A stretch of 64,000 nt of DNA from Gemmatimonadota bacterium (GTDB taxonomy: Bacteria; Gemmatimonadota; Gemmatimonadetes; Gemmatimonadales; GWC2-71-9): positions 37,377 through 101,376 of the forward strand of contig JAZDCY010000016.1 in assembly GCA_036679645.1 (NCBI GenBank), in the 5' to 3' direction. The position numbers and the translations under genes were made by a program. This document shows positions 1 through 64,000 of the stretch, in pieces. Numbering within the stretch: position 1 is the first letter of the stretch; every line of letters begins with the position of its first letter. The notes under the pieces were generated by a model. It had not been told where the DNA came from. It saw only the letters and a program-made list of their open reading frames with translations, and did no database searches.

Positions 1-201
1 TCCGTCCTCACCCGTGTCCACGACGGCCACGCGGCGGGTCTCACCGATCTGATTGGCTGCCAACCCGACACCCTGTTCGTCGCGCATCGTATCGAACAGG
101 TCGGTGACCAGTTGCCGAACCGCGCCGTCCACCTCGGTGACCTCGGTCGCGCGCTGGCGCAGTACCGGCGAGCCGAGTAGGTGGAGGCTACGCAGGCTCA
201 C
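1..201 (-). CDS. def: Peptide deformylase, 5' part (runs off the window start)
   Basis: Manual translation from GTG at 201: MSLRSLHLLGSPVLRQRATEVTEVDGAVRQLVTDLFDTMRDEQGVGLAANQIG, containing deformylase motif 1 (GxGLAAxQ). GTGA overlap with the yajC stop. Not in the ORF track. Confidence 0.88.
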   Translation of the reverse strand, partial: MSLRSLHLLGSPVLRQRATEVTEVDGAVRQLVTDLFDTMRDEQGVGLAANQIGETRRVAVVDTGEDG

Positions 202-536
202 GACCGCTTCTTCTCGTCACCCGTTCCCGGTGTGAGCACCTCGGCGACGCGCCCGCGCTGAATCACGAGCCGCGATTCGCCGCTCTTTATCGTGAGCTCG
301 TCGTCTTTCACCTTGATGACCTCACCCACGATGCCCCCGTTCGTGACGACGCGGTCGCCCCGTGAGATCTCCGCAAGGCGGGCCCGGTGCCGTTTCTCCT
401 GCTGCGAACGGGGGCGGATCAGCAGGAAATAGATGATGCCGATGAAGGCCGCCATCTGAAACAGAAAGATGCCGAACCCAGGGCCGCCGGCCCCGCCGGA
501 CGGGGCGAACAGCAAAAACAGGGTGCTCAGGTTCAC
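198..536 (-). CDS. yajC: Preprotein translocase subunit YajC
   Basis: TM segment then IYFLLIRPRSQQEKRHR and GDRVVTNGGIVGEV. Start placed at GTG 536, which overlaps the tgt stop (GTGA). Confidence 0.92.
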   Translation of the reverse strand: MNLSTLFLLFAPSGGAGGPGFGIFLFQMAAFIGIIYFLLIRPRSQQEKRHRARLAEISRGDRVVTNGGIVGEVIKVKDDELTIKSGESRLVIQRGRVAEVLTPGTGDEKKRS

Positions 537-1666
537 GCGTCGCTCCGGGTGTTGTACCGGGCCAGCCAGTCGCGCCGCCACGTCTCGAACGTTCCGTCGA
601 GGACGCGGGCACGCGATGTCTCGCCCAGGCGAATCAAGAACCGCACGTTGTGCAGCGAAAGCAGTCGGAGTCCCAGCAACTCATCGGCGACGAACAGGTG
701 TCGCAGGTATCCGCGACTGTACGTGGTGCATGTTTCACAGTCGCAACCGGCATCGATTGGTGTCTCATCGCGCCGGAAAGCCGCGTTGCGCACGTTGAGA
801 CGGCCATCGGCCGTGAACGCCGAGCCGTTGCGCCCGTTCCTCGTGGGTGCAACGCTATCGAATAGATCTACGCCACGGGCCACCGCTTCGAGCAGGTCTT
901 CCGGAAAACCGACCCCCATAAGATAACGTGGGATGCCATGGGGCAATGCGGGGCACAATGTTTCGAGAATGGCGTACATCGCCGCACGCTCCTCTCCCAC
1001 CGCGAGCCCGCCGATCGCGAGGCCGGACCAGGCGCGCATGCCCGTGATCGCTTCGAGCGCCCGGTCACGGAGATCGGGGAAGATCGCCCCCTGAACGATG
1101 GGCCAGAGGGTCTGCCGCTCGGGCGTAGCATTGGCCAACTCGGCGTGCCGTGCCGCGCACCGTTTCAGCCATCGCGTTGTGCGCGTGAGTGCCTCCTCGG
1201 CCTCCGGCCGCGTGGCCGTTCCGGGGACGACGTGGTCGAGCGCCATGGCGACGTCGCTGCCCAGGGCCCACTGGATTTCGACAGCGCGCTCTGGCGTGAC
1301 CATGCGTCTGGCACCATCGACGTGTGACTGGAACTCGACGCCCTCGTCGGTCACGCGGCGCGAGCCGTCAAGTGAAAATACCTGAAACCCGCCCGAGTCG
1401 GTGAGGATGGGTCCGTCCCACGCCATGAACCGGTGTAGCCCGCCCAGCGCGGCGATGGTCTCTTCACCCGGACGGACGTGCAGGTGATACGTGTTCGCCA
1501 GCACCACCTGCGTTCCAACGGCCGTGAGATCGAAGGGCGAGAGCGTTCGTACGGTCGCCTGTGTCCCGACCGGCATGAACGCCGGTGTCAGTACTGATCC
1601 GTGCGGGAGCGAGAGCGTCCCGGCGCGGGCCGCGCCGCAGGTGGCGTCGATCTGGAACTCGAACAT
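533..1666 (-). CDS. tgt: tRNA-guanine(34) transglycosylase
   Basis: TPAFMPVGT, LTDSGGFQVFSL, YLMGVG, DLFDSVAPTRNGR and CDCETC/HN Zn motifs. True start MFEFQ at 1666; the upstream extension in the ORF track runs through the queA remnant and the CRISPR array. Confidence 0.97.
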   Translation of the reverse strand: MFEFQIDATCGAARAGTLSLPHGSVLTPAFMPVGTQATVRTLSPFDLTAVGTQVVLANTYHLHVRPGEETIAALGGLHRFMAWDGPILTDSGGFQVFSLDGSRRVTDEGVEFQSHVDGARRMVTPERAVEIQWALGSDVAMALDHVVPGTATRPEAEEALTRTTRWLKRCAARHAELANATPERQTLWPIVQGAIFPDLRDRALEAITGMRAWSGLAIGGLAVGEERAAMYAILETLCPALPHGIPRYLMGVGFPEDLLEAVARGVDLFDSVAPTRNGRNGSAFTADGRLNVRNAAFRRDETPIDAGCDCETCTTYSRGYLRHLFVADELLGLRLLSLHNVRFLIRLGETSRARVLDGTFETWRRDWLARYNTRSDA

Positions 1667-1667
1667 G

Positions 1668-1718
1668 TCACACGATAGCCATCGCGTCGCCGTAGTTGTA
1701 GAGGCGATATCGCTGAGC
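1668..1718. repeat. Left att-like direct repeat: displaced copy of the queA 3' end
   Basis: tcacacgatagccatcgcgtcgccgtagTtgtagaggcgatatcgctgagc matches 17466-17516 at 50/51 positions (1696 T vs 17494 C). Similarity continues to 1725 with third-position changes. Confidence 0.93.
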
Positions 1719-1727
1719 GACCGCCAT
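1668..1727 (-). CDS. Putative 19-aa mini-ORF (MAVAQRYRLYNYGDAMAIV) formed from the displaced queA tail, coupled to tgt
   Basis: ATG at 1727 is in frame with TGA at 1670-1668, one base before the tgt ATG. Weak SD-like AGGT 9 nt upstream. Translation is unproven. Confidence 0.45.
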   Translation of the reverse strand: MAVAQRYRLYNYGDAMAIV

Positions 1728-1743
1728 GACCGCCCAACCTGCG

Positions 1744-1966
1744 GTTTCAATCCACGCCCGCGCGCGAGCGGGCGACCTGGGTCTTCGCGTGTGTCTACAC
1801 GCTGATGTTTCAATCCACGCCCGCGCGCGAGCGGGCGACCTCGACATTCTGAGCAACGCACTAACGACGTTTCAATCCACGCCCGCGCGCGAGCGGGCGA
1901 CTCGGACATGGCGCGCGTCGTCGATGTCCTCGCGTTTCAATCCACGCCCGCGCGCGAGCGGGCGAC
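1744..1966 (-). CRISPR. CRISPR array with 4 identical 33-bp repeats (GTCGCCCGCTCGCGCGCGGGCGTGGATTGAAAC) and 3 spacers
   Basis: Repeats at 1744-1776, 1807-1839, 1869-1901 and 1934-1966; spacers of 30, 29 and 32 nt. 7-bp stem CGCCCGC/GCGGGCG and 11-nt 3' tag ending ATTGAAAC, typical of I-C repeats. Confidence 0.98.
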
Positions 1967-2148
1967 TGACTACTGCTAACTCTTTGTAGTTGAATGGCTT
2001 CAAAAGCCGGTCGCGCGAACCGGCTCCGGGTGAGCAAGGTTGGGCTACTATCGGCGCGAGTGCAAACGGTCAAGCAGTTGTCAAAGAGCGCGTTAGCCGT
2101 GGTCGCGAACCCCAGGCGAAAGATGCACCAGCTAGAGGTTCGCGGCTA
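1967..2148 (-). promoter_or_regulatory. CRISPR leader
   Basis: Lies between cas2 and the first repeat, relatively AT-rich next to the repeat, with several CGCGAACC/GGTTCGCG motifs like those of I-C leaders. Confidence 0.7.
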
Positions 2149-2439
2149 TCAAATAATCAGCGGTCCCTCCAGATCGACGCTCGGCTTCGCGCCGTGATGC
2201 TCCACCCGATGACGCCAATTCCTTCCCAGGAAGTAGAACCGCAGGCTGTCTTCCTCAGGTCGATAGAGATCGAGCAGACGCAGTTTGAACTGCGCCCACT
2301 GTGTCGGGTCGAGCTGGCACTCGAATACCGAGTTCTGCACCCGTTGGCCAAAGCCGACGCAGGTCTTCGCGACGTGCCTGAGGCGTTTGCGGCCCTCCCG
2401 GGTTGTCGTCGCTACGTCGTACGTCACCAAGACAAACAC
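2149..2439 (-). CDS. cas2: CRISPR-associated endoribonuclease Cas2
   Basis: [30 protein letters not shown]; I-C-like sequence. Confidence 0.97.
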
Positions 2440-2454
2440 AATGGCGTCCTCCGG

Positions 2455-3486
2455 TTACTTCCACACGAACGCCGGATAGGCATCGAGATCGCCGCGGAGT
2501 AGCCGCGCCAGGAGCCGCGCCTGCAGGTGGATCAACAACCCTACCGTGGTTTGCTCGCCCAGGAAGGGGTGTGTGATCTCATCCTGCTTGCGCTTCTGAT
2601 ACGCGATCAGAACCGTCTTTCGCGTGTCCTCGGACATCTCGACTCCACCGGATTCCGTCTTGCGGAAGCCCTTCGCGTGGACCTGCTGGCGGTTGATGAG
2701 CGTGAGGGCGAGCCGATCCGCCAGGAACGGTCGGAACTCCTCGATGAGATCGAGCGCGAGTCCGGGTCGGCCTGGACGGTCGCGGTGGAGGAAACCGACC
2801 TGGCTGTCCAGCCCGGCCGCCTCACAGGCGGCTCGCGCATCGTGCCCGAGCATGGCGTACAGGAACGAGAGCAGCGCGTTGACCGGATCCAGCGGCGGCC
2901 GGCGGTTGCGCCCGGTAAACGCAAAGCCGTCGGGCTGCCCAGTGATCAGGTGGCCGAACACGGCGAAATAGATGCTGGCGCTCTCCCCCTCGATCCCGCG
3001 AATCAGGTCGAGCCGGTCCGCCGCCTGGACCTGTTGGATGGTGTGGGCCAGACGCGCCGCCGCCGCCTGCACAGCCGCCCGACCTTGGCCCTCTGGATAG
3101 TCTCGAACGCTCCGGAGCAGCACGGTCCGTGCGTTCGCGACCTTCGCAGTAACGAGATTCCGCGCAATGACGGCGCTCCGAGACTCGTCGTCGGCGCGGC
3201 GGTACTGCTCGCGACGCAGCAGGACGTTGCCGGGTGTGAAACCGAGCACGCGGGCAAGGAACTTCCCCTGCTCGCTCAGGAACGAGATGGCGATACCCCG
3301 TTCGGCGCACGCGTGCATTAGCCACGGGCTGATGTTGACGAGACCGAAACACACGATCCCGCCGAGCGTGTGGAGCGGCAGCTGAAGGCGGGTCTCCTCC
3401 CCGAGTTTTACCTGGAGTGCCTCCCCGTACTTCGAGACGTACGCGCCTTGCGTCGTCACGAACAGGGTATTCAGGTGCTGCTTCAC
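2455..3486 (-). CDS. cas1: CRISPR-associated endonuclease Cas1 (I-C type)
   Basis: LNTLFVTTQGAY, IRGIEGESA, RNRRPPLDPVNALLSF, GFLHRDRPGRPGLALDLIEEFR. Confidence 0.98.
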   Translation of the reverse strand: MKQHLNTLFVTTQGAYVSKYGEALQVKLGEETRLQLPLHTLGGIVCFGLVNISPWLMHACAERGIAISFLSEQGKFLARVLGFTPGNVLLRREQYRRADDESRSAVIARNLVTAKVANARTVLLRSVRDYPEGQGRAAVQAAAARLAHTIQQVQAADRLDLIRGIEGESASIYFAVFGHLITGQPDGFAFTGRNRRPPLDPVNALLSFLYAMLGHDARAACEAAGLDSQVGFLHRDRPGRPGLALDLIEEFRPFLADRLALTLINRQQVHAKGFRKTESGGVEMSEDTRKTVLIAYQKRKQDEITHPFLGEQTTVGLLIHLQARLLARLLRGDLDAYPAFVWK

Positions 3487-4169
3487 GGTGTCGCGCCTTT
3501 TGCCTCATCGAGCGTGACGCCGACGGCGCGGGCGAGGTAACGGGCCGCCGAGCCGCGGGCGCGCCCCATAGCATCGGGGAGGCATATGTGGAGCAGGGAG
3601 CAGCGGTCGCATTTGGGCTCGCGTCGCGCCCGCGGCGTGCGGCGCGACGTGATGAGTTCGTGCAGGCGCGCGGCCGTTCCCTCGGTCAGGCGTCTGAGCG
3701 GAGCGTCAAAGGTCACGTCATGGCGCTTCCGCGTGCGGCCGTAGTACAGGGCCCCAGCCGGAACCTCGGTGTGCAGCATGTCTTCGAGGCACAGCGCTTG
3801 GGCACACAGTTGCACCTTGTCTGCCTCGTGGCGCTTGGGACGGCCGCGTTTGTACTCGACGGGGAACACAATCTGGCTGTCGCCAGCCGCGCGGAACTCG
3901 ACTATGTCTGCCTTGCCCACGAGGCCCAACCGGGTCGATCGAAGCGCCAGGCCCCGCGTGACGCGAACGCCCGACCGGGTCTCGGGCCGGCCGTCGTGCG
4001 CCTTGTCGTGCATATGACGCCCCTCGACGGTCAGGCGGTTCTCGGCCCAGAGGCCCTCGATGTGGATCAGGGCGCACTGCCGCTCGCAGAAGAGCAGGTG
4101 TTGGAGGGCGGAGATGGGGAGGAGGTCGTCCTCGGTGAAGCCTGCTTCCGCCCCACCCACAGGGGTCAC
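3483..4169 (-). CDS. cas4: CRISPR-associated protein Cas4
   Basis: ISALQHLLFCERQ, GKADIVEF, PVEYKRG, QLCAQALCLE, CDRCSLLHIC (Fe-S Cys cluster). Confidence 0.97.
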   Translation of the reverse strand: MTPVGGAEAGFTEDDLLPISALQHLLFCERQCALIHIEGLWAENRLTVEGRHMHDKAHDGRPETRSGVRVTRGLALRSTRLGLVGKADIVEFRAAGDSQIVFPVEYKRGRPKRHEADKVQLCAQALCLEDMLHTEVPAGALYYGRTRKRHDVTFDAPLRRLTEGTAARLHELITSRRTPRARREPKCDRCSLLHICLPDAMGRARGSAARYLARAVGVTLDEAKGATP

Positions 4170-4579
4170 GGACGGACTTCTCCAGGCAACTCCGCGAGAA
4201 TCGCGTCGTTGAGACGCCGTGCCAGTGCCAGCGCCGCGCGCGGCTCATCCGGAGCCGGCTCGGCGGGCTCTCCCGGGTAGCGGAACTTCCAGGCGTAGTC
4301 GGTAAGGCCTCCGCTCTCGCGGATCACCTGCTCGAGGTCCGGCGCGATCTCAAGCACCTGGCGCCCCAGATCGGCAATGTTGTGCGTCTTCCGAAAGATG
4401 CGTCCGTGCCACGTGAGGAAGCCTTTGAGCGCCTTCTCGGCAGCCTGCTGGCAATGGAACAGGGCGTCTCCCGCAAGTGGCGGTTCGACGTTGCTGATGA
4501 GCTCCGCGGCGCGCAGGTCGTTCGCCGCCTTGATCAGCCATGCGCGGGTCTCGGCAACGAACTCGGGATCAAGCGGCAT
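4166..4579 (-). CDS. HEPN domain protein (COG2250-like)
   Basis: AWLIKAANDL, FHCQQAAEKALKG, KTHNI, KFRYP. Start MPLDP at 4579 overlaps the MNT stop; its own stop overlaps the cas4 start (GTGA). Confidence 0.88.
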   Translation of the reverse strand: MPLDPEFVAETRAWLIKAANDLRAAELISNVEPPLAGDALFHCQQAAEKALKGFLTWHGRIFRKTHNIADLGRQVLEIAPDLEQVIRESGGLTDYAWKFRYPGEPAEPAPDEPRAALALARRLNDAILAELPGEVRP

Positions 4580-4925
4580 GGAGCAGCTTCCCTTCGCGCA
4601 AGACGGTCGCTGGGAGAGAGGCGGGTACGCGTGTGCGGCGATCGAACGCGGTGCTGGTCCACACGATGACATCCGCCGCTGTCCCGATCCCCCACAGCGC
4701 TTCGTGGGCCAGCCGGGTGCCCCGCCGGTCCGGTGTAGCGTCGTCGGGCACGATCACCATGAGATCGTAGTCGCTGTCCGCGTCGGCGTCGCCGCGGGCT
4801 TTGGAGCCGAATAGGTAGACGCGCTCCGGGTCGTATGCGTCCACGAGGCGGCGGACGATCTCGGCAAGCGCCGGATCGCGGTCTGGGAGCTGGCCCGTGG
4901 GCCTTCCCTGAGACTCAGGCATCAT
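4569..4925 (-). CDS. Minimal nucleotidyltransferase (MNT) domain protein
   Basis: VYLFGSKARGDADADSDYDL (GSx10DxD) motif; directly upstream of the HEPN gene. Confidence 0.9.
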   Translation of the reverse strand: MMPESQGRPTGQLPDRDPALAEIVRRLVDAYDPERVYLFGSKARGDADADSDYDLMVIVPDDATPDRRGTRLAHEALWGIGTAADVIVWTSTAFDRRTRVPASLPATVLREGKLLHAA

Positions 4926-4981
4926 GAACGATCATCTTGCCGGAAGGCACGCGATAGTTGACCAGGCGTACTCGGAAGCAC

Positions 4982-7127
4982 TCACACTACCCATGCGCTC
5001 GTGTCCTTCTGGCTCAGCAAGTGTTCCTGCCGCAGGACGCCAGCCATGTAACCGAGAAAGTCGGCCTGGTACTCCAAATCGCCCAGGCCGTATAGCCCCA
5101 GGCCCCGATCGTAGCGGTCGGTGTGAAGCTTATCAAGCCCGAGGTCGATGATCCGCCCAGGCCACATCTGGACACTGTAGGTCAACAATTCCGTCGGTGA
5201 GATTTTCTTTCTGTTCCGCACTGCCTGTGCCAGGCCTGCATCTACAATGACTGTCGCCGTCTGCTGCGGGATAACGCGGCAGAGGTGCGCGACTCCCCGT
5301 CGGCAGTGGCCGTGGGCATATGGTCGGTACTCCATGCGGTTCTCATCCTCGATCAGTTTGCGCGCTTGGTCCTCAGCGCCAGCCGTCCATTCCTTCCGCA
5401 TGGCTTCCGTCGCGAGCCAGGTTGTTCCCAGCTCGGGATCGTTGAGTTGGCTCCTACTGATGCGGTGGAGTGCTCGCCGAGGCACCTCGAAGGCAGGATT
5501 TCGTCGGAAGCGGGCGTCGCGGAGTCGAAGGTCCCAGACCTCCACCTCCTCCGCGTACTCGCCACCCCGGTTGACTCGACCGCCGACCTGAATCAGGCTG
5601 GCGGTGGACGCCGATTCCCGGAAGCCGGTACGGAACGACAAGTCCATCCCGGCTTCTACACAACTGGTTGCCACAAGGACCCAGTCATCGATCTTCCCTT
5701 CCTGCAGGCGAAGCTTCATCCGCTTCACAACCAAGTCCCGATGAGCGGGCGCAAGAGCAGTCGAAAGATGTAGCACGTCGTGGCCGGCTAGGCGCATCGC
5801 TCGTGCAACTACCGCGGCCGTCTGCACGGTGTTGACGACGAGTAACCGCGGACCAGGCTTCTCCGACACGAACTTCAGAAGTCCGTCCAGGTCAAGAGCC
5901 GGCTCCAGTTCATCCTGATCGGCTTCATTCTGGCCCGCTTTGGTAATCCTGCGCTCCACGCGGACGCGCCGACCTTCCGCTCGTCGGAGCTCGTCCCTGA
6001 GCTGTCTGTTGCCTACGAGATCCGGCACGGGCGGCATTCGCTTCTCGGATCCCGTTCGGATCAGCTCCCGGTACTCGGGAAGCTCCCAAAACCGCGGCAG
6101 CGAGCCGCTAGCGAGTACAAGGTGCCCACCCCAGTCGTCTGTCCACGTCTCCAGCCATCGCCACACCTGTGGCCAGAGGTGCGAGGGCATAGCCGCGTGC
6201 ATCTCGTCCACGAAGACGGCCGATCCTGGCAACTCGTGCAGCTTTCGCAACCGGGCTGGATGATGGCTGCCCAGGGTTTCGAAGAATTGCACCGCAGTCG
6301 TGACAATGATTGGCGCCTTCCACAGCGTTGCGAGTTGTCGCAGCTCCAAGTCCTCGAAGTCGGCCCGGTGGTGATGCTCGGCGACCACGTCTTCCGGGCG
6401 CTCACCCTCCAGCACCAATGCCTTGCGGTACACGTCCACAGACTGTGTGATGATGTTCGTGTACGGCAGGACGACAACGATGTGGCGCAACTGAGGTTTT
6501 CCTTCGGTCGCCACGCGCAGGAGGTGGGCCATTACTGCCGTCGTCTTGCCGCTCCCCACCGGAGCATCGCAGGCACGGATCGCTGGCTCAATCGCGGCAT
6601 CCCGGCAGGCTTCAAACACCCGTCGGCGCGCTTCATTCCGCTGCTGTTCTCGTGGTTTCTTTCCCTTCGGTAACCCGTCGACGTACCGCTGCAGTGCCGC
6701 CGCGCGCTCATCCCATCGGGTCTCGATGCCCGGCGTCTCGACCTCACCGCCATAGTGCCGTGCCGTGTCACCATGGTCAGCGTCTACGAGGCACGATAGG
6801 GCCAATCGACGGGTAAAGCCGCACGGCTGCAATGCCTTCGGTTTAGCCTTCGGTAACTCCGGACAGCCAGCCGAACGGTGGAGATTCCGATACCCGTCGA
6901 GTCGGCCTTTCGCATCGACGTGGTCCGCTACAACAAGACCACCTGGGGTCTCGCGCCTTAACTGGCGGAACGGTCGCCCCTGTGGTTCAAGGAAATCCTC
7001 CTTCAGACTGAACAGCCCGGCATGATGAGCGGCGACTAACGCTACCGATTCCTGCCAGTTAAGGCGATCCAGTTCGGCCACGCCTGCGTCCTCATGCGCA
7101 ATCACTAACCGTTTGCGTGAACTCTGC
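4982..7127 (-). pseudogene. cas3: cas3, 3' part (distal HD motifs plus SF2 helicase), IS-interrupted
   Basis: IAHED, AAHHAG, LVDADH, APVGSGKT (Walker A), FVDEMH (DExH), LSTAL, QVGGRVNR. Joins the 5' part in frame once the IS is removed. Confidence 0.93.
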
Positions 7128-7266
7128 TGCGGATTTCGGACCCATTCGGACACCTGTTTCGGAATCATCCGGACACCCATTTCGGTTTTATCCGGACACC
7201 TGTTTCGGAGCCATCCGGACACCCATTTCGGACATTCGGACACCTGTTTCGGAGATGTCGGACACC
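7128..7266 (+). repeat. IS21 left-end subterminal repeats
   Basis: CGGACACC core at 7147, 7170, 7193, 7216, 7237 and 7259 (21-23 bp spacing), mostly followed by (TG/CA)TTTCGG. Confidence 0.9.
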
Positions 7267-7334
7267 TTCGCTGAGGGAGTGGGCGCTGGATAACTGAGGC
7301 GGATTCGGTCTCACTTCAGGGACTTTTCCCCGGA

Positions 7335-8990
7335 GTGATGCTGATGCCCGCTCGGAGGTTGTCCATGCGCAAGATCGTAGACCTGCTGCGGTTGCAGGCG
7401 GAGGGGCTGAGTGTGCGGCAGGTGGCCGACAGCTTGGGCCTGCCGCGCAGCACCGTGGCCGACTACATGGGCCGGCTGAAGCGGGCCGGGCTGACGTGGC
7501 CGCTGCCGGATGAGGCGGACGAAGCGGAGCTTCTCGAGCGGCTGTTCGGCGCCGAGCGCTCTCGGGCTGGTGAGCGGCCGATGCCGGACTGGGCGACGGT
7601 GCATGCCGAGCGCAAGCGACCGGGTGTGACCCTGCACCTGCTGTGGCTGGAGTACAAGCAGGTCCATCCCGAGGGGTATCAGTACACTCAGTTTTGTGAG
7701 TACTACAAGCGCTGGCGTGCGCGGCTCGATCCCGTTTTACGGCAGGCCTACAAGGCGGGAGAGAAGGTGTTTGTCGACTACGCCGGTCAGACCATGCCCG
7801 TCGTCGACGGCGAGACCGGCGAGGTGCGGCAGGCGCAGATCTTCGTCGGGACCCTAGGAGCGAGCAACTACATCTATGCCGAGGCCACGTGGACGCAGCG
7901 CCTGCCCGATTGGACGGCCGCGCACGTGCGGATGTACGAGGCATTCGGAGGTGTCCCGGCCCTGACGGTGCCCGACAATCTGAAAACAGGCGTACGGCAC
8001 GCCTGCTACTACGAGCCGGATCTCAATCCCACATATCAGGACCTGGCCACGCACTACGGGACGGCGGTGCTGCCGACGCGGGCGGCCAAGCCCCGGGATA
8101 AGGCCAAAGTGGAGACCGGCGTGCAACTGGTGGAGCGCTGGTGCCTGGCCCCACTCAGGAACCACACCTTCTTCAGCCTCGCCGAGTTGAATTGCGAGCT
8201 GCGGACGCATCTCGACACCCTCAACGAGCGACCGTTTCAAAAACTGCCCGGTACCAGACGGCAGCTCCTCGAGACGCTGGAGCGGCCGGCCTTGAAACCC
8301 TTGCCGCCGACGCCCTTCGAATACGCCGAGTGGAAGAAGGCCCGCGTCAACATCGACTACCACGTCCAGGTCGATAGCCATCTCTACAGCGTCCCCTACA
8401 TGCTCGTGCGTCAGGAAGTGGACGTGCGCCTCACGGCGAAGACGGTAGAGGTGTTGCACCGCGGCAAACGCGTCGCGGCCCACCGGCGTAGTCATCGTCC
8501 GGGCCGCTTCACTACCGAGCCGGGCCACCGTCCCAAATCCCACCAGCGGCATCTCGAGTGGACGCCATCGCGGCTGATACGCTGGGGAGCCACGCTGGGG
8601 CAGCACACCGGCGAACTCGTTGCACACATCCTCGAGAGCAGACCCCATCCCGAGCAGGGATACCGCGCCTGCCTCGGCCTCCTCAGTCTCGCGCGCAAGT
8701 ACGGCCCGGAGCGAGTCGAAGCCGCGTGCACGCGCGCCCTGCGCACTCGGGCAACGACCTATCGATCCGTGAAATCGATCCTCGAACATGCACTCGATCG
8801 TCTGCCGTCCGAGGAGGAGCAGATCACCCTGTCGCTTCCCGCCGACCACGCCCATGTGCGCGGGTCGACCTATTACGCCACGCTCACTACAGCAAACCAT
8901 CGACCGCATGCACGAACTGCGATTGACGGGCATGGCCCAAGCCCTCGACGAACAACGGGGCCAACCCGATCTGCACGACCTCGCCTTTGA
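7335..8990 (+). CDS. istA: IS21 transposase IstA
   Basis: HTH start, GEKVFVDYAG, VPDNLKTGV, PRDKAKVETGV (DDE). Start may be 7338 or 7365; the C-terminus reads past the usual stop position. Confidence 0.93.
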   Translation: MMLMPARRLSMRKIVDLLRLQAEGLSVRQVADSLGLPRSTVADYMGRLKRAGLTWPLPDEADEAELLERLFGAERSRAGERPMPDWATVHAERKRPGVTLHLLWLEYKQVHPEGYQYTQFCEYYKRWRARLDPVLRQAYKAGEKVFVDYAGQTMPVVDGETGEVRQAQIFVGTLGASNYIYAEATWTQRLPDWTAAHVRMYEAFGGVPALTVPDNLKTGVRHACYYEPDLNPTYQDLATHYGTAVLPTRAAKPRDKAKVETGVQLVERWCLAPLRNHTFFSLAELNCELRTHLDTLNERPFQKLPGTRRQLLETLERPALKPLPPTPFEYAEWKKARVNIDYHVQVDSHLYSVPYMLVRQEVDVRLTAKTVEVLHRGKRVAAHRRSHRPGRFTTEPGHRPKSHQRHLEWTPSRLIRWGATLGQHTGELVAHILESRPHPEQGYRACLGLLSLARKYGPERVEAACTRALRTRATTYRSVKSILEHALDRLPSEEEQITLSLPADHAHVRGSTYYATLTTANHRPHARTAIDGHGPSPRRTTGPTRSARPRL

Positions 8991-9654
8991 GGACCGGCTC
9001 GCCCTGCTCGTGGAACGCGAAGCCACCGCCCGGGCCGATCGCAGATTGACCCGGCTGCTGCAGCTCGCAAAGCTGCGTCTCCAGGCGAGCGTCGAAGAAC
9101 TCGACTTCAAGACCCCTCGTGGACTCGATCGCTCGGTCATGTTACGGCTCGCTGGCTGCGACTGGATCCGCCAGCATCAGGTCGCCCTGCTCATCGGAGC
9201 CACGGGCACGGGCAAGACCTTCATCTCCTGTGCCCTCGGCCACAGTGCCTGTCGACAGGGACTGCGGGTGCGCTACGTCCGGCTGCCTCGTCTCTTGCAC
9301 GACCTGGCGCTCGCCCAGGCCGACGGCTCCTACGGCAAACTCTTGACCGCCTTAGCGAAGACAGAACTCTTAATAATCGACGACTGGGGCCTGGCACCGC
9401 TCGGTGATCGCGAACGCCGTGACGTGCTCGAAGTCATCGAAGATCGCTACGGCCGCCGGGCCACGATCGTGACCAGCCAGCTCCCCGTCGAGCACTGGCA
9501 CGAACTCATAGGGGACCCCACCTTTGGGGACGCGATCCTCGACCGCCTCGTGCACGGTGCACATCGGATCACGCTGAAAGGCCGGTCGATGCGCCGCAAG
9601 GAAACGACCAAGAAGGAAACGAAGAAGAAACCGACAACGAAAGAAGGAAACTAG
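8908..9654 (+). CDS. istB: IS21 AAA+ helper ATPase IstB
   Basis: GATGTGKT (Walker A), LLIIDDWG (Walker B), TSQLP, AILDRLVH. The first in-frame ATG after the istA overlap is 8908. Confidence 0.93.
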   Translation: MHELRLTGMAQALDEQRGQPDLHDLAFEDRLALLVEREATARADRRLTRLLQLAKLRLQASVEELDFKTPRGLDRSVMLRLAGCDWIRQHQVALLIGATGTGKTFISCALGHSACRQGLRVRYVRLPRLLHDLALAQADGSYGKLLTALAKTELLIIDDWGLAPLGDRERRDVLEVIEDRYGRRATIVTSQLPVEHWHELIGDPTFGDAILDRLVHGAHRITLKGRSMRRKETTKKETKKKPTTKEGN

Positions 9655-9677
9655 GCCAGCACCCACACCTCGGTGTC

Positions 9678-9772
9678 GGTGTCCGACATCAGCCGAACGG
9701 ACTGTCCGACTTCAACCGAACCAGGTGTCCGACATCAACCGAACTGGGTGTCCGGATGCACCGAAATCCGCA
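9678..9772 (-). repeat. IS21 right-end subterminal repeats
   Basis: GGTGTCCG at 9678, 9724 and 9747, plus a degenerate copy near 9701 (23-bp spacing), inverted relative to the left-end units. Confidence 0.85.
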
Positions 9773-9999
9773 CTCTGCCGAAGTACCGCCTGATTAGCCT
9801 CGTCCAGTTTGCCGAGGTCGTGGTACAGCGCCGCCGCATCGACCCAGCCAATGAAGGCTTCCTGGTCACCGGCGTAAAACGCGACGGCGCGCTGAGCATT
9901 ACCCACCGTATCGCGACGGACATTGGTGACGTGCGCGACGTACGTCTGTGCCGACACGCCATCCCGCCGGCTATGTGCTAGAGGCGGATCGCTCGACAT
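9773..9999 (-). pseudogene. cas3: cas3, 5' part (proximal HD nuclease motifs)
   Basis: MSSDPPLAHS...YVAHV...AALYHDLGKLDEANQAVLRQS, then the IS right end. Confidence 0.92.
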
Positions 10000-10009
10000 C
10001 GCCGCTGCC

Positions 10010-11017
10010 TTACAGGAGCTGGCTGCACCACTCCGGCAGTTCGACACACAGGTCATACAGCTTGGCGTTCCTCAGGACGCCGTGGAAGTCATTCGGCAGC
10101 GCCCTGGGCACATCGTACTGATCGGTGAGTGGAACTTGGTCCGTTGACGGCGGCATTCTCTCGTCGTCCCTGGGTTCCCACTTCCGTTTCGGGGTGAGCT
10201 TCTCGATGAATTCGAATTCCGAGAATGAGCCGAGGCTGTATTCGCTGCCTGGCTCGTTCTCGTGCTCGGCGTACCAAGCATGGCGAACGTCAACCATGCC
10301 ACGTGGCGCGGACCGAGTATGCGGGTACGCGTAGCGGATCAGGCCCAACATGAGCGCGATGTCTTTCGCAGTACAGCCACTGTTCCTGGCGGCCGTCGGG
10401 TTGACAAAGAAGGGCATGCAGTAGACACCGTGCTCGACGATTCGACTTGCCAGCGGCGCCATGCCGCGATCCTTCGACTCCTGAGCGCTAGCCTTCTTTG
10501 TGAGGGTGTCCCGAAGCACTCGCACCGGAGCGGCCGATACGCCGATCGGAAAATGCGCGACGCCAGTGCGGATGTACTTGCGGTCACCAGCGGTGCTGCG
10601 CCTCCCGCCCTCAGGTGCGTCCTCGCCCTTCTCAAGAAAGGTGGCTCCGAAGGTGCGAGCGTCCCAGTACTTGTTCGCCACCTTGTTGGGGTCCTCATCG
10701 ATGAGTTCAACGACTCTCTTCCAGGCTTCGGCGGCTTCCTTGACGTCAGCGAAGCCGCGCTCACGGGATTCGAGAATGGAGAACTCATCGTCATTCAACC
10801 GAAACTGACTCTTCAAGTGCTGCCAGACGTCGCCATCCTTCTGCTCTACCAGATCCCGCATCTTGCGCTTGAAAGACACCCCCGTGATGTATCCACGTCC
10901 GTCGTGATTTCGCTGGCGCGGGTCGCTCTCGCGATCCGGGTCGCCGTTGGGGTTCGAATTCCGCACCTCGATAACCAGCAGGCCGGTGGCTCGGGCAATA
11001 CCGTGCTTCGCGTTCAT
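10010..11017 (-). CDS. cas7: Cas7 (Csd2/I-C family, divergent)
   Basis: EVRNSNPNGDPD, ITGVSFKRKMRD, YWDARTFG. Confidence 0.93.
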   Translation of the reverse strand: MNAKHGIARATGLLVIEVRNSNPNGDPDRESDPRQRNHDGRGYITGVSFKRKMRDLVEQKDGDVWQHLKSQFRLNDDEFSILESRERGFADVKEAAEAWKRVVELIDEDPNKVANKYWDARTFGATFLEKGEDAPEGGRRSTAGDRKYIRTGVAHFPIGVSAAPVRVLRDTLTKKASAQESKDRGMAPLASRIVEHGVYCMPFFVNPTAARNSGCTAKDIALMLGLIRYAYPHTRSAPRGMVDVRHAWYAEHENEPGSEYSLGSFSEFEFIEKLTPKRKWEPRDDERMPPSTDQVPLTDQYDVPRALPNDFHGVLRNAKLYDLCVELPEWCSQLL

Positions 11018-11436
11018 TGCGTACTGTCCTTCCCGTTTTGGCCATGTTTCTCATCCGGCGGTGAGGCGAGGAACCCGAGAAGGAGCTGGGCCTTCGCTAC
11101 GTCGTCTACCTCGATCGGCAGGTCGGCGGCGCCGAGTGTGGCCGCGAGCGGCTGGTACTGCCGCAGCTTCTTCCTAGCCTCATTGACGGCGATCCGTTGC
11201 TGCTCCCTTTCCTCGCCCTGTGGCGTCTGGGCCGTCTTCGCCCACCGCACGTACTCCATCATTCGTTCGCCGAGGTCGGCAACCGCGGCCGCGGGGTTGT
11301 CCAGGGCTCGGCGCATCAGGGACGTGCCGATCAGGGAATTGGGCAACTGGCCCTTGCGAACAACGGTGCAGTAGTCCTTGTGCAGTGTGTCGGCCAGCGC
11401 CAGGACCTGGCCAACCTGGTACGGCGCATTCTTCAT
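11014..11436 (-). CDS. cas11: Internally translated small subunit Cas11c (140 aa)
   Basis: AAAGGAG SD 6 nt before an in-frame ATG (MKNAPYQVGQ) in the cas8c 3' part. Internal Cas11 translation is established for I-C systems. Confidence 0.75.
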   Translation of the reverse strand: MKNAPYQVGQVLALADTLHKDYCTVVRKGQLPNSLIGTSLMRRALDNPAAAVADLGERMMEYVRWAKTAQTPQGEEREQQRIAVNEARKKLRQYQPLAATLGAADLPIEVDDVAKAQLLLGFLASPPDEKHGQNGKDSTQ

Positions 11437-13227
11437 GTACTGCTCCTTTCGATGGCCGAGGGCGTCGAGCAGGATCGCGGAAACGGCTACCGCCCGCAGT
11501 GCTACCTCGTCTGAGAACCGTGCGTAGTCAGGTCGTGCTCTGTGCTTCTTCTGAGCCCTCAGGGGTCCGTAGGCGTGCTGGGCGCCGAAGACGCCGATCA
11601 ACAGCGGCGTGAGACGCCGGACAAGCATCCTCAGCATCGACCGCGCTGCTGGCTCCCCCTTGCCCTCTGTTCCAAGCATCACGTCGAGCACCTCGCCGAG
11701 CCCCGGCCCGACGACCGCCGCCGACTCGCTGCCACCACGCGCCCACTGATGCGACAGCAGCCGCACCACTTGGTCCGGATACGGTGGGAACGGCTGACCC
11801 TCGCCTGCCTCCAGTTTCTTCCCGTTTCGCGTCTCTTCAGGCAACCACAGCCGCACCTGCGGGGCATTTCGCTTCACCGCCTCAACCCACTTCTGAGCCG
11901 CGTCCAGCACTTGCTGAACGGTTGGTGATTCGGCTAAGACGACCTGAGCTTGTCCCTTTGACATCTCCCTGATCACGAATAGCTGAAGGCGTGACTTCGG
12001 GTGTTGCCTCGCAACCCCCTTCAACGCTCGGACCAGAGCGGCGGCATCGACTTCGAATCGTTGTTCGTCCACACCCATTCCGCCACCGATGTATCGTGCG
12101 GTGTTGGCGTCAAGAGCAGGAGAGTCTTCGACGTAGGCGATAAGTACGTCCGGCTTCTCGACCTGCTGGCCCCCTGCCGATTCGAACCGGCTGCTCCCGA
12201 CGAACTCCCAGGTCTGGCCTTGGCGAGAATCAGCGGTGATGAACTCGAGTGCTTCCTTCAAACAGTCAGCGCGGGCCTTGGCAATGGTGCAGCGAGCTGC
12301 GCTGAACATCGAGGAAAGCGGAAAGCGCTTTCGTCCGATCTTTTGCTTCCTCATGGAATAGACAGGAAGGTCGATCTTTGGAAGCGTTTCCCGCTCGAGG
12401 GCGGCCGCTTCACCAGTGAGCGCATCGATACCAACCGTCGCGCTGTCCTTCTGGGTGTGCGAGTGCTTCCACGTTGGCTCGCGTGGCAGATGCTCCCTCA
12501 GCAAGTTGCCAATCCTCTCGCTGTAGAGAGGATGACTGAACAGATTGGGGTCGCTCACGTCAAATGCCAGTTGGACGGTCATCGTTGGGCGGCGGCCGTT
12601 TTCATCGGGCGGGCCTTTTCCTACGAGCAGCTGTTCGACCTGGTCGATGGCGGAGAGCGTTCCTTGCTTGAGCCCTGCAAGGGCGACCTCGCCGATGCTG
12701 GAAAGTAGCGTGTCGGGTTGCTGCGCCGCGATCACAAAGCGTTTGCCAAGTGCTGCAACGACCTGGCCCTGGTCGTTCATCTGTTGAGCGCACTTCACCA
12801 GTTCGTTGGCCTTGCGGTCTCGGAGTCGGACCCACAGGTCCTGCGTCCTTTTGGACCAGAGACACACGGATCCCTTCTGTGACGCTTCCTCCAGAGTCGT
12901 GACACGCCGAGCATCATCCAGAGTTCTACGCCGTCTCTGATGCTTGTCGAAGCCAAGCTCTTGCCAGACATCGGCAGAGACCTCCGAGAGTGGCTGCTGC
13001 ACGCGAACGACGGGAAAGCTGTTCTGGTTACCTTCCATCACAGTCCACGACGGCCAGTCCTCGTGCGTTACTTCTTCAATCGCCACTACTTTGCCTTGAC
13101 TGTTCAGCCTGACGCGCAGGCATGGCGCTGAGCGACCGGGTTCTGGAACGCGCCTATGCTTCCGTTCTAGCCGAAGCGAGGGTGTTCTTTCCAGCGCCTG
13201 CCAGAGCCGCCATGTCTCATTGAGCAC
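11014..13227 (-). CDS. cas8c: Cas8c-like large subunit (divergent)
   Basis: 737 aa between cas5 and cas7, MLNE start, C-terminal NAPYQVGQVLALADTLHKDYC helical region. Call rests partly on position. Confidence 0.8.
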   Translation of the reverse strand: MLNETWRLWQALERTPSLRLERKHRRVPEPGRSAPCLRVRLNSQGKVVAIEEVTHEDWPSWTVMEGNQNSFPVVRVQQPLSEVSADVWQELGFDKHQRRRRTLDDARRVTTLEEASQKGSVCLWSKRTQDLWVRLRDRKANELVKCAQQMNDQGQVVAALGKRFVIAAQQPDTLLSSIGEVALAGLKQGTLSAIDQVEQLLVGKGPPDENGRRPTMTVQLAFDVSDPNLFSHPLYSERIGNLLREHLPREPTWKHSHTQKDSATVGIDALTGEAAALERETLPKIDLPVYSMRKQKIGRKRFPLSSMFSAARCTIAKARADCLKEALEFITADSRQGQTWEFVGSSRFESAGGQQVEKPDVLIAYVEDSPALDANTARYIGGGMGVDEQRFEVDAAALVRALKGVARQHPKSRLQLFVIREMSKGQAQVVLAESPTVQQVLDAAQKWVEAVKRNAPQVRLWLPEETRNGKKLEAGEGQPFPPYPDQVVRLLSHQWARGGSESAAVVGPGLGEVLDVMLGTEGKGEPAARSMLRMLVRRLTPLLIGVFGAQHAYGPLRAQKKHRARPDYARFSDEVALRAVAVSAILLDALGHRKEQYMKNAPYQVGQVLALADTLHKDYCTVVRKGQLPNSLIGTSLMRRALDNPAAAVADLGERMMEYVRWAKTAQTPQGEEREQQRIAVNEARKKLRQYQPLAATLGAADLPIEVDDVAKAQLLLGFLASPPDEKHGQNGKDSTQ

Positions 13228-13900
13228 GGTGTACCTCCGGCGGCGTCGGGTGCTCGTAGGACATCACCCCGTTGACGATGCTCCAGTTCTGCTTAAAGGC
13301 GGGGTTCAGTTGACGGCGCTCCCACATCGAATGCAACAGAGATGGTATGATGTCGTTGATGCTCGCCTCCGGTGCGGTGCCTTCGCGGAACGTGCCGAAG
13401 TAAGTGGGGACGAACTCCTTCCATCCCAGACAAGGCGTGTAGAACGTCTGTCCGTGTGTCAAACGCTTCTCAAAAAGTCGCTTCAGCTCTGGTGCCCAGT
13501 CCTTTCCACGGCGGCGCCTCAACTGGGGACGGTCCTTTCCAACGGTGCTGCGCTTGACGCGCATCACACCATAGATGCGGTAGCAGACGTCCACGAGAAT
13601 AGTCGCGTTGAGCTGGTAATTGTTGTTCCTCCTGATTTGGTCCTGCTTACGAAGGGGGCCACCGTAGTTGGTCACGTAGCGCTCGTATCTGATCGGGCAG
13701 CAGATTTCTACACGGGTCGGGTGGATGTACGCGTGGGGCCGCCAAACCACTGCGTCAAACATTCCCCTGGCCGCCGAATACGTGGGCACTGGATACGAAA
13801 TCGGCGTTGCCCCGGTATCGGGCCGCGTGAACATTGCCGCCGGGCCAGCGACCTCAAGTTGGACTACGTATTGAGTGTCGCTCCGGGACGGGTTCGGCAC
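13217..13900 (-). CDS. cas5: Cas5 (I-C-like, divergent)
   Basis: LEVAGPAAMFTRPD, SYPVPTYSAARGMF, ILVDVCYRI, PCLGWKEF; AGGAG SD before GTG 13900. Confidence 0.92.
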   Translation of the reverse strand: MPNPSRSDTQYVVQLEVAGPAAMFTRPDTGATPISYPVPTYSAARGMFDAVVWRPHAYIHPTRVEICCPIRYERYVTNYGGPLRKQDQIRRNNNYQLNATILVDVCYRIYGVMRVKRSTVGKDRPQLRRRRGKDWAPELKRLFEKRLTHGQTFYTPCLGWKEFVPTYFGTFREGTAPEASINDIIPSLLHSMWERRQLNPAFKQNWSIVNGVMSYEHPTPPEVHRAQ

Positions 13901-14143
13901 AGTGTCTCCTCGCTCCCTCCGAGACGGTGTAGCTCTCTTACGGTACCATCACTCCTGTCTCCTGGCGGAGTCGAGTACGCCACCCCGCGGATCGCCTTTC
14001 CGGCCCGTCCTGCGCCCGCACAGGGTCGCGTGCCCACGCCGCCTCCGTATTGACATTCCGCACGTCCCTCCTACCGCTACCTGCCTCCCACCCACTCACG
14101 CCTGGAGTCGTATCATGCATCGCTCTGCTACCGCCTCGCGGCC

Positions 14144-14497
14144 TCAGGTCTCTTCAGTGGGCTCCGACAACAGCGCGCCCGTCCGCTCGACCAGGCCGGG
14201 GAGTTCATCGCTGATGACCTGCCAGACAATCTCGTGGTCCAGCATGTCGTATCCGTGAACCAGGATGTTACGAAAGGCCACGATGCGGTCTACCTCACCG
14301 GCCCGCGCTGCGATCTCGGGAGTCATTCGATGTAGCCGGTTCATCGCTTCGCCGATGATCTGGAGGTTGCGCTCCACCGCCTGACGCACCAGCCGGTTCT
14401 CCAGATACTCGGCCAGCGACGACTGCGCCGTGGCCTCGAGGACAAACGAGCCGGCGTCGCGGACGTCTTCCAAGAGCTTCAGCGCCTCAGGCTGCAT
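14144..14497 (-). CDS. HepT-like RNase toxin (DUF86/HEPN)
   Basis: AVERNLQIIGEA and the Rx4H motif FRNILVHGY; start MQPE overlaps the MNT stop by 11 nt. Confidence 0.9.
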   Translation of the reverse strand: MQPEALKLLEDVRDAGSFVLEATAQSSLAEYLENRLVRQAVERNLQIIGEAMNRLHRMTPEIAARAGEVDRIVAFRNILVHGYDMLDHEIVWQVISDELPGLVERTGALLSEPTEET

Positions 14498-14795
14498 ACA
14501 ACTCCTGGCGGCTCCGCTCGACTGCCGCAATGAAGTACGGGTTTCTCAACGACCGGCGCGTGAGGAGATCGACGTCCCGGGCAAGAAGTTCCCGGAGCCC
14601 GTCCCAGAGACCGAAGTATTGATCCGCCAGCGTCATCTCCCCGGTATGCTGGAACTCCACCAGGAGATCCAGATCACTGTGGTCGGGGTCGAACGCGCCA
14701 GTGGTCGCCGAGCCGAATACGTCGAGCCGAGAAACGTGGTAGCTGCGGCAGAGCTGCTGGATGGCCGCCTGGTTCTGCTCAAGCAATGATATCAT
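14487..14795 (-). CDS. MNT antitoxin (MntA-like)
   Basis: LDVFGSATTGAFDPDHSDLDLLVEF, DVDLLT, LRNPYF. Confidence 0.9.
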   Translation of the reverse strand: MISLLEQNQAAIQQLCRSYHVSRLDVFGSATTGAFDPDHSDLDLLVEFQHTGEMTLADQYFGLWDGLRELLARDVDLLTRRSLRNPYFIAAVERSRQELYAA

Positions 14796-15182
14796 CTGCT
14801 CTTGCCTCGCAGCTGTGGGACACCCGCCCCGAGCGGACCCGAAGAGACACCGAAGCGCCGACCTTGGCAAGGTGTCTCATTCCGCCCCCTACGCGAGTTG
14901 GCAACACCGTCACGAGCGTGCCAATACGGCGCTGCATCCAAGGCGCTCTCCCTAATTTCCCCTCCCGCCGCTCCCGCCCCACCACGCCCCGCGCCCTCCG
15001 CCGCTCGGTGTCCTCCAGGGATTCGTAGGCGTAGTTGTTGAGAAAGCTCTCCAACAGCTCGAGCTCCACCCGTGCACGTCGCGCAACTGCCGGATGGTCG
15101 GATCCGCGATCGTCGCTGTAGCGCCGGCGCGCCGTCTACCAACTGCCATCGGGATCTCCCTCCGTCGTTTCCGCCGACCTAA

Positions 15183-15415
15183 CATCCCTCGACGGTCATC
15201 ATTCCACTCACCACCAATCCGACAGACGATGCGGAGCCTCTCCGCGTGCGTGCCCCCCCGGCGGACGATTGCGCGGGGACCCCGATCTGCTGATCGACCA
15301 GCTCCGAGCCATCGACAACCGCCGCCGGATACGAGGCCCGCTCACCCGCCTCGACGGCGCCCTCATGCGGCGTGTCGGATTGGCCATCCGTGAGGTCGTC
15401 GATCTGGTCGAGTAG
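15183..15415 (+). pseudogene. MazF/PemK-family toxin remnant (frameshifted, 5'-truncated)
   Basis: Frame A from 15183 reads HPSTVIIPLTTNPTDDAEPLRVR. After a shift at the C7 run (15253-15259) the frame reads GGRLRGDPDLLIDQLRAIDNRRRIRGPLTRL...AIREVVDLVE*. In-frame TAA at 15180. Not in the ORF track. Confidence 0.75.
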
Positions 15416-15494
15416 CGCCCGTTGCCGATGCAGCGACGGACCGCCAGCCCAACTCCACACAAGATCACCCCCCCTGTGACACTCCACCCGCGAA

Positions 15495-16262
15495 TCAAGC
15501 CACCCCGAGCGGATCCACAGGCACAACCTGCCCCACGCTATCCAGATGCCACCGGCCCCCCTCCGCCAGTAACGTGCACCAGAGGTCCCAGCCCCTCTCC
15601 AGCAGCGCGCCGGCCCGCACCGGCACCTTGATCGGGCCGTAAAGAGCCGGCTCCTGATACCGCGGCCGCAGCCACAGCAGCCCGGGCTCGATCCGTGTTA
15701 CCTCAAAACAGGTATGCTCCGCGTCGGCGTCGAGGTCCCACACCGGAGCGCGCCCGCGGCACGCGCGAGCCAGTCGTTTCTTAGCCCGCTCGGCCCGGAG
15801 CAGTTTGCCCTGAAGACGGCGGGCCAGCCGCGCTATGTCGGCCGCCACTGTTGCATCCACGTACCCCTCGTCCGCTAACCACAGCGCAAACTGCTCCAGC
15901 TCCGGTAGCAGCTCGGGCGTCTGCCTCAAGTGAAGCAGCATGGTGTCGCCCAGCCATGAGATCACAAACTCCCGCAGCACCGTCGGCAGGTGTTCGCGGC
16001 CGACGCTCTCGCCGCGCGACGCCCGTGCATCCCCTGGTTGCCTCGTGGGGTGCCGCGCGTGTATCTGATGCTCGCCGCAACTCGGCTGCTCCAGTCCGGG
16101 ATCGGCGTCGTGCAGATAGATAGAGAGCGCAGCACAGAGCTGGGTCGCATCGCGGCCCTGTCCAGAGGCCGCCAGCTCATACGCGGCGCCGATTTCGTCG
16201 ATCGTGGGCGATGCCCCCTCCGGGACCGGAGGCTGAGCGACGCCGCGATTCCAATACATCAC
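15495..16262 (-). CDS. Hypothetical protein
   Basis: 255-aa ORF with a protein-like C-terminal beta region (FEVTRIEPGLLWL...GPIKVP...GRWHLDSVGQVVP); family not recognised. Confidence 0.65.
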   Translation of the reverse strand: MMYWNRGVAQPPVPEGASPTIDEIGAAYELAASGQGRDATQLCAALSIYLHDADPGLEQPSCGEHQIHARHPTRQPGDARASRGESVGREHLPTVLREFVISWLGDTMLLHLRQTPELLPELEQFALWLADEGYVDATVAADIARLARRLQGKLLRAERAKKRLARACRGRAPVWDLDADAEHTCFEVTRIEPGLLWLRPRYQEPALYGPIKVPVRAGALLERGWDLWCTLLAEGGRWHLDSVGQVVPVDPLGVA

Positions 16263-16292
16263 GATTCCCTGTCTTGCTCCTGCACGAGGGCC

Positions 16293-17294
16293 CTAATGGT
16301 CCGCCCGGCCTCCGCTCGCACGCCCCTCCTCAACCAGCTTGATCCGCCGTTCCCGAGGCCCGAACGCCGCCGGGAACCGCACCACCCGATCGTACAGCGG
16401 CGCCCGCCGCATCATGTGCTCGTCGTCCGCCGGCGCGTCTGGCCCCCAGCTCTCGGCTTCCGATGGCCATTCCTCGATGAGCCCCATCGAGGCGAGCGGG
16501 ATCAGGAAGCCGAGTTCCACCGTGGTGCCAACCAACCAGGGTGGGACGTCCTGCACGTCCCTCGTCCACGGAGGCGAGAGCATGAGGCCCAGCTCGGCGG
16601 GAATCCACCAGTTCCCGTCCACCTGTCCGAGACCCCACATCTCGTAGGCCTCGCCGCCCTGGTGCATCACTGGCCCTTCAGGGAGCGGAAGCAGCAGCGT
16701 GTCCCGCACGTTTGCGTTGCGGAACAGCGCGCGGAGCAGCCGCGTGTAGAGGGATCCTGCGCCTTCGGGCGTGGCCAACCGCCGGCCCAGTGGGGTCAGC
16801 TCGTAGCTCCCAGTGCGCACCCGCAGACAGCCGAGATAGCGGGCCGTCTCCCGCATCTGCGTAACCGGCAACCACTCCTCGCCGCGCATCCAGGGGGGCT
16901 CCTCGTCGTCCTCCAGCAAGTCGGCATCCTCCGGTCCTGGCGGCGGGGCGCTGCGCGACCAGAGGCGCTCGCCGAGGGTGGAGGCGAAGTGGCCCTCGAA
17001 CGTCCCATCGCGCCGCGCCGGTACGCGGCCCGCGTCGGCCAGGGCCAGGAGCAGCTCGCGCAAGTCGGCGAAGTAGCTCGCATCCCCCAGCTCGTCCAAC
17101 CGCACGTTGCGGTTCAGCCGCAGCGGTCCCCGCGTGTACCAGTCGCCGGCCAGCAACTTGCGGACCTCGGACGGCGACAGGCCGAACAGATCGGGACGCC
17201 GCGCGTAATCCTCGGCGTCCACCGCGGGATGGGAGCCGAGCTGCTCGAGTAACAGGCGGCTGTCGCGCGCTTGGGACGGGAAGGCGTGGCGCAT
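16293..17294 (-). CDS. Hypothetical protein
   Basis: ~333-aa ORF (start MRHAF assumed) with a wHTH-like YELTPLGRRL segment; family not recognised. Confidence 0.65.
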   Translation of the reverse strand: MRHAFPSQARDSRLLLEQLGSHPAVDAEDYARRPDLFGLSPSEVRKLLAGDWYTRGPLRLNRNVRLDELGDASYFADLRELLLALADAGRVPARRDGTFEGHFASTLGERLWSRSAPPPGPEDADLLEDDEEPPWMRGEEWLPVTQMRETARYLGCLRVRTGSYELTPLGRRLATPEGAGSLYTRLLRALFRNANVRDTLLLPLPEGPVMHQGGEAYEMWGLGQVDGNWWIPAELGLMLSPPWTRDVQDVPPWLVGTTVELGFLIPLASMGLIEEWPSEAESWGPDAPADDEHMMRRAPLYDRVVRFPAAFGPRERRIKLVEEGRASGGRADH

Positions 17295-17465
17295 TGCCCG
17301 TCGCACACGGGTCGCGGTGGTTGTACCGGTCCCGGCCCATCGCTCGTTTGACACGAAGGTGAATCTGCATCCCGAGACGTGCGGCCGAAACCCCAATTGG
17401 GCGCGTGTCGCATTTTGCGTGTTGCCTGTTGCACTTCTGCGGCACCCGCTCTGTAGCCCGACTCC

Positions 17466-17516
17466 TCACACGATAGCCATCGCGTCGCCGTAGCTGTAGA
17501 GGCGATATCGCTGAGC
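17466..17516. repeat. Right att-like direct repeat (3' end of intact queA)
   Basis: Matches 1668-1718 at 50/51 positions; identity stops exactly at the queA stop codon. Confidence 0.93.
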
Positions 17517-18521
17517 TACGGCCTCCCGATACGCCGCCATCGCATGGTCGTATCCCGCGAATGCCGCAACCAGCATCAGCAGTGTCGATCGCGGCAGATG
17601 GAAATTGGTAAGTAACCCATCGATAACACGGAATGTGTATGGGGGGTGGATGAACAGATCGGTCCATCCCGATCCCGCCACGATACCCGACGCTGCGCCG
17701 TCGCTCGCCCGAGTGCTCGCGGCTACCGTTTCCAGCGTCCGTGCAGCGGTGGTCCCGACAGCCCAAATACGGTGCCCGGCCGCCTTTGCGCGATTGACCG
17801 TCTCCGCCGTGCGTTCCGATACCGCGTACCACTCGGCGTGCATCACGTGTTGGGTGGGATCATCTACCTCTACGGGCTTGAACGTGCCCGGCCCGACATG
17901 CAGCACGACCTCCGCGATCTCCGCGCCGCGATCACGGATGGCGTCCAGCAGGTCGACAGTAAAGTGCAGGCCGGCGGTTGGCGCCGCGACGCTCCCTTCT
18001 TCACGGGCGTACACAGTCTGGTAGCGCTCGCGATCGGTCTCGTCGGCGGGACGCTCGATGTAGGGAGGCAATGGGACCGCGCCGTACCGGTCCATGAGCG
18101 TGGCGACATCGAGTCCGGCAAAGCGCATGCGACGCAGCCCGCCGCCCACGACATCGACGACGGTGCCGGTGGCGTCATCGCCAAAGGCGACCTGCCGCCC
18201 GGCCTTGAGCTTGCCACCCGGGTGCACCATGGCGAGCCAACTTCCGTCGGGCTCCTCGTGGACCAGCAGCACCTCCGCCGGGCGGCCGTTGTCGCGCACG
18301 CCGGTGAGACGAGCGGGAATCACCTTGCTCGTGTTGATCACGAGCACGTCGCCCGGTTGGATCAGGTCGGGGAAGTCGGCGAACGCCCGGTGTGCGCTGG
18401 TACCGCTCTGGCGGTTGAGCACCAGCAACCGGCTCGCGCTCCGTTCGGGCGTGGGATACTGCGCGATGAGGTCGGCCGGATACGTATAGTCGAAGTCCGC
18501 TGCGTTGTATCGTGTCGTCAC
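17466..18521 (-). CDS. queA: S-adenosylmethionine:tRNA ribosyltransferase-isomerase
   Basis: DFDYTYPADLIAQYP, VPLPPYI, YQTVYA, GSVAAPTAGLHF, TNFHLPRSTL, YRLYSYGDAM. Confidence 0.98.
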   Translation of the reverse strand: MTTRYNAADFDYTYPADLIAQYPTPERSASRLLVLNRQSGTSAHRAFADFPDLIQPGDVLVINTSKVIPARLTGVRDNGRPAEVLLVHEEPDGSWLAMVHPGGKLKAGRQVAFGDDATGTVVDVVGGGLRRMRFAGLDVATLMDRYGAVPLPPYIERPADETDRERYQTVYAREEGSVAAPTAGLHFTVDLLDAIRDRGAEIAEVVLHVGPGTFKPVEVDDPTQHVMHAEWYAVSERTAETVNRAKAAGHRIWAVGTTAARTLETVAASTRASDGAASGIVAGSGWTDLFIHPPYTFRVIDGLLTNFHLPRSTLLMLVAAFAGYDHAMAAYREAVAQRYRLYSYGDAMAIV

Positions 18522-20743
18522 CGCGGCCCACGCCGTAGAGGCGTACTCGTGACCTCGAACCGACGTGATACGGTCGCCGCCTGACCGGTCGAGCGATCGA
18601 CGACCGTGAGTTCGATCTCGTAGGTCACCTGTTGATCGCTCCGGAGATCGAGCACGAGGTATTCGGCTTGGGCTGCGCCAGGGTCTATTGCGACGTCGTT
18701 GTCGTACTCCAGAACCACCCTATCGTCTCCCAGGGCCGAGAGACCGGTCGCGTCGCCGATCCCGCCCAGAACTTGCGCAAACACGCCGTGCCGCTCGATC
18801 GCGTCCACCCGCACGGCGAGTCGAACGGTGTAATGCGCCACCCCGCTCGAATCCGGTTGGAGATTGTACATCTCCCAGAGGAACGCCACCGGATCACCCG
18901 GCGCAAACCGGGCGGCGCTGGGCACAATGAGAAAGTCACTCCATCTGCGGAACGTCGAATCCCGGGCTTCCAGGCGCCGCGCAACCAGTATATCGGAAAG
19001 AAGAAGCGTATCGCCCGTGAAGTCCCGCACGCTGAGCATCCCGCTGCTGCGTGCGGCCCGTTGTATCGTGGGGAGTTCGGCTTCCACGCGAACGAGGTAC
19101 TCTCCCGGTGCCAGGGCGAGCCGCCAGGTGCGCGTGTCGAGCTGCGTGGTATCACCGGCGGTGGCCATGTGCTCGCGGACCTCGCGCACCACGTCGTGCA
19201 AGGATCCGTCTTTCACGATGATACCGGTGGTTACCGGCACGCGATCGATGTCGACGTTGGCCAGGCGGCCCAGGGGAGCGAAACTGTAGGCCAATACATC
19301 GGTGGCCGTCGTGTCGTCGGGCCGAAACTGTGCCAACTGGACGTGAATGGTGTCCATCTCCGCGACGGTCGGCACGTTGTCGAAGCGGACCGGATGGTTG
19401 TGTTGGTTCTCCTGGTAGACAGCGCGTCCACGCTCGAAACCAGCAAGGCGCGTCCGCGTGAACCCGGGGACCCCGCCGAAGAGAAATCGCAGTCTCGGAC
19501 GATTGTAAACCCACGCTGTCAGTACGTCCGGACTCTCCTCGCGGGTGAGGCGGTCCCGTCCGAGTACCGCCCAGATGTCCGGCGGCCCCCAGCGGACGTA
19601 CACGCGCCCGCGATCGGTGTCGTAACCCGCGTGCCCTTCCAGGTCGTCGGACCACCGATGGTACACGTAGGTGATACGCGCGAAGTATTCCGTCTCCGGT
19701 TCGTTGACGTTGCGCAGGAACAGGGGCTGGCCGGCCGCCCAGTAGAGACGGCGCAGCTCCTCCTGCTGGGCAGGCTGCCGTTCGGAGTATTGCGGGCGAT
19801 CTGCAGCACGCAGGATGAGCGTGAGGTTGTCGTACGGCTCCCGTTCCTGTGGCGTCATGCGTGTGAACGCCGTGTCGAATGCCGCTTGTGCCTCCTGCCA
19901 GCGGTTCATTCGGGCAAGGGCGAGCCCGAGAACAGCCCAGCTCTTCCCGCTGTCCGGCGCAGCCCGCACGATGCGACGTGCGAGTTCGTGGGCCTCGGCC
20001 CGTCGCGCATCGTCACCGAGCACCACCGCGAGCAAGCCGGCGGCGCGCACGTGCCTCGGATTCGCGTCAAGGGCCCAGCGCAGGTACTCCTCTGCCTTCC
20101 GTTTCTGACGATCACCGGGATGTCCCGGATCGGGTCTCGTGTAGACCTGGAAAACGCGCTGCGCGTAGCGCCAATCGGCGTAGAACAGGCTGTCATCGAT
20201 GCCCGTGATGTCGCCACTGAAGAGGTAGCGGTGACCCATCTGCTCGTACCGCTCCCACTCCACACGCGCCGCTCGGTATCCGACATCGGCGACAACGAGC
20301 CCGCGGGCTCCGCGGCGTGCAGCGGCGACGGACGAATCCACGAGATCCATTACGCGAAAGCGTGAGACCATCGAGGTCTTGGTGCGGAGCAGTTCGGCCC
20401 ACGCGAGCCAGTATTGGGCCGAATCGGGAGCGATCTCGGTGGCGCGCCGGAAGTGCCGCTCTGCCCGGTTCCGGTCCCAGTTGCGCCGCCGGCGGAGGCT
20501 CAACGTAGTGTCCGGCGTGCCGAGAAAGAGCGCGCGGTGCAATCGTCCGAGACGATAGTGCGCGTCAGCGTCGTCTGGATGCCGGCGCAAGATCGCGTCG
20601 AACGCCATGAGTGCGCCAATCGTGTCACCGGCAGCGGCGAGGCTGTCTGCCGCGACCGACGTCTGCGCTCCGGCCCGGCCGACCGGTGTGAGGAGGAGAG
20701 CCGTGCCGAACAACGTGTACGGAATGAACCGCATGCCAACCAC
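18518..20743 (-). CDS. GWxTD-domain protein 1 (signal peptide, TPR, GWxTD-like, C-terminal beta domain)
   Basis: YVYHRWS...GYDTDRGRVYVRWGPPD; stop overlaps the queA start (GTGA). Confidence 0.85.
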   Translation of the reverse strand: MVGMRFIPYTLFGTALLLTPVGRAGAQTSVAADSLAAAGDTIGALMAFDAILRRHPDDADAHYRLGRLHRALFLGTPDTTLSLRRRRNWDRNRAERHFRRATEIAPDSAQYWLAWAELLRTKTSMVSRFRVMDLVDSSVAAARRGARGLVVADVGYRAARVEWERYEQMGHRYLFSGDITGIDDSLFYADWRYAQRVFQVYTRPDPGHPGDRQKRKAEEYLRWALDANPRHVRAAGLLAVVLGDDARRAEAHELARRIVRAAPDSGKSWAVLGLALARMNRWQEAQAAFDTAFTRMTPQEREPYDNLTLILRAADRPQYSERQPAQQEELRRLYWAAGQPLFLRNVNEPETEYFARITYVYHRWSDDLEGHAGYDTDRGRVYVRWGPPDIWAVLGRDRLTREESPDVLTAWVYNRPRLRFLFGGVPGFTRTRLAGFERGRAVYQENQHNHPVRFDNVPTVAEMDTIHVQLAQFRPDDTTATDVLAYSFAPLGRLANVDIDRVPVTTGIIVKDGSLHDVVREVREHMATAGDTTQLDTRTWRLALAPGEYLVRVEAELPTIQRAARSSGMLSVRDFTGDTLLLSDILVARRLEARDSTFRRWSDFLIVPSAARFAPGDPVAFLWEMYNLQPDSSGVAHYTVRLAVRVDAIERHGVFAQVLGGIGDATGLSALGDDRVVLEYDNDVAIDPGAAQAEYLVLDLRSDQQVTYEIELTVVDRSTGQAATVSRRFEVTSTPLRRGPR

Positions 20744-20858
20744 CAGCGGAGTCGATTCGAAAGATGACTCCGCCGCGAGTGTTCGGGAACCGCTACGCCA
20801 TCGACCGGGTCCTCGCGGCGTGAAAGGCAGCGAGGACTGCGGTCACCAGGAGCCTGCT

Positions 20859-21576
20859 ATGTACCAAGGCGGCCTCGGCATGAGTGAGGGCGCTGGGGTC
20901 GGAGTCAATCTCGAAACGGACTGGGCCCGGGGTTCCTCACGGCCTCGCATTGCGGGGTGGTGTTCGCCGGCGTCGATGGGGCCGATTATCATCAGCCGGT
21001 TCCGACCAATTTCGTTGGGAATGAAGTGGTCGACCCCGCCGGCGTGCCCGGGTGCCACACGCCAGAGATCCCGTGTCGCTATAGTGATGCAGCATTCATC
21101 TCATATTTGACAGGCGGACTGTCGGAGCATGGCGTGATTGCCCGGACCGAGGGTCCGGGGAGCCTCAAGATCTCGTCGTCGACCCCGCGTTTCTTCATCC
21201 AGGACGCACCACTCGGTTTCACACCCTTCGGGACGGTGATCAACAAAATGGGACGGACGACGGGATAGACGCAGGGTTTCGTCAGCGGCACGTGCGTCGA
21301 CGTCGACAGCGTAAGCTCACCCCCGTTCGTCTACACGCTCTTGTGCCAGGGGGTAGGTTTCTACGTGTCGGGAGGTGGCGACAGTGGCGGAACCATCTTC
21401 ACCTGGGATGGTATCGGGTCGTCTATTGATTCTTGGGGCATGCACGTTGCTTCCTTCGACCATTCAAATACTTTAGCTACTGGATGCACATATCGTTTGA
21501 ACTTGGGGATGCGCTGGGGGTTATGGACCCCGTGTTCGGTGGGGGTGGGGGCGAAGGCCCAGGAGGTCCAGGATGA
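20859..21576 (+). pseudogene. S1 (chymotrypsin-like) serine protease pseudogene
   Basis: Catalytic motifs FLTASHC (20933-20953), CRYSDAA and GDSGG (21377-21391) are in one frame. Lesions: frameshift near 20925, TAG at 21266 (GRTTG*T), frameshift near 21460. Final TGA at 21574-21576 overlaps the next ATG. Confidence 0.8.
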
Positions 21577-22094
21577 CTCGATCTCAAAGTTGGCGTGTAG
21601 CTGGCATCGTGGCCATCGCGGCTTTCGCTTGCACCGAGCAATCGGGACTCACCGACGGATTCGACGTGCCTGAACTGGATATCGATGTCCTGCGCGGTCA
21701 GCTTGAACGCGACGTCGTGATAACGATGTCGTTCGACACACTGCCCTCCGGGAACGTGACGGCACTCCGACCCGTCGTGCACGCGGAGAACACCGGCCAG
21801 CGCGACTTCCAGGTTCTCGTGGGTGGATGTCCATGGCGGTTCACCATGTATGACAATGCTGACCTGTCTGGGGATCCGATCTGGCGTGCGCCGAGAGCGT
21901 GTGGCGATCCCCTGGTAGGGTTCACTATCCGGAGCGGTGAGGCGGTGGAGTGGTCCGGTCCGGCAGTCGGGATGGAGACCATCATCGCCGACCATGGGAT
22001 CGGGGATTACTTCTTCGCGGTGGAACTCACCATTGACGTGCCGGCCATACGCACCGGCGAGATACCCGGTGGTTCCGTACGGTTCGAACGGTGA
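21573..22094 (+). CDS. Putative lipoprotein
   Basis: Signal peptide with AFA-C lipobox, then a beta-rich domain; ATGA overlap with the protease stop. Confidence 0.7.
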   Translation: MTRSQSWRVAGIVAIAAFACTEQSGLTDGFDVPELDIDVLRGQLERDVVITMSFDTLPSGNVTALRPVVHAENTGQRDFQVLVGGCPWRFTMYDNADLSGDPIWRAPRACGDPLVGFTIRSGEAVEWSGPAVGMETIIADHGIGDYFFAVELTIDVPAIRTGEIPGGSVRFER

Positions 22095-22130
22095 GCTCGG
22101 TCAGGTGAGCACCGTCTGATAGACGCTGCG

Positions 22131-22165
22131 ACAGGCTGGCTGAGACGCCGGCCTGTCCGCGTTTT
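22131..22165 (+). terminator. Putative intrinsic terminator
   Basis: ACAGGCTGGC/GCCGGCCTGT stem (one G-U pair) followed by CCGCGTTTTGT. Confidence 0.5.
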
Positions 22166-22433
22166 GTGGTGAAGGAGCAAGCCATGGCGGGAGGGGAGAG
22201 CAGTGCGCCGACAGCAGGTCGGACGAGCAGCGGCAGAAAGGAGGGGGCAGCCTACTCCCCCTCTTTCGCCCTTCATCGGTTCGGCGTCAACCCACATCGG
22301 GAAACACATTGCCTGAACGGGGATTAACCCGTTTGCCCGTGGCACGAGGTGCTGATCCGGAGCCGCAACGGGAATCTTGCCTGCGGCGGAGGCGATGCCG
22401 CGCTCCGGATCCGCCGCGTAGAAGCGAGCGAGG

Positions 22434-24644
22434 CTATTGACGCGCCGTGAGTGGCGTGTCCGTTACCACGAACTGCCTGCGGGCGGTGATTGTCTGGCCG
22501 CTTACATGATCGGTCACGGTCAGGTAGATGCCGTACAACCCCTTCGGTGCGTCCTGCAGTTCCACCGTGAGGTACTCGACCTGTAACCCTCCGGGCAGGG
22601 TTACGGCCTCGCGGTCGTACGCGAGCGCGACCTCCTCGTCTCCCTGGGCCGAGAGCCCGACCGCGTCACCGATGCCTCCCAGAATACGGGCCATAAACCC
22701 GTGGCGTTCTACCTGACGCACTGTGAACAGGAGATCCACCGTGTATCGTGCGGTTCCGGTCGAGTCCGGCTGCAGGTTGTAGATCTCCCAGAGGAGTCCT
22801 ACCGAGGACTCTGAGCCGATGCGCCCAGCGCTGGGCAACACGAAGAAATCTGTCCAGCGCGTAAACGACGAATCATGCGGCGCGACGCGTTCCGCGAGCA
22901 GCAGGTCCGATAACATGAGCGAGTCGGTGCCATATGGCCGCACGTCGAGCACTGACGTGCTGCGTGCCGCCCGTTTCGCCTCCGCCAGCAACGCCTCTAC
23001 ACGGAGGAGATACGATCCCGGCTGCAGCTCGAAGCGAAAGCTGCGTCGCTCGACCTGCTCCGGATCACCACCCGGGATGGTTTCGTCGCGACGATCGCGC
23101 TGTACGTCTCGCATGCGTCCGTCGCGAATGATGGCAGCGGTCGTGAGCTGCATCTGCTGTGCATCGATGCCCCGCGCCATGCGTCCAATTGGCATGAATG
23201 TGTACACACCCAGTTCGGTGCTGGCATCTCCCTCGCCGCGAAACTGGGCGAACTGTACGAGCACTGTGTCCATTTCCGCCACGGTCGGGACGTTGTCGAA
23301 CCGGACGGGAAAGAGGTTGCGCGCCTCGCGGTAGAAGCTGCGGAAGTCGCCTGCGAAATTGGCCCGTGTGAATCCGGGTGTCAGGGAAAAGAGGAAACGC
23401 AGCTCGGAGCCCGTGTACACCCAGGCAATCTGATTGCGCTCTCCCTCGAGGCTCCCCAGCGGGTCGCCGCCGCCGGTCGTTCGATCCAGCTGCTGCCCGC
23501 GTCCCCTTCCGAACGATGCCCAGATGTCGGGCGGACCGTACCGCAGGAACACGGATCCCCGGTCCGACTCCCACCCGCGATACCCGCGAGCGCGGTCGCT
23601 CCATCGGTGATCGACATACGTGAGGCGTGCCCAGAACTCCACCCGGGGCTCGTTCAGGTCGCGTAGGAAGAGCGGCTGCGACAACGCCCAGTAGAGCGCG
23701 TTCAATCCCCTCTGCTGCTCGGGCTCCATCTCCTCGAATCGTACCTGATCGATCGACTTGAGAATCGGGGCGAGATTCGCGTACGGTCCGCGCTGTGCCG
23801 GGGTCATGCGTATCATTGCGGTGTCGAAGGCTGCCTGCGCATCAGCCCAGCGGTTCAGCCGGGCGAAGGCGAGCCCCGCCAGCGCCCACGCGCGCCCGCT
23901 GTCGGGCGCGGCTGCGGTGAGCCGGCGTGCCACCTCGTCGGCCTCTTCCCGGCGATCCTCTTCGCCGAGCAACACGATCAGCAACCCCGCGGCCGCGACG
24001 TGTCGAGGGTCCGCCGAGAGCGCCGCACGCAGGTGCTCCTCCGCCGCCCGCTTGTCGCCTCCACCGGGATCGCCCGGATCGGGGTGGACCTGCTGGGCGA
24101 AGAAATTCTCGAGATCGTTCCAGGGACCCATCAGCACGCCCTGGTCGACGGACCGGGCCTCGCCGGTGAACAGGTACCGGTGGCCCAGTTGCTCGTATCG
24201 TTCCCAGTCGACGACGCCCGCTCGGAACTCGATATCGGCGAGCCGCGCGCTGCCGTGCGCGCGGGCGGCCTCGAGTGCCCGATCGATCATGCCCGGGACC
24301 TGAATCCGAGAGGCCACGTTCCCACTGGAGCGCAGATGCTCGGCAAGGGCAAGCCAATACTTCGCGCTGTCGGGCTGGTACCGGGTGGCGAAACGGAGGT
24401 GTTCCTCCATGCGTCGCCGGTCTGCACTCACCGCGGACGAGGGATCGATGCGGATCTGATAGAGCAGCGCCACTCTATAGTGGACTTCCCCGTTTTCCCG
24501 GTCGGTGCGCAGCACTTGTTCCAGGGCGCCGATGGCACCCAGCGTGTCGCCCGCGGCGAGCAGGCTGTCGGCGGTGTCTTCCTGCGCCTGAAGCCGCGTA
24601 GTCGCTGCCAGGAGCAGCGCCAGAATCATGAAGCGTCGATGCAT
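22434..24644 (-). CDS. GWxTD-domain protein 2
   Basis: Signal peptide MHRRFMILALLLAA; YVDHRWS...GWESDRGSVFLRYGPPD; clearly paralogous to the flanking copies. Confidence 0.88.
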   Translation of the reverse strand: MHRRFMILALLLAATTRLQAQEDTADSLLAAGDTLGAIGALEQVLRTDRENGEVHYRVALLYQIRIDPSSAVSADRRRMEEHLRFATRYQPDSAKYWLALAEHLRSSGNVASRIQVPGMIDRALEAARAHGSARLADIEFRAGVVDWERYEQLGHRYLFTGEARSVDQGVLMGPWNDLENFFAQQVHPDPGDPGGGDKRAAEEHLRAALSADPRHVAAAGLLIVLLGEEDRREEADEVARRLTAAAPDSGRAWALAGLAFARLNRWADAQAAFDTAMIRMTPAQRGPYANLAPILKSIDQVRFEEMEPEQQRGLNALYWALSQPLFLRDLNEPRVEFWARLTYVDHRWSDRARGYRGWESDRGSVFLRYGPPDIWASFGRGRGQQLDRTTGGGDPLGSLEGERNQIAWVYTGSELRFLFSLTPGFTRANFAGDFRSFYREARNLFPVRFDNVPTVAEMDTVLVQFAQFRGEGDASTELGVYTFMPIGRMARGIDAQQMQLTTAAIIRDGRMRDVQRDRRDETIPGGDPEQVERRSFRFELQPGSYLLRVEALLAEAKRAARSTSVLDVRPYGTDSLMLSDLLLAERVAPHDSSFTRWTDFFVLPSAGRIGSESSVGLLWEIYNLQPDSTGTARYTVDLLFTVRQVERHGFMARILGGIGDAVGLSAQGDEEVALAYDREAVTLPGGLQVEYLTVELQDAPKGLYGIYLTVTDHVSGQTITARRQFVVTDTPLTARQ

Positions 24645-24694
24645 TGTACGGGCAATGTACACCGGAGTGCCGGACGGTTTCCGTCCGGCAAGAT

Positions 24695-26872
24695 TCACTG
24701 CCGGGTGGTGGGACCGGATCCGATGGTGATCACCCGAGTTCGGGATGCCGTTTGCCCGGTGACGTGCTCCGTGATCTGGACGGTGATCGTGTAGGTGCCT
24801 TCTGGCGCGTCCCGGAGATCGACCGTCAGGTACTCGACCTGTGTCCCGTCCGGGCCGGTTTCGACCTGCCGCTCGTACGATATCTCGACCTTGTCGTCGC
24901 CCAGCGCCGAGAGTCCCATAGCGTCCCCGATTCCGCCAATCACGCGGGCGGCCCATCCATGTCGCTCGATGGCGTCGACGGTCACCGCCAGGTTCACGGT
25001 GTACTGCGTCGTACCCAGGGAATCCTTCGGCAGGTTGTAGATCTCCCAGAGAAGGGCCAGGGGCGACTCGGGTTCGAAGCGGCCGGCGTTGGGCCCGATC
25101 AGGAAATCCGACCAGCGGGTGAAGTTGGAATCGCGCGGCGCCACGCGGTCAGCAGCCAGGACATCCGAGAGCGCGAGCGCGCCGCCGGTCTCGTACGAGC
25201 GCACGCGCAGCATCGCCGCGGAGCGGGCGCCCCGCTCGAGCACCGGGAGATGGGCTTCCACGCGCAGGATGTACTCGTTTGGCGGCAGCGACAGATACCA
25301 CGACTCATTGCGGATGTCGCGTTCGGGTACATCCCGTAGCACGTTGTCGCGCCGGTGGCGCGCCAATTCGCGGCCGGTGCCGGTCCACAGAATGACCGCC
25401 GTCTCCAGTGCGAGATCGGTAATCCGCGCCGAGTCCACCATCCGTCTGACCGGGATCGCGGAGAAGACCGCGACCAGGGTCTGCTGTGGATTGGGTCCAC
25501 GGAACTGCGCCGTCTGTACCAGGACCGTGTCGAGCGCCAGGAAAATCGGCACGTTATCAAAGCGAGCCGGACTCCGCTCGGCCGCCACGCGCGCGGCCTC
25601 GCGGCCGAAGTCGCCAAACCGGGCGCGTGTGAAACCAGGCGTCAGGTTGAACAGAAATCGCAGGCGCGCTCGGACGTAGACCCACGCAATCTCCTGGCGA
25701 TTGAACATCGCCCAGATATCCGGCGGACCGTAGCGGACGTAGACGGCCCCGATATCGGTGTCGAAGCCGCGGAAGTTCAGGTAGGGATCACTCCACCGGT
25801 GATCGACATAGGTGATCCGCGCGAAAAACTCTACGCGCAATTCGTTGGCGTCAGTTAGGGCTAACGGTTGGGCGGCCGCCCAGTAGGTGGTATCCAGGGC
25901 CGCCCGGGAGGGCGCGGACATCTGGGTGTAGTCGCGCCTGTCGCCGCGCCGCATGATCCGGCCCAGATCGAGATACGGTGCCCAGTCGCGCGGCGCCATG
26001 AGCGCCAGCGCCGTGTCGAACGCCGCCTCCGCCTCCTGCCAGCGCCGCTCGCGCGTGAGTGCCAGCCCCAAGAGCGCCCAGGCACGTCCTGAGTCCGGGC
26101 TGACCCGAACGAGGTTTCGTGTCTGTTCCAGTGCCTCCGGCCACCGGTCGTGTTCCCCCATCAGCACGACCAGCAGGCCCGCGGCGTCGATGTTGGCGGG
26201 ATCGGCATCGAGGGCGGCACGCGCGCGGTCCTCGGCTTTCACGCGGTATTCTTCCCCGGCGTCCCTGGAAGCCATCCGCGAACGCGTGCGAAAGAAGGAC
26301 TCGACGTACCGCCAGTCGGCGTCGAACAGGAAAGCGCTCACCCCGGTGCGAACCGCTCCCACAAAGTCGTTTGCCAGGTAGCGTCGCCCAAAGTGCTCAT
26401 ACCGCTCCCACTCGACGCGGGCAGCCCGGTACTCGAGCGTGGTCAGGTCCGCGGCGTCTGCGCCGTGCCGGATCGCCGCCGCGCGTGCTCGCTCGATCAG
26501 GCGGGGGACCTGGAGACGCGTGAAGCTGTTGTCCTCTCGCCGGAAGAGGTCCGCCAGAGCCAACAGGTACTTGGCACTGTCGGACTCGAACCGCGCCGCA
26601 TAGCGAAAATGTTCCTCCGCGATTCGCCGGTTCTTGTCGACGGCGGCATCAGGTACGATGCGGGCGCGGTGGATCAGGCCGAGTCGGTAGTGCGCCTCGG
26701 CGTTACGCAGGTTGTGGTCGATGAGGTCTTCGAAGATGGCAATGGCCGCCGCCGTGTCCGCCTGGACCAGCAAACGGGAGGCGGCATCCAGCGTCTGCGC
26801 ACTGGTCCCCCGCGGCGCGGCCCCCAGCGCCACCAACCCGAATAGGGCGACGACTCTCCAGCGCACAGCCAT
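24695..26872 (-). CDS. GWxTD-domain protein 3
   Basis: Signal peptide; AEAHYRLG TPR; YVDHRWS...GFDTDIGAVYVRYGPPD. Confidence 0.85.
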   Translation of the reverse strand: MAVRWRVVALFGLVALGAAPRGTSAQTLDAASRLLVQADTAAAIAIFEDLIDHNLRNAEAHYRLGLIHRARIVPDAAVDKNRRIAEEHFRYAARFESDSAKYLLALADLFRREDNSFTRLQVPRLIERARAAAIRHGADAADLTTLEYRAARVEWERYEHFGRRYLANDFVGAVRTGVSAFLFDADWRYVESFFRTRSRMASRDAGEEYRVKAEDRARAALDADPANIDAAGLLVVLMGEHDRWPEALEQTRNLVRVSPDSGRAWALLGLALTRERRWQEAEAAFDTALALMAPRDWAPYLDLGRIMRRGDRRDYTQMSAPSRAALDTTYWAAAQPLALTDANELRVEFFARITYVDHRWSDPYLNFRGFDTDIGAVYVRYGPPDIWAMFNRQEIAWVYVRARLRFLFNLTPGFTRARFGDFGREAARVAAERSPARFDNVPIFLALDTVLVQTAQFRGPNPQQTLVAVFSAIPVRRMVDSARITDLALETAVILWTGTGRELARHRRDNVLRDVPERDIRNESWYLSLPPNEYILRVEAHLPVLERGARSAAMLRVRSYETGGALALSDVLAADRVAPRDSNFTRWSDFLIGPNAGRFEPESPLALLWEIYNLPKDSLGTTQYTVNLAVTVDAIERHGWAARVIGGIGDAMGLSALGDDKVEISYERQVETGPDGTQVEYLTVDLRDAPEGTYTITVQITEHVTGQTASRTRVITIGSGPTTRQ

Positions 26873-26990
26873 GATCCGGTACTACCCTAGCTAGAGTCTC
26901 CCGTTTCCCGCTCCAACCTTGCCCCGCATCGTCCCATTCCCCCCGTACCACACCCTACTCGCCGCACCCATTACACTCGGCACTCGGCAC

Positions 26991-28016
26991 CTATTCAAAC
27001 ATCGACCCCTGTCCCCCGACCGGCGGGGTGAACCCGAAATGCCGGTACGCCGCCGGCGTGGCCGCCCGACCGCGGGGCGTGCGGTGGAGAAACCCGCGCT
27101 GAATGAGGAACGGTTCGTAGACCTCTTCGATCGTCCCCGCGTCCTCGCCTACCGCAACGGCGATCGTGTTCAGGCCCACGGGCCCGCCGCCGAACTGCTC
27201 GATGATGAGCTTGAGAATGCGGCCGTCCATGTCATCGAGCCCATACTCATCGACGTTCAGTCGTGCCAGCGCCGACTTGGCGATGGCCTGCGTGACGGTG
27301 CCGTCCGCCTTGACCTGCGCGAAGTCGCGCACGCGCCGGAGGAGGCGGTTCGCGACGCGCGGCGTGCCGCGGCTCCGTTTCGCGATCTCCCAGGCGCCTT
27401 CGCGGTCGATCGTGACGTCGAGTATCCCAGCTGACCGGACGATAATGGCCGCCAGGTCCTCTGGCGGATAGTAGCCCAAGCGCTCGACGATGCCGAACCG
27501 GGCGCGCATGGGAGGCGTGAGCATCCCGTACCGAGTCGACGCACCCACGAGCGTGAACGGCTGGAGATCCATGGGAATCGTCTGCGCGTGCGGGCCGTCG
27601 GCAATGCGCACGTCGACGCGAAAGTCTTCCATGGCGGGGTAGAGGAACTCTTCCAGCTGCGGTCGAAGACGATGGATCTCGTCTATGAAGAATACGTCGC
27701 CGCGTTCGAGCGTCGTCAGCATCCCCACGAGGTCGCCCGGTTTTTCCAGGACCGGTCCGCTGCTGGTGCGGAGATTCACTCCCATCTCCCGGGCGACGAG
27801 TATGGCGAGTGTCGTCTTCCCGAGGCCCGGTGGGCCGAAGAAAAGCGTGTGATCGAGTTGGTCCCCCCGCTGTTTGGCCGCGTCGATCGCAATCTGCAGG
27901 CTCTCCTTCACCTGCTCCTGGCCCACGAACTCGTCGAGGCGAGACGGGCGCAACGTCGTCTCGGCGGATTGCTCCTCGGGCAGGATGTCCGGAGTCGTGA
28001 TCTCGCGGTTGGTCAT
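26991..28016 (-). CDS. ruvB: Holliday junction branch migration helicase RuvB
   Basis: [42 protein letters not shown]. Confidence 0.98.
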
Positions 28017-28177
28017 GTTTTGGGGGCCGCGTGCCAGAACACCGGACGCTCGCGCTTCTCGATTGTGTGACGGGTCCGGCAGGTGTAGCAGCGATCGTCG
28101 GCGCGTGTGGCATTAGGCGGGACGAGCCGCCGATTCGTTGCGCCACACTTGGTGCACTGCCATTCCGCGGTGGTCAT
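28013..28177 (-). CDS. Small Zn-ribbon protein (54 aa)
   Basis: [17 protein letters not shown]...[10 protein letters not shown]; ATGA overlaps with both the ruvA stop and the ruvB start. Confidence 0.8.
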
Positions 28178-28767
28178 GTCGCTCCCGTCAGAGACTGGAG
28201 GGCTGTCCGGATCACGTCGGCCGTGTTCGCCTGACCGTGCTCCGCAACGGCCGCCCGCACGGCGCGGTCGGCTTCCGCCGCGCGGTACCCGAGGTTCGTG
28301 AGCGCCTGTACCGCCTGGTCGGCGGCCGGCAACGGCGCGGGGGCGTCTCCGGCCGCAGAGAGGTCGCGCATCTTGTCCTTCAGTTCGAGCACCAGGCGTT
28401 CGGCCGTCTTCTTGCCTACACCCGGCACGGTGCACAGTGCGCCCAGGTCGCCTCCCCGTAGCGCCTGCACCACCCGGTCGCCACCCAACGCAGACAGCAT
28501 CGCGAGCGCGAGCCTAGGTCCCACACCGGAAGTACCGAGGAGCCGCTGGAACACGAGGCGCTCGTACTCGCGGTCGAACCCGTAGAGCGCCCACCCGTCA
28601 TCGCGCACTACCAGTACCGTGTTGAGATCGACGGCTGCGCCCTCACGCGGCAGCCGTTCGAGCACGCCGAGCGGAACGGCCAACTCGTATCGGACACCGG
28701 CTGCCGTTTCCACCGTGACCTTGTCGCCGGTCCGCGCGGTCAGGGTCCCCCGGATGCCGGCAATCAC
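28174..28767 (-). CDS. ruvA: Holliday junction branch migration protein RuvA
   Basis: MIAGIRGTL, LYGF, SGVGPRLA, VPGVGKKTAERL, ALTNLGY. Confidence 0.97.
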   Translation of the reverse strand: MIAGIRGTLTARTGDKVTVETAAGVRYELAVPLGVLERLPREGAAVDLNTVLVVRDDGWALYGFDREYERLVFQRLLGTSGVGPRLALAMLSALGGDRVVQALRGGDLGALCTVPGVGKKTAERLVLELKDKMRDLSAAGDAPAPLPAADQAVQALTNLGYRAAEADRAVRAAVAEHGQANTADVIRTALQSLTGAT

Positions 28768-29249
28768 GGGCGTGCCGACGTCAGGATATAGGTCAACGCC
28801 AGGGCGATGCCGTCGGCGGCGTCGTGGGGCGATGGTTGCTCGCGCAATCGGAGAAGCTGCATGACCATGTACGCGACCTGGTTCTTGGTGGCTTGACCGC
28901 GTCCCACCACCGTTTTCTTGACGGCGGCTGGCGCGAACTCGGCTATTTGCGCGCCCGCCTGCTCCGCCGCCAGCAGGATGACGCCGCGGGCGTGACTCAA
29001 CGATACGGTCGTCCGCACGTTCTTCGCGTAGAACGTGCTCTCGACGGCGATAACCTGCGGCTCGTGCCCGGCAATCAGCGCCTCGACCTCGGTGTAAAGG
29101 TGCCGCAGACGCGTCGCGAGTTCAGCCCGCGCGGGCGTCCGGATCACGCCACATTCGACAAGTCGGCCGGCACCTCGCGGCGATCGTTCCACGACGCCGT
29201 AGCCGGTAACGGCGGTGCCGGGATCGATCCCCAGCACCAGCTCGCTCAC
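28764..29249 (-). CDS. ruvC: Crossover junction endodeoxyribonuclease RuvC
   Basis: LGIDPGTAVTGYG, AVESTFY, DAADGIALA. Confidence 0.97.
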   Translation of the reverse strand: MSELVLGIDPGTAVTGYGVVERSPRGAGRLVECGVIRTPARAELATRLRHLYTEVEALIAGHEPQVIAVESTFYAKNVRTTVSLSHARGVILLAAEQAGAQIAEFAPAAVKKTVVGRGQATKNQVAYMVMQLLRLREQPSPHDAADGIALALTYILTSARP

Positions 29250-29995
29250 CCGCCGACCGCCGCTAGCGTCTCCGCATCGATATCGAAATTGCTGAACACT
29301 TTCGAGACGTCGTCGTGATCTTCGATCGCCTCCATGAGGCGCAGGAGCCGTTCGGCATCGGGGCGCTCGACCTTCACGGTATTCGTCGGAATCATGGCGA
29401 TTTCAGAATGTTCGGGCTCCATGTCGCGGCTGCGCAGGCCGTCGAGCACCTGATGCAATGCGGTGGGGTCGGTGGTGATGACGTATACGTCACCATCCCG
29501 AACGAAATCGTCCGCACCCGCCTCCAATGCCGCCTCCAGGGTCGAATCCTCGTCATAGCGTGAGGCATCGAGCGTCATCTGCCCCTTTTTCTCGAACATC
29601 CACCCGACCGATCCCGCGCTGCCGAGACTGCCGCCCTTTCTCGAGAAGATATGCCGGAGTTCCGCCACCGTGCGGTTGAGGTTGTCAGTGGTAACCTGGA
29701 TCATGATGGCGGCTCCACCGGGGCCGAAGCCCTCATACGTCGCCTCCTCGTATGAGACCCCCTCCAATTCGCCGGTGCCCTTCTTGACGGCTCGATCGAT
29801 GTTGTCGGCCGGCATGTTCGCGGCCTTGGCGGCCTCGACCGCGGAGCGTAGGCGTGCGTTGCCTGACGGGTCACCCCCGCCTCCGCGCGCGGCGACCGTG
29901 ATTTCCTTTATCAACTTGGTGAACTTGGCGCCGCGCTTTGCGTCGGTCACCGCCTTCTTGTGCTTGATCTGCTTCCACTTGCTGTGGCCAGCCAT
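29246..29995 (-). CDS. yebC: YebC/PmpR family protein
   Basis: MAGHSKWKQIKHKK, EGFGPGG, DHDDVSKVFSN. Confidence 0.97.
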   Translation of the reverse strand: MAGHSKWKQIKHKKAVTDAKRGAKFTKLIKEITVAARGGGGDPSGNARLRSAVEAAKAANMPADNIDRAVKKGTGELEGVSYEEATYEGFGPGGAAIMIQVTTDNLNRTVAELRHIFSRKGGSLGSAGSVGWMFEKKGQMTLDASRYDEDSTLEAALEAGADDFVRDGDVYVITTDPTALHQVLDGLRSRDMEPEHSEIAMIPTNTVKVERPDAERLLRLMEAIEDHDDVSKVFSNFDIDAETLAAVGG

Positions 29996-30080
29996 ACAGC
30001 CTCGTCGGTGCGGCGACGGTTCGTGAGATCACCAATATAGATGGGCTCGAGAGAGGGTAGCAACGCGCACGGCGCCGGCA

Positions 30081-30938
30081 TCAGTCCGGGTCGAGCAGAT
30101 CCTCGAACCGCATCCACTGCTGGTGGAAATAGAGATCGATAAAACCGGTCGGACCGCTGCGGTTCTTGGCGATCAGTAATTCCGTGGCGCCTTCGACCCC
30201 TCCCCCGGGGTTGTACATCTCTTCCCGATACAGGCTCAGTACGATATCGGCGTGTTGTTTGACCGAACCGAGTGTCCCGAAGTCGTCGAGCGTAGGTCGC
30301 GGGTCGTCCCGTGTGGCGAGCTTCGGCAGCTGCGCTACGGCAAGACAGGCAACGTCGTGCTCCATGGCGACGGCCTTGAGCTCGCGCAGGGCCCACGCGG
30401 CGTCTTCCTCCTGTGTGAGGCGCGCGGAGGGAGGCGGAAGCAGCTGCAAGTAGTCGATGATCAGGAGTGCGGGTTGGTGTCCCCACGCGGGCTCCAGCAC
30501 GTCGTCGAACTGCCGGGCAGTCATTGGGTAGACGGTGAACTGTATGTCGCGGATGCGCAGGGCCGCTGCGCCGATGGCTGAGCGCGCTTGGTCGGACAGT
30601 GCCCCGGCGCGCAGGTCATCGATTTGCTGACGGCCTTCCATGGCCAGAGCGCGCTCGAGAATGCGATCCTCGTTCATCTCGCCAGAGATGAGCACGACGG
30701 GGTATTCCTGTGCCGCGGTCCGGAGCGCCACCGCGAGCGCGAACGCCGACTTGCCGGCACCGACATCTCCGCCCAGGACCACTAGGTCGCGCCGCCGAAA
30801 TCCGCCCCCCAAAGCCCGGTCCACCGATGGGAACCCCGTCGGGACGGTGTCGGGCGCGGGACGCTCGGGCTCGCGCTCATCGACCTGGCGGATGAGGTTA
30901 GTGAGCGAGTCGCGTGCGATGCGCCGGGGTGCGCTCAT
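30081..30938 (-). CDS. DnaB-like helicase, C-terminal (RecA-fold) domain only
   Basis: VPTGFPSVDRALGG, GGDVGAGKS, LLIIDYLQL, AKNRSGPTG; no N-terminal domain. AAGGAG SD upstream. Confidence 0.85.
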   Translation of the reverse strand: MSAPRRIARDSLTNLIRQVDEREPERPAPDTVPTGFPSVDRALGGGFRRRDLVVLGGDVGAGKSAFALAVALRTAAQEYPVVLISGEMNEDRILERALAMEGRQQIDDLRAGALSDQARSAIGAAALRIRDIQFTVYPMTARQFDDVLEPAWGHQPALLIIDYLQLLPPPSARLTQEEDAAWALRELKAVAMEHDVACLAVAQLPKLATRDDPRPTLDDFGTLGSVKQHADIVLSLYREEMYNPGGGVEGATELLIAKNRSGPTGFIDLYFHQQWMRFEDLLDPD

Positions 30939-31323
30939 GCCGTCTTTGCTCCTTGATGGCGGACCGTGCCAATCGCAATGCCTGTCCCAACGCGTCGGCC
31001 ACATTGGGACCCAGTGTTTCGCGGGCCGGGGCGACCAGTTGCCCCATAGCTGTGGCACCCGCATCGGGTGTGCCCTCTGCCAGCAGGGCGAACCCCGCCT
31101 TCAGAGCCCGCCGCAGGGGCACCGGTACGGAGAGACTGCTGACCCGCCGCTCGAGCGCATCGAGACGCCGGCGATGCGTGCGTGCGGTCACTGCATGCGG
31201 CGGCAGCAGGCCTTCAGCCACGCGTGCGAACAACCAGATTGCGAAGACACCGTTCCGTTTCGGACCCCGTGCTTCGGCGGCGAGGGCATCCACCAATAGG
31301 TCCTGAACGACGTGGAAGCTCAT
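30898..31323 (-). CDS. Hypothetical helical protein
   Basis: 141-aa ORF overlapping both neighbours in the operon. Confidence 0.7.
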   Translation of the reverse strand: MSFHVVQDLLVDALAAEARGPKRNGVFAIWLFARVAEGLLPPHAVTARTHRRRLDALERRVSSLSVPVPLRRALKAGFALLAEGTPDAGATAMGQLVAPARETLGPNVADALGQALRLARSAIKEQRRHERTPAHRTRLAH

Positions 31324-32282
31324 GCCGCCGACAATGCCGCGTGAACCTCTGCGGGACTGATGTCAATCATGCATCGGTGGTGTCCCAATGGGCAGTGGGT
31401 GCCTCCGAACCGCGAACAGGGGCGGCAGGATAGGGACCGCTGGAGCACAACCGCTTTCGACCGGTACGGAAAGAAGCCAAACGCCTCTACCGTGGGCCCA
31501 AAGAGGGCGATGACCGGTGTCCTGACGGCGGTAGCGAGGTGCATCAGGCCCGAATCGTTGGCCACCACCGCCTGCGCGTTCCGCAGCAAGGCGCCTGTCA
31601 CGCCCAGGTCGGTGGCGAAAGCGTCGATGACGGGTGCTCCGGCAAGACAGGTGCGCTCGTGCGCGAGCCCAACACCGACAACGCGCCGCCCGGAACTCTC
31701 GAGGCGGGTGGCAAGCTGCCGCCAGTGATGGGCCGGCCAGCGTTTGGTGGCGTGCGCCGCGCCCGGCGCGAGGACCACGTAGTCTCCCTGTACGATGTCT
31801 CTCGCGCGCGACTGGTCACCAGGTGTGGTGAAGAACTCCGGGGGCGCACCATCGGGGATCGCGCTGATGGATCGGGCGGCCTCGAAGTATCGCTCGGCCA
31901 TGGGCCCGGGCCCGCGCGCGCGGCGTTTCCACGTGATGAGAAGTCTGCGGCGCACTCGCCACTTGCGATAGGTGCCCCACCGTCCGCCGAGCAACAAGCG
32001 TAATGCTCGGCTACGCAGGCTACCGTGCAGGTCGAGCCGGTGATGCCATCGTGTGATGGCCAAGCGCGCGGCCAGCGAGCGGACGGTCATGCCCGGTTCC
32101 AGCGTGACCACGTGCCGTACGTAGGGGCTGTGCGTCACCAGCGCGCGGTACGCCTCTTTGGTCACGTACGTGATCTCGGTAGACGGGTTCGCGGTCGCGA
32201 TCGCACGGAGCAGCGGTGTAGTCAGGATCACGTCGCCCAACGAGCCAAAACGAACCACGAGGACGGTGGTTGCCAAAGGCAT
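31320..32282 (-). CDS. Glycosyltransferase family 9 (LPS heptosyltransferase-like)
   Basis: VLVVRFGSLGDVILTTP, DLHGSLRS, APGAAHATKRWP, ANDSGLMHLA, LFGPT. Confidence 0.92.
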   Translation of the reverse strand: MPLATTVLVVRFGSLGDVILTTPLLRAIATANPSTEITYVTKEAYRALVTHSPYVRHVVTLEPGMTVRSLAARLAITRWHHRLDLHGSLRSRALRLLLGGRWGTYRKWRVRRRLLITWKRRARGPGPMAERYFEAARSISAIPDGAPPEFFTTPGDQSRARDIVQGDYVVLAPGAAHATKRWPAHHWRQLATRLESSGRRVVGVGLAHERTCLAGAPVIDAFATDLGVTGALLRNAQAVVANDSGLMHLATAVRTPVIALFGPTVEAFGFFPYRSKAVVLQRSLSCRPCSRFGGTHCPLGHHRCMIDISPAEVHAALSAA

Positions 32283-32360
32283 GCTAGCAGAATGTACGAT
32301 TCGCCGGCGAGTCCGGCCACCGCGTTGCCGCCTGTCCGTAGCGCCGGTAGCTTTCGCCAC

Positions 32361-33932
32361 ATGACGCGACCGAAAACGATTCTCTGGGTCGACGACGAGA
32401 TCGAGTCGCTCGAGGCGCATACCCGGTTTCTCCAGGAGCAGGGATACGAAGTCGAACGTGCGGCGCACGGGGACGATGCGTTGGCCCTGCTCCGGCGACA
32501 GCCATACGGGATCGTGTTGCTCGACGAGCAGATGCCGGGAAAACGTGGTCTGGAGCTCGTAGCTGAAATCCGCTCGATCGATCCGGCCGTTCCGCTCGTC
32601 ATGGTGACGAAGAGCGAAGAGGCCGACACGATGCGCGAGGCGATCGGCATCGAGATGGACGACTATCTCGTCAAACCGGTGAACCCCCGGCAGGTGCTGA
32701 GCGTCGTCACGCGGCTGATCGAGGGCGACAGGATTCGCGAACAACGCCTCGCACGCGACTTCGTCACGCGGTTTCGCGAGCTGGAAGAGCAGCGCGGCCC
32801 TCAGATGGGATGGCGTGAGTGGATCGACCTCGTCGGAGAACTCTCGCAGTGGGACGTTCGGCTCGGTCAGGGTGATCAGGGCGGGCTTAAAGATGCGTTG
32901 CGGACATTGCAGCAGAGCCTGCACCAGGACTTCGCACGCTTCATCGAGGCTCGCTACCCCGAGTGGTTGGCCAACCCCGATGGCGACCGACCGCCGCTGT
33001 CGGTGGATGTAGTGAGTGAGTTCCTCTCACCCCTGATCCGGCAGCACGAGACCGTCTTGTTCATCGTCATCGACTGCCTCCGGCTCGATCAATGGGAGGT
33101 GCTGAAAGCGCTGGCCACCGAACGGTTCGATGTCGAGGCGTCCTACTATTTCAGTATCCTGCCAACGGCGACCCCGTATTCACGCAACTCCATCTTCAGC
33201 GGGCTGTTCCCCATCGAGATTGCGGGACGGCATCCGGAGTGGTGGGGGGAGCGCGACGATGAGAGCCTCAATGCGCACGAGTCGGAATTGCTCGAGGAGC
33301 AACTGAAGGAGCTACACGGGAAGAAGGTTCCCATGCGGTATGTAAAGCTCTCGAGTACAGCGGACGGTGAGCAACTTGCCCGACAGCTCCCCGGTTACCT
33401 GGCGCAGCCCGGTGTCACCGCGCTCGTCTTCAATTTCATCGACCAACTCACCCATGGGCGAGCGGAGAACGCCATTCTCTACGAGGTGGCGCGCGACGCT
33501 GCGGCGCTCCGCAGCCTGACCAAGACGTGGTTTCAGGACTCAGCATTGATGCGCGCGTTGCGCGAGGCCGCACGCCGCGGTGTTCCCGTGCTGGTGACGA
33601 CGGACCATGGGTCGATTCACTGTCACACACCCGCCACCGTGTTCGCCAAGCGGGATGCAACCCAGAGCCTGCGCTACAAGTTCGGCGAGGACTTGCGCGC
33701 CGAAGATCCGGACAGCGCGATTAGTGTGAAAGACATGGCCGCTTGGGGGTTGCCACGCCGTCCGCAGCTCGGTCTGCGGCTGGTGTTGGCGACGGGAGAC
33801 CGCTTTTTCGTGTATCCTACCAAGCTTCGGGAGTACCAGGCACGGTATCGCGGAGCGTTTCTGCATGGCGGTGTGACCCCGGAAGAGATGATCCTGCCGG
33901 TCGCGCTACTCACGCCGCGCGGACCCAGTTGA
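32361..33932 (+). CDS. Response regulator with PglZ domain (PorX-like)
   Basis: ILWVDDE, LLDEQMPG, MVTK receiver; IVIDCLR, LPTATPYSRN, VTTDHG, FLHGGVTPEE PglZ motifs. Confidence 0.92.
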   Translation: MTRPKTILWVDDEIESLEAHTRFLQEQGYEVERAAHGDDALALLRRQPYGIVLLDEQMPGKRGLELVAEIRSIDPAVPLVMVTKSEEADTMREAIGIEMDDYLVKPVNPRQVLSVVTRLIEGDRIREQRLARDFVTRFRELEEQRGPQMGWREWIDLVGELSQWDVRLGQGDQGGLKDALRTLQQSLHQDFARFIEARYPEWLANPDGDRPPLSVDVVSEFLSPLIRQHETVLFIVIDCLRLDQWEVLKALATERFDVEASYYFSILPTATPYSRNSIFSGLFPIEIAGRHPEWWGERDDESLNAHESELLEEQLKELHGKKVPMRYVKLSSTADGEQLARQLPGYLAQPGVTALVFNFIDQLTHGRAENAILYEVARDAAALRSLTKTWFQDSALMRALREAARRGVPVLVTTDHGSIHCHTPATVFAKRDATQSLRYKFGEDLRAEDPDSAISVKDMAAWGLPRRPQLGLRLVLATGDRFFVYPTKLREYQARYRGAFLHGGVTPEEMILPVALLTPRGPS

Positions 33933-35774
33933 GTGCGGCGCTTCGGGCGCCTCCTGACGTATCTGCGGCCCTATCGCCGGGCGCTCACGGTGAGCGCCGG
34001 CGCAGCGGTCGTCGCGTCGGCGCTGGACGGATTCTCGTTCACGCTCCTCATCCCGTTTCTGCGGCTGCTCTTCGGAGAGGGGACCGCGCTGGCGGCAACA
34101 CCGACCGCGGTCGAGCGGGTTCAGGATGCCCTCGCCGGACCGCTGTTGGACGGTGCCTCCCGCGGGACCGCGCTGGCGGTCGTCATGGTCCTGATTGTGG
34201 GCGCGCTGCTGCTCAAGAATGCGGCCGTGTATGTGGCGCGGTACCTCGCGGTCGCCACGCAAGAGCGCGTGGCGCGCGATCTCCGAGTTGCGCTCTTCGA
34301 TCACCTCCTGCGACTGGGTCTTCCGTACTTCCAGCGAGCGAAGGGTGGCCAACTCATGGCCCGTGCGCTCAGCGATGCCGATCAGACGCGCCAGGCGGTT
34401 GGTGCGGCGCTGATCGCCCTTCTGCGGAATGGTGCGGCGGTCGTTATCTACATCGCCCTGCTGGTGGCACTGTCCTGGCGCTTGACGCTCGTCACACTCG
34501 TGCTCGCCCCGGCACTCGCGCTGTGCCTCCGCCCGGTGCTCAGCGGTGTGAGACGGTTGGTGGTGCGCGCGACGGAGGCGCGGGGGGGCATGGCGGCGAT
34601 TCTCCACGAGACGGTTCGCGGTATACGCATAGTGAAGGCCCACGGTGCCGAGGCGGACGAGCGCCGTCGGTTTCGCGAGGCGGCGGATGGCCAGGTTACG
34701 GCCGTGCTTCGCGCGCAGCGACTCGCCGTCCTCGCCAGCCCGTTGAGCGAAGCCCTCGGTGCGCTCGTCATCGGTGCGCTCCTTCTCGTGGGTGTTCAGG
34801 CGGCGGGCTTGGGTGCGCTGCGTGCCGAGGTGTTCGTGACATTCGTAGCACTCTCGTTGCGCCTGCTCTCGCCGGTGAAGGCGTTGAGCCAGTTCCCGGC
34901 GCTCGCGGCAGAAGCAGTGGCCGGGGCAGACAGAATCTTCGAGGTGCTCGACGTGCCGCCCGACGATAGCGATGATCCCGGCGCCCGCACCTTCAATGGG
35001 ACGCACGATGAGATCGCTTTTCGCGACGTCTGGGTGGGTTACGAACCCGGACGCTGGGCGATCCAGGCGGTCGACCTCCGGGTGCGGCGCGGAGAGATCG
35101 TGGCGATCGTGGGGCCCTCGGGTGCCGGCAAATCGACGCTCGTCGATCTCCTCGCCCGGTTCGTAGATCCCCAACGCGGTGCGGTTACCATCGACAACGT
35201 CCCGCTCACGGACTACAGCCGAACGTCGCTCAGGCGATCGCTTGGGTTCGTGAGTCAGGAGACGATCCTCTTCAACGATACGGTGCGCGCGAACATCGCC
35301 TACGGCAGTGACGCCGGTGCCGGGCTCGACCGGGTTCAGGACGCGGCACGCGCCGCCAATGCGCACGATTTCATATGTGCGCTACCCGACGGATACGATA
35401 CGCTGGTCGGCGAGCGGGGTACGCGGCTATCGGGCGGCGAACGCCAGCGTCTCGCCATCGCACGTGCGCTGCTGCACGACCCGCCCATTCTCATTCTTGA
35501 CGAAGCCACATCAGCGCTCGACACCGCGTCGGAACAGTCGGTCCGCTCGGCGATCGAATGCCTCATGCGCGACCGGACCGTGTTCGTGATCGCGCACCGA
35601 CTGTCGACCCTGCGGCATGCCGACCGGATCGTCGTGCTAAACGAGGGGCGGGTCGTCGAGTCGGGATCCCACGACGACCTGCTTCAGCGTGGCGGGTGGT
35701 ACGAGACGTCGTGGGGTCAGGACCCGGTCAGGCGGTTTCCTCGGCAGGACCATCCTGCACCCGCACGGCGCTGA
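33933..35774 (+). CDS. ABC transporter, fused permease/ATPase (MsbA-like)
   Basis: TM domain, GPSGAGKST, LSGGERQR, ILILDEATSALD. Confidence 0.93.
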   Translation: MRRFGRLLTYLRPYRRALTVSAGAAVVASALDGFSFTLLIPFLRLLFGEGTALAATPTAVERVQDALAGPLLDGASRGTALAVVMVLIVGALLLKNAAVYVARYLAVATQERVARDLRVALFDHLLRLGLPYFQRAKGGQLMARALSDADQTRQAVGAALIALLRNGAAVVIYIALLVALSWRLTLVTLVLAPALALCLRPVLSGVRRLVVRATEARGGMAAILHETVRGIRIVKAHGAEADERRRFREAADGQVTAVLRAQRLAVLASPLSEALGALVIGALLLVGVQAAGLGALRAEVFVTFVALSLRLLSPVKALSQFPALAAEAVAGADRIFEVLDVPPDDSDDPGARTFNGTHDEIAFRDVWVGYEPGRWAIQAVDLRVRRGEIVAIVGPSGAGKSTLVDLLARFVDPQRGAVTIDNVPLTDYSRTSLRRSLGFVSQETILFNDTVRANIAYGSDAGAGLDRVQDAARAANAHDFICALPDGYDTLVGERGTRLSGGERQRLAIARALLHDPPILILDEATSALDTASEQSVRSAIECLMRDRTVFVIAHRLSTLRHADRIVVLNEGRVVESGSHDDLLQRGGWYETSWGQDPVRRFPRQDHPAPARR

Positions 35775-36807
35775 TCGCACGGGTCGGGCACTGCGCGACA
35801 CACACCCCGTCGATCGCCGACCAGCGAGGTTCAGGGTCCGTCACTACCGCCTTCCCCTCGTCGTCCAGCTCGAACAGGCCCGGCGGGCCGATGGAGACGC
35901 AGGCTCTGCACCCGACGCAACGATCCCGATCGATCGTGACACGGTACCGGTGCCGTGGATAGATGCCGACCGAGCCGGGCACCGGAATACCGCCCTCTTC
36001 GTCGAACGGTTCGTTCGCGGCCGCGTATCCGGCGCGCAGCAGGTCAGCGTTGTGGTCGAACGAGAGCAGATGGACGTCCCACACTTTGGGCCGCACGAGT
36101 ACCAGCGGAGGGTGCGACCAGGAGCGCAGCGCCGTCTCGTCCATTCGCTGGACGGCGATCTCGATCGCGCGCGCATACACCGCTGCGAACCCGGATTTCT
36201 GGACCATTGCCCCGTCGTGGTACCGCGCGCCGATGTCGACGGCGAACACCATGTCGCGATCCGCTCGCGCACAGGGATGGACTGGGAGATTGGCGGCGGC
36301 GGCGCCATCGATGAAATAGCTATCCCCAATCCGGTGCGGCGCGATGACGCCGGGAAGGGCACAGGATGCGAGAACCGCTTCGGCCACCGGCAGATTGCGC
36401 AGACCGGGTTGGCCCCAAAACACCTGCGTGCCGGTGTTGATGTCTACGGTGTTGACGAGCAGCGGACGCTCGAGCTCCTCGAATGTCAGGTCGCCCAGGA
36501 GCCCCTTGATGAAATGGGCCAACGGCTCGGTGCGATAGAGCGCGGGGGCCCGCATGCGCCGCAGGGCCATGTCACCGTGCGCGACCTGGAAGAGGTCCCG
36601 TCGTCGGAGCCCGAGCGCGAGTTCCTTGATGCCGGCGACGGACATGCCGGCGCACCACGATGCCGCAATGAGCGCTCCGACGCTCGAGCCGACCACGTCC
36701 TGCGGCAGGAAGCCACGCTCCTCGAGCGCCTCGAGCACGCCGATATGCGCGAGCCCGCGCATGCCGCCGCCGCCGAGCACTAGAGTGTAGTTACGCACGT
36801 CGTTCAT
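35728..36807 (-). CDS. Patatin-like phospholipase fused to a C-terminal ferredoxin domain
   Basis: GGGGMRG, GSSVG, IDG patatin motifs; C-terminal IDRDRCVGCRAC...CVAQCPTRAI. Confidence 0.88.
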   Translation of the reverse strand: MNDVRNYTLVLGGGGMRGLAHIGVLEALEERGFLPQDVVGSSVGALIAASWCAGMSVAGIKELALGLRRRDLFQVAHGDMALRRMRAPALYRTEPLAHFIKGLLGDLTFEELERPLLVNTVDINTGTQVFWGQPGLRNLPVAEAVLASCALPGVIAPHRIGDSYFIDGAAAANLPVHPCARADRDMVFAVDIGARYHDGAMVQKSGFAAVYARAIEIAVQRMDETALRSWSHPPLVLVRPKVWDVHLLSFDHNADLLRAGYAAANEPFDEEGGIPVPGSVGIYPRHRYRVTIDRDRCVGCRACVSIGPPGLFELDDEGKAVVTDPEPRWSAIDGVCVAQCPTRAISAVRVQDGPAEETA

Positions 36808-36896
36808 CGAACCGTACGGCTCCGTACGTGACGGTGCGCAGCCCCGCCGCACGCGTTATACCTTTGTACGAGCATGTCGACTACGGAGAAAGGGCC

Positions 36897-37352
36897 GTGA
36901 GCACGTGCGCGTTCTGCGCTGTCGTGCAGGGCCATGCACCGGGGAGCATCGTCTACGAGGACGACGCCTTGCTCGCGTTCCTGGATCTGTATCCGGTGAA
37001 TCGGGGCCACACGCTGGTGGTACCGAAAGCACACATAGCGGACCTGTCCGACTGCCCCACAGACCTCGCGGCCCGGCTCTTCGGCCTCAGCGTGCGGTTG
37101 GCCCCTGCCGTGGTCGCGGCTACTGGTGCGGAGGGATTCAATGTATGGACCGCCAATGGACGCGTGGCGGGCCAGACCGTATTTCATCTGCACCTGCACA
37201 TTCTCCCACGCTTTGCGGACGACACTTTTGGACTCCGGTTTCCCGAGGACTACCCGCGCAAGGTCGCCCGCGCCGACCTCAACGCATTGGCGCAGCAAAT
37301 CAAGCTGACCGTGGAAACAGGATCGAGTGGGTCTTCTTGCCACGGCGGATGA
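36897..37352 (+). CDS. HIT family hydrolase
   Basis: CAFC, GHTLVVPKAH, GQTVFHLHLHILPR. Confidence 0.93.
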   Translation: MSTCAFCAVVQGHAPGSIVYEDDALLAFLDLYPVNRGHTLVVPKAHIADLSDCPTDLAARLFGLSVRLAPAVVAATGAEGFNVWTANGRVAGQTVFHLHLHILPRFADDTFGLRFPEDYPRKVARADLNALAQQIKLTVETGSSGSSCHGG

Positions 37353-38565
37353 AGTAGTAGCCACCTGCGAGCGGCGCCGGCGCCGACGCGCCCAGATCGG
37401 TCCACCGTTCGCCGTTGATCGAGATGCCAGCCTGCTGCACCTGCCGGCGAGCCTCACTCTTTGACGGCACGACGCCGGACGCAGCAATCAACTCGACGAT
37501 CGGCGTGTCCTCGCCCATGCCGGGTTCCAGCGGACGGCTCGGAATCTCCGCGGCGAGCATGCGCCACGTATCGGCGGATGCGTCACGGGGCATCAACTCA
37601 CCGAAGAGCACCCGCGATGCCTCCGCCACGCTGTCGGCGATGGCGTCACCGTGCGTCCTGCGTGTGAGATCCTCGGCGAGCGCCCGGTGCGGAATGCGCG
37701 CTCCCGGCTCGCGCGCGTGCTGTGCAAGGAGATCGGCGACCGCCTCGCGCGAGTGAAATGTGAACATGCGCACGTAGCGGTCTACGTCACGGTCGTCGGT
37801 GTTGATCCAGAACTGGTAGAAGGCGTAGGGTGATGTCATCTCGGCGTCGAGCCACACCGTGCGTCCTTCCGTCTTGCCGAATTTCGCACCGGACGATGTG
37901 GTGATGAGTGGCGCGGCAATCCCATGGGCGTCGCCGCCATCGACTCGCCGAATGAGTTCGATGCCCGCTGTGATGTTGCCCCACTGATCGCTGCCGCCCA
38001 TCTGCAGTTCGCACTGATGGCGACGATGGAGCTGCAGATAGTCGTATGCCTGGAGCAACATGTAGCTGAACTCGGTGAAGGAAATACCGCTCTCGAGACG
38101 GCTCTTCACCGATTCCTTCTGCAGCATGTATGACAGCGTGAAGTGTTTGCCGATATCCCGGAGAAATTCCACGAGGTTGAGAGGGATGAGCCAGTCGGCG
38201 TTGTCGATCATCAGCGCATCCGACTGCCCGTCGCCAAACGTGAGGAACCGCTCAAACTGCCTGTGTTGTCGTGCGGTGTTCTCGGCGATTGTCGCGTCAT
38301 CGAGTAACGGCCGCTCCGTGCTCTTGCCGCTTGGATCGCCGATGCGGCCTGTCCCGCCGCCGAGCACCACGATGGGTTTCCCGCCTGCGCGTTGGAGATG
38401 CGCCAGCAGCATCACCGGGACCAGGTTGCCGACCTGGAGGCTGCGCGCGGTCGGGTCGAACCCCACGTAGGCCGAGACCGGCCCCCGCGACAGGCGCGAC
38501 GCGAGATCGGGCGTCTGGTCGTACAACAGGCCCCGCCAAGTGAGCTCTGAGAGAAACGTTTTCAC
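37300..38565 (-). CDS. tyrS: Tyrosine--tRNA ligase
   Basis: YVGFDPTARSLQVGNL, GDPSGK, QMGGSDQWGNI, KFGKT, C-terminal S4 domain; start uncertain. Confidence 0.97.
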   Translation of the reverse strand: MKTFLSELTWRGLLYDQTPDLASRLSRGPVSAYVGFDPTARSLQVGNLVPVMLLAHLQRAGGKPIVVLGGGTGRIGDPSGKSTERPLLDDATIAENTARQHRQFERFLTFGDGQSDALMIDNADWLIPLNLVEFLRDIGKHFTLSYMLQKESVKSRLESGISFTEFSYMLLQAYDYLQLHRRHQCELQMGGSDQWGNITAGIELIRRVDGGDAHGIAAPLITTSSGAKFGKTEGRTVWLDAEMTSPYAFYQFWINTDDRDVDRYVRMFTFHSREAVADLLAQHAREPGARIPHRALAEDLTRRTHGDAIADSVAEASRVLFGELMPRDASADTWRMLAAEIPSRPLEPGMGEDTPIVELIAASGVVPSKSEARRQVQQAGISINGERWTDLGASAPAPLAGGYYFIRRGKKTHSILFPRSA

Positions 38566-38654
38566 GGGTGTGGGGTCATCTGATGAAGTGGGCGAAGGTA
38601 CGATGGGCGATACCCCATGGCAAGCGAGTCGGGCGGTCAATAACTTCCCTAGCT

Positions 38655-40814
38655 ATGACACTTGTACGCCGGATTTTCCAGGCCATACAGCGCGTGTGGC
38701 ACTCGCCACCAGCACGACGTGGCGTCGGGCTCAGCGCACTGGCGTTCGTCGGCCTCGGCACGGGTGTCAGTCTGGGTTCGTGGACCCGTGCCTGTGCCGG
38801 TGGGAACTGCCCGTCCATTGCTGAGTTCGAGGAGTTCCGACCGAGCCAGGCGCTGAAGATATACGCCGCCGACGGACGGCTGATTACCGAACTGGGGACC
38901 GAGCGACGCACAGTCCTTGCACTGTCGGACCTCCCGCCGACGATTCCGGCCGCCTTCCTCGCAGTCGAGGACAAACGGTTTTACGAACACCACGGGATCG
39001 ACTACCTGCGGTTCTTCGGTGCGCTCAAGGCCGTGGTGATGGCGTTCGATTGGGTGCAGGGGTTCTCGACCATCACCATGCAGCTCGCTCGCAACGTATT
39101 CCCAGAGAAATTGCCCAGTACCAAGACCATCCAGCGTAAGCTACGAGAGGTGCAGGTCGCGCTCGAGCTCGAGCGCACCTACTCCAAGGACAAGATCCTC
39201 GAACTCTATCTGAACCAGGTCTACCTCGGTGGCTCTGCATATGGCGTCGAGGCCGGAGCGCACCGCTACTTCGGCAAATCGGCGCTAGAGCTGAATGTCG
39301 CGGAAGCTGCCATGCTCGCCGCCGTCGTCAACCGACCCGGGCGTTACGACCCGCGGCGTCATCCCGACCGTGCGCTTCCCCGCCGCAATTTGGTGATCAA
39401 CCTCATGCGCGATGAGGAATACCTCACCCCCGACGAGGCCGAGTCGTGGAAGGCGTATCCGGTCATCCTCAGTTCCCGACAGGATTTCGGCGACGTCGCG
39501 CCGTACTTCGTGGAGTGGGTGCGGCAGCAGGTCTACGCACGGTTCGGGCGCGCAATCTACGAGCGAGGCTATCGGGTCTACACGACCCTCGACCTGGATA
39601 TGCAGATCGCCGCGGAGCGCGCGCTCGGCAACCAGCTCGAGGCGATCGAGAACGAGGTATATGGTCCATACGACCACGTGACCTACGCGGGGTACAGCGA
39701 CACGGTCGCGGTCCCGCGCAGCCTGTCCGTCACGCCCTACCTGCAGGGCTCGCTCGTGGCGGTCGAGGCAAGTACCGGATACGTGCGTGCCATGGTCGGC
39801 GGACGGGACTTCTCCCACTCGAAGTTCAATCGCGCGACGCAAGCCCAGCGACAGGCGGGATCTACGTTCAAGCCGTTCGTCTACTCTGCGGCCATCCGTG
39901 CGGGCGTTCCGCTCAGCCACATCATCGATGACGCGCCGATCACGGAGATTCTGCTGGGCGATTCCTTGCCCTGGGAGCCGCAGAACTACGAGGGCGACTT
40001 CCGGGGGCCGATGACGTTGCGCGAGGGGATTAGACGGTCGCGCAATCTGGTCGCGATTCGGTTGGGTGAGGAGATCGGCGTGCAGCCGGTGCGCGGCGAG
40101 GCCCTCCGGTTCGGCCTCTCCACCCGGGTTCCGTCGTACCCGTCAATGTTCATCGGCTCCGCATCGGTGATCCCGATCGAGATGGTTTCGGCGTACACCG
40201 CGTTCGCCAATCGCGGCGTGCGGTCGGCGCCGGTCGGTGTACGGAGGGTCGAGGACGAAGAGGGGAACATCGTATGGGAGCCGCAGATCCGGCAGGACAG
40301 GGTCATGGAACTGCCGCATGCCTGGCTCATGACCAGCCTGCTCCAGGACGTCGTCAACCGCGGCACGGCCTATACCGCCGTGCGTAATACCGGCCGTTTC
40401 CTGCTGCCCGCCGGTGGCAAGACCGGCACGACCAATGACGGCACCGACGTCTGGTTTATCGGATTCACACCGGAACTCGTGGCCAGCGTATGGATCGGCC
40501 TCGATCGACCGCAGCGGATCAAGGCGCGGTCCGCGGGCGGACGACTCGCCGCCCCGGCCTGGGTGGCGTTCATGAAGGAGATCTACGAGCGGCGGCCCGC
40601 CCCCGAGCCATGGGAACGGCCGGACGGACTCACCAACGTGGCCATCGATAACGTCACCGGATACCGATGGACCGCGTTCTGCCCCACGCAGGTGCGGCAG
40701 TTTGAATGGTTCCTGCCCGGTACCGAGCCCACCGAATTCTGCCCCGTGCACAATCCGCTGATCAGTCGGGGACCCGCCCACCGGGATCATGTTGCGGTGA
40801 GCGGTGCGCGGTGA
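38655..40814 (+). CDS. Class A penicillin-binding protein (PBP1A family)
   Basis: EDKRFYEHHG, GFSTITMQLARN, RKLRE, GSTFK (SxxK), SRN, GKTGT. Confidence 0.95.
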   Translation: MTLVRRIFQAIQRVWHSPPARRGVGLSALAFVGLGTGVSLGSWTRACAGGNCPSIAEFEEFRPSQALKIYAADGRLITELGTERRTVLALSDLPPTIPAAFLAVEDKRFYEHHGIDYLRFFGALKAVVMAFDWVQGFSTITMQLARNVFPEKLPSTKTIQRKLREVQVALELERTYSKDKILELYLNQVYLGGSAYGVEAGAHRYFGKSALELNVAEAAMLAAVVNRPGRYDPRRHPDRALPRRNLVINLMRDEEYLTPDEAESWKAYPVILSSRQDFGDVAPYFVEWVRQQVYARFGRAIYERGYRVYTTLDLDMQIAAERALGNQLEAIENEVYGPYDHVTYAGYSDTVAVPRSLSVTPYLQGSLVAVEASTGYVRAMVGGRDFSHSKFNRATQAQRQAGSTFKPFVYSAAIRAGVPLSHIIDDAPITEILLGDSLPWEPQNYEGDFRGPMTLREGIRRSRNLVAIRLGEEIGVQPVRGEALRFGLSTRVPSYPSMFIGSASVIPIEMVSAYTAFANRGVRSAPVGVRRVEDEEGNIVWEPQIRQDRVMELPHAWLMTSLLQDVVNRGTAYTAVRNTGRFLLPAGGKTGTTNDGTDVWFIGFTPELVASVWIGLDRPQRIKARSAGGRLAAPAWVAFMKEIYERRPAPEPWERPDGLTNVAIDNVTGYRWTAFCPTQVRQFEWFLPGTEPTEFCPVHNPLISRGPAHRDHVAVSGAR

Positions 40815-40849
40815 TCAGGAAATGGCCGCTCATTGCTTACTGTTCACGC

Positions 40850-41812
40850 TCAGTCAATGAACAGCGGAAACACCGGGAACTGCAGCGGGTCGTCGAGCAA
40901 CAGCTGAATGCGGCCGACATCCGGCGTCACCAGGTAGATCGCGTGGCGGTTGGGGCCCGTTCCCGGCTCGGCGCCGATCACGATTGACTCGCCGCTCGGC
41001 GAGAAAGCGTAGGTCGAGGAGAAACCCAACAGCACTGCTGGGCGCTCGTCGCTTACCGGAGCCATGATCGCACGGTACCGCTCGTCGAGAAATCGATTCG
41101 GGTTGTCGGGATCGGCAAGGCCGGCCATGATCGTGTCCGGCCCGTTCTGTCCCGCCCGGAGGAACCCAATCAGCAGCCCCTCGTCGGTCCAGCGGGGCCA
41201 TCCAAACAGTGGCCGGTTGAGGATGCGGGAAAACCCGAACCGGTCAGTGAACGAGCGGGCTCGGTCGGTCAGAAACAGGACCTTGATGAAAACGGAGAGA
41301 GGCGTCACCGTGATGAGCGCTATGCGCTCGTTGTCGGGGCTCATGATCGGTGGCAGCGCGGGATCTGCGTCACCGTACGCGAGCGAATCCAGCGACTTGT
41401 TGGCGCGGTCATAGAGCAACACGACCCGCTCGGGCGCATACGAGACCAGCGCCACGAACCGCTCATCATTCGAGAACGCCGCGAGGGAATGCGAGGTGGG
41501 CATCGGACGGATGATCGTGTCGAGACGATTGGGTGTGTTGAGCCCCACCAGGACGAGGGCGTCGCTCGATGGCGTGAGCGCCGCTACGATTCGTTCCCTT
41601 GGACCAGCGCCAATCGGCAGCAACCCGTCCGGGATCGACGATGCCGTCACGCGCCCGTCGGTCGACAACAGGAGGTTCGCGCCCGTATTCTGCTGGTGGA
41701 CGAGAATCGTCCGCGACCGCTCCGGCTCCGGCTCCGGCGGGAGGTCGTCCCCACAGGCGACGAGGCCCACGAGGAGCACTCCTGGTAGCGCAGATCTGTA
41801 TTGAGCCATCAT
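40850..41812 (-). CDS. Hypothetical lipoprotein with beta-propeller-like repeats
   Basis: LVA-C lipobox; AFSNDE, MSPDNE and AFSPSG (PD40/TolB-like) motifs. Confidence 0.7.
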   Translation of the reverse strand: MMAQYRSALPGVLLVGLVACGDDLPPEPEPERSRTILVHQQNTGANLLLSTDGRVTASSIPDGLLPIGAGPRERIVAALTPSSDALVLVGLNTPNRLDTIIRPMPTSHSLAAFSNDERFVALVSYAPERVVLLYDRANKSLDSLAYGDADPALPPIMSPDNERIALITVTPLSVFIKVLFLTDRARSFTDRFGFSRILNRPLFGWPRWTDEGLLIGFLRAGQNGPDTIMAGLADPDNPNRFLDERYRAIMAPVSDERPAVLLGFSSTYAFSPSGESIVIGAEPGTGPNRHAIYLVTPDVGRIQLLLDDPLQFPVFPLFID

Positions 41813-41851
41813 CGAGTAGACTAGAGGACCCCCAAGAACGCGTCAACTGAC

Positions 41852-42307
41852 ATGAAAGCCCAGCGACAGGCTGCGATTCTCGACCTCACCCGCCGGGAGC
41901 GCGTAGGGAGCCAGGATCATCTCCGCGCTCTTCTCGCGCAGCGTGGGTTCGAGGTCACCCAGGCGACCCTGTCGCGTGATCTGCGCGAACTGGGCCTGGC
42001 AAAGGTGTCGGGCCCCGGTGGTGGCAGTTACTACGCCGCAGCCACCACATCCGATCCACCACACCCCAGCCTGACCCAGCTAGCGGCGGCGCTGCTGCTC
42101 TCCGCCGAGGGGGTCGGCGCGCTGCTCGTGGTGCGCACACCGGCCGGAAGTGCCAACGCGCTAGCGCACGGGATCGACCGGCAAGCATGGCCCGAACTCG
42201 TCGGCACGATAGCCGGTGACGACACGATTCTCCTGATTGCCCGGAGCGAGCGGGCCCGGCGCGCGCTGGCCGCGCGGTTGGCTAGGCTGATCCAATCCGG
42301 GGGTTGA
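41852..42307 (+). CDS. argR: Arginine repressor
   Basis: SQDHL, VTQATLSRDLRELG, GTIAGDDTILL. Confidence 0.96.
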   Translation: MKAQRQAAILDLTRRERVGSQDHLRALLAQRGFEVTQATLSRDLRELGLAKVSGPGGGSYYAAATTSDPPHPSLTQLAAALLLSAEGVGALLVVRTPAGSANALAHGIDRQAWPELVGTIAGDDTILLIARSERARRALAARLARLIQSGG

Positions 42308-42356
42308 CGTGCCTCGCGGGTGCATTATTATGCATTCACGCGCATATAAATACAGA
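42304..42356 (+). promoter_or_regulatory. Putative argG promoter with tandem ARG boxes
   Basis: TTGACG (42304) and TATTAT (42326), 16-bp spacer; boxes ggTGCATTATTATGCAtt (42319-42336) and cgCGCATATAAATACAga (42339-42356), 2 bp apart. Confidence 0.75.
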
Positions 42357-42363
42357 GCCAGCC

Positions 42364-43581
42364 ATGCCTCCCACCTTCGTTCTCTCCTTCTCCGGCGGAC
42401 TCGACACGTCCGCCATCGTCCCGTGGCTCCGTGAGCATTACGGGGCTCAGGTGCTCTGCTATACGGCCGATGTTGGGCAGGGGGACTTGGCGGGTCTGGA
42501 GGAGCGTGCTGCGCACGCCGGGGCGGTTGGCTGCGTGGTCGAAGATCTGCGGGAGCGGTTCATCTCTGAGTTCGTGTTCCCGACACTGCGCGCGGGTGCG
42601 GTGTACTCGCGCACCTACCTGCTGGGGACGGCGATGGCCCGACCGCTCATCGCCGCGGGTCAGGTGGCGGCGGCGCGCGACGCCGGCGCCACCGCGCTGG
42701 TCCACGGGTGTACCGGCAAGGGCAACGACCAGGTCCGGTTCGAGCTCACCTATCAGGCACTCGCGCCCGATCTGGATGTGATCGCGCCCTGGCGGTGCTG
42801 GTCGTTCAAGGGACGCCAGGATCTGATCGACTATGTGCTCAGCCGCGGAATTGCCATCGACGCGAGTGCGGAAAAGGCCATCAGCCGGGATCGCAACCTC
42901 TGGCACTGTTCCCATGAGGGTGGGCCGCTCGAGGATCCGGCGGTTCCGCCGCCCTCCTGGATATTCCAGGCCACCGCAGACCCCGCGGAGGCCCCGGACC
43001 GTGCCGAAGAGGTCTCAATAGAGTTCGACCAGGGTGTACCGGTTGCGGTGGATGCGGTCCCGCTCGGACCGGTGGGGCTGGTCGAACACCTGAACGGCCT
43101 CGCCGGTAGTCACGGCGTTGGCCGAGCCGACGTGGTGGAGGACCGACTGGTCGGAATGAAGAGCCGCGGTATCTACGAGACGCCGGCCGGGACTTTGCTG
43201 CGGGTGGCGCACCGCGAGCTCGAGCAACTCGTGCTTGACCGCCGCACGCTGGCGCTCAAGGACGCGCTCGCCGGAGCCTACGCGGATCTCGTGTACGAAG
43301 GACGCTGGTGGACCGCCGAACGCGAGGCGCTGGACGCCTTCGTGGAGGTCACACAGCGTCCCGTTACCGGGCGGGTACGGATGCGGTTGTTGAAGGGCAC
43401 GGCAACCGTGATCGCACGGGAGAGCCCGCACTCGTTGCACTCCATGGAGCTCGCCACCTTCGAGGCCGACGAGGTCTACGATCAGACGGACGCCGCGGGG
43501 TTCATCAAGCTGTTCGGGCTTCCTCTGCGCGTCGAGACCCAGACGCGTTCGCGAACCGCGTCACCAGTCGAGGTCGGATGA
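42364..43581 (+). CDS. argG: Argininosuccinate synthase
   Basis: SFSGGLDTS, YLLGTAMARP, HGCTGKGNDQVRF, MKSRGIYETP. Confidence 0.98.
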   Translation: MPPTFVLSFSGGLDTSAIVPWLREHYGAQVLCYTADVGQGDLAGLEERAAHAGAVGCVVEDLRERFISEFVFPTLRAGAVYSRTYLLGTAMARPLIAAGQVAAARDAGATALVHGCTGKGNDQVRFELTYQALAPDLDVIAPWRCWSFKGRQDLIDYVLSRGIAIDASAEKAISRDRNLWHCSHEGGPLEDPAVPPPSWIFQATADPAEAPDRAEEVSIEFDQGVPVAVDAVPLGPVGLVEHLNGLAGSHGVGRADVVEDRLVGMKSRGIYETPAGTLLRVAHRELEQLVLDRRTLALKDALAGAYADLVYEGRWWTAEREALDAFVEVTQRPVTGRVRMRLLKGTATVIARESPHSLHSMELATFEADEVYDQTDAAGFIKLFGLPLRVETQTRSRTASPVEVG

Positions 43582-44987
43582 GTCCCGGTAGGACATCGGC
43601 CCACCAGCTGTGGGGTGGGCGGTTCGCCACCGGGCCCGCTGCCGCCCTCGAGGAGTTGAACCGCAGTCTTCCTGTCGACTACCGACTTTGGCCACAGGAT
43701 GTCCGCGCCTGCACGGCGTGGGTGCGGGGGCTGGCGCGGGCGTCGGTACTGGACGGGAACGAGGAATCGCAGCTGGTGGACGGCCTCGCGCGCGTGGCGG
43801 AGCGGTTGGCGGACGGCGCGGGTGTGAGCGCGCCGGACGAAGACGTGCACACCCTCGTCGAGCGATTGCTGTATGAGGAAGTGGGCGCGCTCGCCGGGAA
43901 ACTGGCCACGGGCAGATCGCGGAACGACCAAGTCGTCACGGATCTGAGGTTGTGGACGCTGGACGCCCTGCGGGCGATCGACGGGGAGGTGCGTGCTTTG
44001 GGCAGGGCACTCGTCGAGCGCGCGCGTCAGGGGGTCGAGTTGATCCTCCCCGGCTACACCCATGGACAACGTGCCCAGCCTGTGCGGTGGGCATACGTGC
44101 TCTTGGCACATGCGTGGCCCCTGCAGCGCGATGTGCTGCGACTCGAGAGCGTTGCTGGGGCGATGCACGTCCTGCCGCTCGGCGCGGGGGCGGTTGCGGG
44201 TTCCGGTATTCCGATCGATCGGGAGTTTCTGCGAGCGGAACTCGGCTTCGAGCGGGTGTCCGATAACGCGCTCGACGTGACCGGCGAACGGGACTTCGTG
44301 TTGGACACTCTGTTCCTGGCGTCCATGATCGGACTGCACGTGTCGCGGCTTGCCGGCGAGCTCATGACCTACGCTTCTTCAGAATACGGGTTCGTGCGAC
44401 TCGCCGACGCGTATTGCACCGGTTCGAGCCTGATGCCGCAGAAGCGCAATCCCGACGTGTTCGAGCTCGCGCGCGCCAAGGCCGCCCGAACTACGGCAGA
44501 CCTGATCGGGCTGCTCTCTACTGTGCGATCCCTGCCCGCGGGATACTCCAAAGACCTCCAGGAGGACAAGGGCTACCTGTTCGATGCGGTGGACACGCTT
44601 CTCCTTACGCTTCCCGCGGTGCGTGGCGCCATACTGACGTTGCAACCGGTCCCAGCGCGCATGGCGGCGTCGCTGGAATCGAGCCTGCTCGCCACCGATC
44701 TCGCCGAGTTGTTGGTCGGTGACGGTGTACCGTTCCGCGAGGCGCACGCCGTGGTGGGTCAGGTGGTGCAACGCGCCGAGGCGAGCGCCTGTGCCATCAC
44801 CGCGGTGCCAACCGAGGCACTGGCCGCGGTGCATGCGTCTTTGCCGCGTCTCGTCGACCGGTTGGGGTCATGGGAGGAGTCGGTCGAGCGACGCGCCACG
44901 CCGGGAGGATCGTCCCGGGAGGCCGTGCTGGCGCAGATAGAACAACTCGATGAGTGTTTCGCCAGCGCCGAACGGTCACCCGTCTGA
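43578..44987 (+). CDS. argH: Argininosuccinate lyase
   Basis: LWGGRF, GRSRNDQ, PGYTHGQRAQP, TGSSLMPQKRNPD, YSKDLQEDK. Confidence 0.97.
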   Translation: MSPGRTSAHQLWGGRFATGPAAALEELNRSLPVDYRLWPQDVRACTAWVRGLARASVLDGNEESQLVDGLARVAERLADGAGVSAPDEDVHTLVERLLYEEVGALAGKLATGRSRNDQVVTDLRLWTLDALRAIDGEVRALGRALVERARQGVELILPGYTHGQRAQPVRWAYVLLAHAWPLQRDVLRLESVAGAMHVLPLGAGAVAGSGIPIDREFLRAELGFERVSDNALDVTGERDFVLDTLFLASMIGLHVSRLAGELMTYASSEYGFVRLADAYCTGSSLMPQKRNPDVFELARAKAARTTADLIGLLSTVRSLPAGYSKDLQEDKGYLFDAVDTLLLTLPAVRGAILTLQPVPARMAASLESSLLATDLAELLVGDGVPFREAHAVVGQVVQRAEASACAITAVPTEALAAVHASLPRLVDRLGSWEESVERRATPGGSSREAVLAQIEQLDECFASAERSPV

Positions 44988-45132
44988 GCGGTATCAGTTC
45001 CTCCACACAACCGTAATCAACTCGTTGTCCCGAAGGCGCTTGCAGGCGTCATCCTCGGGGGCTAGAATTCGCGGAGTCGTTTCTGCCTCGCTCGTGGAGC
45101 GGGCGGGGTTTCGTATACCCGGTAACCTCTGT

Positions 45133-45690
45133 ATGTACGTACGCTGTCTCGCCCTTAATGCCTCGTTTGAGCCGCTCACCATGGTCCCGGTGCGGCGCGC
45201 GCTTCGTCTGGTCATAGACGGCAAGGCTGAGATCGTCGAGGCCGATGGGCAGCGCGTGGTGCGCAGCGCGAGTCTCGAGGTCCCGCGACCGGCGGTCATC
45301 CGGCTGGTACGGTTCGTTCATGTACCACGCAGGTTCCGGCGGCAGGTTACCAATACCTTCCTGTTTGCGCGAGACGACTACAGGTGTCAGTTCTGCGGGC
45401 GGACGAACGGACAGCTGCGCCACCGCGAATGTCTCACTCGGGATCATCTCGTCCCGTTGTCACGCGGCGGGACCAATGACTGGGCGAACGTCGTTACCGC
45501 GTGCTCAACCTGCAATACGCGCAAGGGCAACCGGATACCCTCCGAGTGTGGACTCAAACCCCTGCGCGAGCCATACGAACCACACTTCGTTCATCTGGCC
45601 TGGGCGGTCCGTCGTCTCACGCCGGTGCAGTCCAAGTACATCCGTCTCTTCTATGGCGAGGAGACGCTGGCTGAACTGCGGGCGCTCTGA
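45133..45690 (+). CDS. HNH endonuclease (McrA-like)
   Basis: LALNASFEPL, RDDYRCQFCG, DHLVPLSRGG...NVVTACSTCNTRKG. Confidence 0.92.
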   Translation: MYVRCLALNASFEPLTMVPVRRALRLVIDGKAEIVEADGQRVVRSASLEVPRPAVIRLVRFVHVPRRFRRQVTNTFLFARDDYRCQFCGRTNGQLRHRECLTRDHLVPLSRGGTNDWANVVTACSTCNTRKGNRIPSECGLKPLREPYEPHFVHLAWAVRRLTPVQSKYIRLFYGEETLAELRAL

Positions 45691-45702
45691 GAGATAGACG
45701 CA

Positions 45703-45737
45703 CAGGTGCTCAGGTGCTCAGGTGCTCAGGTGCTCAG
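45703..45737 (+). repeat. Octamer tandem repeat (CAGGTGCT) x4 plus CAG
   Basis: Read directly from the sequence; intergenic. Confidence 0.9.
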
Positions 45738-45797
45738 AGCGGCCTCAGGGCGTGCTGATGCCCGTAGGGCCTCGCTGTTGAGGGTCGCCCCGGAGTC

Positions 45798-47408
45798 GTG
45801 TATGTTCAATGGTTCCCCGCGTTTCGGGGGAGGACTTTGACGGCGAACCACCTCGCAGGACTCTTTTCCCAGCAGGTAAGCCGGTTTGGCGGGAGGCAAT
45901 GCCTCGTCGCCGCCGGTCACCGGTATACCTATACCCAGGTGGATGATATGGCCGCGGCCTTCGCTGCGGCGCTTGCAGACCTGGGGATCTCGGCCGGGGA
46001 TCGCATCGCCGTCGATTTGCCGAATTCCGTCGAGTGGATCGTGAGCGTCCTCGCGGCAGCTCGCCTGGGCGTTGCCGTCGTGCCACTCAGCCCCTTCCTA
46101 GGGTACCACGAGCTCAAGTACCAGCTGCGACATGCGGAGACGAGTCTCACGATCGCCTCGCAGGCATCTGGCGAGCTCGAGGACCTGGAGACGCTGGAAG
46201 AGCTGATCACAGATCTGCCCGACCTGCGGTACCTGGTCACGGTCGGACCAGATGAAATGTGGTACGACGATCGGATGTTCCAGTTCGCCGACCTGGTTGG
46301 CCGGGGACGACGCCTCACCGTACCGTCCGTCACGATCGATCCGCAGGGCACGCCGCTCGCCATCATCTACACGTCCGGCACCACGGGCAAGCCAAAGGGT
46401 GTCGTCTTGACCCACAGCAGCTTGATCACGACAGCGCAGGCGGCGATCGACGTGTTGCAGCTCACACCGGACGACCGCGTGCTCGGGGCCGTGCCGGTCT
46501 CGACGGTGTTCGGCGTCCACGTGGTGCTCACCACGCTGCTGAGCGGTGCGACGCTCGTGCTCCAGGAGCGTTTCGAACCGGCGGCCGCGCTCGAGTTGAT
46601 GGAACGCGAGCGGGTCACCGTCTGTCATGGTGTGCCCACGATGTACCAGCTCCTCATGCGGGAGGAGTCGTTTGCGAGAAGAGACCTGTCCACCGTACGG
46701 ACCGGCATTGTGGCCGGAAGCCCGGTATCCGAAGACCTCGTGCAGCGGATCCGGCGGTGGAACGACGTGCAGATCGCCTACGGCCTCACCGAGACTAGCC
46801 CGACCGTGACGATGACGCGCTTCGACGATCCTGCCGATGCGCGCTCCACAACCGTCGGTCGTCCCATTGAGGGTGTGGAGGCAAGGGTCGTGGACGTGCA
46901 GACAGGCGCGTTGCACGGGCCCGAAGCCGTCGGCGAACTGGTCGTCCGCGGTCCTAACCTGATGGCCGGATACCACCGGATGCCGGAGGAGACCAAACGA
47001 TCGCTTACGCCCGAGGGCTACTTTCTCACGGGCGATCTCGCGGTGCTGGATGAGCGCGGGTACGTGTCGATCGTCGGACGCCGGAATGAGATGATCATCC
47101 GTGGCGGCTACAACGTGTTCCCGCGCGAGCTGGAAGACGTGCTGCGAACCCACCCAGCCGTGCACGGTGTCTGCGCGGTCGGCATCCCCAACGAGATTCT
47201 GGGGGAGCTGATCTGTGCCTGCATCGTGCCGGTCGAGGGTGCTATCGTCACCGGTGAAGAGCTCAAGAGCTTCGCCGGCGAACATGTCGCTGACTACAAG
47301 GTTCCGGACCTGGTCCGCTTCTTCGACGCGTTCCCCCTCACCGGGAGTGGGAAGGTGCATCGAGCGGAGCTGGCGCGGGTCGTCGGAATGGAATTGAGTA
47401 CAACGTGA
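45798..47408 (+). CDS. Class I adenylate-forming enzyme (acyl-CoA ligase-like)
   Basis: [40 protein letters not shown]. Confidence 0.93.
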
Positions 47409-47458
47409 ACGAATCCCTACTAACACGAAGAGGAACGACTTCCTCCGTTGGCGGCCCT

Positions 47459-49117
47459 ATGGCGCTCGCGCCCAACGCCGCACTGCTCATCGACTTCGAC
47501 AACGTGACAATGGGGATCAGGTCAGATCTCCAGGAACAGCTTCGCGGTATGCTCGATGCGGAGGTGTTCAAGGGCAAGATCTCCGTCCAGCGCGCGTACG
47601 CCGACTGGAGACGCTACCCGCAGTACATCGTGCCGCTGTCCGAAGCATCGATCGATCTCATCTTCGCCCCGGCCTTCGGGTCGAACAAGAAGAACGCCAC
47701 CGATATCCGTCTTGCAATCGACGCCCTCGAGCTGGTCTTCACCCGTCCCGAGATCGGGACGTACATCTTGCTCTCCGGTGACAGTGATTTCTCGAGTCTC
47801 GTCTTGAAGCTCAAGGAGTACGGTAAGTACGTGGTGGGGGTGGGAATCCGAGAATCGTCCAGCGACCTCCTCATTCAGAATTGCGACGAGTACTACAGCT
47901 ACAGCGATCTCACCGGTCTCCTGCGTGAGGGTGAGGTGGAGCACCGGCGCCGCGATCCGTGGGAATTGGCCGTCGAGGCGGCGACCCGCATGAAACAGAA
48001 CAAAGATGTCATGCGGTCGGACCGGTTGAAGCAGGTGATGCAGGAACTCGACCCGAACTTTGACGAGAAGGACGCTGGCTTCAGCAAGTACAGCAGGTTC
48101 CTGGTGGAGGCCAGCCGCCGAGGGCTCCTGACGCTCACGAAGAAGGAGAACGGGCAGTACGAGGTGGATGTCGGGGCAAACGCGAATGTGCCGGCAGAGG
48201 TCCAGAAGCAGGCGGAGGGTGCCGCGGCCGCGGCTGGCAAGCCACGCCGCCGGCGCGGTGGGCGGGAACGATCCACGAGCACACGTCGGAGTGGAATGAG
48301 CCTGGCCGAGGCGTTCGACCTACTACGCAAGTCACTCGAGACAATGGGAGCCCTCGGCGACGAGGCCACCGACGCCGAACAGACGCGCGAACGCATGATC
48401 GAGCTGGCGGACAACGGCGACGATCCCATTCTCGAGAGCGTGCGGTTCCAGCGGTTGCTGCGTCAGGCGCACGATGCGGGCGTCATCGATCTCGTGAAAA
48501 CGGACGCCGTGTACTTTCTCAAGCTTCGGCCCGCCGACGAAACCGCCGTACCGGAGGAGCCCAAGAAGACAACACGCTCGCGACGGGGAACGCGTGGAGG
48601 ACGCGGTCGGAAGAAAGCGGAGTCGAATGCGGAGGACGGGGAGACCGTGGAGGCGGCAGCACCGGCGTCTGCGGACGAATCGCCCGTCCCAGATTCCGAA
48701 ACCAAGAAGCCTAGTACGCGGAAGAACCCACGGTATCGGCGCGGGTCACGCGGAGCACCAGCCAAGCCCAAGACCCCCGAGCCAGATCCGACGCCGGTGG
48801 CGGAGGTGAAGACTCCCGCCACGAAAACGACCGGAAGCGGCACCCGCTCGGTCCGCGGCAGAACGGGAAGGAGTCGCGGAACGGCAGGGCAGACAGGACG
48901 TACCGAGAAGGTCGAGAGTCCCACTGCTCCCCCGACCCATCCGGTCACGCCGCCCGAGCAATCTGCCGCGCCGCCACCGGCCGCATCGGAACCCGTACCC
49001 GCCGCACCGCAGACGGGCGGTGACGAGGGCAAGAGTCTGTTCCAGCGCATGAGCGCCGCGCTGCAGCGCGTGATGCCCGGTCCGCAGGACGGCGAGGGCG
49101 GTGGCAACGCCGAGTAG
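47459..49117 (+). CDS. NYN-domain protein with OST-HTH/LOTUS-like domain(s) and a long disordered tail
   Basis: LLIDFDN, KNATDIRLAIDA, LLSGDSDF; FDEKDAGFSKYSRFL; P/T/R/A-rich C-terminus. Confidence 0.88.
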   Translation: MALAPNAALLIDFDNVTMGIRSDLQEQLRGMLDAEVFKGKISVQRAYADWRRYPQYIVPLSEASIDLIFAPAFGSNKKNATDIRLAIDALELVFTRPEIGTYILLSGDSDFSSLVLKLKEYGKYVVGVGIRESSSDLLIQNCDEYYSYSDLTGLLREGEVEHRRRDPWELAVEAATRMKQNKDVMRSDRLKQVMQELDPNFDEKDAGFSKYSRFLVEASRRGLLTLTKKENGQYEVDVGANANVPAEVQKQAEGAAAAAGKPRRRRGGRERSTSTRRSGMSLAEAFDLLRKSLETMGALGDEATDAEQTRERMIELADNGDDPILESVRFQRLLRQAHDAGVIDLVKTDAVYFLKLRPADETAVPEEPKKTTRSRRGTRGGRGRKKAESNAEDGETVEAAAPASADESPVPDSETKKPSTRKNPRYRRGSRGAPAKPKTPEPDPTPVAEVKTPATKTTGSGTRSVRGRTGRSRGTAGQTGRTEKVESPTAPPTHPVTPPEQSAAPPPAASEPVPAAPQTGGDEGKSLFQRMSAALQRVMPGPQDGEGGGNAE

Positions 49118-49724
49118 CCCACACGGCATCCTGCCGCCCTCTTTCTACGCGCGCGATACCGTTGGTGTCGCGCGCGGTCTCTTGGGGTGCGTGCTCGAGA
49201 CGACGCGGCGCGGAGCCCTGACGGCGGGTCTGATCGTTGAGGTCGAGGCCTACGTGGGTCCCCACGATCCGGCGGCGCACGGCTACGGGAACCGCCGGTC
49301 CCGGCGCAATGCGATGCTCTTCGGGCCGCCTGGGACGGCGTACGTCTATTTCATCTACGGTATGCACTGGTGCTTCAACGCAGTTACCGAACGGGATGGG
49401 TTCCCAGCGGCCGTGCTGATCCGCGCGCTGGAACCGCTCCACGGCCTGCCTCTCATGCGCCGTCGCCGCAGCGTGGGGGTGCAGGACGACCGTCGGCTCT
49501 GCTCCGGACCCGCCCGACTGTGTGACGCACTCGGAATCACGGGCGCACTCAACGGGTCGTCGCTATTGGGCCCCCGCGTCCGCATCCGACGTGAACAGCG
49601 CGCACGGGGAGTGCGCGTCGTCACGGGGACGCGGATCGGGATCTCGCGCGCCGCAGACTGGCCGTTGCGATTCGTGCTTGCCGGGTCAACATGGGCGTCG
49701 CGCCCGGTGCCAGCCGATCGCTGA
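49101..49724 (+). CDS. DNA-3-methyladenine glycosylase (MPG family)
   Basis: IVEVEAYVG, AYVYFIYGMHWCFN, AVLIRALEP, SGPARL, RIGIS. Confidence 0.94.
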   Translation: MATPSSPHGILPPSFYARDTVGVARGLLGCVLETTRRGALTAGLIVEVEAYVGPHDPAAHGYGNRRSRRNAMLFGPPGTAYVYFIYGMHWCFNAVTERDGFPAAVLIRALEPLHGLPLMRRRRSVGVQDDRRLCSGPARLCDALGITGALNGSSLLGPRVRIRREQRARGVRVVTGTRIGISRAADWPLRFVLAGSTWASRPVPADR

Positions 49725-49760
49725 CACCGGGCGCGGAGAAGAATGCGAAGAAACCGGACG

Positions 49761-50420
49761 TCAGCGCCGCGTCGTTACGTCTTCGTGCGCACTGGAGATA
49801 AACACCCGGAGGCCTCCAGTGATCGCGTGCTGGTCGCTGGTGATAAGGAAATCGTCGCTCCCCGGCATGTACTGGTACTGCCCGAAGAGTGCCCACCTGC
49901 GCCCGAGACGAATCTGGGCTCCGCCAATGAAAAAGACAAAGGCCTTCGTGGATGCCTCGTCGACCCGGGTCTGCGCTGCCGCTTGCTCGGTAGGCGTCGC
50001 GAACGCGCCCGTCGCCACGGCATCGGTGATGTGATGGATGGCAAACCCGCCACCGGCGTAGATCTGTGGTGACTTGTTGGATGGGATCGCGAGCAACCCG
50101 GCCTGAATCCGGCGGCCGCTTTCGAACGAGACCGTGCGCAGCCCGCCGGTAACGCTCGGGTCGGCAATCTGCGAAGAGGTGGTGCCGAAGAAGATCTGAT
50201 CGATCCCGATAAAGAGCGCCGAACGCTGAGCCGTAATCAGCCAGTGCCCGCCCATGCTGAAAGCGCTCGTGCTAGGTGTGGTGGGGGTCGAGTACAGGAA
50301 GGTGCCTGTCTGAGCGCCCCAATACCACTTGCGTTGCCACGAGTTCTCCTGTCCCAATGCCGGGCCAGCCGTGACCATGACCAGGAGACCACCGAGTAAC
50401 ATCCCACCGCGTCTGCGCAT
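49761..50420 (-). CDS. Hypothetical exported protein (outer-membrane beta-barrel-like)
   Basis: Signal peptide followed by alternating aromatic beta-strand segments. Confidence 0.65.
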   Translation of the reverse strand: MRRRGGMLLGGLLVMVTAGPALGQENSWQRKWYWGAQTGTFLYSTPTTPSTSAFSMGGHWLITAQRSALFIGIDQIFFGTTSSQIADPSVTGGLRTVSFESGRRIQAGLLAIPSNKSPQIYAGGGFAIHHITDAVATGAFATPTEQAAAQTRVDEASTKAFVFFIGGAQIRLGRRWALFGQYQYMPGSDDFLITSDQHAITGGLRVFISSAHEDVTTRR

Positions 50421-50458
50421 CTTCCTCTCCTCCGCCGGTTCTCCCGGGCCGAAAGGGC

Positions 50459-53029
50459 TCAGTCGGCCCTGGGTGCGGTCCCTAGCAGGACCGCGTTGAA
50501 GAGCAGCTTGAACGTCCCGAATGTCTGGCCCCGGTGCTGCGGCCGGAACCCGAACAACACCGCCCTGCCACGCCCCACCGGCACTTCGACGAGCGCCGCC
50601 ATCTCCGCAATGCGTTGCGGTGCTTGGACATAGCCCGATATGAGGGGATCCCCCACATACCGGGCGACCACCCGACCCGGCTCCTCTACTTCGAAGGCCA
50701 TGCCGGAGGCAAAAAACGCCGCCACCGTGTCGGCCACTCCTGAGGTTATCGGCATCTCAGGGGTCGTTGCCAACCCGAAAATAGAACCTGGCGCCCGAAA
50801 ACGCGAGCCCGGATTTTCGGATACCTGATCGGCTAGTACGTTGCGAACAGGCAGGTTAAGGGCCGAGATCGCGAAATCACTTGAAGCGTTGAGCGTCACC
50901 AAGGTACCGCCATCCCGGACGAAATCTGTGACGCTCAGCACGCCCGAGAGCCCCATTCCCCCGGTGTACCGTTCTGGTGCTGAGCCAGGCGAGGGCCCGT
51001 CGCGGATCGAGCGCTCGGAGATGTCCGGCAGAATCAGGACGTCTATCTGGTGTGAGAGATCCCCCGCCCGGACCATTGAGTCGGTGACCGATACGTATGG
51101 AATACTGAACTGTTCCAGGACCCAACGTGTCCAGCCTTCATCCGCTGAGGCAGTCCAGGGCTTGTAGATGCCGATCCGCGGCAGTCGCTCGATCGGCCGG
51201 CTGCCCGGGATTTCTTGGTTCGTACGTACGGCGGTGAATCCGTAGGTGTCGGCGAGCCTGGCGATCATGTTCTCCGTGGCTGCATTGTGCTCGACCACGA
51301 CCGCCCCCGCGGCGAATGCCTGCCCGTCGAGCGTCGCCGGCTGATTGGTGAGCCAGACCCGTGCGCCCCCCGCCAGCGCTTCGGCGACCGCCCGGCTTTC
51401 CCCCACTCCACGGTTGTGGAGCACGGTGAACCGGCCGGCGCCACGTACCGTGCCTCGTTCGACAGCGACCGCATCGAGTCGCTCACCCCGGAAGTCGAAA
51501 GGCTCGACAATCGCCACCGTCTCGACACCCATCTGCGGCCCGAGCGACCAACCAGCAACATCGTACGGTCTGCGGTCATGGGGGTAGTCCTGTCGCTCCA
51601 GCAGGTCCTTGACATGGGCACGGAATGGCTGGGCCATGGGAATGACCAGAGACCCGGCACCGTACTCCTGACCGTCGGCGGCGAAACCGCGAGATGCTCG
51701 ATGGACCTCGACCCCAGCCGCGATGATCGCATTGGCGAGGGTCGCTGCCGCGTACGGGTCGCGCTGCCCGCTCGGGATCACGTATGTTGCCGGATTGCCG
51801 GCGGCGCCGGCCGCAATGGCGCGGCGGCCGAGTGTCGCAAACCGCCGCACGAAGGATGCGCGCTGGGTCGCCGCGAGGCGGAGCAACCCGTCCGCAGCAA
51901 GCAGTTCGTACTCGACGATGTCTCCCATGCGCCACACGCCTCCCGACCAGGGCGCGGGGTACGTCACGCTCCGTTTCGGTTGACGCAGGGAGTCTGGGTC
52001 CTGCTCGATGGGGGAGGCCAACCGGGCGCTTGCCGCCTCGGACAGGATTCCGATCATGTTGTGACGCGCGGGCACAGTACGGAATCCGCCGTGCCACCAC
52101 AGGCTGTATCGCTCCTGCTGCACGACGCCGGTACGGCCGGCGTCGAGCACGGCGGTGGCCATAGCGGCGCCCACGAGATTGATGCCGGATACCAGAATCG
52201 GATCGAGATTGGGGTTCACCGGGCCGGAAAAGGGCGGGACGAAGAGTCGGGCTCCCCTGTTGCCCATCTGGTGGATGTCCCACACGATTTCCGGAAACCA
52301 CTCGCGATAGAGCACCCTGGTTATCGCCTGCGTCTCTACCTGAGTCAGCATGAACCAGTCGCGGTTGTTGTCGTGGCCCACGTACGGGTGGTACAGCCAC
52401 GGGAGAGGCCCGCCCTCGTAGGGAGTGCCCCGGTACTCCCGATACCAGGAGACGACGGTGTCGAGTCCATCGGGATTGGCCGACGGGATCATGAGGATGA
52501 CCATGCTATCGAGCAACGTCCGGTATCGGGGGTCTGCGGCGAGGCGGTATGCAAGCGTGAGTTGCATCTGGCTCGACGCAATCTCGGTCGAGTGAATGTT
52601 GTTGTTGATCAGCACGACCACGGGTTGCGTGCCAACAAGCGAGTCTTCGACGCTCTCGCTCATGCGGCGCGGGTCGGCGAGCAGTGCTTGACCATGCCGT
52701 AGCTCGGCCAACCGGCGCTGATTTGCCGGGCTCGCGAACGTGAGGAGGAGAAGCGGCCGCGCGAGCGTTGTGCGTCCGATCGTATCGAGTCGCACGCGGG
52801 GTGAAGCTGCACTCAGCTGTGTGAGGTATTCCCCGATCTGCGTCCAGTCGGCGAGCATGGAGTCTGCGCCTGGCTCGAAGCCTAGAACGCTCTCGGGGGT
52901 GGGGGTGGGGGTGGGCGTGGGGGTCGGGAGCGGCGTTTGCGCGTGCAGGTGCGGTAGTGGAAGACCTGTTAGGAGTGCGACGCAGAGATACCGCCACGCC
53001 ATGGCGGTTAGCGATCGTATCATGTCCAT
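50459..53029 (-). CDS. M14 family zinc carboxypeptidase-like protein
   Basis: NIHSTE, NPDG, GHDNNRDW, DIHQMG; signal peptide, TP-repeat linker, C-terminal GATase-like domain. Confidence 0.9.
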   Translation of the reverse strand: MDMIRSLTAMAWRYLCVALLTGLPLPHLHAQTPLPTPTPTPTPTPESVLGFEPGADSMLADWTQIGEYLTQLSAASPRVRLDTIGRTTLARPLLLLTFASPANQRRLAELRHGQALLADPRRMSESVEDSLVGTQPVVVLINNNIHSTEIASSQMQLTLAYRLAADPRYRTLLDSMVILMIPSANPDGLDTVVSWYREYRGTPYEGGPLPWLYHPYVGHDNNRDWFMLTQVETQAITRVLYREWFPEIVWDIHQMGNRGARLFVPPFSGPVNPNLDPILVSGINLVGAAMATAVLDAGRTGVVQQERYSLWWHGGFRTVPARHNMIGILSEAASARLASPIEQDPDSLRQPKRSVTYPAPWSGGVWRMGDIVEYELLAADGLLRLAATQRASFVRRFATLGRRAIAAGAAGNPATYVIPSGQRDPYAAATLANAIIAAGVEVHRASRGFAADGQEYGAGSLVIPMAQPFRAHVKDLLERQDYPHDRRPYDVAGWSLGPQMGVETVAIVEPFDFRGERLDAVAVERGTVRGAGRFTVLHNRGVGESRAVAEALAGGARVWLTNQPATLDGQAFAAGAVVVEHNAATENMIARLADTYGFTAVRTNQEIPGSRPIERLPRIGIYKPWTASADEGWTRWVLEQFSIPYVSVTDSMVRAGDLSHQIDVLILPDISERSIRDGPSPGSAPERYTGGMGLSGVLSVTDFVRDGGTLVTLNASSDFAISALNLPVRNVLADQVSENPGSRFRAPGSIFGLATTPEMPITSGVADTVAAFFASGMAFEVEEPGRVVARYVGDPLISGYVQAPQRIAEMAALVEVPVGRGRAVLFGFRPQHRGQTFGTFKLLFNAVLLGTAPRAD

Positions 53030-53038
53030 CCCGGATTC

Positions 53039-54241
53039 CTATATGAGAGAGAGCTTCTTCCCGACCTTCGCGAATGCCTCGAGGGCGGTGTCGAGGTCGT
53101 CCTTCGTGTGTCCCGCCGAAACCTGGCAGCGGACCCGGGCTTCCCCTCTCGGGACCACCGGGAAACCAAACCCGGTGACGAACACGCCCTCGTCCAGTAA
53201 CATCTCACTCATGCGAATCGCCGCGGACGTTTCGCCGAGGATGACCGGTATGATGGGAGTCTGTCCCGGGAGCGGCTGGAATCCCAGCACGGTGAGCTGC
53301 TCGCGAAGATACCGGGCGTTGTCACGCAGTGTCCGCACCAACTCGGGGTGCGCACGAAGACGACGCACGGCTGCGAGCGCGCTCGAGGCGACCGTACACG
53401 GGAGCGCGTTGGAAAAGAGCTGGGGTCGCGATCGCTGCATCAGGTAGTCGCAAAGAGCCTCGGATGAGGCCGTGAACCCACCCGCCGCGCCGCCAAGCGC
53501 TTTACCGAGCGTGGAAGTGATGACGTCGATCTCGCCGAGGACCCCCTCCATCTCCGCCACACCCCGCCCCGTGTCGCCCAGGACACCGGTGCCGTGAGAG
53601 TCGTCGACAACCACCATCGCGTCGTGCTTATGGGCCAGTTCGACGATATCGGCCAGCTTCGCGGTATCACCCTCCATGGAGAAGATGCCGTCGGTCACGA
53701 CCACGCGTATGCGGGCGGCCCTGTGCTCGGTGAGTTTCGCGGCGAGGTCGGTCATGTCGGAGTGCGCGTAGACGGCAGACGCGCATTTCGTAATCGAGCG
53801 AGCCAGCCGCATGCCGTCGATGATGGACGCGTGATTGAGCCGATCGGAAATGACGACGTCGTCGGGGCCGAGCAGGGTCGCGAATAGCCCCTCGTTGGCG
53901 TTCCAGCACGAGGCATATGTGACGGCCGACTCCGTTCCGACGAGGTCGCCGAGCGCCTGCTCCAACTCCCGGTGAACCGTGAAGGTGCCGCAGATGAAAC
54001 GCACGCTCGCCGTGCCGCCGCCGTACCGATCGAGGCCGTCCTTTCCGGCCTGGACGACCTCGGGGTCGTTCGCGAGGGCCAGGTAGTTGTTGCTCGAGAG
54101 AATGATGATCTCACCGCGACCTTCCATCGTGACCCGCGGTCCCTGCGGGGAGTCGAGGAAGTTGAATCGTTTGTAGACGCCGTCGGCGCGGAACTGGTCG
54201 AGTTCGGCGCGGAGCCGATCCTGGACGGCCGCGTTCATCAC
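53039..54241 (-). CDS. kbl: Glycine C-acetyltransferase
   Basis: SSNNYL, SVRFICGT, LNHASIIDG, DDSHGTG, TLGKALGG; adjacent to tdh. Confidence 0.95.
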   Translation of the reverse strand: MMNAAVQDRLRAELDQFRADGVYKRFNFLDSPQGPRVTMEGRGEIIILSSNNYLALANDPEVVQAGKDGLDRYGGGTASVRFICGTFTVHRELEQALGDLVGTESAVTYASCWNANEGLFATLLGPDDVVISDRLNHASIIDGMRLARSITKCASAVYAHSDMTDLAAKLTEHRAARIRVVVTDGIFSMEGDTAKLADIVELAHKHDAMVVVDDSHGTGVLGDTGRGVAEMEGVLGEIDVITSTLGKALGGAAGGFTASSEALCDYLMQRSRPQLFSNALPCTVASSALAAVRRLRAHPELVRTLRDNARYLREQLTVLGFQPLPGQTPIIPVILGETSAAIRMSEMLLDEGVFVTGFGFPVVPRGEARVRCQVSAGHTKDDLDTALEAFAKVGKKLSLI

Positions 54242-55276
54242 CTACCCTCCAATTTCGAGTATGACTTTTCCGGCCTGGCCTGACCGAATAGCGGCCAGCG
54301 CATCGTCGATCTGCTCCAGCCGGAACGAGTGCGTGATGACGGGAGTCGGGTCGAGCTGTCCCGTGATGAGAAAGGTGCGCATCTGGTGCCATGTCTCGTA
54401 CATGCGCCGGCCGATCACGCCATAGACGGTGATGCCCTTGAAGATGAGGTCGTTCGCGAGGTCCAGCGCCACGGACTCGCGCGGGAGCCCAAGCAGGTTG
54501 ATCTGCCCACCGAGCCGAACGCTCTCGAACGCCTGCGCAATAGCGGCCGGATGTCCCGACATCTCGCAGACGAGATCGGCGCCCTCGCCACTCGTTTCCT
54601 CTCGCACGCGAGAGACGAGGTCGTCCCTAGCGGGATTCACGAGGATGTCGGCCCCCATCCGACCTGCCAGTGCCAGCCGCGTCTCGTTGAGATCAGACGC
54701 AACAATTCGGTTGGCACCGGCACTTCGCGCGATGCCGACGGCGAAGCAACCGATTGGCCCACAGCCCAGAATGACGACCGTGCTGCCGGGAACCTCTCCG
54801 GACAGAACGGTGTGGAACGCATTCCCGAGCGGATCCATGATGGCGCCGGTCGTCGTCGGAATACCGTTGAGTGGCATCACGTTGGTCGCCGGCATGGCGA
54901 TATAGTCCGCGAACGCACCGTCTCGGTCGACCCCGATGATCTGCGTGCGCTGGCAGATATGTCCGTTCCCGGTGCGACATTGGCGACAATGACCGCAGAT
55001 GATGTGGCCTTCGGCGGTCACGAGTTGGCCTTGCGAGAACTCCGCGCCGACGTCGGCACCCACGTCGATGACCTCACCGGCGAACTCGTGTCCGACGGTG
55101 AGTGGCGGGCGCAATCTCCCACGTGACCACTCGTCCCACTCGGCGATGTGCAGATCGGTTCCGCACACGCCGGCGTGGTGCACCCGAATCAGCACGTCGT
55201 GCGGCCCGGCGTGGGGTTTGGGCACCTCGCACACGTCGAGGCCGGGGCCTGCTGACATCTTGCGGATGGCGCGCAT
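54242..55276 (-). CDS. tdh: L-threonine 3-dehydrogenase
   Basis: CGTDLHI, GHEFAG, EGHIICGHCRQC, DPLGNA, GRRMYETW. Confidence 0.95.
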   Translation of the reverse strand: MRAIRKMSAGPGLDVCEVPKPHAGPHDVLIRVHHAGVCGTDLHIAEWDEWSRGRLRPPLTVGHEFAGEVIDVGADVGAEFSQGQLVTAEGHIICGHCRQCRTGNGHICQRTQIIGVDRDGAFADYIAMPATNVMPLNGIPTTTGAIMDPLGNAFHTVLSGEVPGSTVVILGCGPIGCFAVGIARSAGANRIVASDLNETRLALAGRMGADILVNPARDDLVSRVREETSGEGADLVCEMSGHPAAIAQAFESVRLGGQINLLGLPRESVALDLANDLIFKGITVYGVIGRRMYETWHQMRTFLITGQLDPTPVITHSFRLEQIDDALAAIRSGQAGKVILEIGG

Positions 55277-55286
55277 GAGACCTCGA

Positions 55287-55310
55287 CGGAATGGCGGAAT
55301 GGCGGAATGG
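55287..55310 (+). repeat. Octamer tandem repeat (CGGAATGG) x3
   Basis: Read directly from the sequence; intergenic between the SDR gene and tdh. Confidence 0.85.
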
Positions 55311-55356
55311 TGCACACGGGTACGCGTTCGCCCTTCCGGTCTTCCGCCCGTCCGCC

Positions 55357-56148
55357 CTAGATAATGCTCCTGGTGAAGCCGCCGTCGATTTGGACAGCCG
55401 CGCCGGTAATATACCGTGCGGGTTCGGAGGCGAGAAACGCGACAGCTGCGGCGAGTTCGGCGGGTTCCCCCATGCGTCCCATTGGGATATCGCCGACGAG
55501 TTCGGCCATGATGTCGTCCTCGTCGCGCCCGCTCTGCGATGCGCGGCGCTCAACCAGCTCCTCCACGCGCCCGGTTCGCATGAACCCGGGGCAGACGACG
55601 TTGACTGTGATGCCGGCGTCAGCCACCTCGTCGGCCAGACTCTTGGCGAAGCCCAACACCCCAGCACGGGCGGTCGACGAGAGAATGAGTCCGGCCAGCG
55701 GCTGCTTGGCGGCGACCGAGGTCACGCACACGATCCGGCCCCAGCCCGCGCGGCGCATGACCGGCACGGCGGCGCGGCACAGATGGACGGTGGACAGCAG
55801 GTTGAGGTCCAGTGCGGCCTGCCAGCTTTCGGCGGGTGTGTCCTGAAACGGTGCGGCGGCCGGCCCACCGGCATTGCAGACGAGCACGTCTACTGAACCA
55901 AAATGGTGGCGCACCCTGTCGACCAGGTCTTCCGCCTCGGCCGGCACGCTGACATCGGCGCGGAATCCGGCTACCTCGTCCGTCGTGTGCTTGCGCACGG
56001 TCGCCACCGCGGTCTCGAGCCGATCGGCGTCCCGTCCGTTGAGCGCGACACGACAGCCCTCGCTGGCAAGGGCCGTTGCAATGGATCGACCGAGTCCCTG
56101 CGACGAACCGCAGACGAGCGCCACCTTCCCGGCGATCCTCAGATCCAC
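55357..56148 (-). CDS. Short-chain dehydrogenase/reductase
   Basis: GSSQGLG, CNAGG, SSTARAGV, VCPGFMRT, YITGAAVQIDGG. Confidence 0.93.
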   Translation of the reverse strand: MDLRIAGKVALVCGSSQGLGRSIATALASEGCRVALNGRDADRLETAVATVRKHTTDEVAGFRADVSVPAEAEDLVDRVRHHFGSVDVLVCNAGGPAAAPFQDTPAESWQAALDLNLLSTVHLCRAAVPVMRRAGWGRIVCVTSVAAKQPLAGLILSSTARAGVLGFAKSLADEVADAGITVNVVCPGFMRTGRVEELVERRASQSGRDEDDIMAELVGDIPMGRMGEPAELAAAVAFLASEPARYITGAAVQIDGGFTRSII

Positions 56149-56170
56149 GGTACCCTCCCTTCCGTTACCG

Positions 56171-59119
56171 TCACACGGCAGCCGGTGACGCGGCTGGCTC
56201 AATACGGACCGCCGTCACCTTGAGTGCGGCCATCTTCGCGTGCGGTTCGAGCACGGGGCTGGTGAGGAGATTGGCGGCGGCTTCGCGGAAGTGGAACGGG
56301 ATCCAGACCTGTTTCCGCGCCACCCGATCGGAGATTCGTACCGAGATCACAATCGCGTTCCGCCGACTGGTGATCCTCGCGAGGTCACCGTCTGCCAGCC
56401 CCAACTCCGTGGCGTCGTCGGGATGCACCTCCACGATGGCTGTCGGCTCGCGTGCGTCGAGGCCACGTGAGCGACGCGTCATCGTACCCGTGTGCCAGTG
56501 GTAGAGTTGGCGGCCCGTGTTCATCACGAACGGGAACGAGTCGTCGGGGAGCTCACCCGGATCGGTGTACTCGACGGGGTGGAAGGTCGCTTTGCCGTCG
56601 CTGGTCGGGAAAGCTCGCTCGAAAAGGAAAGCCGTTCCCGGATGATCGTCCGCCGGCACCGGGTACTGGAGCCCCCCATGGCGGAGTCGTGCGTAGCTGA
56701 CTCCCGCCCACGAGGGCGCGACGGACCGGATTTCCTCCATGATGTCGGCGGGTGACGCAAAGTCGGTCGCGAGCCCGACACGCCGTGACAGGTCCACCAG
56801 GATCTCCCAATCCGCGCGCGCGGCGCCGGGCGGCTCGATGGCCTTTTCGGCGAGTTGGATGCGCCGCTCGGTGTTCACGAACGTACCGGTCTTTTCGGCG
56901 AATGATGCACCCGGGAGCACGACGTCGGCGTACCGCGCGGTCTCGGTGAGAAAGAGATCCTGCACCGTGAGAAACTCGACTTCCCGAAACCATGCTTCGG
57001 CGTGCGCGATGTCGGGATCGGAGATGATCGGGTTCTCGCCCATGATGTAGAGCGCGCGAGTTGGTGATCCGGTGCGGGCCATCTCGGTCACTTTCAGGCC
57101 CGGAGTGAGCGACATTGCCTCCGGATCGACACCCCACGCCGCCGCGAATTTTTCGCGGTTGGCCGGATCTTCCACCGATTGGTAGTCAGGAAACACGAAG
57201 GGAATGGCTCCCATGTCGGAGGCACCTTGGACGTTGTTCTGGCCTCGCAACGGCATCATCGCCGCACCCCATCGCCCGATCATTCCCGTGGCGAGAATCA
57301 GGTTGAGGAGTGCGGTGACCATGTCGTGCCCGGTCAGATGCTGCGTCAGTCCCATTGCCCAGAACGTGCTCGTATTGGGGCCGCGCGCGTAGCACTCAGC
57401 CGCGCGTCGGATGTATCCTGCCGGAATACCGGTGATGGTCGCCGCCCGCTCCGGCGTATACGGTGCCACCGCTTCTCGCACGAGGTCGAATGCGTGGGTC
57501 CGGGAGGCGATGAACGCCCGGTTCTCTAGTCCCTCCGCGAGGATGTGATGGAGCATCGCGTTGTAGAGTGCGACATCGGTGCCGGGCAGCATCTGGAGAT
57601 GGATGTCAGCCCGAGTCGCTAGCTCGGTCCGCCGGGGGTCGGCAACGATCAGGGAGACGCCCCGCCGATGCGCCCGCTTCAATGCGGCCCCGAACACCGG
57701 ATGCGTTTCTGTGGTGTTGGCACCGGCAATGAAGATCACGTCGCAGTCGCTCTCCACCTCCCGCATCGATCCGGATGCCGCCGCGGTGTTCAGCGCCTCC
57801 TGCATTGCTGATACGCTCGTCGAGTGGCAGAGTCGCGTGCAGTGATCGACGTTGTTGGTCCCGAAGGCGCCCCGGAAGAGGCGCTGGAGGAGGTAGTTCT
57901 CCTCGTTCGTGCACTTGGCGCTCTGGAACACCGCCATCGAGTCGGAGCCGTGTTCCGCGCGAATGCGTGTCAATTCCTGGGCGGTGAGATCGAGCGCCTC
58001 CTCCCAGGTGGCCTCGCGGAACGGCTCGAACCAGTCAGCGGGTGTGACGGCCCGGTCGCGGATGTCCATCGTCACGCGCTCGAGCAAGGACAGATCGCGG
58101 ATTCGCTTGCCCTGCGCACGCGGCGGGGCGGCGGCGACGTTCGCTTCACCTTCACCCGACATTGAGCGCCACGGACCGGCGCGGCGATCCGCGCCAGTGG
58201 GGCCCTCCCACATCCAGCGGCCGTCCCGCTTGTTCCACCCCCGCCGGATGAGCGGTGACGTCAGTCGGTCCCGATGCTGGGTGAAGTCGTAGCCGAAGCG
58301 TCCCTTGACGCAGGTCGACCCATCGTTCGGCGTCACCTCATCAAAGGAAGGCGATGTCACGCGCGCAATCTCGTTGTCCTTCACGTGGAGATCGACCTGG
58401 CATCCGACGCCACAGTACGGGCACACCGAGCGGACCACCCGCTCGGCCTTGATGCGTGCCGTGCCGAACCGCTCTTTCGGCATGACCTCGAAAATCGCGC
58501 CGGTCGGACAGACGCGGACGCATTCGCCACACCATGTGCAGGCCGCCTTGTCCGGATCGCCGTCAGCCCCGACCACGATCTGCGCGTGCTCACCCCGGTG
58601 CGCCACATCGAGCACCCCCACGACCTGGATGTCCTCGCAGGCTCGTACGCACCGCGTGCAGAGAATGCATAGGCTCATGTCGTGGGCGATCATCGGATCA
58701 CCGGGCCGCTCGTCGCCAGCACGGAGCGGAAGTTCGTGGCTGGCCACGGGGCGCGGGGATACGCCGTACCGGACGACGTACTCCTCGAACTCGTTCCGTG
58801 CTCCGTCTCCGCCGCTGTTGGTCAGGTGGTCGCCGGGATACCGCTCGAGCAGGAACTCGAGTACGCCATGGCGCGCGTGCACCGCCTGCTCGGACTCGGT
58901 CTCCACGCGCATCCCATCGGTTACCGCAGTTGCACAGGCCGGAACCAGTGTTTCGGATCCCTCGACCGACACGACGCAGATGCGACAGTTGCCCACGACG
59001 GGCAGCTTGGGATACCAGCAGAGCGTCGGGATATCGATACAGGCGTCCCGCGCCACATCCAGAATCGTCATGTCGTCGCGCGCGTCGATTGCGCGTCCGT
59101 TGATGTGCAGTGTCGGCAT
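56171..59119 (-). CDS. Formate dehydrogenase alpha subunit-like molybdoenzyme (Cys type) with N-terminal Fe-S module
   Basis: 2Fe-2S (C..GNCRIC..AC), two CxxCxxCxxxC motifs, CPYCGVGC, active-site RLCH and RGQNNVQG. Confidence 0.92.
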   Translation of the reverse strand: MPTLHINGRAIDARDDMTILDVARDACIDIPTLCWYPKLPVVGNCRICVVSVEGSETLVPACATAVTDGMRVETESEQAVHARHGVLEFLLERYPGDHLTNSGGDGARNEFEEYVVRYGVSPRPVASHELPLRAGDERPGDPMIAHDMSLCILCTRCVRACEDIQVVGVLDVAHRGEHAQIVVGADGDPDKAACTWCGECVRVCPTGAIFEVMPKERFGTARIKAERVVRSVCPYCGVGCQVDLHVKDNEIARVTSPSFDEVTPNDGSTCVKGRFGYDFTQHRDRLTSPLIRRGWNKRDGRWMWEGPTGADRRAGPWRSMSGEGEANVAAAPPRAQGKRIRDLSLLERVTMDIRDRAVTPADWFEPFREATWEEALDLTAQELTRIRAEHGSDSMAVFQSAKCTNEENYLLQRLFRGAFGTNNVDHCTRLCHSTSVSAMQEALNTAAASGSMREVESDCDVIFIAGANTTETHPVFGAALKRAHRRGVSLIVADPRRTELATRADIHLQMLPGTDVALYNAMLHHILAEGLENRAFIASRTHAFDLVREAVAPYTPERAATITGIPAGYIRRAAECYARGPNTSTFWAMGLTQHLTGHDMVTALLNLILATGMIGRWGAAMMPLRGQNNVQGASDMGAIPFVFPDYQSVEDPANREKFAAAWGVDPEAMSLTPGLKVTEMARTGSPTRALYIMGENPIISDPDIAHAEAWFREVEFLTVQDLFLTETARYADVVLPGASFAEKTGTFVNTERRIQLAEKAIEPPGAARADWEILVDLSRRVGLATDFASPADIMEEIRSVAPSWAGVSYARLRHGGLQYPVPADDHPGTAFLFERAFPTSDGKATFHPVEYTDPGELPDDSFPFVMNTGRQLYHWHTGTMTRRSRGLDAREPTAIVEVHPDDATELGLADGDLARITSRRNAIVISVRISDRVARKQVWIPFHFREAAANLLTSPVLEPHAKMAALKVTAVRIEPAASPAAV

Positions 59120-59303
59120 ATGCTCGAATATCCCGCGCTTGCAGCGTTGCTGCAAGTGGGTGGCGCACGCTCAACCCGTTGTGGCGTGCGTGGTTATACC
59201 GCAAAAAACTATTGCGCGTTTCCTCAGCATGTACAATATTGGGCGCGGTCCTCGACCGGCCAATGTGCCGGACCTCGGTCCTCACTCCATGGAGAGGTTG
59301 CTC

Positions 59304-59624
59304 ATGGCAGCGAAACGGAAAGCGAAGAAGGCGGCGAGGAAGACGACGAAACGTCGTGCCGCCAAGAAGCGGACCGCAAAGCGGAAAACCGCCAAGCGGA
59401 AGACCGCCAAGCGGAAGACCGCCAAGCGGAAGACCGCCAAGCGGAAGACTGCCAAGCGGAAGACTGCCAAGCGGAAGACTGCCAAGCGGAAGACCGCCAA
59501 GCGCAAGACAGCCAAGCGCAAAACGGCTAGGCGGAAGACCGCCAAGCGGAAGACCGCCAAGCGCAAAACGGCTAGGCGGAAGACCGCCAAGCGGAAGACG
59601 GCGAAGCGCGCTAAGAGGCGCTAG
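59304..59624 (+). CDS. Histone H1/Hc2-like basic repeat protein (106 aa)
   Basis: GGAGAGG SD; 15 tandem (K/R)RKTA pentamers; no acidic residues. Confidence 0.85.
   Translation: MAAKRKAKKAARKTTKRRAAKKRTAKRKTAKRKTAKRKTAKRKTAKRKTAKRKTAKRKTAKRKTAKRKTAKRKTARRKTAKRKTAKRKTARRKTAKRKTAKRAKRR
59379..59603 (+). repeat. 15-bp coding tandem repeat x15 (consensus AAGCGGAAGACCGCC)
   Basis: Read directly from the sequence; units differ mostly at synonymous positions, plus two K-to-R changes. Confidence 0.92.
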
Positions 59625-59657
59625 CCACCCTCCCGTAGTAGCGCAGTACGTTGCACT

Positions 59658-59679
59658 GGGGCCGGCTGCTGCCGGCCCC
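59658..59679. terminator. Hairpin between convergent genes
   Basis: GGGGCCGGC-TGCT-GCCGGCCCC perfect 9-bp stem; no long U tract. Confidence 0.6.
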
Positions 59680-59694
59680 GCGACGTTTGGGCCC

Positions 59695-60504
59695 TTAGGG
59701 TTTACTCGCGAGAAACCAACGCACCTGCCCGCGGGGCGCGCGCTCGCCGATCCAGTCGCGGTATCGGCTCTGCAGCGCCTCGGGCGCGAGGGCGTGCACG
59801 TTGGGTGGCGGGGCGTCTGCCGGAAGAATGAGATGCACGCCACCGCGCACGGTACGGTCTTGCAGCGTGGTGAGCAGTGCGAGGCGAGACGGCGCGTCCA
59901 GCGCGCTGAGACTGGCGACGTCGAGTACGACGAGGCTCGGCGTGATATCCGGAAACCAGTGTCCCAGTTGTACGACCATGGCCTGGAGCCTCGACGCCAG
60001 GGCTTCGGTCGCGGCACGCGACTCGATCGCCTCGATGCCGTGGAGATCCTGTCCTATCACCAGCACGTGGGCGTCGTGTGCCGCGAGGAAGAATCCTGAC
60101 GGTGCGGCAGCGCATCCGACAATCAGGGCCAACTCGTCCGCTTCCAACCGCTGCGCCAGGCTGGGAAGCGGCGTGGTTGGTGGTAGCCCCCAGTGAGTGG
60201 GCTCTTGTTGCGCCCGCCGCAGCCGAACGTGTCGATGCTTCCAACGCCGGAAGGTCGGCAGCTTCAGCCGCCGCATGATCAGCCGATCCACGTGCTCGAG
60301 CATGAGGACCTCGGTGAGCACGAGCTGCCCTTCCGGATCCGTCTCGAGTTCCCGGACCGCGTCGTCTGCGAGCGCCAGCAGATCCTGGCGTGAAAGCTGG
60401 TCCTTATAGTCTTCGATCCGCTGGAGGATGAACTCCTCGTACGCCTGCCGGAGCGAGAGCGGACGCGCGGCGCGCCTGTCAGCGGGTGCCGGTGAGGTCA
60501 GCAC
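59695..60504 (-). CDS. Hypothetical protein (helical N-terminus, degenerate Rossmann/MTase-like C-terminus)
   Basis: 269-aa ORF overlapping the CDF stop; fold call is inference. Confidence 0.7.
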   Translation of the reverse strand: MLTSPAPADRRAARPLSLRQAYEEFILQRIEDYKDQLSRQDLLALADDAVRELETDPEGQLVLTEVLMLEHVDRLIMRRLKLPTFRRWKHRHVRLRRAQQEPTHWGLPPTTPLPSLAQRLEADELALIVGCAAAPSGFFLAAHDAHVLVIGQDLHGIEAIESRAATEALASRLQAMVVQLGHWFPDITPSLVVLDVASLSALDAPSRLALLTTLQDRTVRGGVHLILPADAPPPNVHALAPEALQSRYRDWIGERAPRGQVRWFLASKP

Positions 60505-61376
60505 GGCTCGACGTGTACGACGATCTCCGTGAACTGCAGCTCGGCGCGCAGCCGCAGCTCGACCGCGTCTGCGATCTGGTGCGCCGCCTCTACGCTAGCC
60601 TGCCCGTCGACCGCGATCGTGAGTTCCGCAAATAGCTGTTCCGGCGAGCCACGGGACCGGATGTGATAGGCGCGCTCGACGCCGGGCACGCGTTCCGCGG
60701 CATGGCGGATGCGGGTCGTGGGCGCGACCTGCTTGTCCACGAGCACGGGGACCGACCGACGCACGATGCCGTAGGCGAGTGCGACGATCACGCCCGAGAC
60801 GAGCAGTGCGACGATCGGGTCGGCGAAGCCGTAGCCCGCGCGCGAAAAGAGCAAGCTGGCAAGGACACCGGCCGTGATCACGACATCGGCTTTCGTATGT
60901 GTGGCGTCGGCGAGCAGGAGGTCGCTACGGAGCTCTTTCCCGCGGCGGGACTCGTATGCGGCGACGATGGCGTTTATCACGAGCGTTCCACCGAGTATGC
61001 CCACTTCCGTGTTCGTGACGTCCAGTGGCTGGGCGCCGCCTACGAGGCGATGCACCGCGCCCCTCACGAGCTCGAATCCGCTGATCGAGAGAAAGACGAC
61101 GATCGCCAATGCCCCGAGAGTCTCGAACTTCGCGTGCCCGTACGGATGATCCTCGTCGGGTGCTTTCGATGCGACCGCGGTCAGCGCGAGCGCGAGCACG
61201 TTGTTCATCGCGTCAACCAAGGAATGCACTAGGTCGCCCAGAACGGCGAGCGATCCGGTAGTCGTGCCGATGACGAACTTGGCCCCCACGACGACGAGGT
61301 TGGCGACGAGGAGGCCGAGCAGAACCAGTTTGATCTGCGTCGTACGGTCGCGCGTGGTGGCGCGATCCTGAGGCAT
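60498..61376 (-). CDS. Cation diffusion facilitator transporter
   Basis: HSLVD, PDEDHPYGHAKFE, HTKAD, C-terminal VHVEP. Confidence 0.94.
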   Translation of the reverse strand: MPQDRATTRDRTTQIKLVLLGLLVANLVVVGAKFVIGTTTGSLAVLGDLVHSLVDAMNNVLALALTAVASKAPDEDHPYGHAKFETLGALAIVVFLSISGFELVRGAVHRLVGGAQPLDVTNTEVGILGGTLVINAIVAAYESRRGKELRSDLLLADATHTKADVVITAGVLASLLFSRAGYGFADPIVALLVSGVIVALAYGIVRRSVPVLVDKQVAPTTRIRHAAERVPGVERAYHIRSRGSPEQLFAELTIAVDGQASVEAAHQIADAVELRLRAELQFTEIVVHVEPC

Positions 61377-61406
61377 GGCCCAATGCTCACTTGGCTGGTG
61401 GGATTG

Positions 61407-62579
61407 TCAACCGGAATCTCCGACTACACGGAGCAACACCGCCTTGAGGTATCCGGTCTCCGGCACCGTGAGCGTTTCCGGGTGATCCGCCGGCTGGCCG
61501 CAGGTTTGTTCCAGGACCACTCGCCGGCCCGCGTCGGCGGCGGCGTCGCGCAGCATGGCGAGAAAGCGATCGCGCCCCACGTGATAGGAACAAGACGCCG
61601 TGAAGAGGTGCCCGCCGGGTGACAGCAGTCGCAACGCGCGCCGATTGATCTCCCGGTACCCGCGCAGCGCACCGGGAACGCTGGCCTTGTCGCGGGCGAA
61701 TGCGGGCGGGTCGAGTACCACGGTGTCAAAGCGTTCGCCGGCGTCGTTCCACTCACGCAGGAGGTCAAAAACGTTTCCTTCGCGCCATCGCACGTTGTCG
61801 ATGCCGTTCCACACGGCGTTACCTTCCGCGCGATCCAGGGCGGCGCGACTCTGATCGACGCCGAGCACGTCGGTGGTGGCGGCGGCCATATGGAGCGCAA
61901 AGAGACCGTCATGGCAGAACAGGTCTAGGGCCCGGCCGTGCGCGACAGCGCCAACCAGCGCTCGGTTTTGTCGCTGATCGAGAAACGCCCCGGTCTTCTG
62001 TCCGGTAACCGGTGCCGCCCGGTAACGAATGTTGCCTTCATGGACTGGGATACTATCGGGGACCTCGCCGCGTGCCTGCTCGACGGCAAGCGGCAGCCCT
62101 TCATGGCGGCGTACCGAGGCGTCGTTGCGCAGGAGGATGCCCCGTGGTTGGAGCTGCTGTTCGACCGCATCGAGCACATCGTCGCGTGCTGTCTCGAGGC
62201 CGGCCGACAGGAGCTGGACGACCGCGTACTCGCCGTACCGATCCACAATGAGGGAGGGCAGGGCGTCGGCCTCACCAAAGGCGACGCGGTACGCACTCGT
62301 CGGGGGGTCCAGCGCCGCGCGACGCCGGTGTGCGGCCTCGAGCCGCGCTGCCCACCACGCCGGATCGATGGCGGTGTCATCGGTCGTGAGCAGACGGAGC
62401 CGGATCTCCGAGCGCGGGCTCCACAACGCCCGACCGATGAACCGCGAGCGCTGATCGGTGACCCGCACGATCCCCGCCTGCGCCGTTCCGGATACGACGT
62501 CGGAGCGGTAGATCCACGGATGTCCGCGCCGCCATCGCTGTGCTCCGCGTGGCGAGACAACGACCGCGTGCTCGCTCAC
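61407..62579 (-). CDS. 23S rRNA m5C1962 methyltransferase family (RlmI-like)
   Basis: GHPWIYRSD (PUA), GQKTGAFLDQR, VLDPPAF, SCS, YLK. Confidence 0.92.
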   Translation of the reverse strand: MSEHAVVVSPRGAQRWRRGHPWIYRSDVVSGTAQAGIVRVTDQRSRFIGRALWSPRSEIRLRLLTTDDTAIDPAWWAARLEAAHRRRAALDPPTSAYRVAFGEADALPSLIVDRYGEYAVVQLLSAGLETARDDVLDAVEQQLQPRGILLRNDASVRRHEGLPLAVEQARGEVPDSIPVHEGNIRYRAAPVTGQKTGAFLDQRQNRALVGAVAHGRALDLFCHDGLFALHMAAATTDVLGVDQSRAALDRAEGNAVWNGIDNVRWREGNVFDLLREWNDAGERFDTVVLDPPAFARDKASVPGALRGYREINRRALRLLSPGGHLFTASCSYHVGRDRFLAMLRDAAADAGRRVVLEQTCGQPADHPETLTVPETGYLKAVLLRVVGDSG

Positions 62580-62932
62580 CGGTCAGGACGCAACGTGGCC
62601 GCCTCGTGCAAGTAGATATGTTTGATATCGGCGGCAGGCCGGTCGGTTTCGACATGGAGTAGCACGCGAATACAGCGCGGCAGCCCGGTGGCGAGATCCA
62701 TCTCTGTGGCACCGAGCAGCGCTACATCGGTCCACCCGATCGCGCGGGCGGCGCGCGCGGGATACTCGCTCCGCAGGTCGGGCGTCGTGGTGAAGATGGC
62801 ACTGATGACGTCACCCGCTGTGAGCGCGTTCGCGTGCACGAGGGCCTCGAGCAGCTCGCGCGTCGCAGCGAGGATCTGGTCCGACGTGTCGTGGTTCGCG
62901 ACAGTCGCGCCGCGGATGCCGCGCACGGCCAT
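62576..62932 (-). CDS. aroH: Chorismate mutase, AroH type
   Basis: VRGIRGAT, PARAAR, LPRCIRVLLH, YLHEAATLRPD. Confidence 0.94.
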   Translation of the reverse strand: MAVRGIRGATVANHDTSDQILAATRELLEALVHANALTAGDVISAIFTTTPDLRSEYPARAARAIGWTDVALLGATEMDLATGLPRCIRVLLHVETDRPAADIKHIYLHEAATLRPDR

Positions 62933-62944
62933 AGGAGTTACCTC

Positions 62945-63580
62945 ATGTCCATCGACGTTCGTCTCATCGCAATCTGGGATCCGTCGGTGCTGGGCACGCG
63001 GGCGATAGCATCCGTGCAGGCGGTAGAGGCCGGCGGAGCCACAGCGCTCCAGGTGCGCATGAAGAATAGCGGGGCGGGCGAGCTCCTGCGCTGGACCGAA
63101 CAGCTCATGAGAGCCGTCACGCTCCCAGTATTCGTCAACGATCGCGTGGATGTCGCCTGGGTGGCCGGCGCGGCCGGTGTCCACTTGGGCGCCGCCGACC
63201 TATGCGCCAATCGCGTGCGCGGCGTGTCGCCCCGGACGCTCCACATCGGTGTGTCCGTCGGGACCGGCGCGGAAGCGGCGCGAGCCCTGAAAGGGGAGCC
63301 GGACTACTGGAGTCTCGGTCCCGTGTTTGCGACCGGCACGAAGGCCGATGCCGGACCGGCCATCGGCATCGACGGGTTCCGCTCGCTGGCCGAGCTGGCC
63401 CCCGCACACGTGCCGGTCGTTGCCATCGGGGGTATCACGGCCCAGTGTGCTCGTGCCGTGTGTGAAGCCGGGGCAAGTGGAGTGGCCGTGGTCAACGCGA
63501 TCTTCGGCGCCCCGAACCCCGAGCGGGCAACGCGGGAGCTGCGAGCCGCCGTCGATGAGGGTGTTGCCGGCTCGCGGTGA
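62945..63580 (+). CDS. thiE: Thiamine phosphate synthase
   Basis: LQVRMK, FVNDRVDVA, GVHLG, GPVFATGTK, VVAIGGI. Confidence 0.92.
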   Translation: MSIDVRLIAIWDPSVLGTRAIASVQAVEAGGATALQVRMKNSGAGELLRWTEQLMRAVTLPVFVNDRVDVAWVAGAAGVHLGAADLCANRVRGVSPRTLHIGVSVGTGAEAARALKGEPDYWSLGPVFATGTKADAGPAIGIDGFRSLAELAPAHVPVVAIGGITAQCARAVCEAGASGVAVVNAIFGAPNPERATRELRAAVDEGVAGSR

Positions 63581-63608
63581 CCGTTAGGCGGCGCAGTTCC
63601 CCCGCAGT

Positions 63609-64000
63609 CTATCTGCCGTTCCGAATGCGCGCTATGGCCCGATTGTGTTCCCTCAAGGTTCGGGAGAAGACGTGGTAGCCGTCTGCTTGAGCAACAAAAT
63701 AGAAGAAATCAGTCGCAGCAGGATACAGCGCCGCCTCGATACTTGCGGTCGACGGCTGGCCTATCGGTCCGGGCGGAAGCCCATCGATCTGATACGTGTT
63801 GTACGGCGAGCGGATCAGGTAGTCCCGCTCGAATAGCCGGCGGCGTCTGCCCAAGGCATATATGACCGTCGGGTCCGCCTGGAGCCGCCATCCCGCCCGC
63901 AGGCGATTGTGATAGACCGACGAGACGTAGTGGCGGTCGCGGTCGTGGCGCACCTCTCCCTCGATGATCGAGGCGAGAATGACGATCTTCCGGCGGGAAT
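63609..64000 (-). CDS. mltG: Endolytic transglycosylase MltG, 3' part
   Basis: IVILASIIEGE, LQADPTVIYAL, YNTYQIDGLPPGPI, FYFVA, HVFSRTLREH; continues beyond the window. Confidence 0.92.
   Translation of the reverse strand, partial: SRRKIVILASIIEGEVRHDRDRHYVSSVYHNRLRAGWRLQADPTVIYALGRRRRLFERDYLIRSPYNTYQIDGLPPGPIGQPSTASIEAALYPAATDFFYFVAQADGYHVFSRTLREHNRAIARIRNGR

Follow-up and report, generated by a model that had tools for sequence, protein, structure and literature searches.

How a CRISPR array came to stand directly in front of housekeeping genes, and whether those genes now depend on it, is the question raised by this locus. Within the stretch of Gemmatimonadota DNA that was analysed (the window, 64,000 nucleotides), the minus strand reads four CRISPR repeats, a 16-nt linker, an ATG at 1727, a 19-codon ORF, TGA-C-ATG and then tgt, yajC and def. 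A preliminary description of this DNA had proposed that the short ORF was rebuilt to re-couple the three host genes, that their transcription could enter from the CRISPR locus and that their dependence on it would retain the locus. Its sequence details (positions, 16-nt linker, ATG 1727, 19-aa ORF and TGA-C-ATG) were all confirmed on the minus strand. The features on either side of the junction, together with queA, are as follows.

1..201, minus strand: def (peptide deformylase), 5′ part; Pfam Pep_deformylase 2e-15; start overlaps the yajC stop (GTGA)
198..536, minus strand: yajC, called with 112 aa in L104; Pfam YajC 7e-21; start overlaps the tgt stop
533..1666, minus strand: tgt (queuine tRNA-ribosyltransferase), ATG start; Pfam TGT 1.3e-144
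1664..1670, minus strand: native junction of queA stop and tgt start, TGA-C-ATG; C at 1667, tgt ATG at 1666-1664
1668..1725, minus strand: right, attR-like copy of a direct repeat, from the displaced queA 3′ end; 55/58 positions shared with 17466-17523
1668..1727, minus strand: mini-ORF of 19 aa, MAVAQRYRLYNYGDAMAIV and stop; ATG at 1727-1725, TGA at 1670-1668
1728..1743, minus strand: linker of 16 nt from the last repeat to the ATG, CGCAGGTTGGGCGGTC
1744..1966, minus strand: CRISPR array with three spacers between four identical 33-nt repeats of I-C type, running towards tgt
1967..2148, minus strand: CRISPR leader, with a TTGACA box and GGTTCGCG motifs common to the leaders of related systems (L013, L014, L015)
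17466..17523, minus strand: left copy of the direct repeat (functional queA 3′ end, attL-like), ending exactly at the TGA stop
17466..18521, minus strand: intact queA, full length; Pfam Queuosine_synth 1e-129

Alignment of the mini-ORF with intact queA revealed a 58-nt direct repeat, the core of the right copy (1668-1718) being identical to the left copy at 50 of 51 positions. The mini-ORF is thus the displaced tail of queA and TGA-C-ATG the native queA-tgt junction, and the codon matching the mini-ORF ATG is GAG in intact queA, all as the preliminary description had it. The A and T of ATG 1727 lie outside the duplicated segment and are island bases, and the third base is the first of the duplicate. 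The two copies flank a 15.7-kb island (1726-17465) between queA and tgt. In two species of the same genus (G001 and G002) the site is empty and queA runs directly into tgt, an arrangement also seen in most family members examined. We therefore have target-derived repeats at both ends and an empty site in relatives, as in an att-flanked island. A cognate integrase or recombinase at one end was lacking, the end-proximal ORFs being without a family match; no integrase was found in the island, nor any tyrosine or serine recombinase on the whole contig (six-frame search, Phage_integrase and Resolvase). The only DDE enzyme is the IstA of an IS21 element, and belongs to an insertion sequence with its own 6-bp duplication. 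In the history that these features suggest, a defence island would have inserted between two genes that are adjacent in relatives; the repeat copy joined to the body of queA would keep that gene intact, and the other copy would now lie at the opposite edge of the island, 16 nt beyond the final CRISPR repeat, and still bear TGA-C-ATG into tgt. The mini-ORF is best read as a leftover duplicate of the queA end from this insertion. The linker itself contains a 7-nt repeat, GGCGGTC being found on both sides of its 'AT' (GGCGGTC-AT-GGCGGTC). This repeat, and a weak similarity to queA farther upstream, were weighed as possible marks of how the island inserted and are too short for interpretation.

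The cargo of the island comprises two genes without a family match, two MNT/HEPN pairs, a divergent I-C-like CRISPR-Cas locus and the IS21 element.

2149-2439, minus strand: cas2 (Pfam), in the adaptation module (2149..4169)
2455-3486, minus strand: cas1; Pfam; NCBIfam TIGR03640 cas1_DVULG, 499 bits against a cut-off of 385
3483-4169, minus strand: cas4 (Pfam)
4166..4925, minus strand: MNT (4569-4925) and HEPN (4166-4672) toxin-antitoxin pair, within the string of cas genes; Pfam NTP_transf_2 1.1e-9, HEPN 1.3e-16
4982..7127, minus strand: cas3 helicase part, downstream of the IS; Pfam Cas3-like_C_2, DEAD
7128..9772, plus strand: IS21-family element (istA, istB), 2645 bp; Pfam Mu-transpos_C_2 / rve, IstB_IS21 8e-76
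9773..10056, minus strand: N-terminal (HD) fragment of cas3, on the upstream side of the IS; weak NCBIfam cas3_HD, E 4.6e-4
10010-11017, minus strand: cas7; Pfam Cas_Cas7 2e-44; NCBIfam Csd2, 102 bits against a 182-bit cut-off
11014-13227, minus strand: large subunit, 737 aa; no Pfam or NCBIfam match
13217-13900, minus strand: cas5; Pfam Cas_Cas5d 2e-9; the effector genes together span 10010..13900
14145..14795, minus strand: second pair, MNT (14510-14795) and HepT (14145-14497); Pfam NTP_transf_2 1.4e-9, HepT-like 8e-20
15495..17294, minus strand: two genes at the queA-proximal island end, 333 aa (16293-17294) and 255 aa (15495-16262); no Pfam or NCBIfam match

The 333-aa protein has one distant homolog (35% identity), in a toxin-antitoxin neighbourhood away from queA. 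The IS21 element has 23-nt terminal inverted repeats (TGCGGATTTCGG and CCGAAATCCGCA) and a target duplication, CTCTGC, at 7122-7127 and 9773-9778. Its insertion is later than the island and has already split cas3; it is oriented opposite to the cas genes and lies antisense between cas5-8-7 and the array.

The array contains four copies of the repeat GTCGCCCGCTCGCGCGCGGGCGTGGATTGAAAC with zero differences (1966-1934, 1901-1869, 1839-1807 and 1776-1744), separated by short spacers of 32, 29 and 30 nt, and no other array in the genome uses this repeat. The Rfam family CRISPR-DR9 matches each of the four minus-strand repeats with a score under its cut-off. Each repeat ends in GTGGATTGAAAC and holds a GC-rich hairpin, and the leader contains a hairpin of its own (GCCGGT-7nt-ACCGGC, followed by TTTT, 2024-2002). 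Type I-C systems should have repeats some 32-33 nt long that form a GC hairpin and finish on the 3′ side in GGATTGAAAC, a leader beside cas2 and a Cas1 of the DVULG subtype, and each of these is seen here, with Cas1 above its cut-off. No Cas6 ORF was recognised among the annotated genes (Pfam), and Cas5 is akin to solved pre-crRNA endonucleases: its best match is TIGR01876 (50 bits, below the 85-bit cut-off), and it matches solved I-C Cas5 structures at E ~1e-13. The NCBIfam I-C models are the best matches for both Cas5 and Cas7, though below cut-off. In canonical type I-C systems, Cas5c (Cas5d) processes the crRNA and leaves an 11-nt 5′ handle. Unlike those systems, this locus has Cas5 and Cas7 proteins below the cut-offs, a large subunit that is not recognisable, so that the combination of Cas8c with Cas7/Csd2 is missing, and spacers of 29-32 nt. 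Nor is the I-C order cas3-cas5-cas8c-cas7-cas4-cas1-cas2 found: the genes run cas5-cas8-cas7-cas3 (split by IS21)-MNT-HEPN-cas4-cas1-cas2, with cas3 after cas7 and a toxin-antitoxin pair within the operon. The helicase part of cas3 is nearest to type I-G (NCBIfam cas3_core 71 bits and Cas3g 76 bits, both below cut-off). The claim that Cas5 cuts at the last repeat to leave an 11-nt handle is, for this locus, an extrapolation from canonical I-C to an effector whose Cas5 and Cas7 are below the cut-offs, whose Cas8 has no match and whose Cas3 is I-G-nearest and split.

The array, the leader, cas4-cas1-cas2 and every other island gene close by run in the direction of tgt, and a consensus scan of the minus strand recognised no terminator-like site from the leader to tgt. 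Given this shared orientation and the lack of a recognised terminator, read-through into tgt can reasonably be inferred, and transcription entering from the island is plausible from the sequence. To that extent the preliminary description is supported. Its remark that no convincing promoter lies between the leader and tgt carries no weight: over 18.6 kb, in which real promoters must lie, the promoter and terminator consensus scans gave what is expected of shuffled sequence, and they support neither the presence nor the absence of a promoter. On insertion, the tgt-yajC-def-fmt operon would have lost its queA-side promoter; it would now probably be read through from the island, on a transcript from the CRISPR leader or cas4-cas1-cas2, or be transcribed from some unrecognised promoter in the final 200 nt before tgt.

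Whether tgt needs the mini-ORF for translation is a separate matter. As had been noted, tgt has no Shine-Dalgarno (SD) sequence of its own, GGAG and GAGG being absent from the 25 bases upstream. Such motifs occur at 20% of 503 unambiguous ORF starts in this genome and at 9% of internal control codons, an estimate that uses starts derived from ORFs rather than from curated genes. In relatives tgt is without an SD even at 12-90 nt from queA. The queA-tgt junction is tight in only 4 of the 12 junctions read in relatives, on which the spacing range of -1 to about 90 nt rests; the tight ones in some family members read TGATG, TAGTG or TAAcgGTG. The Tgt N-terminus, MFEF, is conserved in relatives. 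Since SD-less starts are common here and relatives have an uncoupled, SD-less tgt, tgt is probably in no need of coupling. The idea that the mini-ORF was rebuilt to re-couple tgt is weakened, none of the analyses having shown a rebuilding that rescues tgt expression, and tgt would probably be translated, like most genes of this genome, with neither an SD nor obligatory coupling. In a termination-reinitiation operon only a few nt lie between one gene's stop codon and the start of the next, and queA-tgt-yajC resembles one in that stop and start are 1 nt apart here (TGA-C-ATG, 1670-1664) and that tgt/yajC and yajC/def overlap by 4 nt each. It differs in that the upstream frame is a 19-codon remnant with a putative start, and in that coupling is not a conserved trait of the family. 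The putative processed 5′ region (1754-1620) folds no better than shuffled RNA (z = -0.5), with no significant structure sequestering the tgt start.

At random positions in this genome, the chance of an ATG exactly at the junction codon is 1.2%, that of an ATG in the six codons of the 18-nt gap between repeat and duplicate is 6.5%, and that of any ATG, GTG or TTG is 21%. The linker carries AGGT at -13..-10 relative to the mini-ORF ATG (9 nt upstream). The 1-nt spacing of stop and start is ideal for reinitiation and, like the 1.2% chance and the AGGT, counts against reading the mini-ORF as a scar. The ATG is nonetheless most likely fortuitous.

Three other explanations of the junction were weighed. 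A chimeric contig, in which the array does not truly adjoin tgt, deserves consideration in a metagenome-assembled genome of 100 contigs, where repeats can mis-join contigs. It is very improbable here because both the attR and the attL junction recur in an independent Logan assembly of run SRR32233994: one of its contigs runs from a full repeat through the unique 16-nt linker to the queA tail and tgt, and the junction of queA with the island is likewise reproduced. The 58-nt repeat also matches at both island ends. Alternatively, tgt may be driven by a promoter of its own in the 200 nt before it, be it TTGAAA-18-CAGAAT, with the -35 in the repeat and the -10 in the spacer, or a site in the retained 58-nt tail; expression would then be independent of the leader and cas genes, and the position of the array incidental. 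Between 1400 and 2600, TTGAAA-18-CAGAAT (1875-1846, minus strand) was the single sigma-70-like match and has the orientation of tgt, and several relatives have hairpin-rich spacers or another gene between queA and tgt, which makes a tgt-proximal promoter possible in this family. However, the candidate site matches at 9 of 12 positions, and such matches over 18.6 kb are as frequent as in shuffled sequence and have little weight; the scan used a sigma-70-like consensus, for a phylum that lacks an established promoter consensus of its own. We regard this explanation as unlikely.

The scheme that grew out of the preliminary description goes furthest: tgt-yajC-def would be the 3′ trailer of a pre-crRNA or cas transcript, a Cas5 cut would give them a 27-nt 5′ UTR (the 11-nt handle plus 16 nt), ATG 1727 would be selected for termination-reinitiation and the host operon would be CRISPR-dependent. 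The geometry is exactly as described, with co-oriented genes, no recognised terminator, an ATG at the exact junction and a tgt without an SD, and the overlapping downstream genes include def and fmt (the full def, followed by fmt-thiE-thiS-thiG, is seen in L104). Moreover, cas5 is intact and related to the solved I-C pre-crRNA endonucleases. On the other hand, SD-less initiation is the norm in this genome and tgt is uncoupled and SD-less in most relatives; the effector is divergent, with cas3 split and the IS21 antisense between cas5-8-7 and the array; and we consider that Cas5 and Cas7 on a handle-bearing trailer could occlude an ATG only 16 nt past the handle. Retention of the locus through host-gene dependence fares poorly, given the split cas3, a second def paralog in the genome and the 58-nt repeat itself: because recombination between the two copies would restore the native queA-tgt operon, loss of the whole island would go unpenalised. 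The arrangement is also a single instance, with no sister island in the collections searched. For these reasons we judge that scheme quite unlikely. The reading that we favour, and consider likely, is that a CRISPR/toxin-antitoxin island sits in the queA-tgt operon, that the mini-ORF is a scar of the duplicated target site with a fortuitous ATG, and that tgt is expressed by read-through or from a nearby promoter, SD-less and without obligatory coupling.

Sister islands were sought in several ways. The 27-nt repeat core gave no exact match in the metagenome contigs scanned, and in genome contigs the 80 Cas1 loci closest to ours all lacked a queA tail within 10 kb. In the nearest Cas1 locus (L013, 82% identity) the array counts 44 repeats, the last of them degenerate, and an apparent vapBC pair comes after it, judging from a reading of the sequence only. 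Exact-protein look-ups with Tgt and QueA returned only one other assembly, with the same junctions, and the exact Cas2 protein is not on record. A pattern of the I-C repeat end followed after 35-65 nt by the YGDAM codons gave nine matches, which were rejected as ordinary queA in which the codons for G-I-E-T read as GGATTGAAAC. No sister island at queA was found in the collections searched, which leaves no related island in which conservation of the ATG could be seen.

If the trailer scheme were true, we would have an example from nature of host genes expressed with the help of a CRISPR leader and a crRNA endonuclease, with CRISPR-Cas anchored in the genome without a toxin and a defence island turned into the promoter and 5′-end maker of a housekeeping operon, tgt-yajC-def-fmt. 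The evidence-backed reading is more ordinary: an integrase-less island with its boundary against a CRISPR array, a well-defined and useful example, with the tgt operon an example of one that must tolerate a 15.7-kb co-oriented insertion.

Neither islands in queA nor CRISPR-array read-through driving host operons are described in the literature searched. Pseudomonas islands are known at a tRNA-Leu gene downstream of tgt and queA, not within queA (PMC2647930). Our island resembles integrative islands at gene 3′ ends in that its 58-nt repeat ends at the stop, the target gene is intact, relatives have an empty site and the cargo is defensive; it differs in having no recombinase, in a far edge 16 nt past a CRISPR repeat and in a target that is queA in an operon rather than a tRNA gene. 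CreTA modules are CRISPR-regulated toxin-antitoxin modules that leave cells addicted to Cascade; with ectopic degenerate repeats, they encode an RNA that guides Cascade onto the toxin promoter and represses it (PMC9458426). The 16 nt after the last repeat have no second copy better than chance in the 64-kb window, and no repeat-flanked pseudo-spacer partly matching a nearby toxin promoter was found there. The outcome proposed for our locus, a host penalty for loss of CRISPR-Cas, is the same as in CreTA, but there is no toxin RNA here, and the proposed dependence is one of transcriptional polarity that precise excision would relieve. Comparable to that dependence is read-through from mobile elements, where a co-oriented insertion in an operon likewise makes downstream genes dependent on element transcripts; what sets our locus apart is that the last transcribed feature would be a CRISPR array, which would make the RNA across the junction a substrate for the crRNA nuclease as well.

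Reading of the minus strand from the CRISPR array into tgt bore out all of the sequence statements made about this junction in the preliminary description. The features are as follows:

1966-1934, 1901-1869, 1839-1807 and 1776-1744, minus strand: four identical 33-nt CRISPR repeats, GTCGCCCGCTCGCGCGCGGGCGTGGATTGAAAC (sequence reading, repeat search)
1743-1728, minus strand: linker after the last repeat, CGCAGGTTGGGCGGTC (sequence reading)
1727-1725 (ATG) to 1670-1668 (TGA), minus strand: 19-codon mini-ORF, MAVAQRYRLYNYGDAMAIV (sequence reading)
1667 then 1666, minus strand: a single C, then the tgt ATG (sequence reading)
From 1666, minus strand: tgt (Pfam TGT, 1.3e-144), yajC and def, with 4-nt overlaps between them

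All four repeats were matched on the minus strand by Rfam CRISPR-DR9, with scores below the family cut-off, and in an independent assembly the gene string downstream of def runs on as fmt-thiE-thiS-thiG. At 1728-1719 two copies of the heptamer GGCGGTC directly flank the 'AT' that opens the mini-ORF (GGCGGTC-AT-GGCGGTC), which may be a relic of the joining or mere chance. No stop interrupts the tgt frame upstream (533-1909, minus strand) as far as an ATG in spacer 1 at 1909, a stretch that takes in the whole tail, the linker and three repeats; the mini-ORF frame likewise extends to a TTG at 1856. High GC content probably accounts for both.

The mini-ORF is a displaced copy of an island's target site, and the TGA-C-ATG that follows is the native queA-tgt junction, kept. 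Positions 1668-1725 form a direct repeat of 17466-17523, the 3' end of intact queA (repeat search; queA Pfam 1e-129). The two 58-nt copies are identical at 55/58 positions, and at 50/51 over the last 51 nt (alignment). Their homology is limited on one side exactly by the queA stop and on the other by the G of the mini-ORF ATG (attR copy), which corresponds to a GAG in the copy within queA (attL). Therefore, the A and T of the start are island sequence, whilst the remainder is duplicated queA tail. An empty site, with queA leading directly into tgt, was found in both same-genus species and in most family members examined, and both island junctions are also present in an independent Logan assembly; the island structure is thus real. 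All three mismatches lie within the 5' 31 nt, a placement consistent with crossover within the final 27 nt. In both same-genus species (loci L002 of genome G001 and L103 of G002) queA and tgt are separated by a 15-17 nt spacer with CTAGATTCC and tgt starts with GTG, as against TGA-C-ATG here, so the junction varies within the genus.

The island spans 15.7 kb and is ordered from queA as follows:

two genes of unknown function
a MazF-like remnant, opposite strand (read by eye)
an MNT/HepT pair
cas5, a large subunit without a family match, and cas7
cas3, split by an IS21 element
an MNT/HEPN pair, then cas4, cas1, cas2, the leader and the array

Six-frame searches of the contig found no tyrosine or serine recombinase. 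Related islands were sought elsewhere. The repeat core gave zero exact matches in metagenome contigs, and a queA tail was absent from the vicinity of all 80 nearest Cas1 loci. In the nearest system (L013, Cas1 82% identity) the array ends in a degenerate repeat, downstream of which lies an apparent vapBC pair, judged from sequence alone. A 333-aa island protein has a single distant homolog, sited elsewhere. Matches to an I-C repeat end followed after 35-65 nt by YGDAM codons were rejected as ordinary queA with G-I-E-T spelled GGATTGAAAC; in these metagenome contigs (L093-L101, another soil lineage) GGATTGAAAC, which is also the 3' end of I-C repeats, stands 52 nt ahead of the YGDAM codons by coincidence. 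No related island, in which the mini-ORF ATG might have been kept, was found in these searches. At the genome's composition, an ATG is expected by chance at the exact junction codon in 1.2% of cases and anywhere in the 18-nt gap in 6.5% (any start codon, 21%), figures that are suggestive but concern a single case noticed post hoc.

The mini-ORF had been proposed to re-couple tgt to upstream translation, an argument requiring that tgt, having no SD, depends on such translation. GGAG or GAGG was found at -4 to -12 of 20% of 503 unambiguous ORF starts in this genome, against 9% of internal control codons, and SD-less initiation appears to be the norm. The motif was present in 4 of 6 cas genes checked. 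Across 12 queA-tgt junctions (this one and eleven from relatives) spacing varied between a 1-nt overlap and ~90 nt; in one relative a further gene separates the two, and only 4, including this one, are tight. Among the junctions read, relatives with queA 12-25 nt away have no clear SD at tgt. Coupling is thus not conserved, nor is it evidently needed, which weakens the proposal. The AGGT at -13 to -10 of the mini-ORF ATG is a 4-nt match at long spacing; it is paired in the minimum-energy fold, whose stability is no greater than that of shuffled sequence.

Cas1 scored above its cut-off as I-C, and the repeat too has the typical I-C form. However, Cas5 reached 50 bits against an I-C cut-off of 85 and Cas7 102 against 182, the large subunit matched no family, and Cas3, placed after cas7, was nearest to I-G models. 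With a divergent effector (10010-13900, 4982-7127) and a canonical I-C adaptation module, the locus looks like a chimera of modules. The IS21 element (7122-9778 including duplications; 2645 bp; istA/istB on the plus strand) is bounded by perfect terminal inverted repeats and by a 6-bp target duplication, CTCTGC, that is likewise perfect. It interrupts the HD region of cas3, parting the HD fragment from the helicase part, and seems to be a recent inactivation of interference in which cas5-8-7 and cas4-1-2 stayed intact. This Cas5 has relatives among the solved I-C pre-crRNA endonucleases (E ~1e-13). The 27-nt UTR predicted from Cas5 cleavage is arithmetically right for canonical I-C (11-nt handle plus 16 nt), but membership of I-C is mixed. 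Given read-through and an active Cas5, cleavage of the last repeat would be almost automatic; the resulting trailer might then stay open to ribosomes or carry bound Cas5/Cas7.

The array, leader, cas2-cas1-cas4 and other island genes are co-directional with tgt, the exceptions being IS21 and the remnant. A consensus scan of the minus strand found no terminator-like site from the leader to tgt, in line with the preliminary description. Its statement that no convincing promoter is present proved uninformative, as sigma-70 and terminator sites were no commoner than in shuffled sequence over 18.6 kb. Only 58 nt of queA are kept upstream of tgt, so that a promoter lying within or ahead of queA would now be 15.7 kb away. 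Taken together, co-orientation, the lack of a terminator-like site and promoter displacement make read-through from the island into tgt sensible and reasonably likely. The antisense IS21 lies between cas5-cas8-cas7 and everything downstream, making one long cas transcript less likely than a start closer to the array. A weak sigma-70 match (TTGAAA-18-CAGAAT, 1875-1846) takes its -35 from the repeat's own TTGAAA, and the leader has a hairpin followed by TTTT at 2024-2002 and a TTGACA box also seen in the L013 and L014 leaders. Among related Gemmatimonadales I-C systems, the leaders (1967-2148 here; L013, 2640-2826; L014, ~10830-11020) have in common an inverted pair, CGCGAACC...GGTTCGCG, directly past cas2, a third motif, GTTCGCGC, ~50 nt ahead of the first repeat, and a TTGACA-like box; a role in regulation or as integration-host signals is possible for them.

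The best explanation, which we hold to be probable, is an insertion scar with read-through and SD-independent initiation: an island would have inserted between queA and tgt, duplicating the queA end and leaving the displaced copy as the mini-ORF, with tgt transcribed from the island and initiated independently of an SD. The other live alternative, a tgt-proximal promoter driving tgt, seems unlikely. Less likely again is the full chain first proposed, in which tgt is leader-driven, Cas5-processed and mini-ORF-coupled and thereby retains the island; the junction geometry speaks for it, but it has no other positive support. Its last step, toxin-free retention through host-gene dependence, is countered on three sides. 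Whole-island loss would most likely proceed by recombination between the 58-nt repeats, which would regenerate queA-TGA-C-ATG-tgt at no cost; the genome has a second def paralog (Pfam 122.7 bits) on another contig (C86:43342-43776), away from the tgt-yajC-def operon; and cas3, the interference gene, has already been disrupted by IS21.

CreTA, a known addiction device of CRISPR-Cas (PMC9458426), operates in another way, and its hallmark, a pseudo-spacer matching a nearby promoter, is absent at this locus. The element itself belongs to a familiar class, defence islands with a duplicated gene end on either side, and is made unusual by its lack of an integrase and by a boundary that comes within 16 nt of a perfect CRISPR repeat.

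Follow-up and report, generated by a model that had tools for sequence, protein, structure and literature searches.

Integrative islands that insert at the 3' end of a gene carry a replacement for its terminus, as do ICESt1/3 in fda, the SaPIs in guaA and the P4-type islands of tRNA genes. Defence islands and other hotspots of accessory genes are flanked by conserved core genes. Homology-facilitated illegitimate recombination (HFIR), also called sequential displacement, is rare in experiments. Cases of HFIR come from Acinetobacter, Pseudomonas stutzeri and Streptococcus, and displaced 3' ends occur at the T6SS and Rhs loci of Vibrio cholerae (PMC5361080 and its references). In Pseudomonas, an exchangeable effector locus lies beside tgt-queA and tRNA-Leu (PMC2647930). 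Here we analysed a 64 kb stretch of a Gemmatimonadota genome (the window), in which a 15.8 kb insert of CRISPR-Cas and toxin-antitoxin (TA) genes lies between queA and tgt. Judged by comparison with related sequences, the insert is best read not as one unit but as a mosaic assembled stepwise at a recombination hotspot.

The insert is bounded by a direct repeat of the queA 3' end, detected by repeat analysis and alignment. The intact queA gene (S-adenosylmethionine:tRNA ribosyltransferase-isomerase, 351 aa; 17466..18521, minus strand; Pfam PF02547 Queuosine_synth, E=1e-129) ends in the functional tail copy, consisting of the last 18 codons and the stop (17466..17523), and a displaced copy lies at 1668..1725, also on the minus strand, with 55 of the 58 nt identical. 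The upper copy is the genuine end of queA, and the lower copy reads TGA-C-ATG straight onto tgt (queuine tRNA-ribosyltransferase, 377 aa; 533..1666, minus strand; TGT, E=1e-144). Alignment bore out the description given in the first-pass annotation of this DNA: a repeat at both borders that stops at the queA stop codon, is 50/51 identical over its core (1668-1718 versus 17466-17516) and continues in similarity for two more codons, with one S versus N change. The three differences between the copies are GCC GTA versus GCG GTC, both synonymous, and AGC (Ser) versus AAC (Asn). Since the displaced tail has Asn in place of a Ser conserved in the Y-S-Y-G-D-A-M motif of the family, the displaced copy is the decaying one. 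By chance, a direct pair of 58-mers agreeing at 55 or more positions would be expected ~2e-18 times in the 64 kb window. Across the whole 4.05 Mb assembly the 58-mer occurs only twice, and the search revealed neither a third copy nor a similar island elsewhere.

The first-pass annotation had allowed that the duplication might be an assembly artefact. The genome is a metagenome-assembled genome (MAG) of 100 contigs, and against separately built Logan contigs the window shows indels of 34 and 36 nt, away from the junctions. Contigs from run X1 cover window positions 1-1776 and 14336-20000, spanning both junctions, with zero mismatches and an even depth of ~99-114 over the insert and flanks; the run is probably the source sample, and thus provides an independent assembly rather than independent data. 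The longest exact words common to both tail copies are 29 and 21 nt, which, being shorter than k=31, are too short for a mis-joining of the assembly graph. An artefact was rejected on these grounds and is highly improbable.

Read from the queA side, the insert begins with a 333-aa ORF without recombinase homology (16293..17294, minus strand; 90-95% nucleotide identity to the close relative L048) and a ~254-aa uncharacterised ORF (15495..16262, minus strand; protein 86% identical in L048 and L049). Frameshifted peptides resembling a MazF/PemK-like toxin by eye (VIIPLTTN... / ...LLIDQLRAIDNRRRIRGPLTRLDGALMRRVGLAIREVVDLVE*; 15183..15415, plus strand, in stop-to-stop frames) are 93-95% identical to L048, and are followed by an 18-codon gene start, whose full-length counterpart in L048 encodes 201 aa (15096..15149, minus strand; delimited by alignment and BLAST). 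The 254-aa and 201-aa ORFs are paralogues. An MNT (nucleotidyltransferase)-HepT toxin-antitoxin pair (14144..14870, minus strand; PF01909, PF01934) precedes cas5, a cas8c-like gene (737 aa), cas7 and an N-terminal fragment of cas3 with a weak HD-domain match (9712..13900, minus strand; profile searches). An IS21-family element (7133..9758, plus strand; istA 7335-8990, istB 8788-9654, multiple 23-nt terminal repeats) lies inside cas3, with the helicase part of cas3 downstream (4982..7243, minus strand; PF22590, PF00270; TIGR01587). Within the cas operon is a second MNT-HEPN pair, also present in L050 (4166..4925, minus strand), followed by cas4, cas1 (type I-C Cas1c) and cas2 (2149..4169, minus strand). 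The CRISPR array, with its leader on the cas2 side, comprises four identical 33-nt repeats (GTCGCCCGCTCGCGCGCGGGCGTGGATTGAAAC) and three spacers (1744..1966, minus strand). The last repeat is undegenerated and is separated from the queA-tail copy by only 18 nt (1726..1743, minus strand), so that the right joint looks like an arbitrary break rather than an element terminus; with spacers of 29-32 nt in this array, the 18-nt stretch may be a truncated spacer.

The cas genes resemble type I-C. Cas1c scored 499 bits against an NCBIfam cut-off of 385, the repeat of the insert ends in ATTGAAAC, and the best matches of the corresponding effector genes were Cas5c and Cas7/Csd2, although these, like Cas3, fell below the family cut-offs; Cas8 had no direct family match, and its distant homologues carry PF09709. 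Unlike type I-C systems, cas3 here follows cas7 and is split by IS21, an MNT-HEPN pair lies within the operon, and the effector genes are divergent. A cas operon 85% identical to that of the insert, with an intact 788-aa cas3, is present in L050. The exact CRISPR repeat also occurs on six other Gemmatimonadota contigs, two of them with solo repeats, and none of the six carries a queA tail. At 90% identity, the clusters of island proteins contain almost only the source genome, L048, L049 and L050.

Searches of all sizeable insert ORFs against Pfam, NCBIfam and PHROGs detected no tyrosine or serine recombinase, no Tn7 protein and no DDE integrase other than IstA of IS21, the sole transposase in the insert, which splits cas3. 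The genome contains nine PF00589 match segments at eight loci, all on other contigs. The HMM search suggested in the first-pass annotation thus agrees with its remark that no island gene looks like an integrase. A Tn7-like CAST was rejected, as there were no Pfam matches to TnsA, TnsB, TnsC or TniQ and the lone rve/Mu-type transposase is the IS21 IstA, with its own ends. An integrase hidden among the uncharacterised ORFs was also rejected, given the negative Pfam, NCBIfam and PHROGs searches and the domains present in relatives of the 333-aa ORF: an exhaustive HMMER search returned ~300 of these, with the extra domains PRiA4_ORF3, SEC-C, DUF6930 and DUF7309. One distant homologue of this ORF, the only word-index match, had no recombinase in its gene neighbourhood.

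In most of ~400 genomes of the same family, including G002 of the same genus, queA abuts tgt, as established by contiguous matching, over the junction, of an 800-nt join of both flanks. The conserved queA-tail motif is single in nearly all of 251 genomes, and duplication of the tail is rare, occurring in ~1% of family genomes. Across genomes the queA-tgt interval also holds TA pairs, CRISPR-Cas, a DinB-like protein, a 382-aa protein without Pfam assignment and DUF5131. Both the empty site anticipated by the first-pass annotation and the other cargoes for which it proposed to look are thus found among relatives. These results support an ancestral state in which queA was directly followed by tgt, and a later entry of DNA at the queA 3' end that displaced a copy of the tail.

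The mosaic structure of the insert was assessed against one close relative, L048, whose flanks are both ~89% identical (82-92% on the left, 89% over 8 kb on the right). The queA-stop junction recurs in L048, as do the first 2.4 kb of the insert at ~90% identity, but L048 lacks cas genes and a clean queA-tail copy, and its distal cargo is different. Homology ends abruptly at ~15096, 54 nt into the gene that is intact in L048, and this position is the left breakpoint of a later cas block, within a resident island gene, rather than an element end. On the other side, identity to L048 is 72% over the initial 90 nt of tgt (1577-1666) versus 90% beyond, marking a recombination breakpoint ~90 nt into tgt such as a homologous crossover in the flanking gene leaves. 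Truncated genes are abundant: the 201-aa gene start and the frameshifted toxin-like remnant in the window, and in L048 a HepT gene cut short and an MNT gene that runs on into unrelated sequence, ending near a 48-nt match to another contig of G000. Scanning metagenomes for two patterns, the tail-tgt joint and the left end of the island, gave no match, and no donor was found.

A second, independent scarred insertion is present in a genome of a different genus (G147), which has its own queA-tail duplicate, 37/44 identical, around an unrelated, integrase-free cargo of 10.4 kb. The order is queA, cargo, a 21-nt tgt 5' fragment, ~65 nt, the queA-tail copy, 117 nt and tgt, and no recombinase was found among the tested ORFs of at least 110 aa. 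Finding the displaced start of tgt beside the displaced end of queA agrees with illegitimate joining of donor DNA that came from this same locus, but not with an att crossover. The tail copies, compared in three cases only, one of them without its queA, measure ~45 nt (G147), 58 nt (source genome) and ~72 nt (G001), and all include the last ~45 nt. Neither such unequal scars nor the tgt 5' fragment is predicted by a site-specific crossover. Three candidates for further tail duplications were rejected as a chance motif (G304), two strains or contigs (G405) and contig ends (G244). For G351, a candidate second case like G001, the contig stops 33 nt past the match, and a Tgt fragment (P0124) considered in the search for a donor or closer relatives proved to be a C-terminus.

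The first-pass annotation had interpreted 1668-17516 as one integrative element using the queA tail as its att site. Insertion at the queA 3' end, the displaced tail and the empty site all stand, and target-derived direct repeats are present at both borders as in site-specific islands. The single unit is not supported: with only the queA-proximal 2.4 kb shared with L048, the repeat-bounded segment does not come and go as a whole among relatives, the cas block starts 54 nt inside a resident gene, and a breakpoint lies ~90 nt into tgt. Nor is an att site supported, given the unequal scar lengths in the three cases and the G147 tgt fragment, and no integrase or integrase remnant was found in the insert.

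From these patterns we infer how the DNA recombined, in what order the events took place and which flank was the anchor. The reading we prefer, with about even confidence, is repeated displacement of cargo anchored by homology in conserved flanking genes, with a second joint that is illegitimate. The queA|tgt junction would be a recombination hotspot in this Gemmatimonadota family, where general recombination by the host, rather than an element-encoded integrase, brings in accessory TA and defence DNA in exchange for other cargo. The donor would be DNA from relatives with different cargo at the queA|tgt locus, one end of which would pair homologously within either of the conserved flanking genes, queA or tgt, while the other is joined illegitimately, the process known as HFIR. 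An illegitimate joint falling just inside the resident flanking gene would leave a short displaced end as a scar; in the window that scar would be the 58-nt queA tail beside tgt. The present 15.8 kb insert would then be the sum of at least two displacement events. The older layer, common to the sister lineage, would comprise the 333-aa ORF, the 254-aa ORF, the frameshifted toxin-like remnant and the 201-aa gene start; a 13.4 kb block that arrived later, with MNT-HepT, the type I-C-like cas genes and the CRISPR array, would have overwritten its distal part, and IS21 would have struck cas3 afterwards. In all cases queA and tgt flank the cargo. In the window the crossover signature lies ~90 nt into tgt, and orphaned ends are found as a queA tail here, as a queA tail and a tgt 5' fragment in G147, and as the truncated 201-aa gene. 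A candidate microhomology is the hexamer GCGGTC, present to either side of the joint at 1720-1734. Against displacement, a 51-nt near-identical core that ends at the stop and restores the frame is also the classic signature of an integrase at a gene 3' end. The rarity of tail duplication in the family and of HFIR in experiments also weighs against it.

That signature would also be left by an integrative island that has since decayed: an element with a tyrosine or serine recombinase and a replacement queA tail, inserted site-specifically at the queA 3' end and probably corresponding to the older layer. This less likely reading would account for the 50/51 repeat ending at the stop, the intact queA and the likeness of the two further codons. 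The queA-side junction is identical in L048, hence old, and the distal part, where an integrase may have been seated, is rearranged in both lineages; the integrase and distal part would have been overwritten by the cas block here and by TA-gene rearrangements in L048. The probability of three or fewer differences between the tail copies is 0.24 at 9% neutral divergence and ranges down to 0.01 under other assumed neutral rates; at 9%, the age of the tail copy would be compatible with the older layer. It is accordingly possible that an original event was integrase-mediated and its integrase later overwritten. However, neither the insert, L048 and L049 nor the tested G147 ORFs contain an integrase or remnant, L048 has no clean tail copy, independent tail copies are unequal in length, and G147 bears the tgt 5' scar. 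In the literature searched, no paper linked queA, attB and an integrase, the sole match being the tRNA-Leu beside tgt-queA in Pseudomonas.

We regard as unlikely that the insert, or its cas block alone, is an integrase-less element moved in trans by a recombinase encoded elsewhere (PF00589, eight loci), or by one of the two uncharacterised ORFs acting as a new recombinase. The repeat-bounded unit differs from the unit that varies between relatives, the genome holds just two 58-mers and no similar island, and the 333-aa family is fused to PRiA4_ORF3, SEC-C and DUF6930, without a link to recombination. The assembled X1 contigs contain no empty-site joint and no circle joint, although contigs cannot show rare forms. 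What speaks for such movement is the presence of tyrosine recombinases on other contigs and of two uncharacterised ORFs adjoining the queA-side repeat. It is similarly doubtful that integrase-less Gemmatimonadota defence islands have a true att site in the final 45-58 nt of queA, moved in trans or by an uncharacterised ORF (the 333-aa ORF or the 254/201-aa paralogues). An att site served in this way would, if true, be a new integration system; the evidence does not favour the att reading. A Campbell-type single crossover, in which circular DNA with at least 58 nt of queA tail (the excised circle of a relative, or a plasmid) was recombined by RecA with the chromosomal tail, would account for direct repeats bounding the whole insert and for tail copies that differ at synonymous sites, like two alleles. 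We consider it improbable, because 58 nt of homology is a poor RecA substrate, profile searches of the ORFs found no plasmid or replication genes in the insert, and the 15096 breakpoint, the tgt breakpoint and the tgt scar of G147 are left unexplained.

Displacement at queA|tgt would mean that complete CRISPR-Cas and TA modules are able to enter a chromosome without a dedicated mobility gene, in a poorly studied phylum represented mainly by MAGs. A tidy direct repeat of a gene 3' end is insufficient for calling an att site. The displaced queA tails and the displaced tgt start may serve as a readable record of successive displacements, and the queA|tgt interval as a usable marker locus for defence cargo in Gemmatimonadota.

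Like integrative islands at gene 3' ends, the locus has the target 3' end repeated at both borders, an intact target gene and an empty site in relatives; unlike them, it lacks both integrase and excisionase, what varies between relatives is a unit other than the repeat-bounded DNA, the length of the repeat varies between cases, and G147 carries a scar of the downstream gene. With the Pseudomonas locus it shares one chromosomal interval holding different cargoes in related genomes, whereas integration there is at tRNA-Leu with a phage-type integrase and here is between queA and tgt. The locus was also compared with the V. cholerae T6SS effector-immunity arrays, Rhs/CDI C-terminal displacement and HFIR in Acinetobacter, P. 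stutzeri and S. pneumoniae (PMC5361080). It differs from these in that the anchor is a housekeeping tRNA-modification pair, the cargo is CRISPR-Cas and TA genes, and the mechanism is read from scars only, and it resembles them in having cargo beside a conserved anchor, an old 3' end pushed downstream, orphaned ends, mosaics and no element recombinase.

Every gene in window positions 1-21000 lies on the minus strand, and the order runs from a GWxTD/TPR gene through queA (18521 to 17466), a 15.8-kb insert and a 58-nt copy of the queA end (1725 to 1668) to tgt (1666 to 533), which follows directly after TGA-C-ATG, and then yajC. The two queA tails, one at the true end of the gene and one beside tgt as the first-pass annotation had described, are identical at 55/58 positions overall and at 50/51 in the core. 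About 2e-18 chance pairs of this quality are expected in the window, and the MAG (4.05 Mb, 100 contigs) has just two copies of the 58-mer. In the displaced copy, Asn replaces the Ser of YSYGDAM, and since this Ser is kept across the family, the displaced copy is marked as non-functional. Its two synonymous differences at the inner edge fit a donor and a resident allele, with the three differences in all making weak statistics.

The possibility that the duplication is an assembly artefact was ruled out by independently built Logan contigs from sequencing run X1, which cover positions 1-1776 and 14336-20000 with zero mismatches and at a depth of ~99-114 throughout, so that a mis-join does not explain the repeat structure. 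As X1 probably derives from the source sample, the contigs constitute an independent assembly rather than independent data. They differ from the window by an additional 36 nt in cas8c at 12287/12288 and an additional 34 nt in the istA/istB overlap of an IS21 element at 8887/8888. The extra 36 nt encode 12 residues, (N)YRYGLTDANVFP, which an 85%-identical Cas8c homologue (P0006) has at exactly that position; judged from this shared segment, it appears that short stretches are missing from the deposited assembly, or that it represents a minority variant. The 34-nt gap may explain why istA and istB overlap by an unusual 200 nt.

An 800-nt query joining the tgt 5' and queA 3' flanks matched contiguously over the junction in most of 61 relatives and ~400 same-family genomes, including the same-genus G002, and the queA stop and tgt start codons often overlap. 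Of 251 family genomes of good quality, nearly all have a single occurrence of a conserved tail motif. Together, the contiguous junctions and the single motif indicate that queA followed directly by tgt is the ancestral state. Comparison of this junction across relatives, as the first-pass annotation had proposed, thus revealed common empty sites as well as other cargoes (G036, G007, G304, G147 and L048, an ENA contig from a close relative). A few genomes have an ordinary gene, or two, between queA and tgt, and no tail copy was noticed beside tgt in them: as read from translations, G036 has a 382-aa protein lacking a Pfam assignment, and G007 and G304 have a DinB-like protein.

From queA towards tgt, the insert begins with a 333-aa ORF and a ~254-aa ORF, neither with a family match. 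Between the latter and a truncated 201-aa gene lie frameshifted peptides (15183-15415, plus strand) that by eye resemble a MazF/PemK-type toxin and are 93-95% conserved with L048. Of that truncated gene only the first 18 codons remain; an MNT-HepT pair follows, and then cas5, a divergent cas8c, cas7, and a cas3 (4982-10056) split by an IS21-family element (7133-9758; istA/istB, multiple 23-nt terminal repeats). A second MNT-HEPN pair (4166-4925) separates cas3 from cas4, which is followed by cas1 (Cas1c, above cut-off), cas2, a leader and a 4-repeat CRISPR array; the queA-tail copy starts 18 nt past the last, perfectly conserved repeat. Interference is probably disabled in this genome, since cas3 is split here and its counterpart in the related operon of contig L050 is intact (788 aa). 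An MNT-HEPN pair also lies between cas3 and cas4 in L050 (6416-7130), the only close relative of the cas operon, and from this conservation the pair appears to be a stable part of the I-C-like variant, not a passenger. The exact 33-nt CRISPR repeat was also found as solo copies in other Gemmatimonadota MAGs (L052, 2295-2327; L054, 4411-4443), with neither an array nor cas genes in the vicinity, one of them adjoining what reads as a ribbon-helix-helix/PIN-type toxin-antitoxin (TA) pair. These solo repeats look like leftovers of deleted arrays.

The earlier statement that the island has no integrase holds: no tyrosine or serine recombinase, Tn7 protein or excisionase was detectable among the insert ORFs. 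An HMM search extended to the genome, also proposed there, yielded nine PF00589 match segments at eight loci, all on other contigs. An exhaustive HMMER search placed the 333-aa ORF in a family of ~300 cluster representatives, whose additional domains (PRiA4_ORF3, DUF6398, SEC-C, DUF6930 and DUF7309) do not point to recombination. In the literature library searched, no paper tied queA to an attB and integrase, the sole match being a tRNA-Leu adjoining tgt-queA in Pseudomonas.

Comparison with L048 reveals that the insert is a mosaic. The left flanks of the two loci are 82-92% identical and the right flanks 89% over 8 kb. In L048, queA is followed by a 332-aa ORF, a 256-aa ORF (86% identical to the ~254-aa ORF, as is a homologue on Logan contig L049), a 201-aa ORF, an MNT gene and a truncated HepT, then by an MNT N-terminus fused to unrelated sequence that ends near a 48-nt match to another contig of our MAG (C89), and finally by 64 nt and tgt; cas genes and a clean queA-tail copy are absent from L048. 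The junction at the queA stop is identical in both lineages and the following 2.4 kb are ~90% identical, equal to the flanks, indicating that this layer predates the lineage split. Homology then stops abruptly at ~15096, 54 nt into the 201-aa gene, a paralogue of the 256-aa gene that is intact in L048 and truncated in our MAG; the 13.4-kb MNT-HepT/cas/CRISPR block would therefore be a later arrival that overwrote the distal part of an existing insert. A further breakpoint lies in tgt, whose first 90 nt (1577-1666, codons 1-30) are ~72-74% identical among our MAG, L048 and the same-genus G001 (72% for our MAG and L048), while the remainder is 90% identical between our MAG and L048. L048, G001 and G002 share a 14-16-nt spacer with TAGATT and a GTG start, in place of TGA-C-ATG, and this difference, with the drop in identity, points to a homologous crossover ~90 nt into tgt in the lineage of either our MAG or L048. 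The GWxTD/TPR gene encodes 741 aa in our MAG and 436 aa in L048, where ~910 nt are deleted internally (window 19309-20219 versus L048 1603-1607).

Two further genomes carry scars at this locus. In G001 (C53, about 20119-22379; L011), a ~72-nt queA tail (AAYRAAVTESYRLYSYGDAMAIV, then stop) precedes tgt. Beyond it lies unrelated DNA with a Ser/Thr kinase gene cut at its DFG motif by lower-GC DNA, and the contig runs for another 2.2 kb before it ends. A full queA was not found anywhere in this 96% complete assembly, which could reflect a second island or a deletion. In G147, from another genus, an intact queA is followed by an unrelated 10.4-kb cargo (DUF5131, RibD_C, Ank/Clp_N) with no recombinase among the tested ORFs of at least 110 aa, and then by a 21-nt copy of the tgt start, ~65 nt, a queA-tail copy ending in TGA (37/44 identical to the genome's own tail), 117 nt and tgt. 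A strong palindrome, cccctctcccc ... ggggagagggg, lies within the 117-nt spacer (L067, G147:C186, 19-136) and is reminiscent of a REP element or terminator. With a tgt start and a queA end both displaced, G147 fits an illegitimate joining of donor DNA, taken from this locus in a relative, at a point upstream of the resident junction. The motif search over the 251 family genomes detected just one genuine tail duplication, that of G147; it misses the displaced copy in our MAG owing to its Ser-to-Asn change, and G001 has the tail scar but no queA. Of the remaining double hits, the one in G304 proved to be a chance motif, that in G405 came from strain duplicates and that in G244 from contig ends.

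The first-pass annotation had interpreted the 15.8 kb as an element integrated at queA as its attachment site. Targeted insertion at the queA 3' end, the empty site and the missing integrase all stand, but the 15.8 kb does not form a discrete mobile element, as L048 shares only part of it. An integrase-borne island could possibly have made the tail duplication together with the older layer, its integrase being overwritten later; this scenario agrees with the age of the tail copy (P = 0.24, assuming 9% neutral divergence), and the neat end of the repeat at the stop codon is typical of such islands. However, none of the three lineages retains a detectable integrase remnant, L048 has no clean tail copy, the tail copies vary in length, and a site-specific crossover does not predict the tgt-start scar of G147. 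The queA tail is more likely to be a scar of recombination than an att site. Mobilisation in trans, or by a new recombinase among the uncharacterised ORFs, is possible but unsupported; a true att site served in either way would be the far more interesting finding, but we consider it very unlikely.

The best-supported reading is a hotspot flanked by core genes, whose cargo is swapped by the general recombination of the host, with mechanism, event order and donor as we infer them. Incoming DNA would be anchored at one end in queA or tgt; homologous resolution of the other end would give clean replacement with no scar, and illegitimate resolution would leave displaced gene ends. Such a hotspot accounts for the mosaic boundaries and the breakpoint in tgt, for scars of differing length (~45, 58 and ~72 nt), for the arbitrary position of the right joint next to a CRISPR repeat, for the large number of truncated TA genes and for the lack of recombinases. 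Homology-facilitated illegitimate recombination of this kind has been demonstrated experimentally in Acinetobacter, P. stutzeri and S. pneumoniae, and invoked for sequential displacement at the T6SS and Rhs loci of V. cholerae (PMC5361080). The queA-tgt locus would accordingly be a new example, in Gemmatimonadota, of a known process, an accessory-gene hotspot with displacement scars.

Follow-up and report, generated by a model that had tools for sequence, protein, structure and literature searches.

A deeply divergent type I-C CRISPR-Cas locus on a genomic island of a Gemmatimonadota bacterium, with cas3 interrupted by an IS21-family element

Gene content of the locus

The window analysed here is a stretch of 64,000 nucleotides from a Gemmatimonadota bacterium, whose genome is a metagenome assembly of 100 contigs (92.7% complete). 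A CRISPR-Cas locus extends along its minus strand from 13900 to 1744 in the order cas5-cas8-cas7-cas3-MNT-HEPN-cas4-cas1-cas2-array (Table 1), with all the genes on the minus strand; the order of the genes is the one that had been reported in a previous interpretation of the same DNA made without database searches (hereafter, the sequence-only reading). The locus lies on a 15.8-kb island bounded by 58-bp direct repeats; relatives have the corresponding queA-tgt site without an insert, and in a genome of the same genus it is contiguous and empty. The host assignment is based on Tgt neighbours.

Table 1. Position and main matches of the genes and other features of the locus and its island (window coordinates).
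Feature	Position	Strand	Description
Island left direct repeat	1668..1725	.	58 bp; duplicate of the queA 3' end; 95% identical to 17466-17523
CRISPR array	1744..1966	-	33-nt repeat in four identical copies (GTCGCCCGCTCGCGCGCGGGCGTGGATTGAAAC, read on the minus strand)
cas2	2149..2439	-	96 aa; TIGR01573 64 bits; PADLOC Cas2c 141 bits
cas1, I-C type	2455..3486	-	343 aa; TIGR03640 499 bits (cut-off 385)
cas4	3483..4169	-	228 aa; TIGR00372 128 bits; PADLOC Cas4c 283 bits
HEPN-domain protein	4166..4579	-	137 aa (ATG at 4579); PF05168 61 bits
MNT, presumed antitoxin partner	4569..4925	-	118 aa; PF01909 39 bits; weak NCBIfam MntA match
cas3, 3' part	4982..7127	-	Codons 78-788: remaining HD, helicase and C-terminal domain; PADLOC Cas3c 274 bits
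IS21-family element	7128..9772	+	PF00665, PF22483, PF01695 (255 bits)
cas3, 5' part	9779..10002	-	Codons 1-75 of the 77 upstream of the insertion; TIGR01596 and Cas3c N-terminal matches
cas7	10010..11017	-	335 aa; PADLOC Cas7 (I-B/I-C) 150 bits; TIGR02589 (Csd2) 102 bits
cas8, divergent Cas8c	11014..13227	-	737 aa; PADLOC Cas8c PDLC01562 450 bits, full length
cas5	13217..13900	-	227 aa; Cas5c fold; PADLOC Cas5c 85 bits
Second MNT/HepT-like pair	14144..14870	-	MNT 14870..14487, HepT 14530..14144; PF01909 and PF01934
Island right direct repeat	17466..17523	.	3' end of queA (17466..18521)

The adaptation module comprises an I-C Cas1, a stand-alone Cas4 and a Cas2, and the scores obtained with the TIGR03640, Cas4c and Cas2c models agree with the view that these three proteins are standard for type I-C. 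The array repeat belongs to the canonical I-C class (32-33 nt, with a GC-rich hairpin and a ATTGAAAC end), which is common to the loci of the variant described below and to canonical ones. The three spacers are 32, 29 and 30 nt long and match no other part of the genome. The suggestion that the system might have a crRNA length of its own was not supported, since related variant loci combine 32-nt I-C repeats with 33-36-nt spacers, and a canonical I-C locus of the same bacterial family shares the identical 33-nt repeat, with spacers of 30-32 nt. A PF01881 profile search of the whole genome retrieved no cas6, extending to the entire assembly what had been noticed at the locus.

The effector genes are much more divergent, as had also been proposed: Cas5 reaches only 50 bits with TIGR01876 (cut-off 85), Cas7 remains at the score reported in Table 1 with TIGR02589 (cut-off 182), and Cas8 has no NCBIfam or Pfam match. 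Both the motifs highlighted in Cas5 (TRPDTGATPISYP and TNYGGPLRK) are indeed found in this protein.

Relationship with type I-C

As expected of type I-C, the lack of cas6 is accompanied by a Cas5 of the Cas5c/Cas5d kind, according to the PADLOC match and to an AF2 model (pLDDT 80), for which I-C Cas5c structures take the first 11 places among the PDB fold matches (TM 0.63-0.70). In Cas5c, the catalytic triad is Tyr/Lys/His, with an invariant Lys (PMC8524198). When 27 variant Cas5 sequences were aligned with 10 from canonical loci, it emerged that the variant family does not conserve this triad: V, A, L, S or H occupies the Tyr position, and there is no conservation at the Lys and His positions; the helix boundaries predicted by AF2 agree with this alignment. 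Because neither the Lys nor the Tyr/His of the triad is conserved, Cas5-mediated crRNA processing is an assumption here, and the variant may have the processing chemistry of its own that had been suggested.

The closest solved relatives of Cas7 are I-C Cas7 proteins. The window Cas8 matches the PADLOC Cas8c model over its full length and aligns by hhalign with canonical Cas8c (91.7% probability, E=7.7e-7, 371 columns; about 18% identity at the profile level), and yet it matches neither of the curated families TIGR01863 and PF09709; for this reason it is, on the basis of these comparisons, placed among Cas8c homologs, beyond the curated family boundary. The variant Cas8 family amounts to 116 protein clusters, of which about a dozen more distant members match PF09709, and its profile did not retrieve solved Cas8c by sequence.

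It has been reported that Cas11c is produced from an internal start inside cas8c and that the type I-B small subunit derives from internal translation of cas8 (bioRxiv 10.1101/2020.04.18.045682). In the window cas8, an internal AAGGAG lies 6 nt before an ATG at 11436, from which a Cas11-like product of 140 aa (11436..11014) is predicted. Among the variant cas8 genes, 26 out of 26 have this combination of AAGGAG and ATG at the homologous internal position, the SD being strict in 23 of them, and the site lines up with that of canonical cas8c, which has an equivalent design; judging from these sequences, the variant cas8 would thus carry the Cas11c start typical of type I-C.

On the whole, the locus shares with canonical I-C (Dvulg/Csd, as in Desulfovibrio vulgaris, Bacillus halodurans and Neisseria lactamica) the lack of cas6, the gene set (cas5, a cas8 homologous to cas8c, cas7, HD-fused cas3 and stand-alone cas4, cas1 and cas2), GTCGC...GCGTGGATTGAAAC repeats with a length of 32-33 nt, an I-C-model Cas1, the Cas5c fold and the internal SD plus ATG in cas8. 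It differs in that cas3 follows cas7, whereas the canonical cas3 leads the operon, in that the curated Cas5, Cas7 and Cas8 models are not passed and the Cas5c triad is not conserved, and in the variable cargo between cas3 and cas4. In a comparison with ten canonical reference loci, all from one phylum, the identity is 52-68% for Cas1, 51-62% for Cas4 and 58-69% for Cas2, and only 22-32% for Cas3, Cas5 and Cas7.

The position of cas3 recalls that of type I-B, whose gene order is cas6-cas8b-cas7-cas5-cas3-cas4-cas1-cas2 and in which, as in the window, cas3 lies directly upstream of cas4-cas1-cas2. The locus might therefore be an I-B derivative, or an I-B/I-C intermediate that has kept the ancestral I-B position of cas3 and deserves a subtype of its own; besides the placement of cas3, this would fit the best PADLOC model of Cas7, which is shared by I-B and I-C (150 bits vs 102 for Csd2), the 218 bits obtained with Cas3b models (vs 303 for Cas3c) and the failure of the curated I-C models to reach their cut-offs. 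We consider this explanation unlikely, in that the genome lacks cas6, cas5 comes first as in I-C, the fold and the HMMs of Cas5 fit Cas5c best, Cas8 has a full-length Cas8c match and no Cas8b match, the repeats and Cas1 are those of I-C and the internal start of Cas11 lines up with its Cas8c counterpart.

Interruption of cas3

The sequence-only reading treated cas3 as one gene and did not mention the 2.7 kb existing between cas7 and the large cas3 ORF. An IS21-family element of 2,645 bp interrupts cas3 behind codon 77, in the part that encodes the HD nuclease domain, and is flanked by a 6-bp direct target duplication (CTCTGC at 7122-7127 and 9773-9778); codons 76-77 span the copy at 9773-9778, counted with the 3' part. 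The in silico removal of the element restores an intact Cas3 of 788 aa, which shows collinearity with the Cas3 of the nearest metagenomic relative (L057), also intact and 788 aa long, and gives a single continuous match to the PADLOC Cas3c model PDLC01765 (positions 9-579, 303 bits). The 5' part retains the HD motifs ..LAHS.. and ..YHDLGK.., and the joined protein has the N-terminal HD domain fused to the helicase that is expected of type I-C, even though the gene is interrupted here.

The IS21 family is characterised by an IstA transposase (HTH and DDE), an IstB AAA+ helper, TG..CA ends, repeated subterminal sites and a target duplication of 4-8 bp, and the element fits this description. Its istA (7335-8990) and istB (about 8788/8908-9654) lie on the plus strand, its ends are TG..CA, and motifs of 23 bp are repeated near either end (7133-7253 and 9678-9758); nothing in it is unusual except its position inside cas3. 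A second, partial copy, 94% identical, is located at the end of contig C22.

The possibility has to be considered that the system still works despite the insertion, as a Cascade-only, gene-silencing or regulatory device, or by means of a fragment of the helicase whose translation would begin with the GTG at 7243, given that cas5, cas8, cas7, cas4, cas1 and cas2 are all intact and that an open frame (7243..4982) leads from inside the left end of the element into the 3' part of cas3. This appears improbable: the first HD motifs are missing from the 3' fragment, none of the only three spacers has a match in the genome, and the identity of the two target duplications, together with the lack of damage in either half of cas3, suggests that the insertion is recent and probably not yet purged.

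Gene order and module exchange in the variant lineage

The order cas5-cas8-cas7-cas3-[variable gap]-cas4-cas1-cas2 is found in 30 out of 30 related loci from at least ten phyla, among them the isolate Syntrophorhabdus aromaticivorans UI, and in L057, and these variant loci have canonical I-C repeats. In ten canonical I-C loci of the same phylum as the window, the order is the usual one (cas3-cas5-cas8c-cas7-cas4-cas1-cas2); within this phylum, the variant Cas8 occurs in one of 401 genomes and the canonical Cas8c in ten. The locus thus belongs to a widespread, little-described and deeply divergent sub-lineage of type I-C, in which this gene order is normal; the idea of a distinct I-C variant is supported, and that of an order peculiar to a chimera at this locus is not.

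The junction between cas3 and cas4, where a toxin-antitoxin pair had been noticed, is a real seam and an insertion hot spot, whose cargo in the relatives includes Fic, RhuM-Fic, Bro-N, KilA-N, ParE/antitoxin, an IS200-like transposase and four-helix proteins. In the window, the HEPN protein has the motif R-x5-H (RIFRKTH) and its stop codon overlaps the GTG start of cas4 (GTGA). L057 has cas3-MNT-HEPN-cas4 at the same seam with the same GTGA overlap, its MNT and HEPN being, respectively, 64% and 47% identical to those of the window. In the type VII HepT/MntA pair, adjacent genes encode an MNT and a HEPN protein with an Rx4-6H motif, and the antitoxin exerts an enzymatic action on the toxin. The likeness consists of an MNT gene followed by an overlapping HEPN gene with R-x5-H, and a second pair located immediately upstream of cas5 (PADLOC PDC-S09, 115 bits) has the HepT-like PF01934 domain. 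The first pair differs in being embedded in the cas operon, with the overlap conserved in L057, and in having a HEPN that falls in PF05168 and not in the HepT family; its MNT scores 35 bits with the MntA model (cut-off 60), and the pair is a candidate toxin-antitoxin.

Separate phylogenies revealed that effector and adaptation genes have different histories. The variant Cas3 sequences group in a single clade (support 100), which a long branch sets far apart from canonical I-C Cas3, while variant and canonical Cas1 are intermixed and the monophyly of the variant Cas1 is rejected (AU p=0.0003); the window Cas1 has as its sister the canonical I-C Cas1 of another genome belonging to the same order. 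Since Cas3 splits cleanly and Cas1 does not, the cas trees are not congruent, congruence being the outcome that had been indicated as contrary to a mixed origin. A canonical-type cas3 N-terminal stub lies upstream of the variant cas5 in 11 of 28 loci, one relative (L004) keeping a 450-aa canonical cas3 remnant; unlike in those 11 relatives, no such stub was found at the window locus. For the window and L004, the Cas7 and Cas8 trees also disagree (AU p=0.0008 and 5e-8), in tests whose clades were defined once the trees had been inspected. The proposed module shuffling is therefore supported for the lineage, on account of the Cas3 and Cas1 trees, of the stubs and of the Cas7/Cas8 conflict, and is not supported as a fresh event at the window locus.

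According to this last version, a foreign effector block would have recombined onto a resident I-C adaptation module in this genome or in its recent ancestors, leaving MNT-HEPN as a scar. The affinity of the window Cas1 to that same-order canonical sequence would be in keeping with it, as would the window Cas7 and Cas8, which are nearest to sequences from other phyla, and the pair placed exactly at the module boundary. However, the related loci and L057 share both order and boundary, the seam of L057 is already cas3-MNT-HEPN-cas4, the whole locus arrived as one island between the 58-bp repeats and the stub is missing; this explanation is largely refuted and has very little left in its favour. 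An assembly artefact (chimeric contig or misplaced IS), which a MAG of 100 contigs and another partial IS copy at a contig end might evoke, can be practically dismissed in view of the perfect 6-bp target duplication, the exact ORF restored on removal of the IS and the recurrence of the order in independent assemblies, an isolate genome included.

The exchange of effector and adaptation modules is a general principle of CRISPR-Cas evolution (Makarova/Koonin classification), and the variant resembles other cases in its incongruent effector and adaptation trees and in the remnants of replaced genes. It differs in that two deeply diverged cassettes are swapped within one subtype with a shared repeat type, and in that the break points recur inside the 5' end of the canonical cas3 and before cas4.

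The reading that we prefer, to which we assign a probability of about 85%, is that of a sub-lineage of type I-C with separate, exchangeable modules, a cargo seam, arrival on an island and a cas3 split by an IS21-family element. The standard arrangement of the sub-lineage would be cas5, cas8 (encoding a remote form of Cas8c and, by internal translation, Cas11), cas7, cas3, a variable seam, cas4, cas1, cas2 and an I-C-type array. Two separate and exchangeable units would evolve in it, the interference cassette of four genes and the module of adaptation genes and array, the cassette having repeatedly replaced canonical I-C interference genes ahead of a resident cas4-cas1-cas2, with cas7 and cas8 also swapped within it. 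Small cargo genes would gather at the cas3/cas4 junction, the cargo in the sub-branch of the window being an MNT-HEPN toxin-antitoxin-like pair putatively coupled in translation to cas4. The whole system would have reached this genome on the 15.8-kb island, inserted at the queA 3' end, and the IS21-family element would have split cas3 afterwards.

Transcription, crRNA, PAM and interference of the window system are what we infer by analogy with type I-C. The transcript of the array would come from the minus strand and be cleaved inside the repeat; on a crRNA with a 5' handle derived from ...GGAUUGAAAC, a complex of Cas5, Cas8, Cas11 and several copies of Cas7 would form; Cascade would bring in the HD-helicase Cas3, and new spacers would be added by Cas4-Cas1-Cas2. 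Because cas3 is interrupted in its HD domain by the IS21-family element, this genome has most likely lost the DNA degradation step and the locus is probably incapable of interference at present; Cascade binding and naive adaptation may persist.

Organization and context of the locus

All the genes named by the sequence-only reading were found, on the minus strand, in the order cas5-cas8-cas7-cas3-MNT-HEPN-cas4-cas1-cas2 (Table). The contrast it had drawn between standard adaptation genes and divergent effector genes was upheld by the HMM scans: Cas1 lies above the cut-off of its I-C model, while Cas5 and Cas7 fall below the curated cut-offs and Cas8 has no match in either NCBIfam or Pfam; yet the PADLOC library labels the effectors as I-C.

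Table. Features of the CRISPR-Cas locus and of its immediate surroundings in the window
Feature	Position	Strand	Match or remark
cas5	13900..13217	-	PADLOC Cas5c, 85 bits; TIGR01876, 50 bits (cut-off 85)
cas8	13227..11014	-	PADLOC Cas8c PDLC01562, 450 bits, full length
cas7	11017..10010	-	TIGR02589, 102 bits (cut-off 182)
cas3	between cas7 and MNT, split	-	PADLOC Cas3c, 274 bits
MNT	4925..4569	-	
HEPN	4579..4166	-	
cas4	4169..3483	-	good HMM match
cas1	3486..2455	-	I-C model TIGR03640, 499 bits (cut-off 385)
cas2	2439..2149	-	good HMM match
CRISPR array	1966..1744	-	four identical 33-nt repeats
IS21-family element	7128-9772	istA, istB on +	fills the 2.7 kb that separate cas7 from the large cas3 ORF
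255-aa ORF	16262..15495		queA-proximal island end; no Pfam or PADLOC match
367-aa ORF	17396..16293		queA-proximal island end; no Pfam or PADLOC match

The cas3 gene is not the single gene that had been read there, since an IS21-family element lying within it had been overlooked. The istA product carries HTH, rve and Mu-transposase C domains and istB matches PF01695 (255 bits); the element has TG..CA termini with arrays of 23-bp repeats at each end, and is flanked by a perfect 6-bp target duplication, CTCTGC (7122-7127 and 9773-9778). The first HD motifs of Cas3 (..LAHS.., ..YHDLGK..) are encoded by a short ORF directly downstream of cas7. In silico removal of the element and of one CTCTGC copy restores an uninterrupted Cas3 of 788 aa, which gives a single continuous match to the Cas3c model (model positions 9-579, 303 bits) and is collinear with the intact 788-aa Cas3 of L057, the closest relative of the window locus. 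The break falls after codon 77, within the HD nuclease domain, and looks recent because both halves are free of further damage. Elsewhere in this genome, at one end of contig C22, lies a partial second copy of the element (94% identical).

By the neighbours of Tgt, the host falls within Gemmatimonadota. A 58-bp direct repeat (1668-1725 and 17466-17523, 95% identical), corresponding to the 3' end of queA, encloses a block of 15.8 kb that comprises the CRISPR-Cas genes, two TA pairs and two unknown genes. Once joined, the flanks of this island form one contiguous stretch in a same-genus and in a same-order genome; thus, the queA-tgt adjacency is ancestral. Among 401 sampled genomes of the phylum, the variant Cas8 occurs only in that of the window, and canonical Cas8c in ten. 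Two co-oriented ORFs occupy the queA-proximal end of the island (window 15495-17396).

With one genome scanned per species, 30 related loci came to light in at least ten phyla (Thermodesulfobacteriota, Chloroflexota, Planctomycetota, Nitrospirota, Armatimonadota, Kryptoniota, Bacillota, Spirochaetota, Acidobacteriota, Caldithrix), as well as in one Methanosarcinales bin and in the isolate Syntrophorhabdus aromaticivorans UI. At the 90%-identity cluster level, the relatives of Cas8 number 116, nearly all of them metagenomic and mostly annotated as hypothetical. When the window proteins were mapped onto the related loci, every sufficiently long one showed the order cas5-cas8-cas7-cas3-gap-cas4-cas1-cas2, with a gap of 6 to 3,210 bp; judging from these sequences, the order is not a local accident. 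The canonical I-C loci of the window's phylum were all (10/10) ordered cas3-cas5-cas8c-cas7-cas4-cas1-cas2. In the S. aromaticivorans locus (L006, 17413-19828), the adaptation genes are partly duplicated in tandem, in the order cas1, cas2 fragment, cas1 fragment (residues 62-343), cas2. In a long-read MAG (L026:9350-16411), the variant cassette has each of its cas genes spread over several frames, owing either to sequencing indels or to decay of the locus.

Histories of the interference and adaptation modules

The adaptation proteins of the window are 52-68% (Cas1), 51-62% (Cas4) and 58-69% (Cas2) identical to those of the canonical loci, values not below those existing inside the variant family, while the interference proteins Cas3, Cas5 and Cas7 share just 22-32% with their canonical counterparts. 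The separate phylogenies of Cas1 and of the effectors, previously proposed as a check, are incongruent. Variant Cas3 sequences group into a single clade of their tree (support 100), some five substitutions per site away from canonical Cas3. In the Cas1 tree, proteins of variant and canonical loci are intermixed, the sister of the window Cas1 being the Cas1 of a canonical locus in a same-order genome (97/86), and the monophyly of the variant Cas1 sequences is rejected by the AU test (lnL difference 99.7, p=0.0003).

Remnants of a canonical-type cas3 are still present in several variant loci: in 11 of 28, a stub of its first 55-80 codons, 41-60% identical to canonical Cas3, stands directly upstream of the variant cas5, and the largest of these scars, in the same position in a Phycisphaerae MAG (L004:5591-6979), retains about 450 codons, with 51% identity to a canonical I-C Cas3. 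No such stub was found in a search upstream of the window cas5. The effector cassette itself is, by sequence comparison, a mosaic; in the window and in L004, Cas7 derives from one sub-clade and Cas8 from another, and both reconciliations are rejected (AU p=0.0008 and 5e-8, for clades chosen after the trees had been inspected). On the basis of the incongruent trees, the AU rejections and the cas3 scars, the module shuffling proposed for the window is borne out for the lineage as a whole, and is not something that happened to this locus alone.

The sequence-only reading had also placed a TA pair at the seam of such a recombination. The position of the MNT-HEPN pair at the cas3/cas4 junction is correct and recurs in L057, but the pair does not stand as a trace of the recombination that created the window locus. 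In the 20 related loci showing both cas3 and cas4, the gap at this junction is at least 370 bp in nine, with co-oriented genes in eight of the nine; the cargo comprises Fic, RhuM-Fic, Bro-N, KilA-N with a ParE/antitoxin pair, an IS200-like transposase and four-helix-bundle proteins. In two variant loci (L016:6612-6812 and 8536-8655; L023:6393-6572), the cargo is preceded by short duplicated fragments of the 5' end of cas4, which suggests that insertions at the seam supply or restore the start of cas4.

L057, a 7.2-kb metagenomic contig whose Cas5, Cas8, Cas7 and Cas3 are, respectively, 87%, 85%, 91% and 80% identical to those of the window, harbors the same kind of MNT-HEPN pair, with the same GTGA overlap between the HEPN stop and the cas4 start; hence, the pair was already in the operon of their common ancestor. 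It has diverged far more than the cas genes (MNT 64%, HEPN 47% identity), and the window HEPN has matches among the related loci only in L028 (37% identity) and L057. Both HEPN proteins of the window/L057 couple carry R-x-F-R-K-x-H, the R-x5-H motif reading RIFRKTH in the window (4166-4579) and RTFRKVH in L057; given this conservation, the seam HEPN is not obviously inactive. The MNT-HEPN pair is cargo of an insertion hot spot.

A second MNT/HepT-like pair, unrelated to the first, is located immediately upstream of the window cas5. Two distant variant loci (L028:7138-7777 and L030:6602-7271) likewise have an MNT/HEPN or MNT/HepT pair upstream of cas5, at 33-38% identity to the window pairs, which hints at a recurrent association.

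Type I-C traits, Cas5 and the repeats

A profile of the variant Cas8 was compared with one of canonical Cas8c from the ten canonical loci of the window's phylum, giving 91.7% probability (E=7.7e-7) over 371 columns at 18% identity. All 26 full-length variant cas8 genes contain an internal start (25 ATG, one GTG), preceded at six or seven bases by the SD sequence AAGGAG(G) or, in three, AAGGGGG, and aligned with the AAGGAGG-ATG of canonical cas8c, where internal translation yields Cas11c (bioRxiv 10.1101/2020.04.18.045682). The predicted product is 115-150 aa long (140 aa in the window, start at 11436). A sequence-profile search retrieved no solved structure for the Cas8 family; the closest solved relatives of the window Cas7 are I-C Cas7 proteins. 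The eleven top PDB fold matches of the predicted Cas5 model (pLDDT 80, pTM 0.79) are all I-C Cas5c (TM 0.63-0.70), I-B and I-E Cas5 scoring lower; the structure alignment did not include the Cas5 of L004. The window's genome lacks cas6. Cas8c homology, the Cas11 start, the Cas5c fold, the Cas7 relatives and the lack of cas6 all argue for a system that is predicted to work like type I-C.

In its gene order, its curated-model scores and the Cas5c catalytic triad, however, the variant lies outside the curated definition of canonical type I-C. Cas5c cleaves pre-crRNA at a site made of Tyr, Lys and His, the Lys being invariant (PMC8524198). At the Tyr position the variant family has V, A, L, S or H, and its alignment shows no conserved Lys or His where the corresponding helix begins. 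Other stretches, e.g., TNYGGPLRK and PCLGWKEF, are invariant in the variant-family Cas5 only.

The arrays of the variant loci have the canonical I-C repeat GTCGC..GCGTGGATTGAAAC of 32 nt and spacers of 33-36 nt, and that of the window a 33-nt repeat with 29-32-nt spacers. The special crRNA length suggested for the variant was not borne out: L046, a canonical I-C locus from the window's bacterial family, likewise has a 33-nt repeat and 30-32-nt spacers, so that short spacers are not a property of the divergent effector. A search for degenerate extra repeats (CreR/CreA-like), with the conserved end of the repeat as query, returned nothing beyond the four array repeats; the window's genome contains neither another cas locus nor another CRISPR array, and 0/3 array spacers match it. 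Clusters of REP-like GC-rich palindromes (CCCGGGCTGACGCCCGGGGTTTGGTCGAG...) on two other contigs of this genome (C67:15460-15900 and C78:5030-5350) show CRISPR-like spacing and were rejected as arrays. A 15-bp tandem repeat, GACCGCCAAGCGGAA (window 59372-59608; 15.8 copies, 87% match), probably codes for a pentapeptide repeat.

Proposed exchange of the interference genes and its meaning

By analogy with type I-C, Cascade would assemble on a crRNA with a repeat-derived 5' handle and a 3' hairpin and would recruit Cas3, and spacers would be captured via Cas4-Cas1-Cas2. In the window locus, target degradation and primed adaptation would have been lost because the HD domain is bisected, and Cascade binding may persist.

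A joint reading, tentative and given a probability of about 0.3, is that cas5-cas8-cas7-cas3 might be an exchangeable interference cartridge, which would take the place of canonical I-C interference genes and go on using the repeats, the array and the Cas4-Cas1-Cas2 of the resident I-C system, and which, since its Cas5 is devoid of the Tyr/Lys/His triad, would apply a different processing chemistry to the same repeat RNA, by means either of residues invariant only in the variant, such as those of the TNYGGPLRK loop, or of a host RNase. According to this cartridge reading, the swaps could be driven by anti-CRISPR pressure on Cascade and Cas3, and the variant lineage might preserve an ancestral I-B-like position of cas3.

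The lineage is already in profile libraries as I-C. No description of its gene order, cassette exchange or Cas5 was found in the full-text literature, a search outside which the main classification reviews lay; there, "I-C variant" retrieved only I-U/I-G systems, phage systems and B. cereus, and gene-order strings nothing. As for annotation, the variant Cas8 is missed by curated models and mostly called "hypothetical", and Cas5 and Cas7 are sub-threshold.

The window locus, horizontally acquired, with three spacers and a cas3 broken by IS21, adds little beyond the lineage. Type I-C, a compact Cascade-Cas3 system, is employed to make large deletions in genomes. From a second I-C lineage, deeply diverged and using the same repeats, one would gain Cascade and Cas3 proteins as an orthogonal set, a natural means of testing which Cas5 residues crRNA processing truly requires, and a clear case of interference genes swapped as a unit before a fixed adaptation module.
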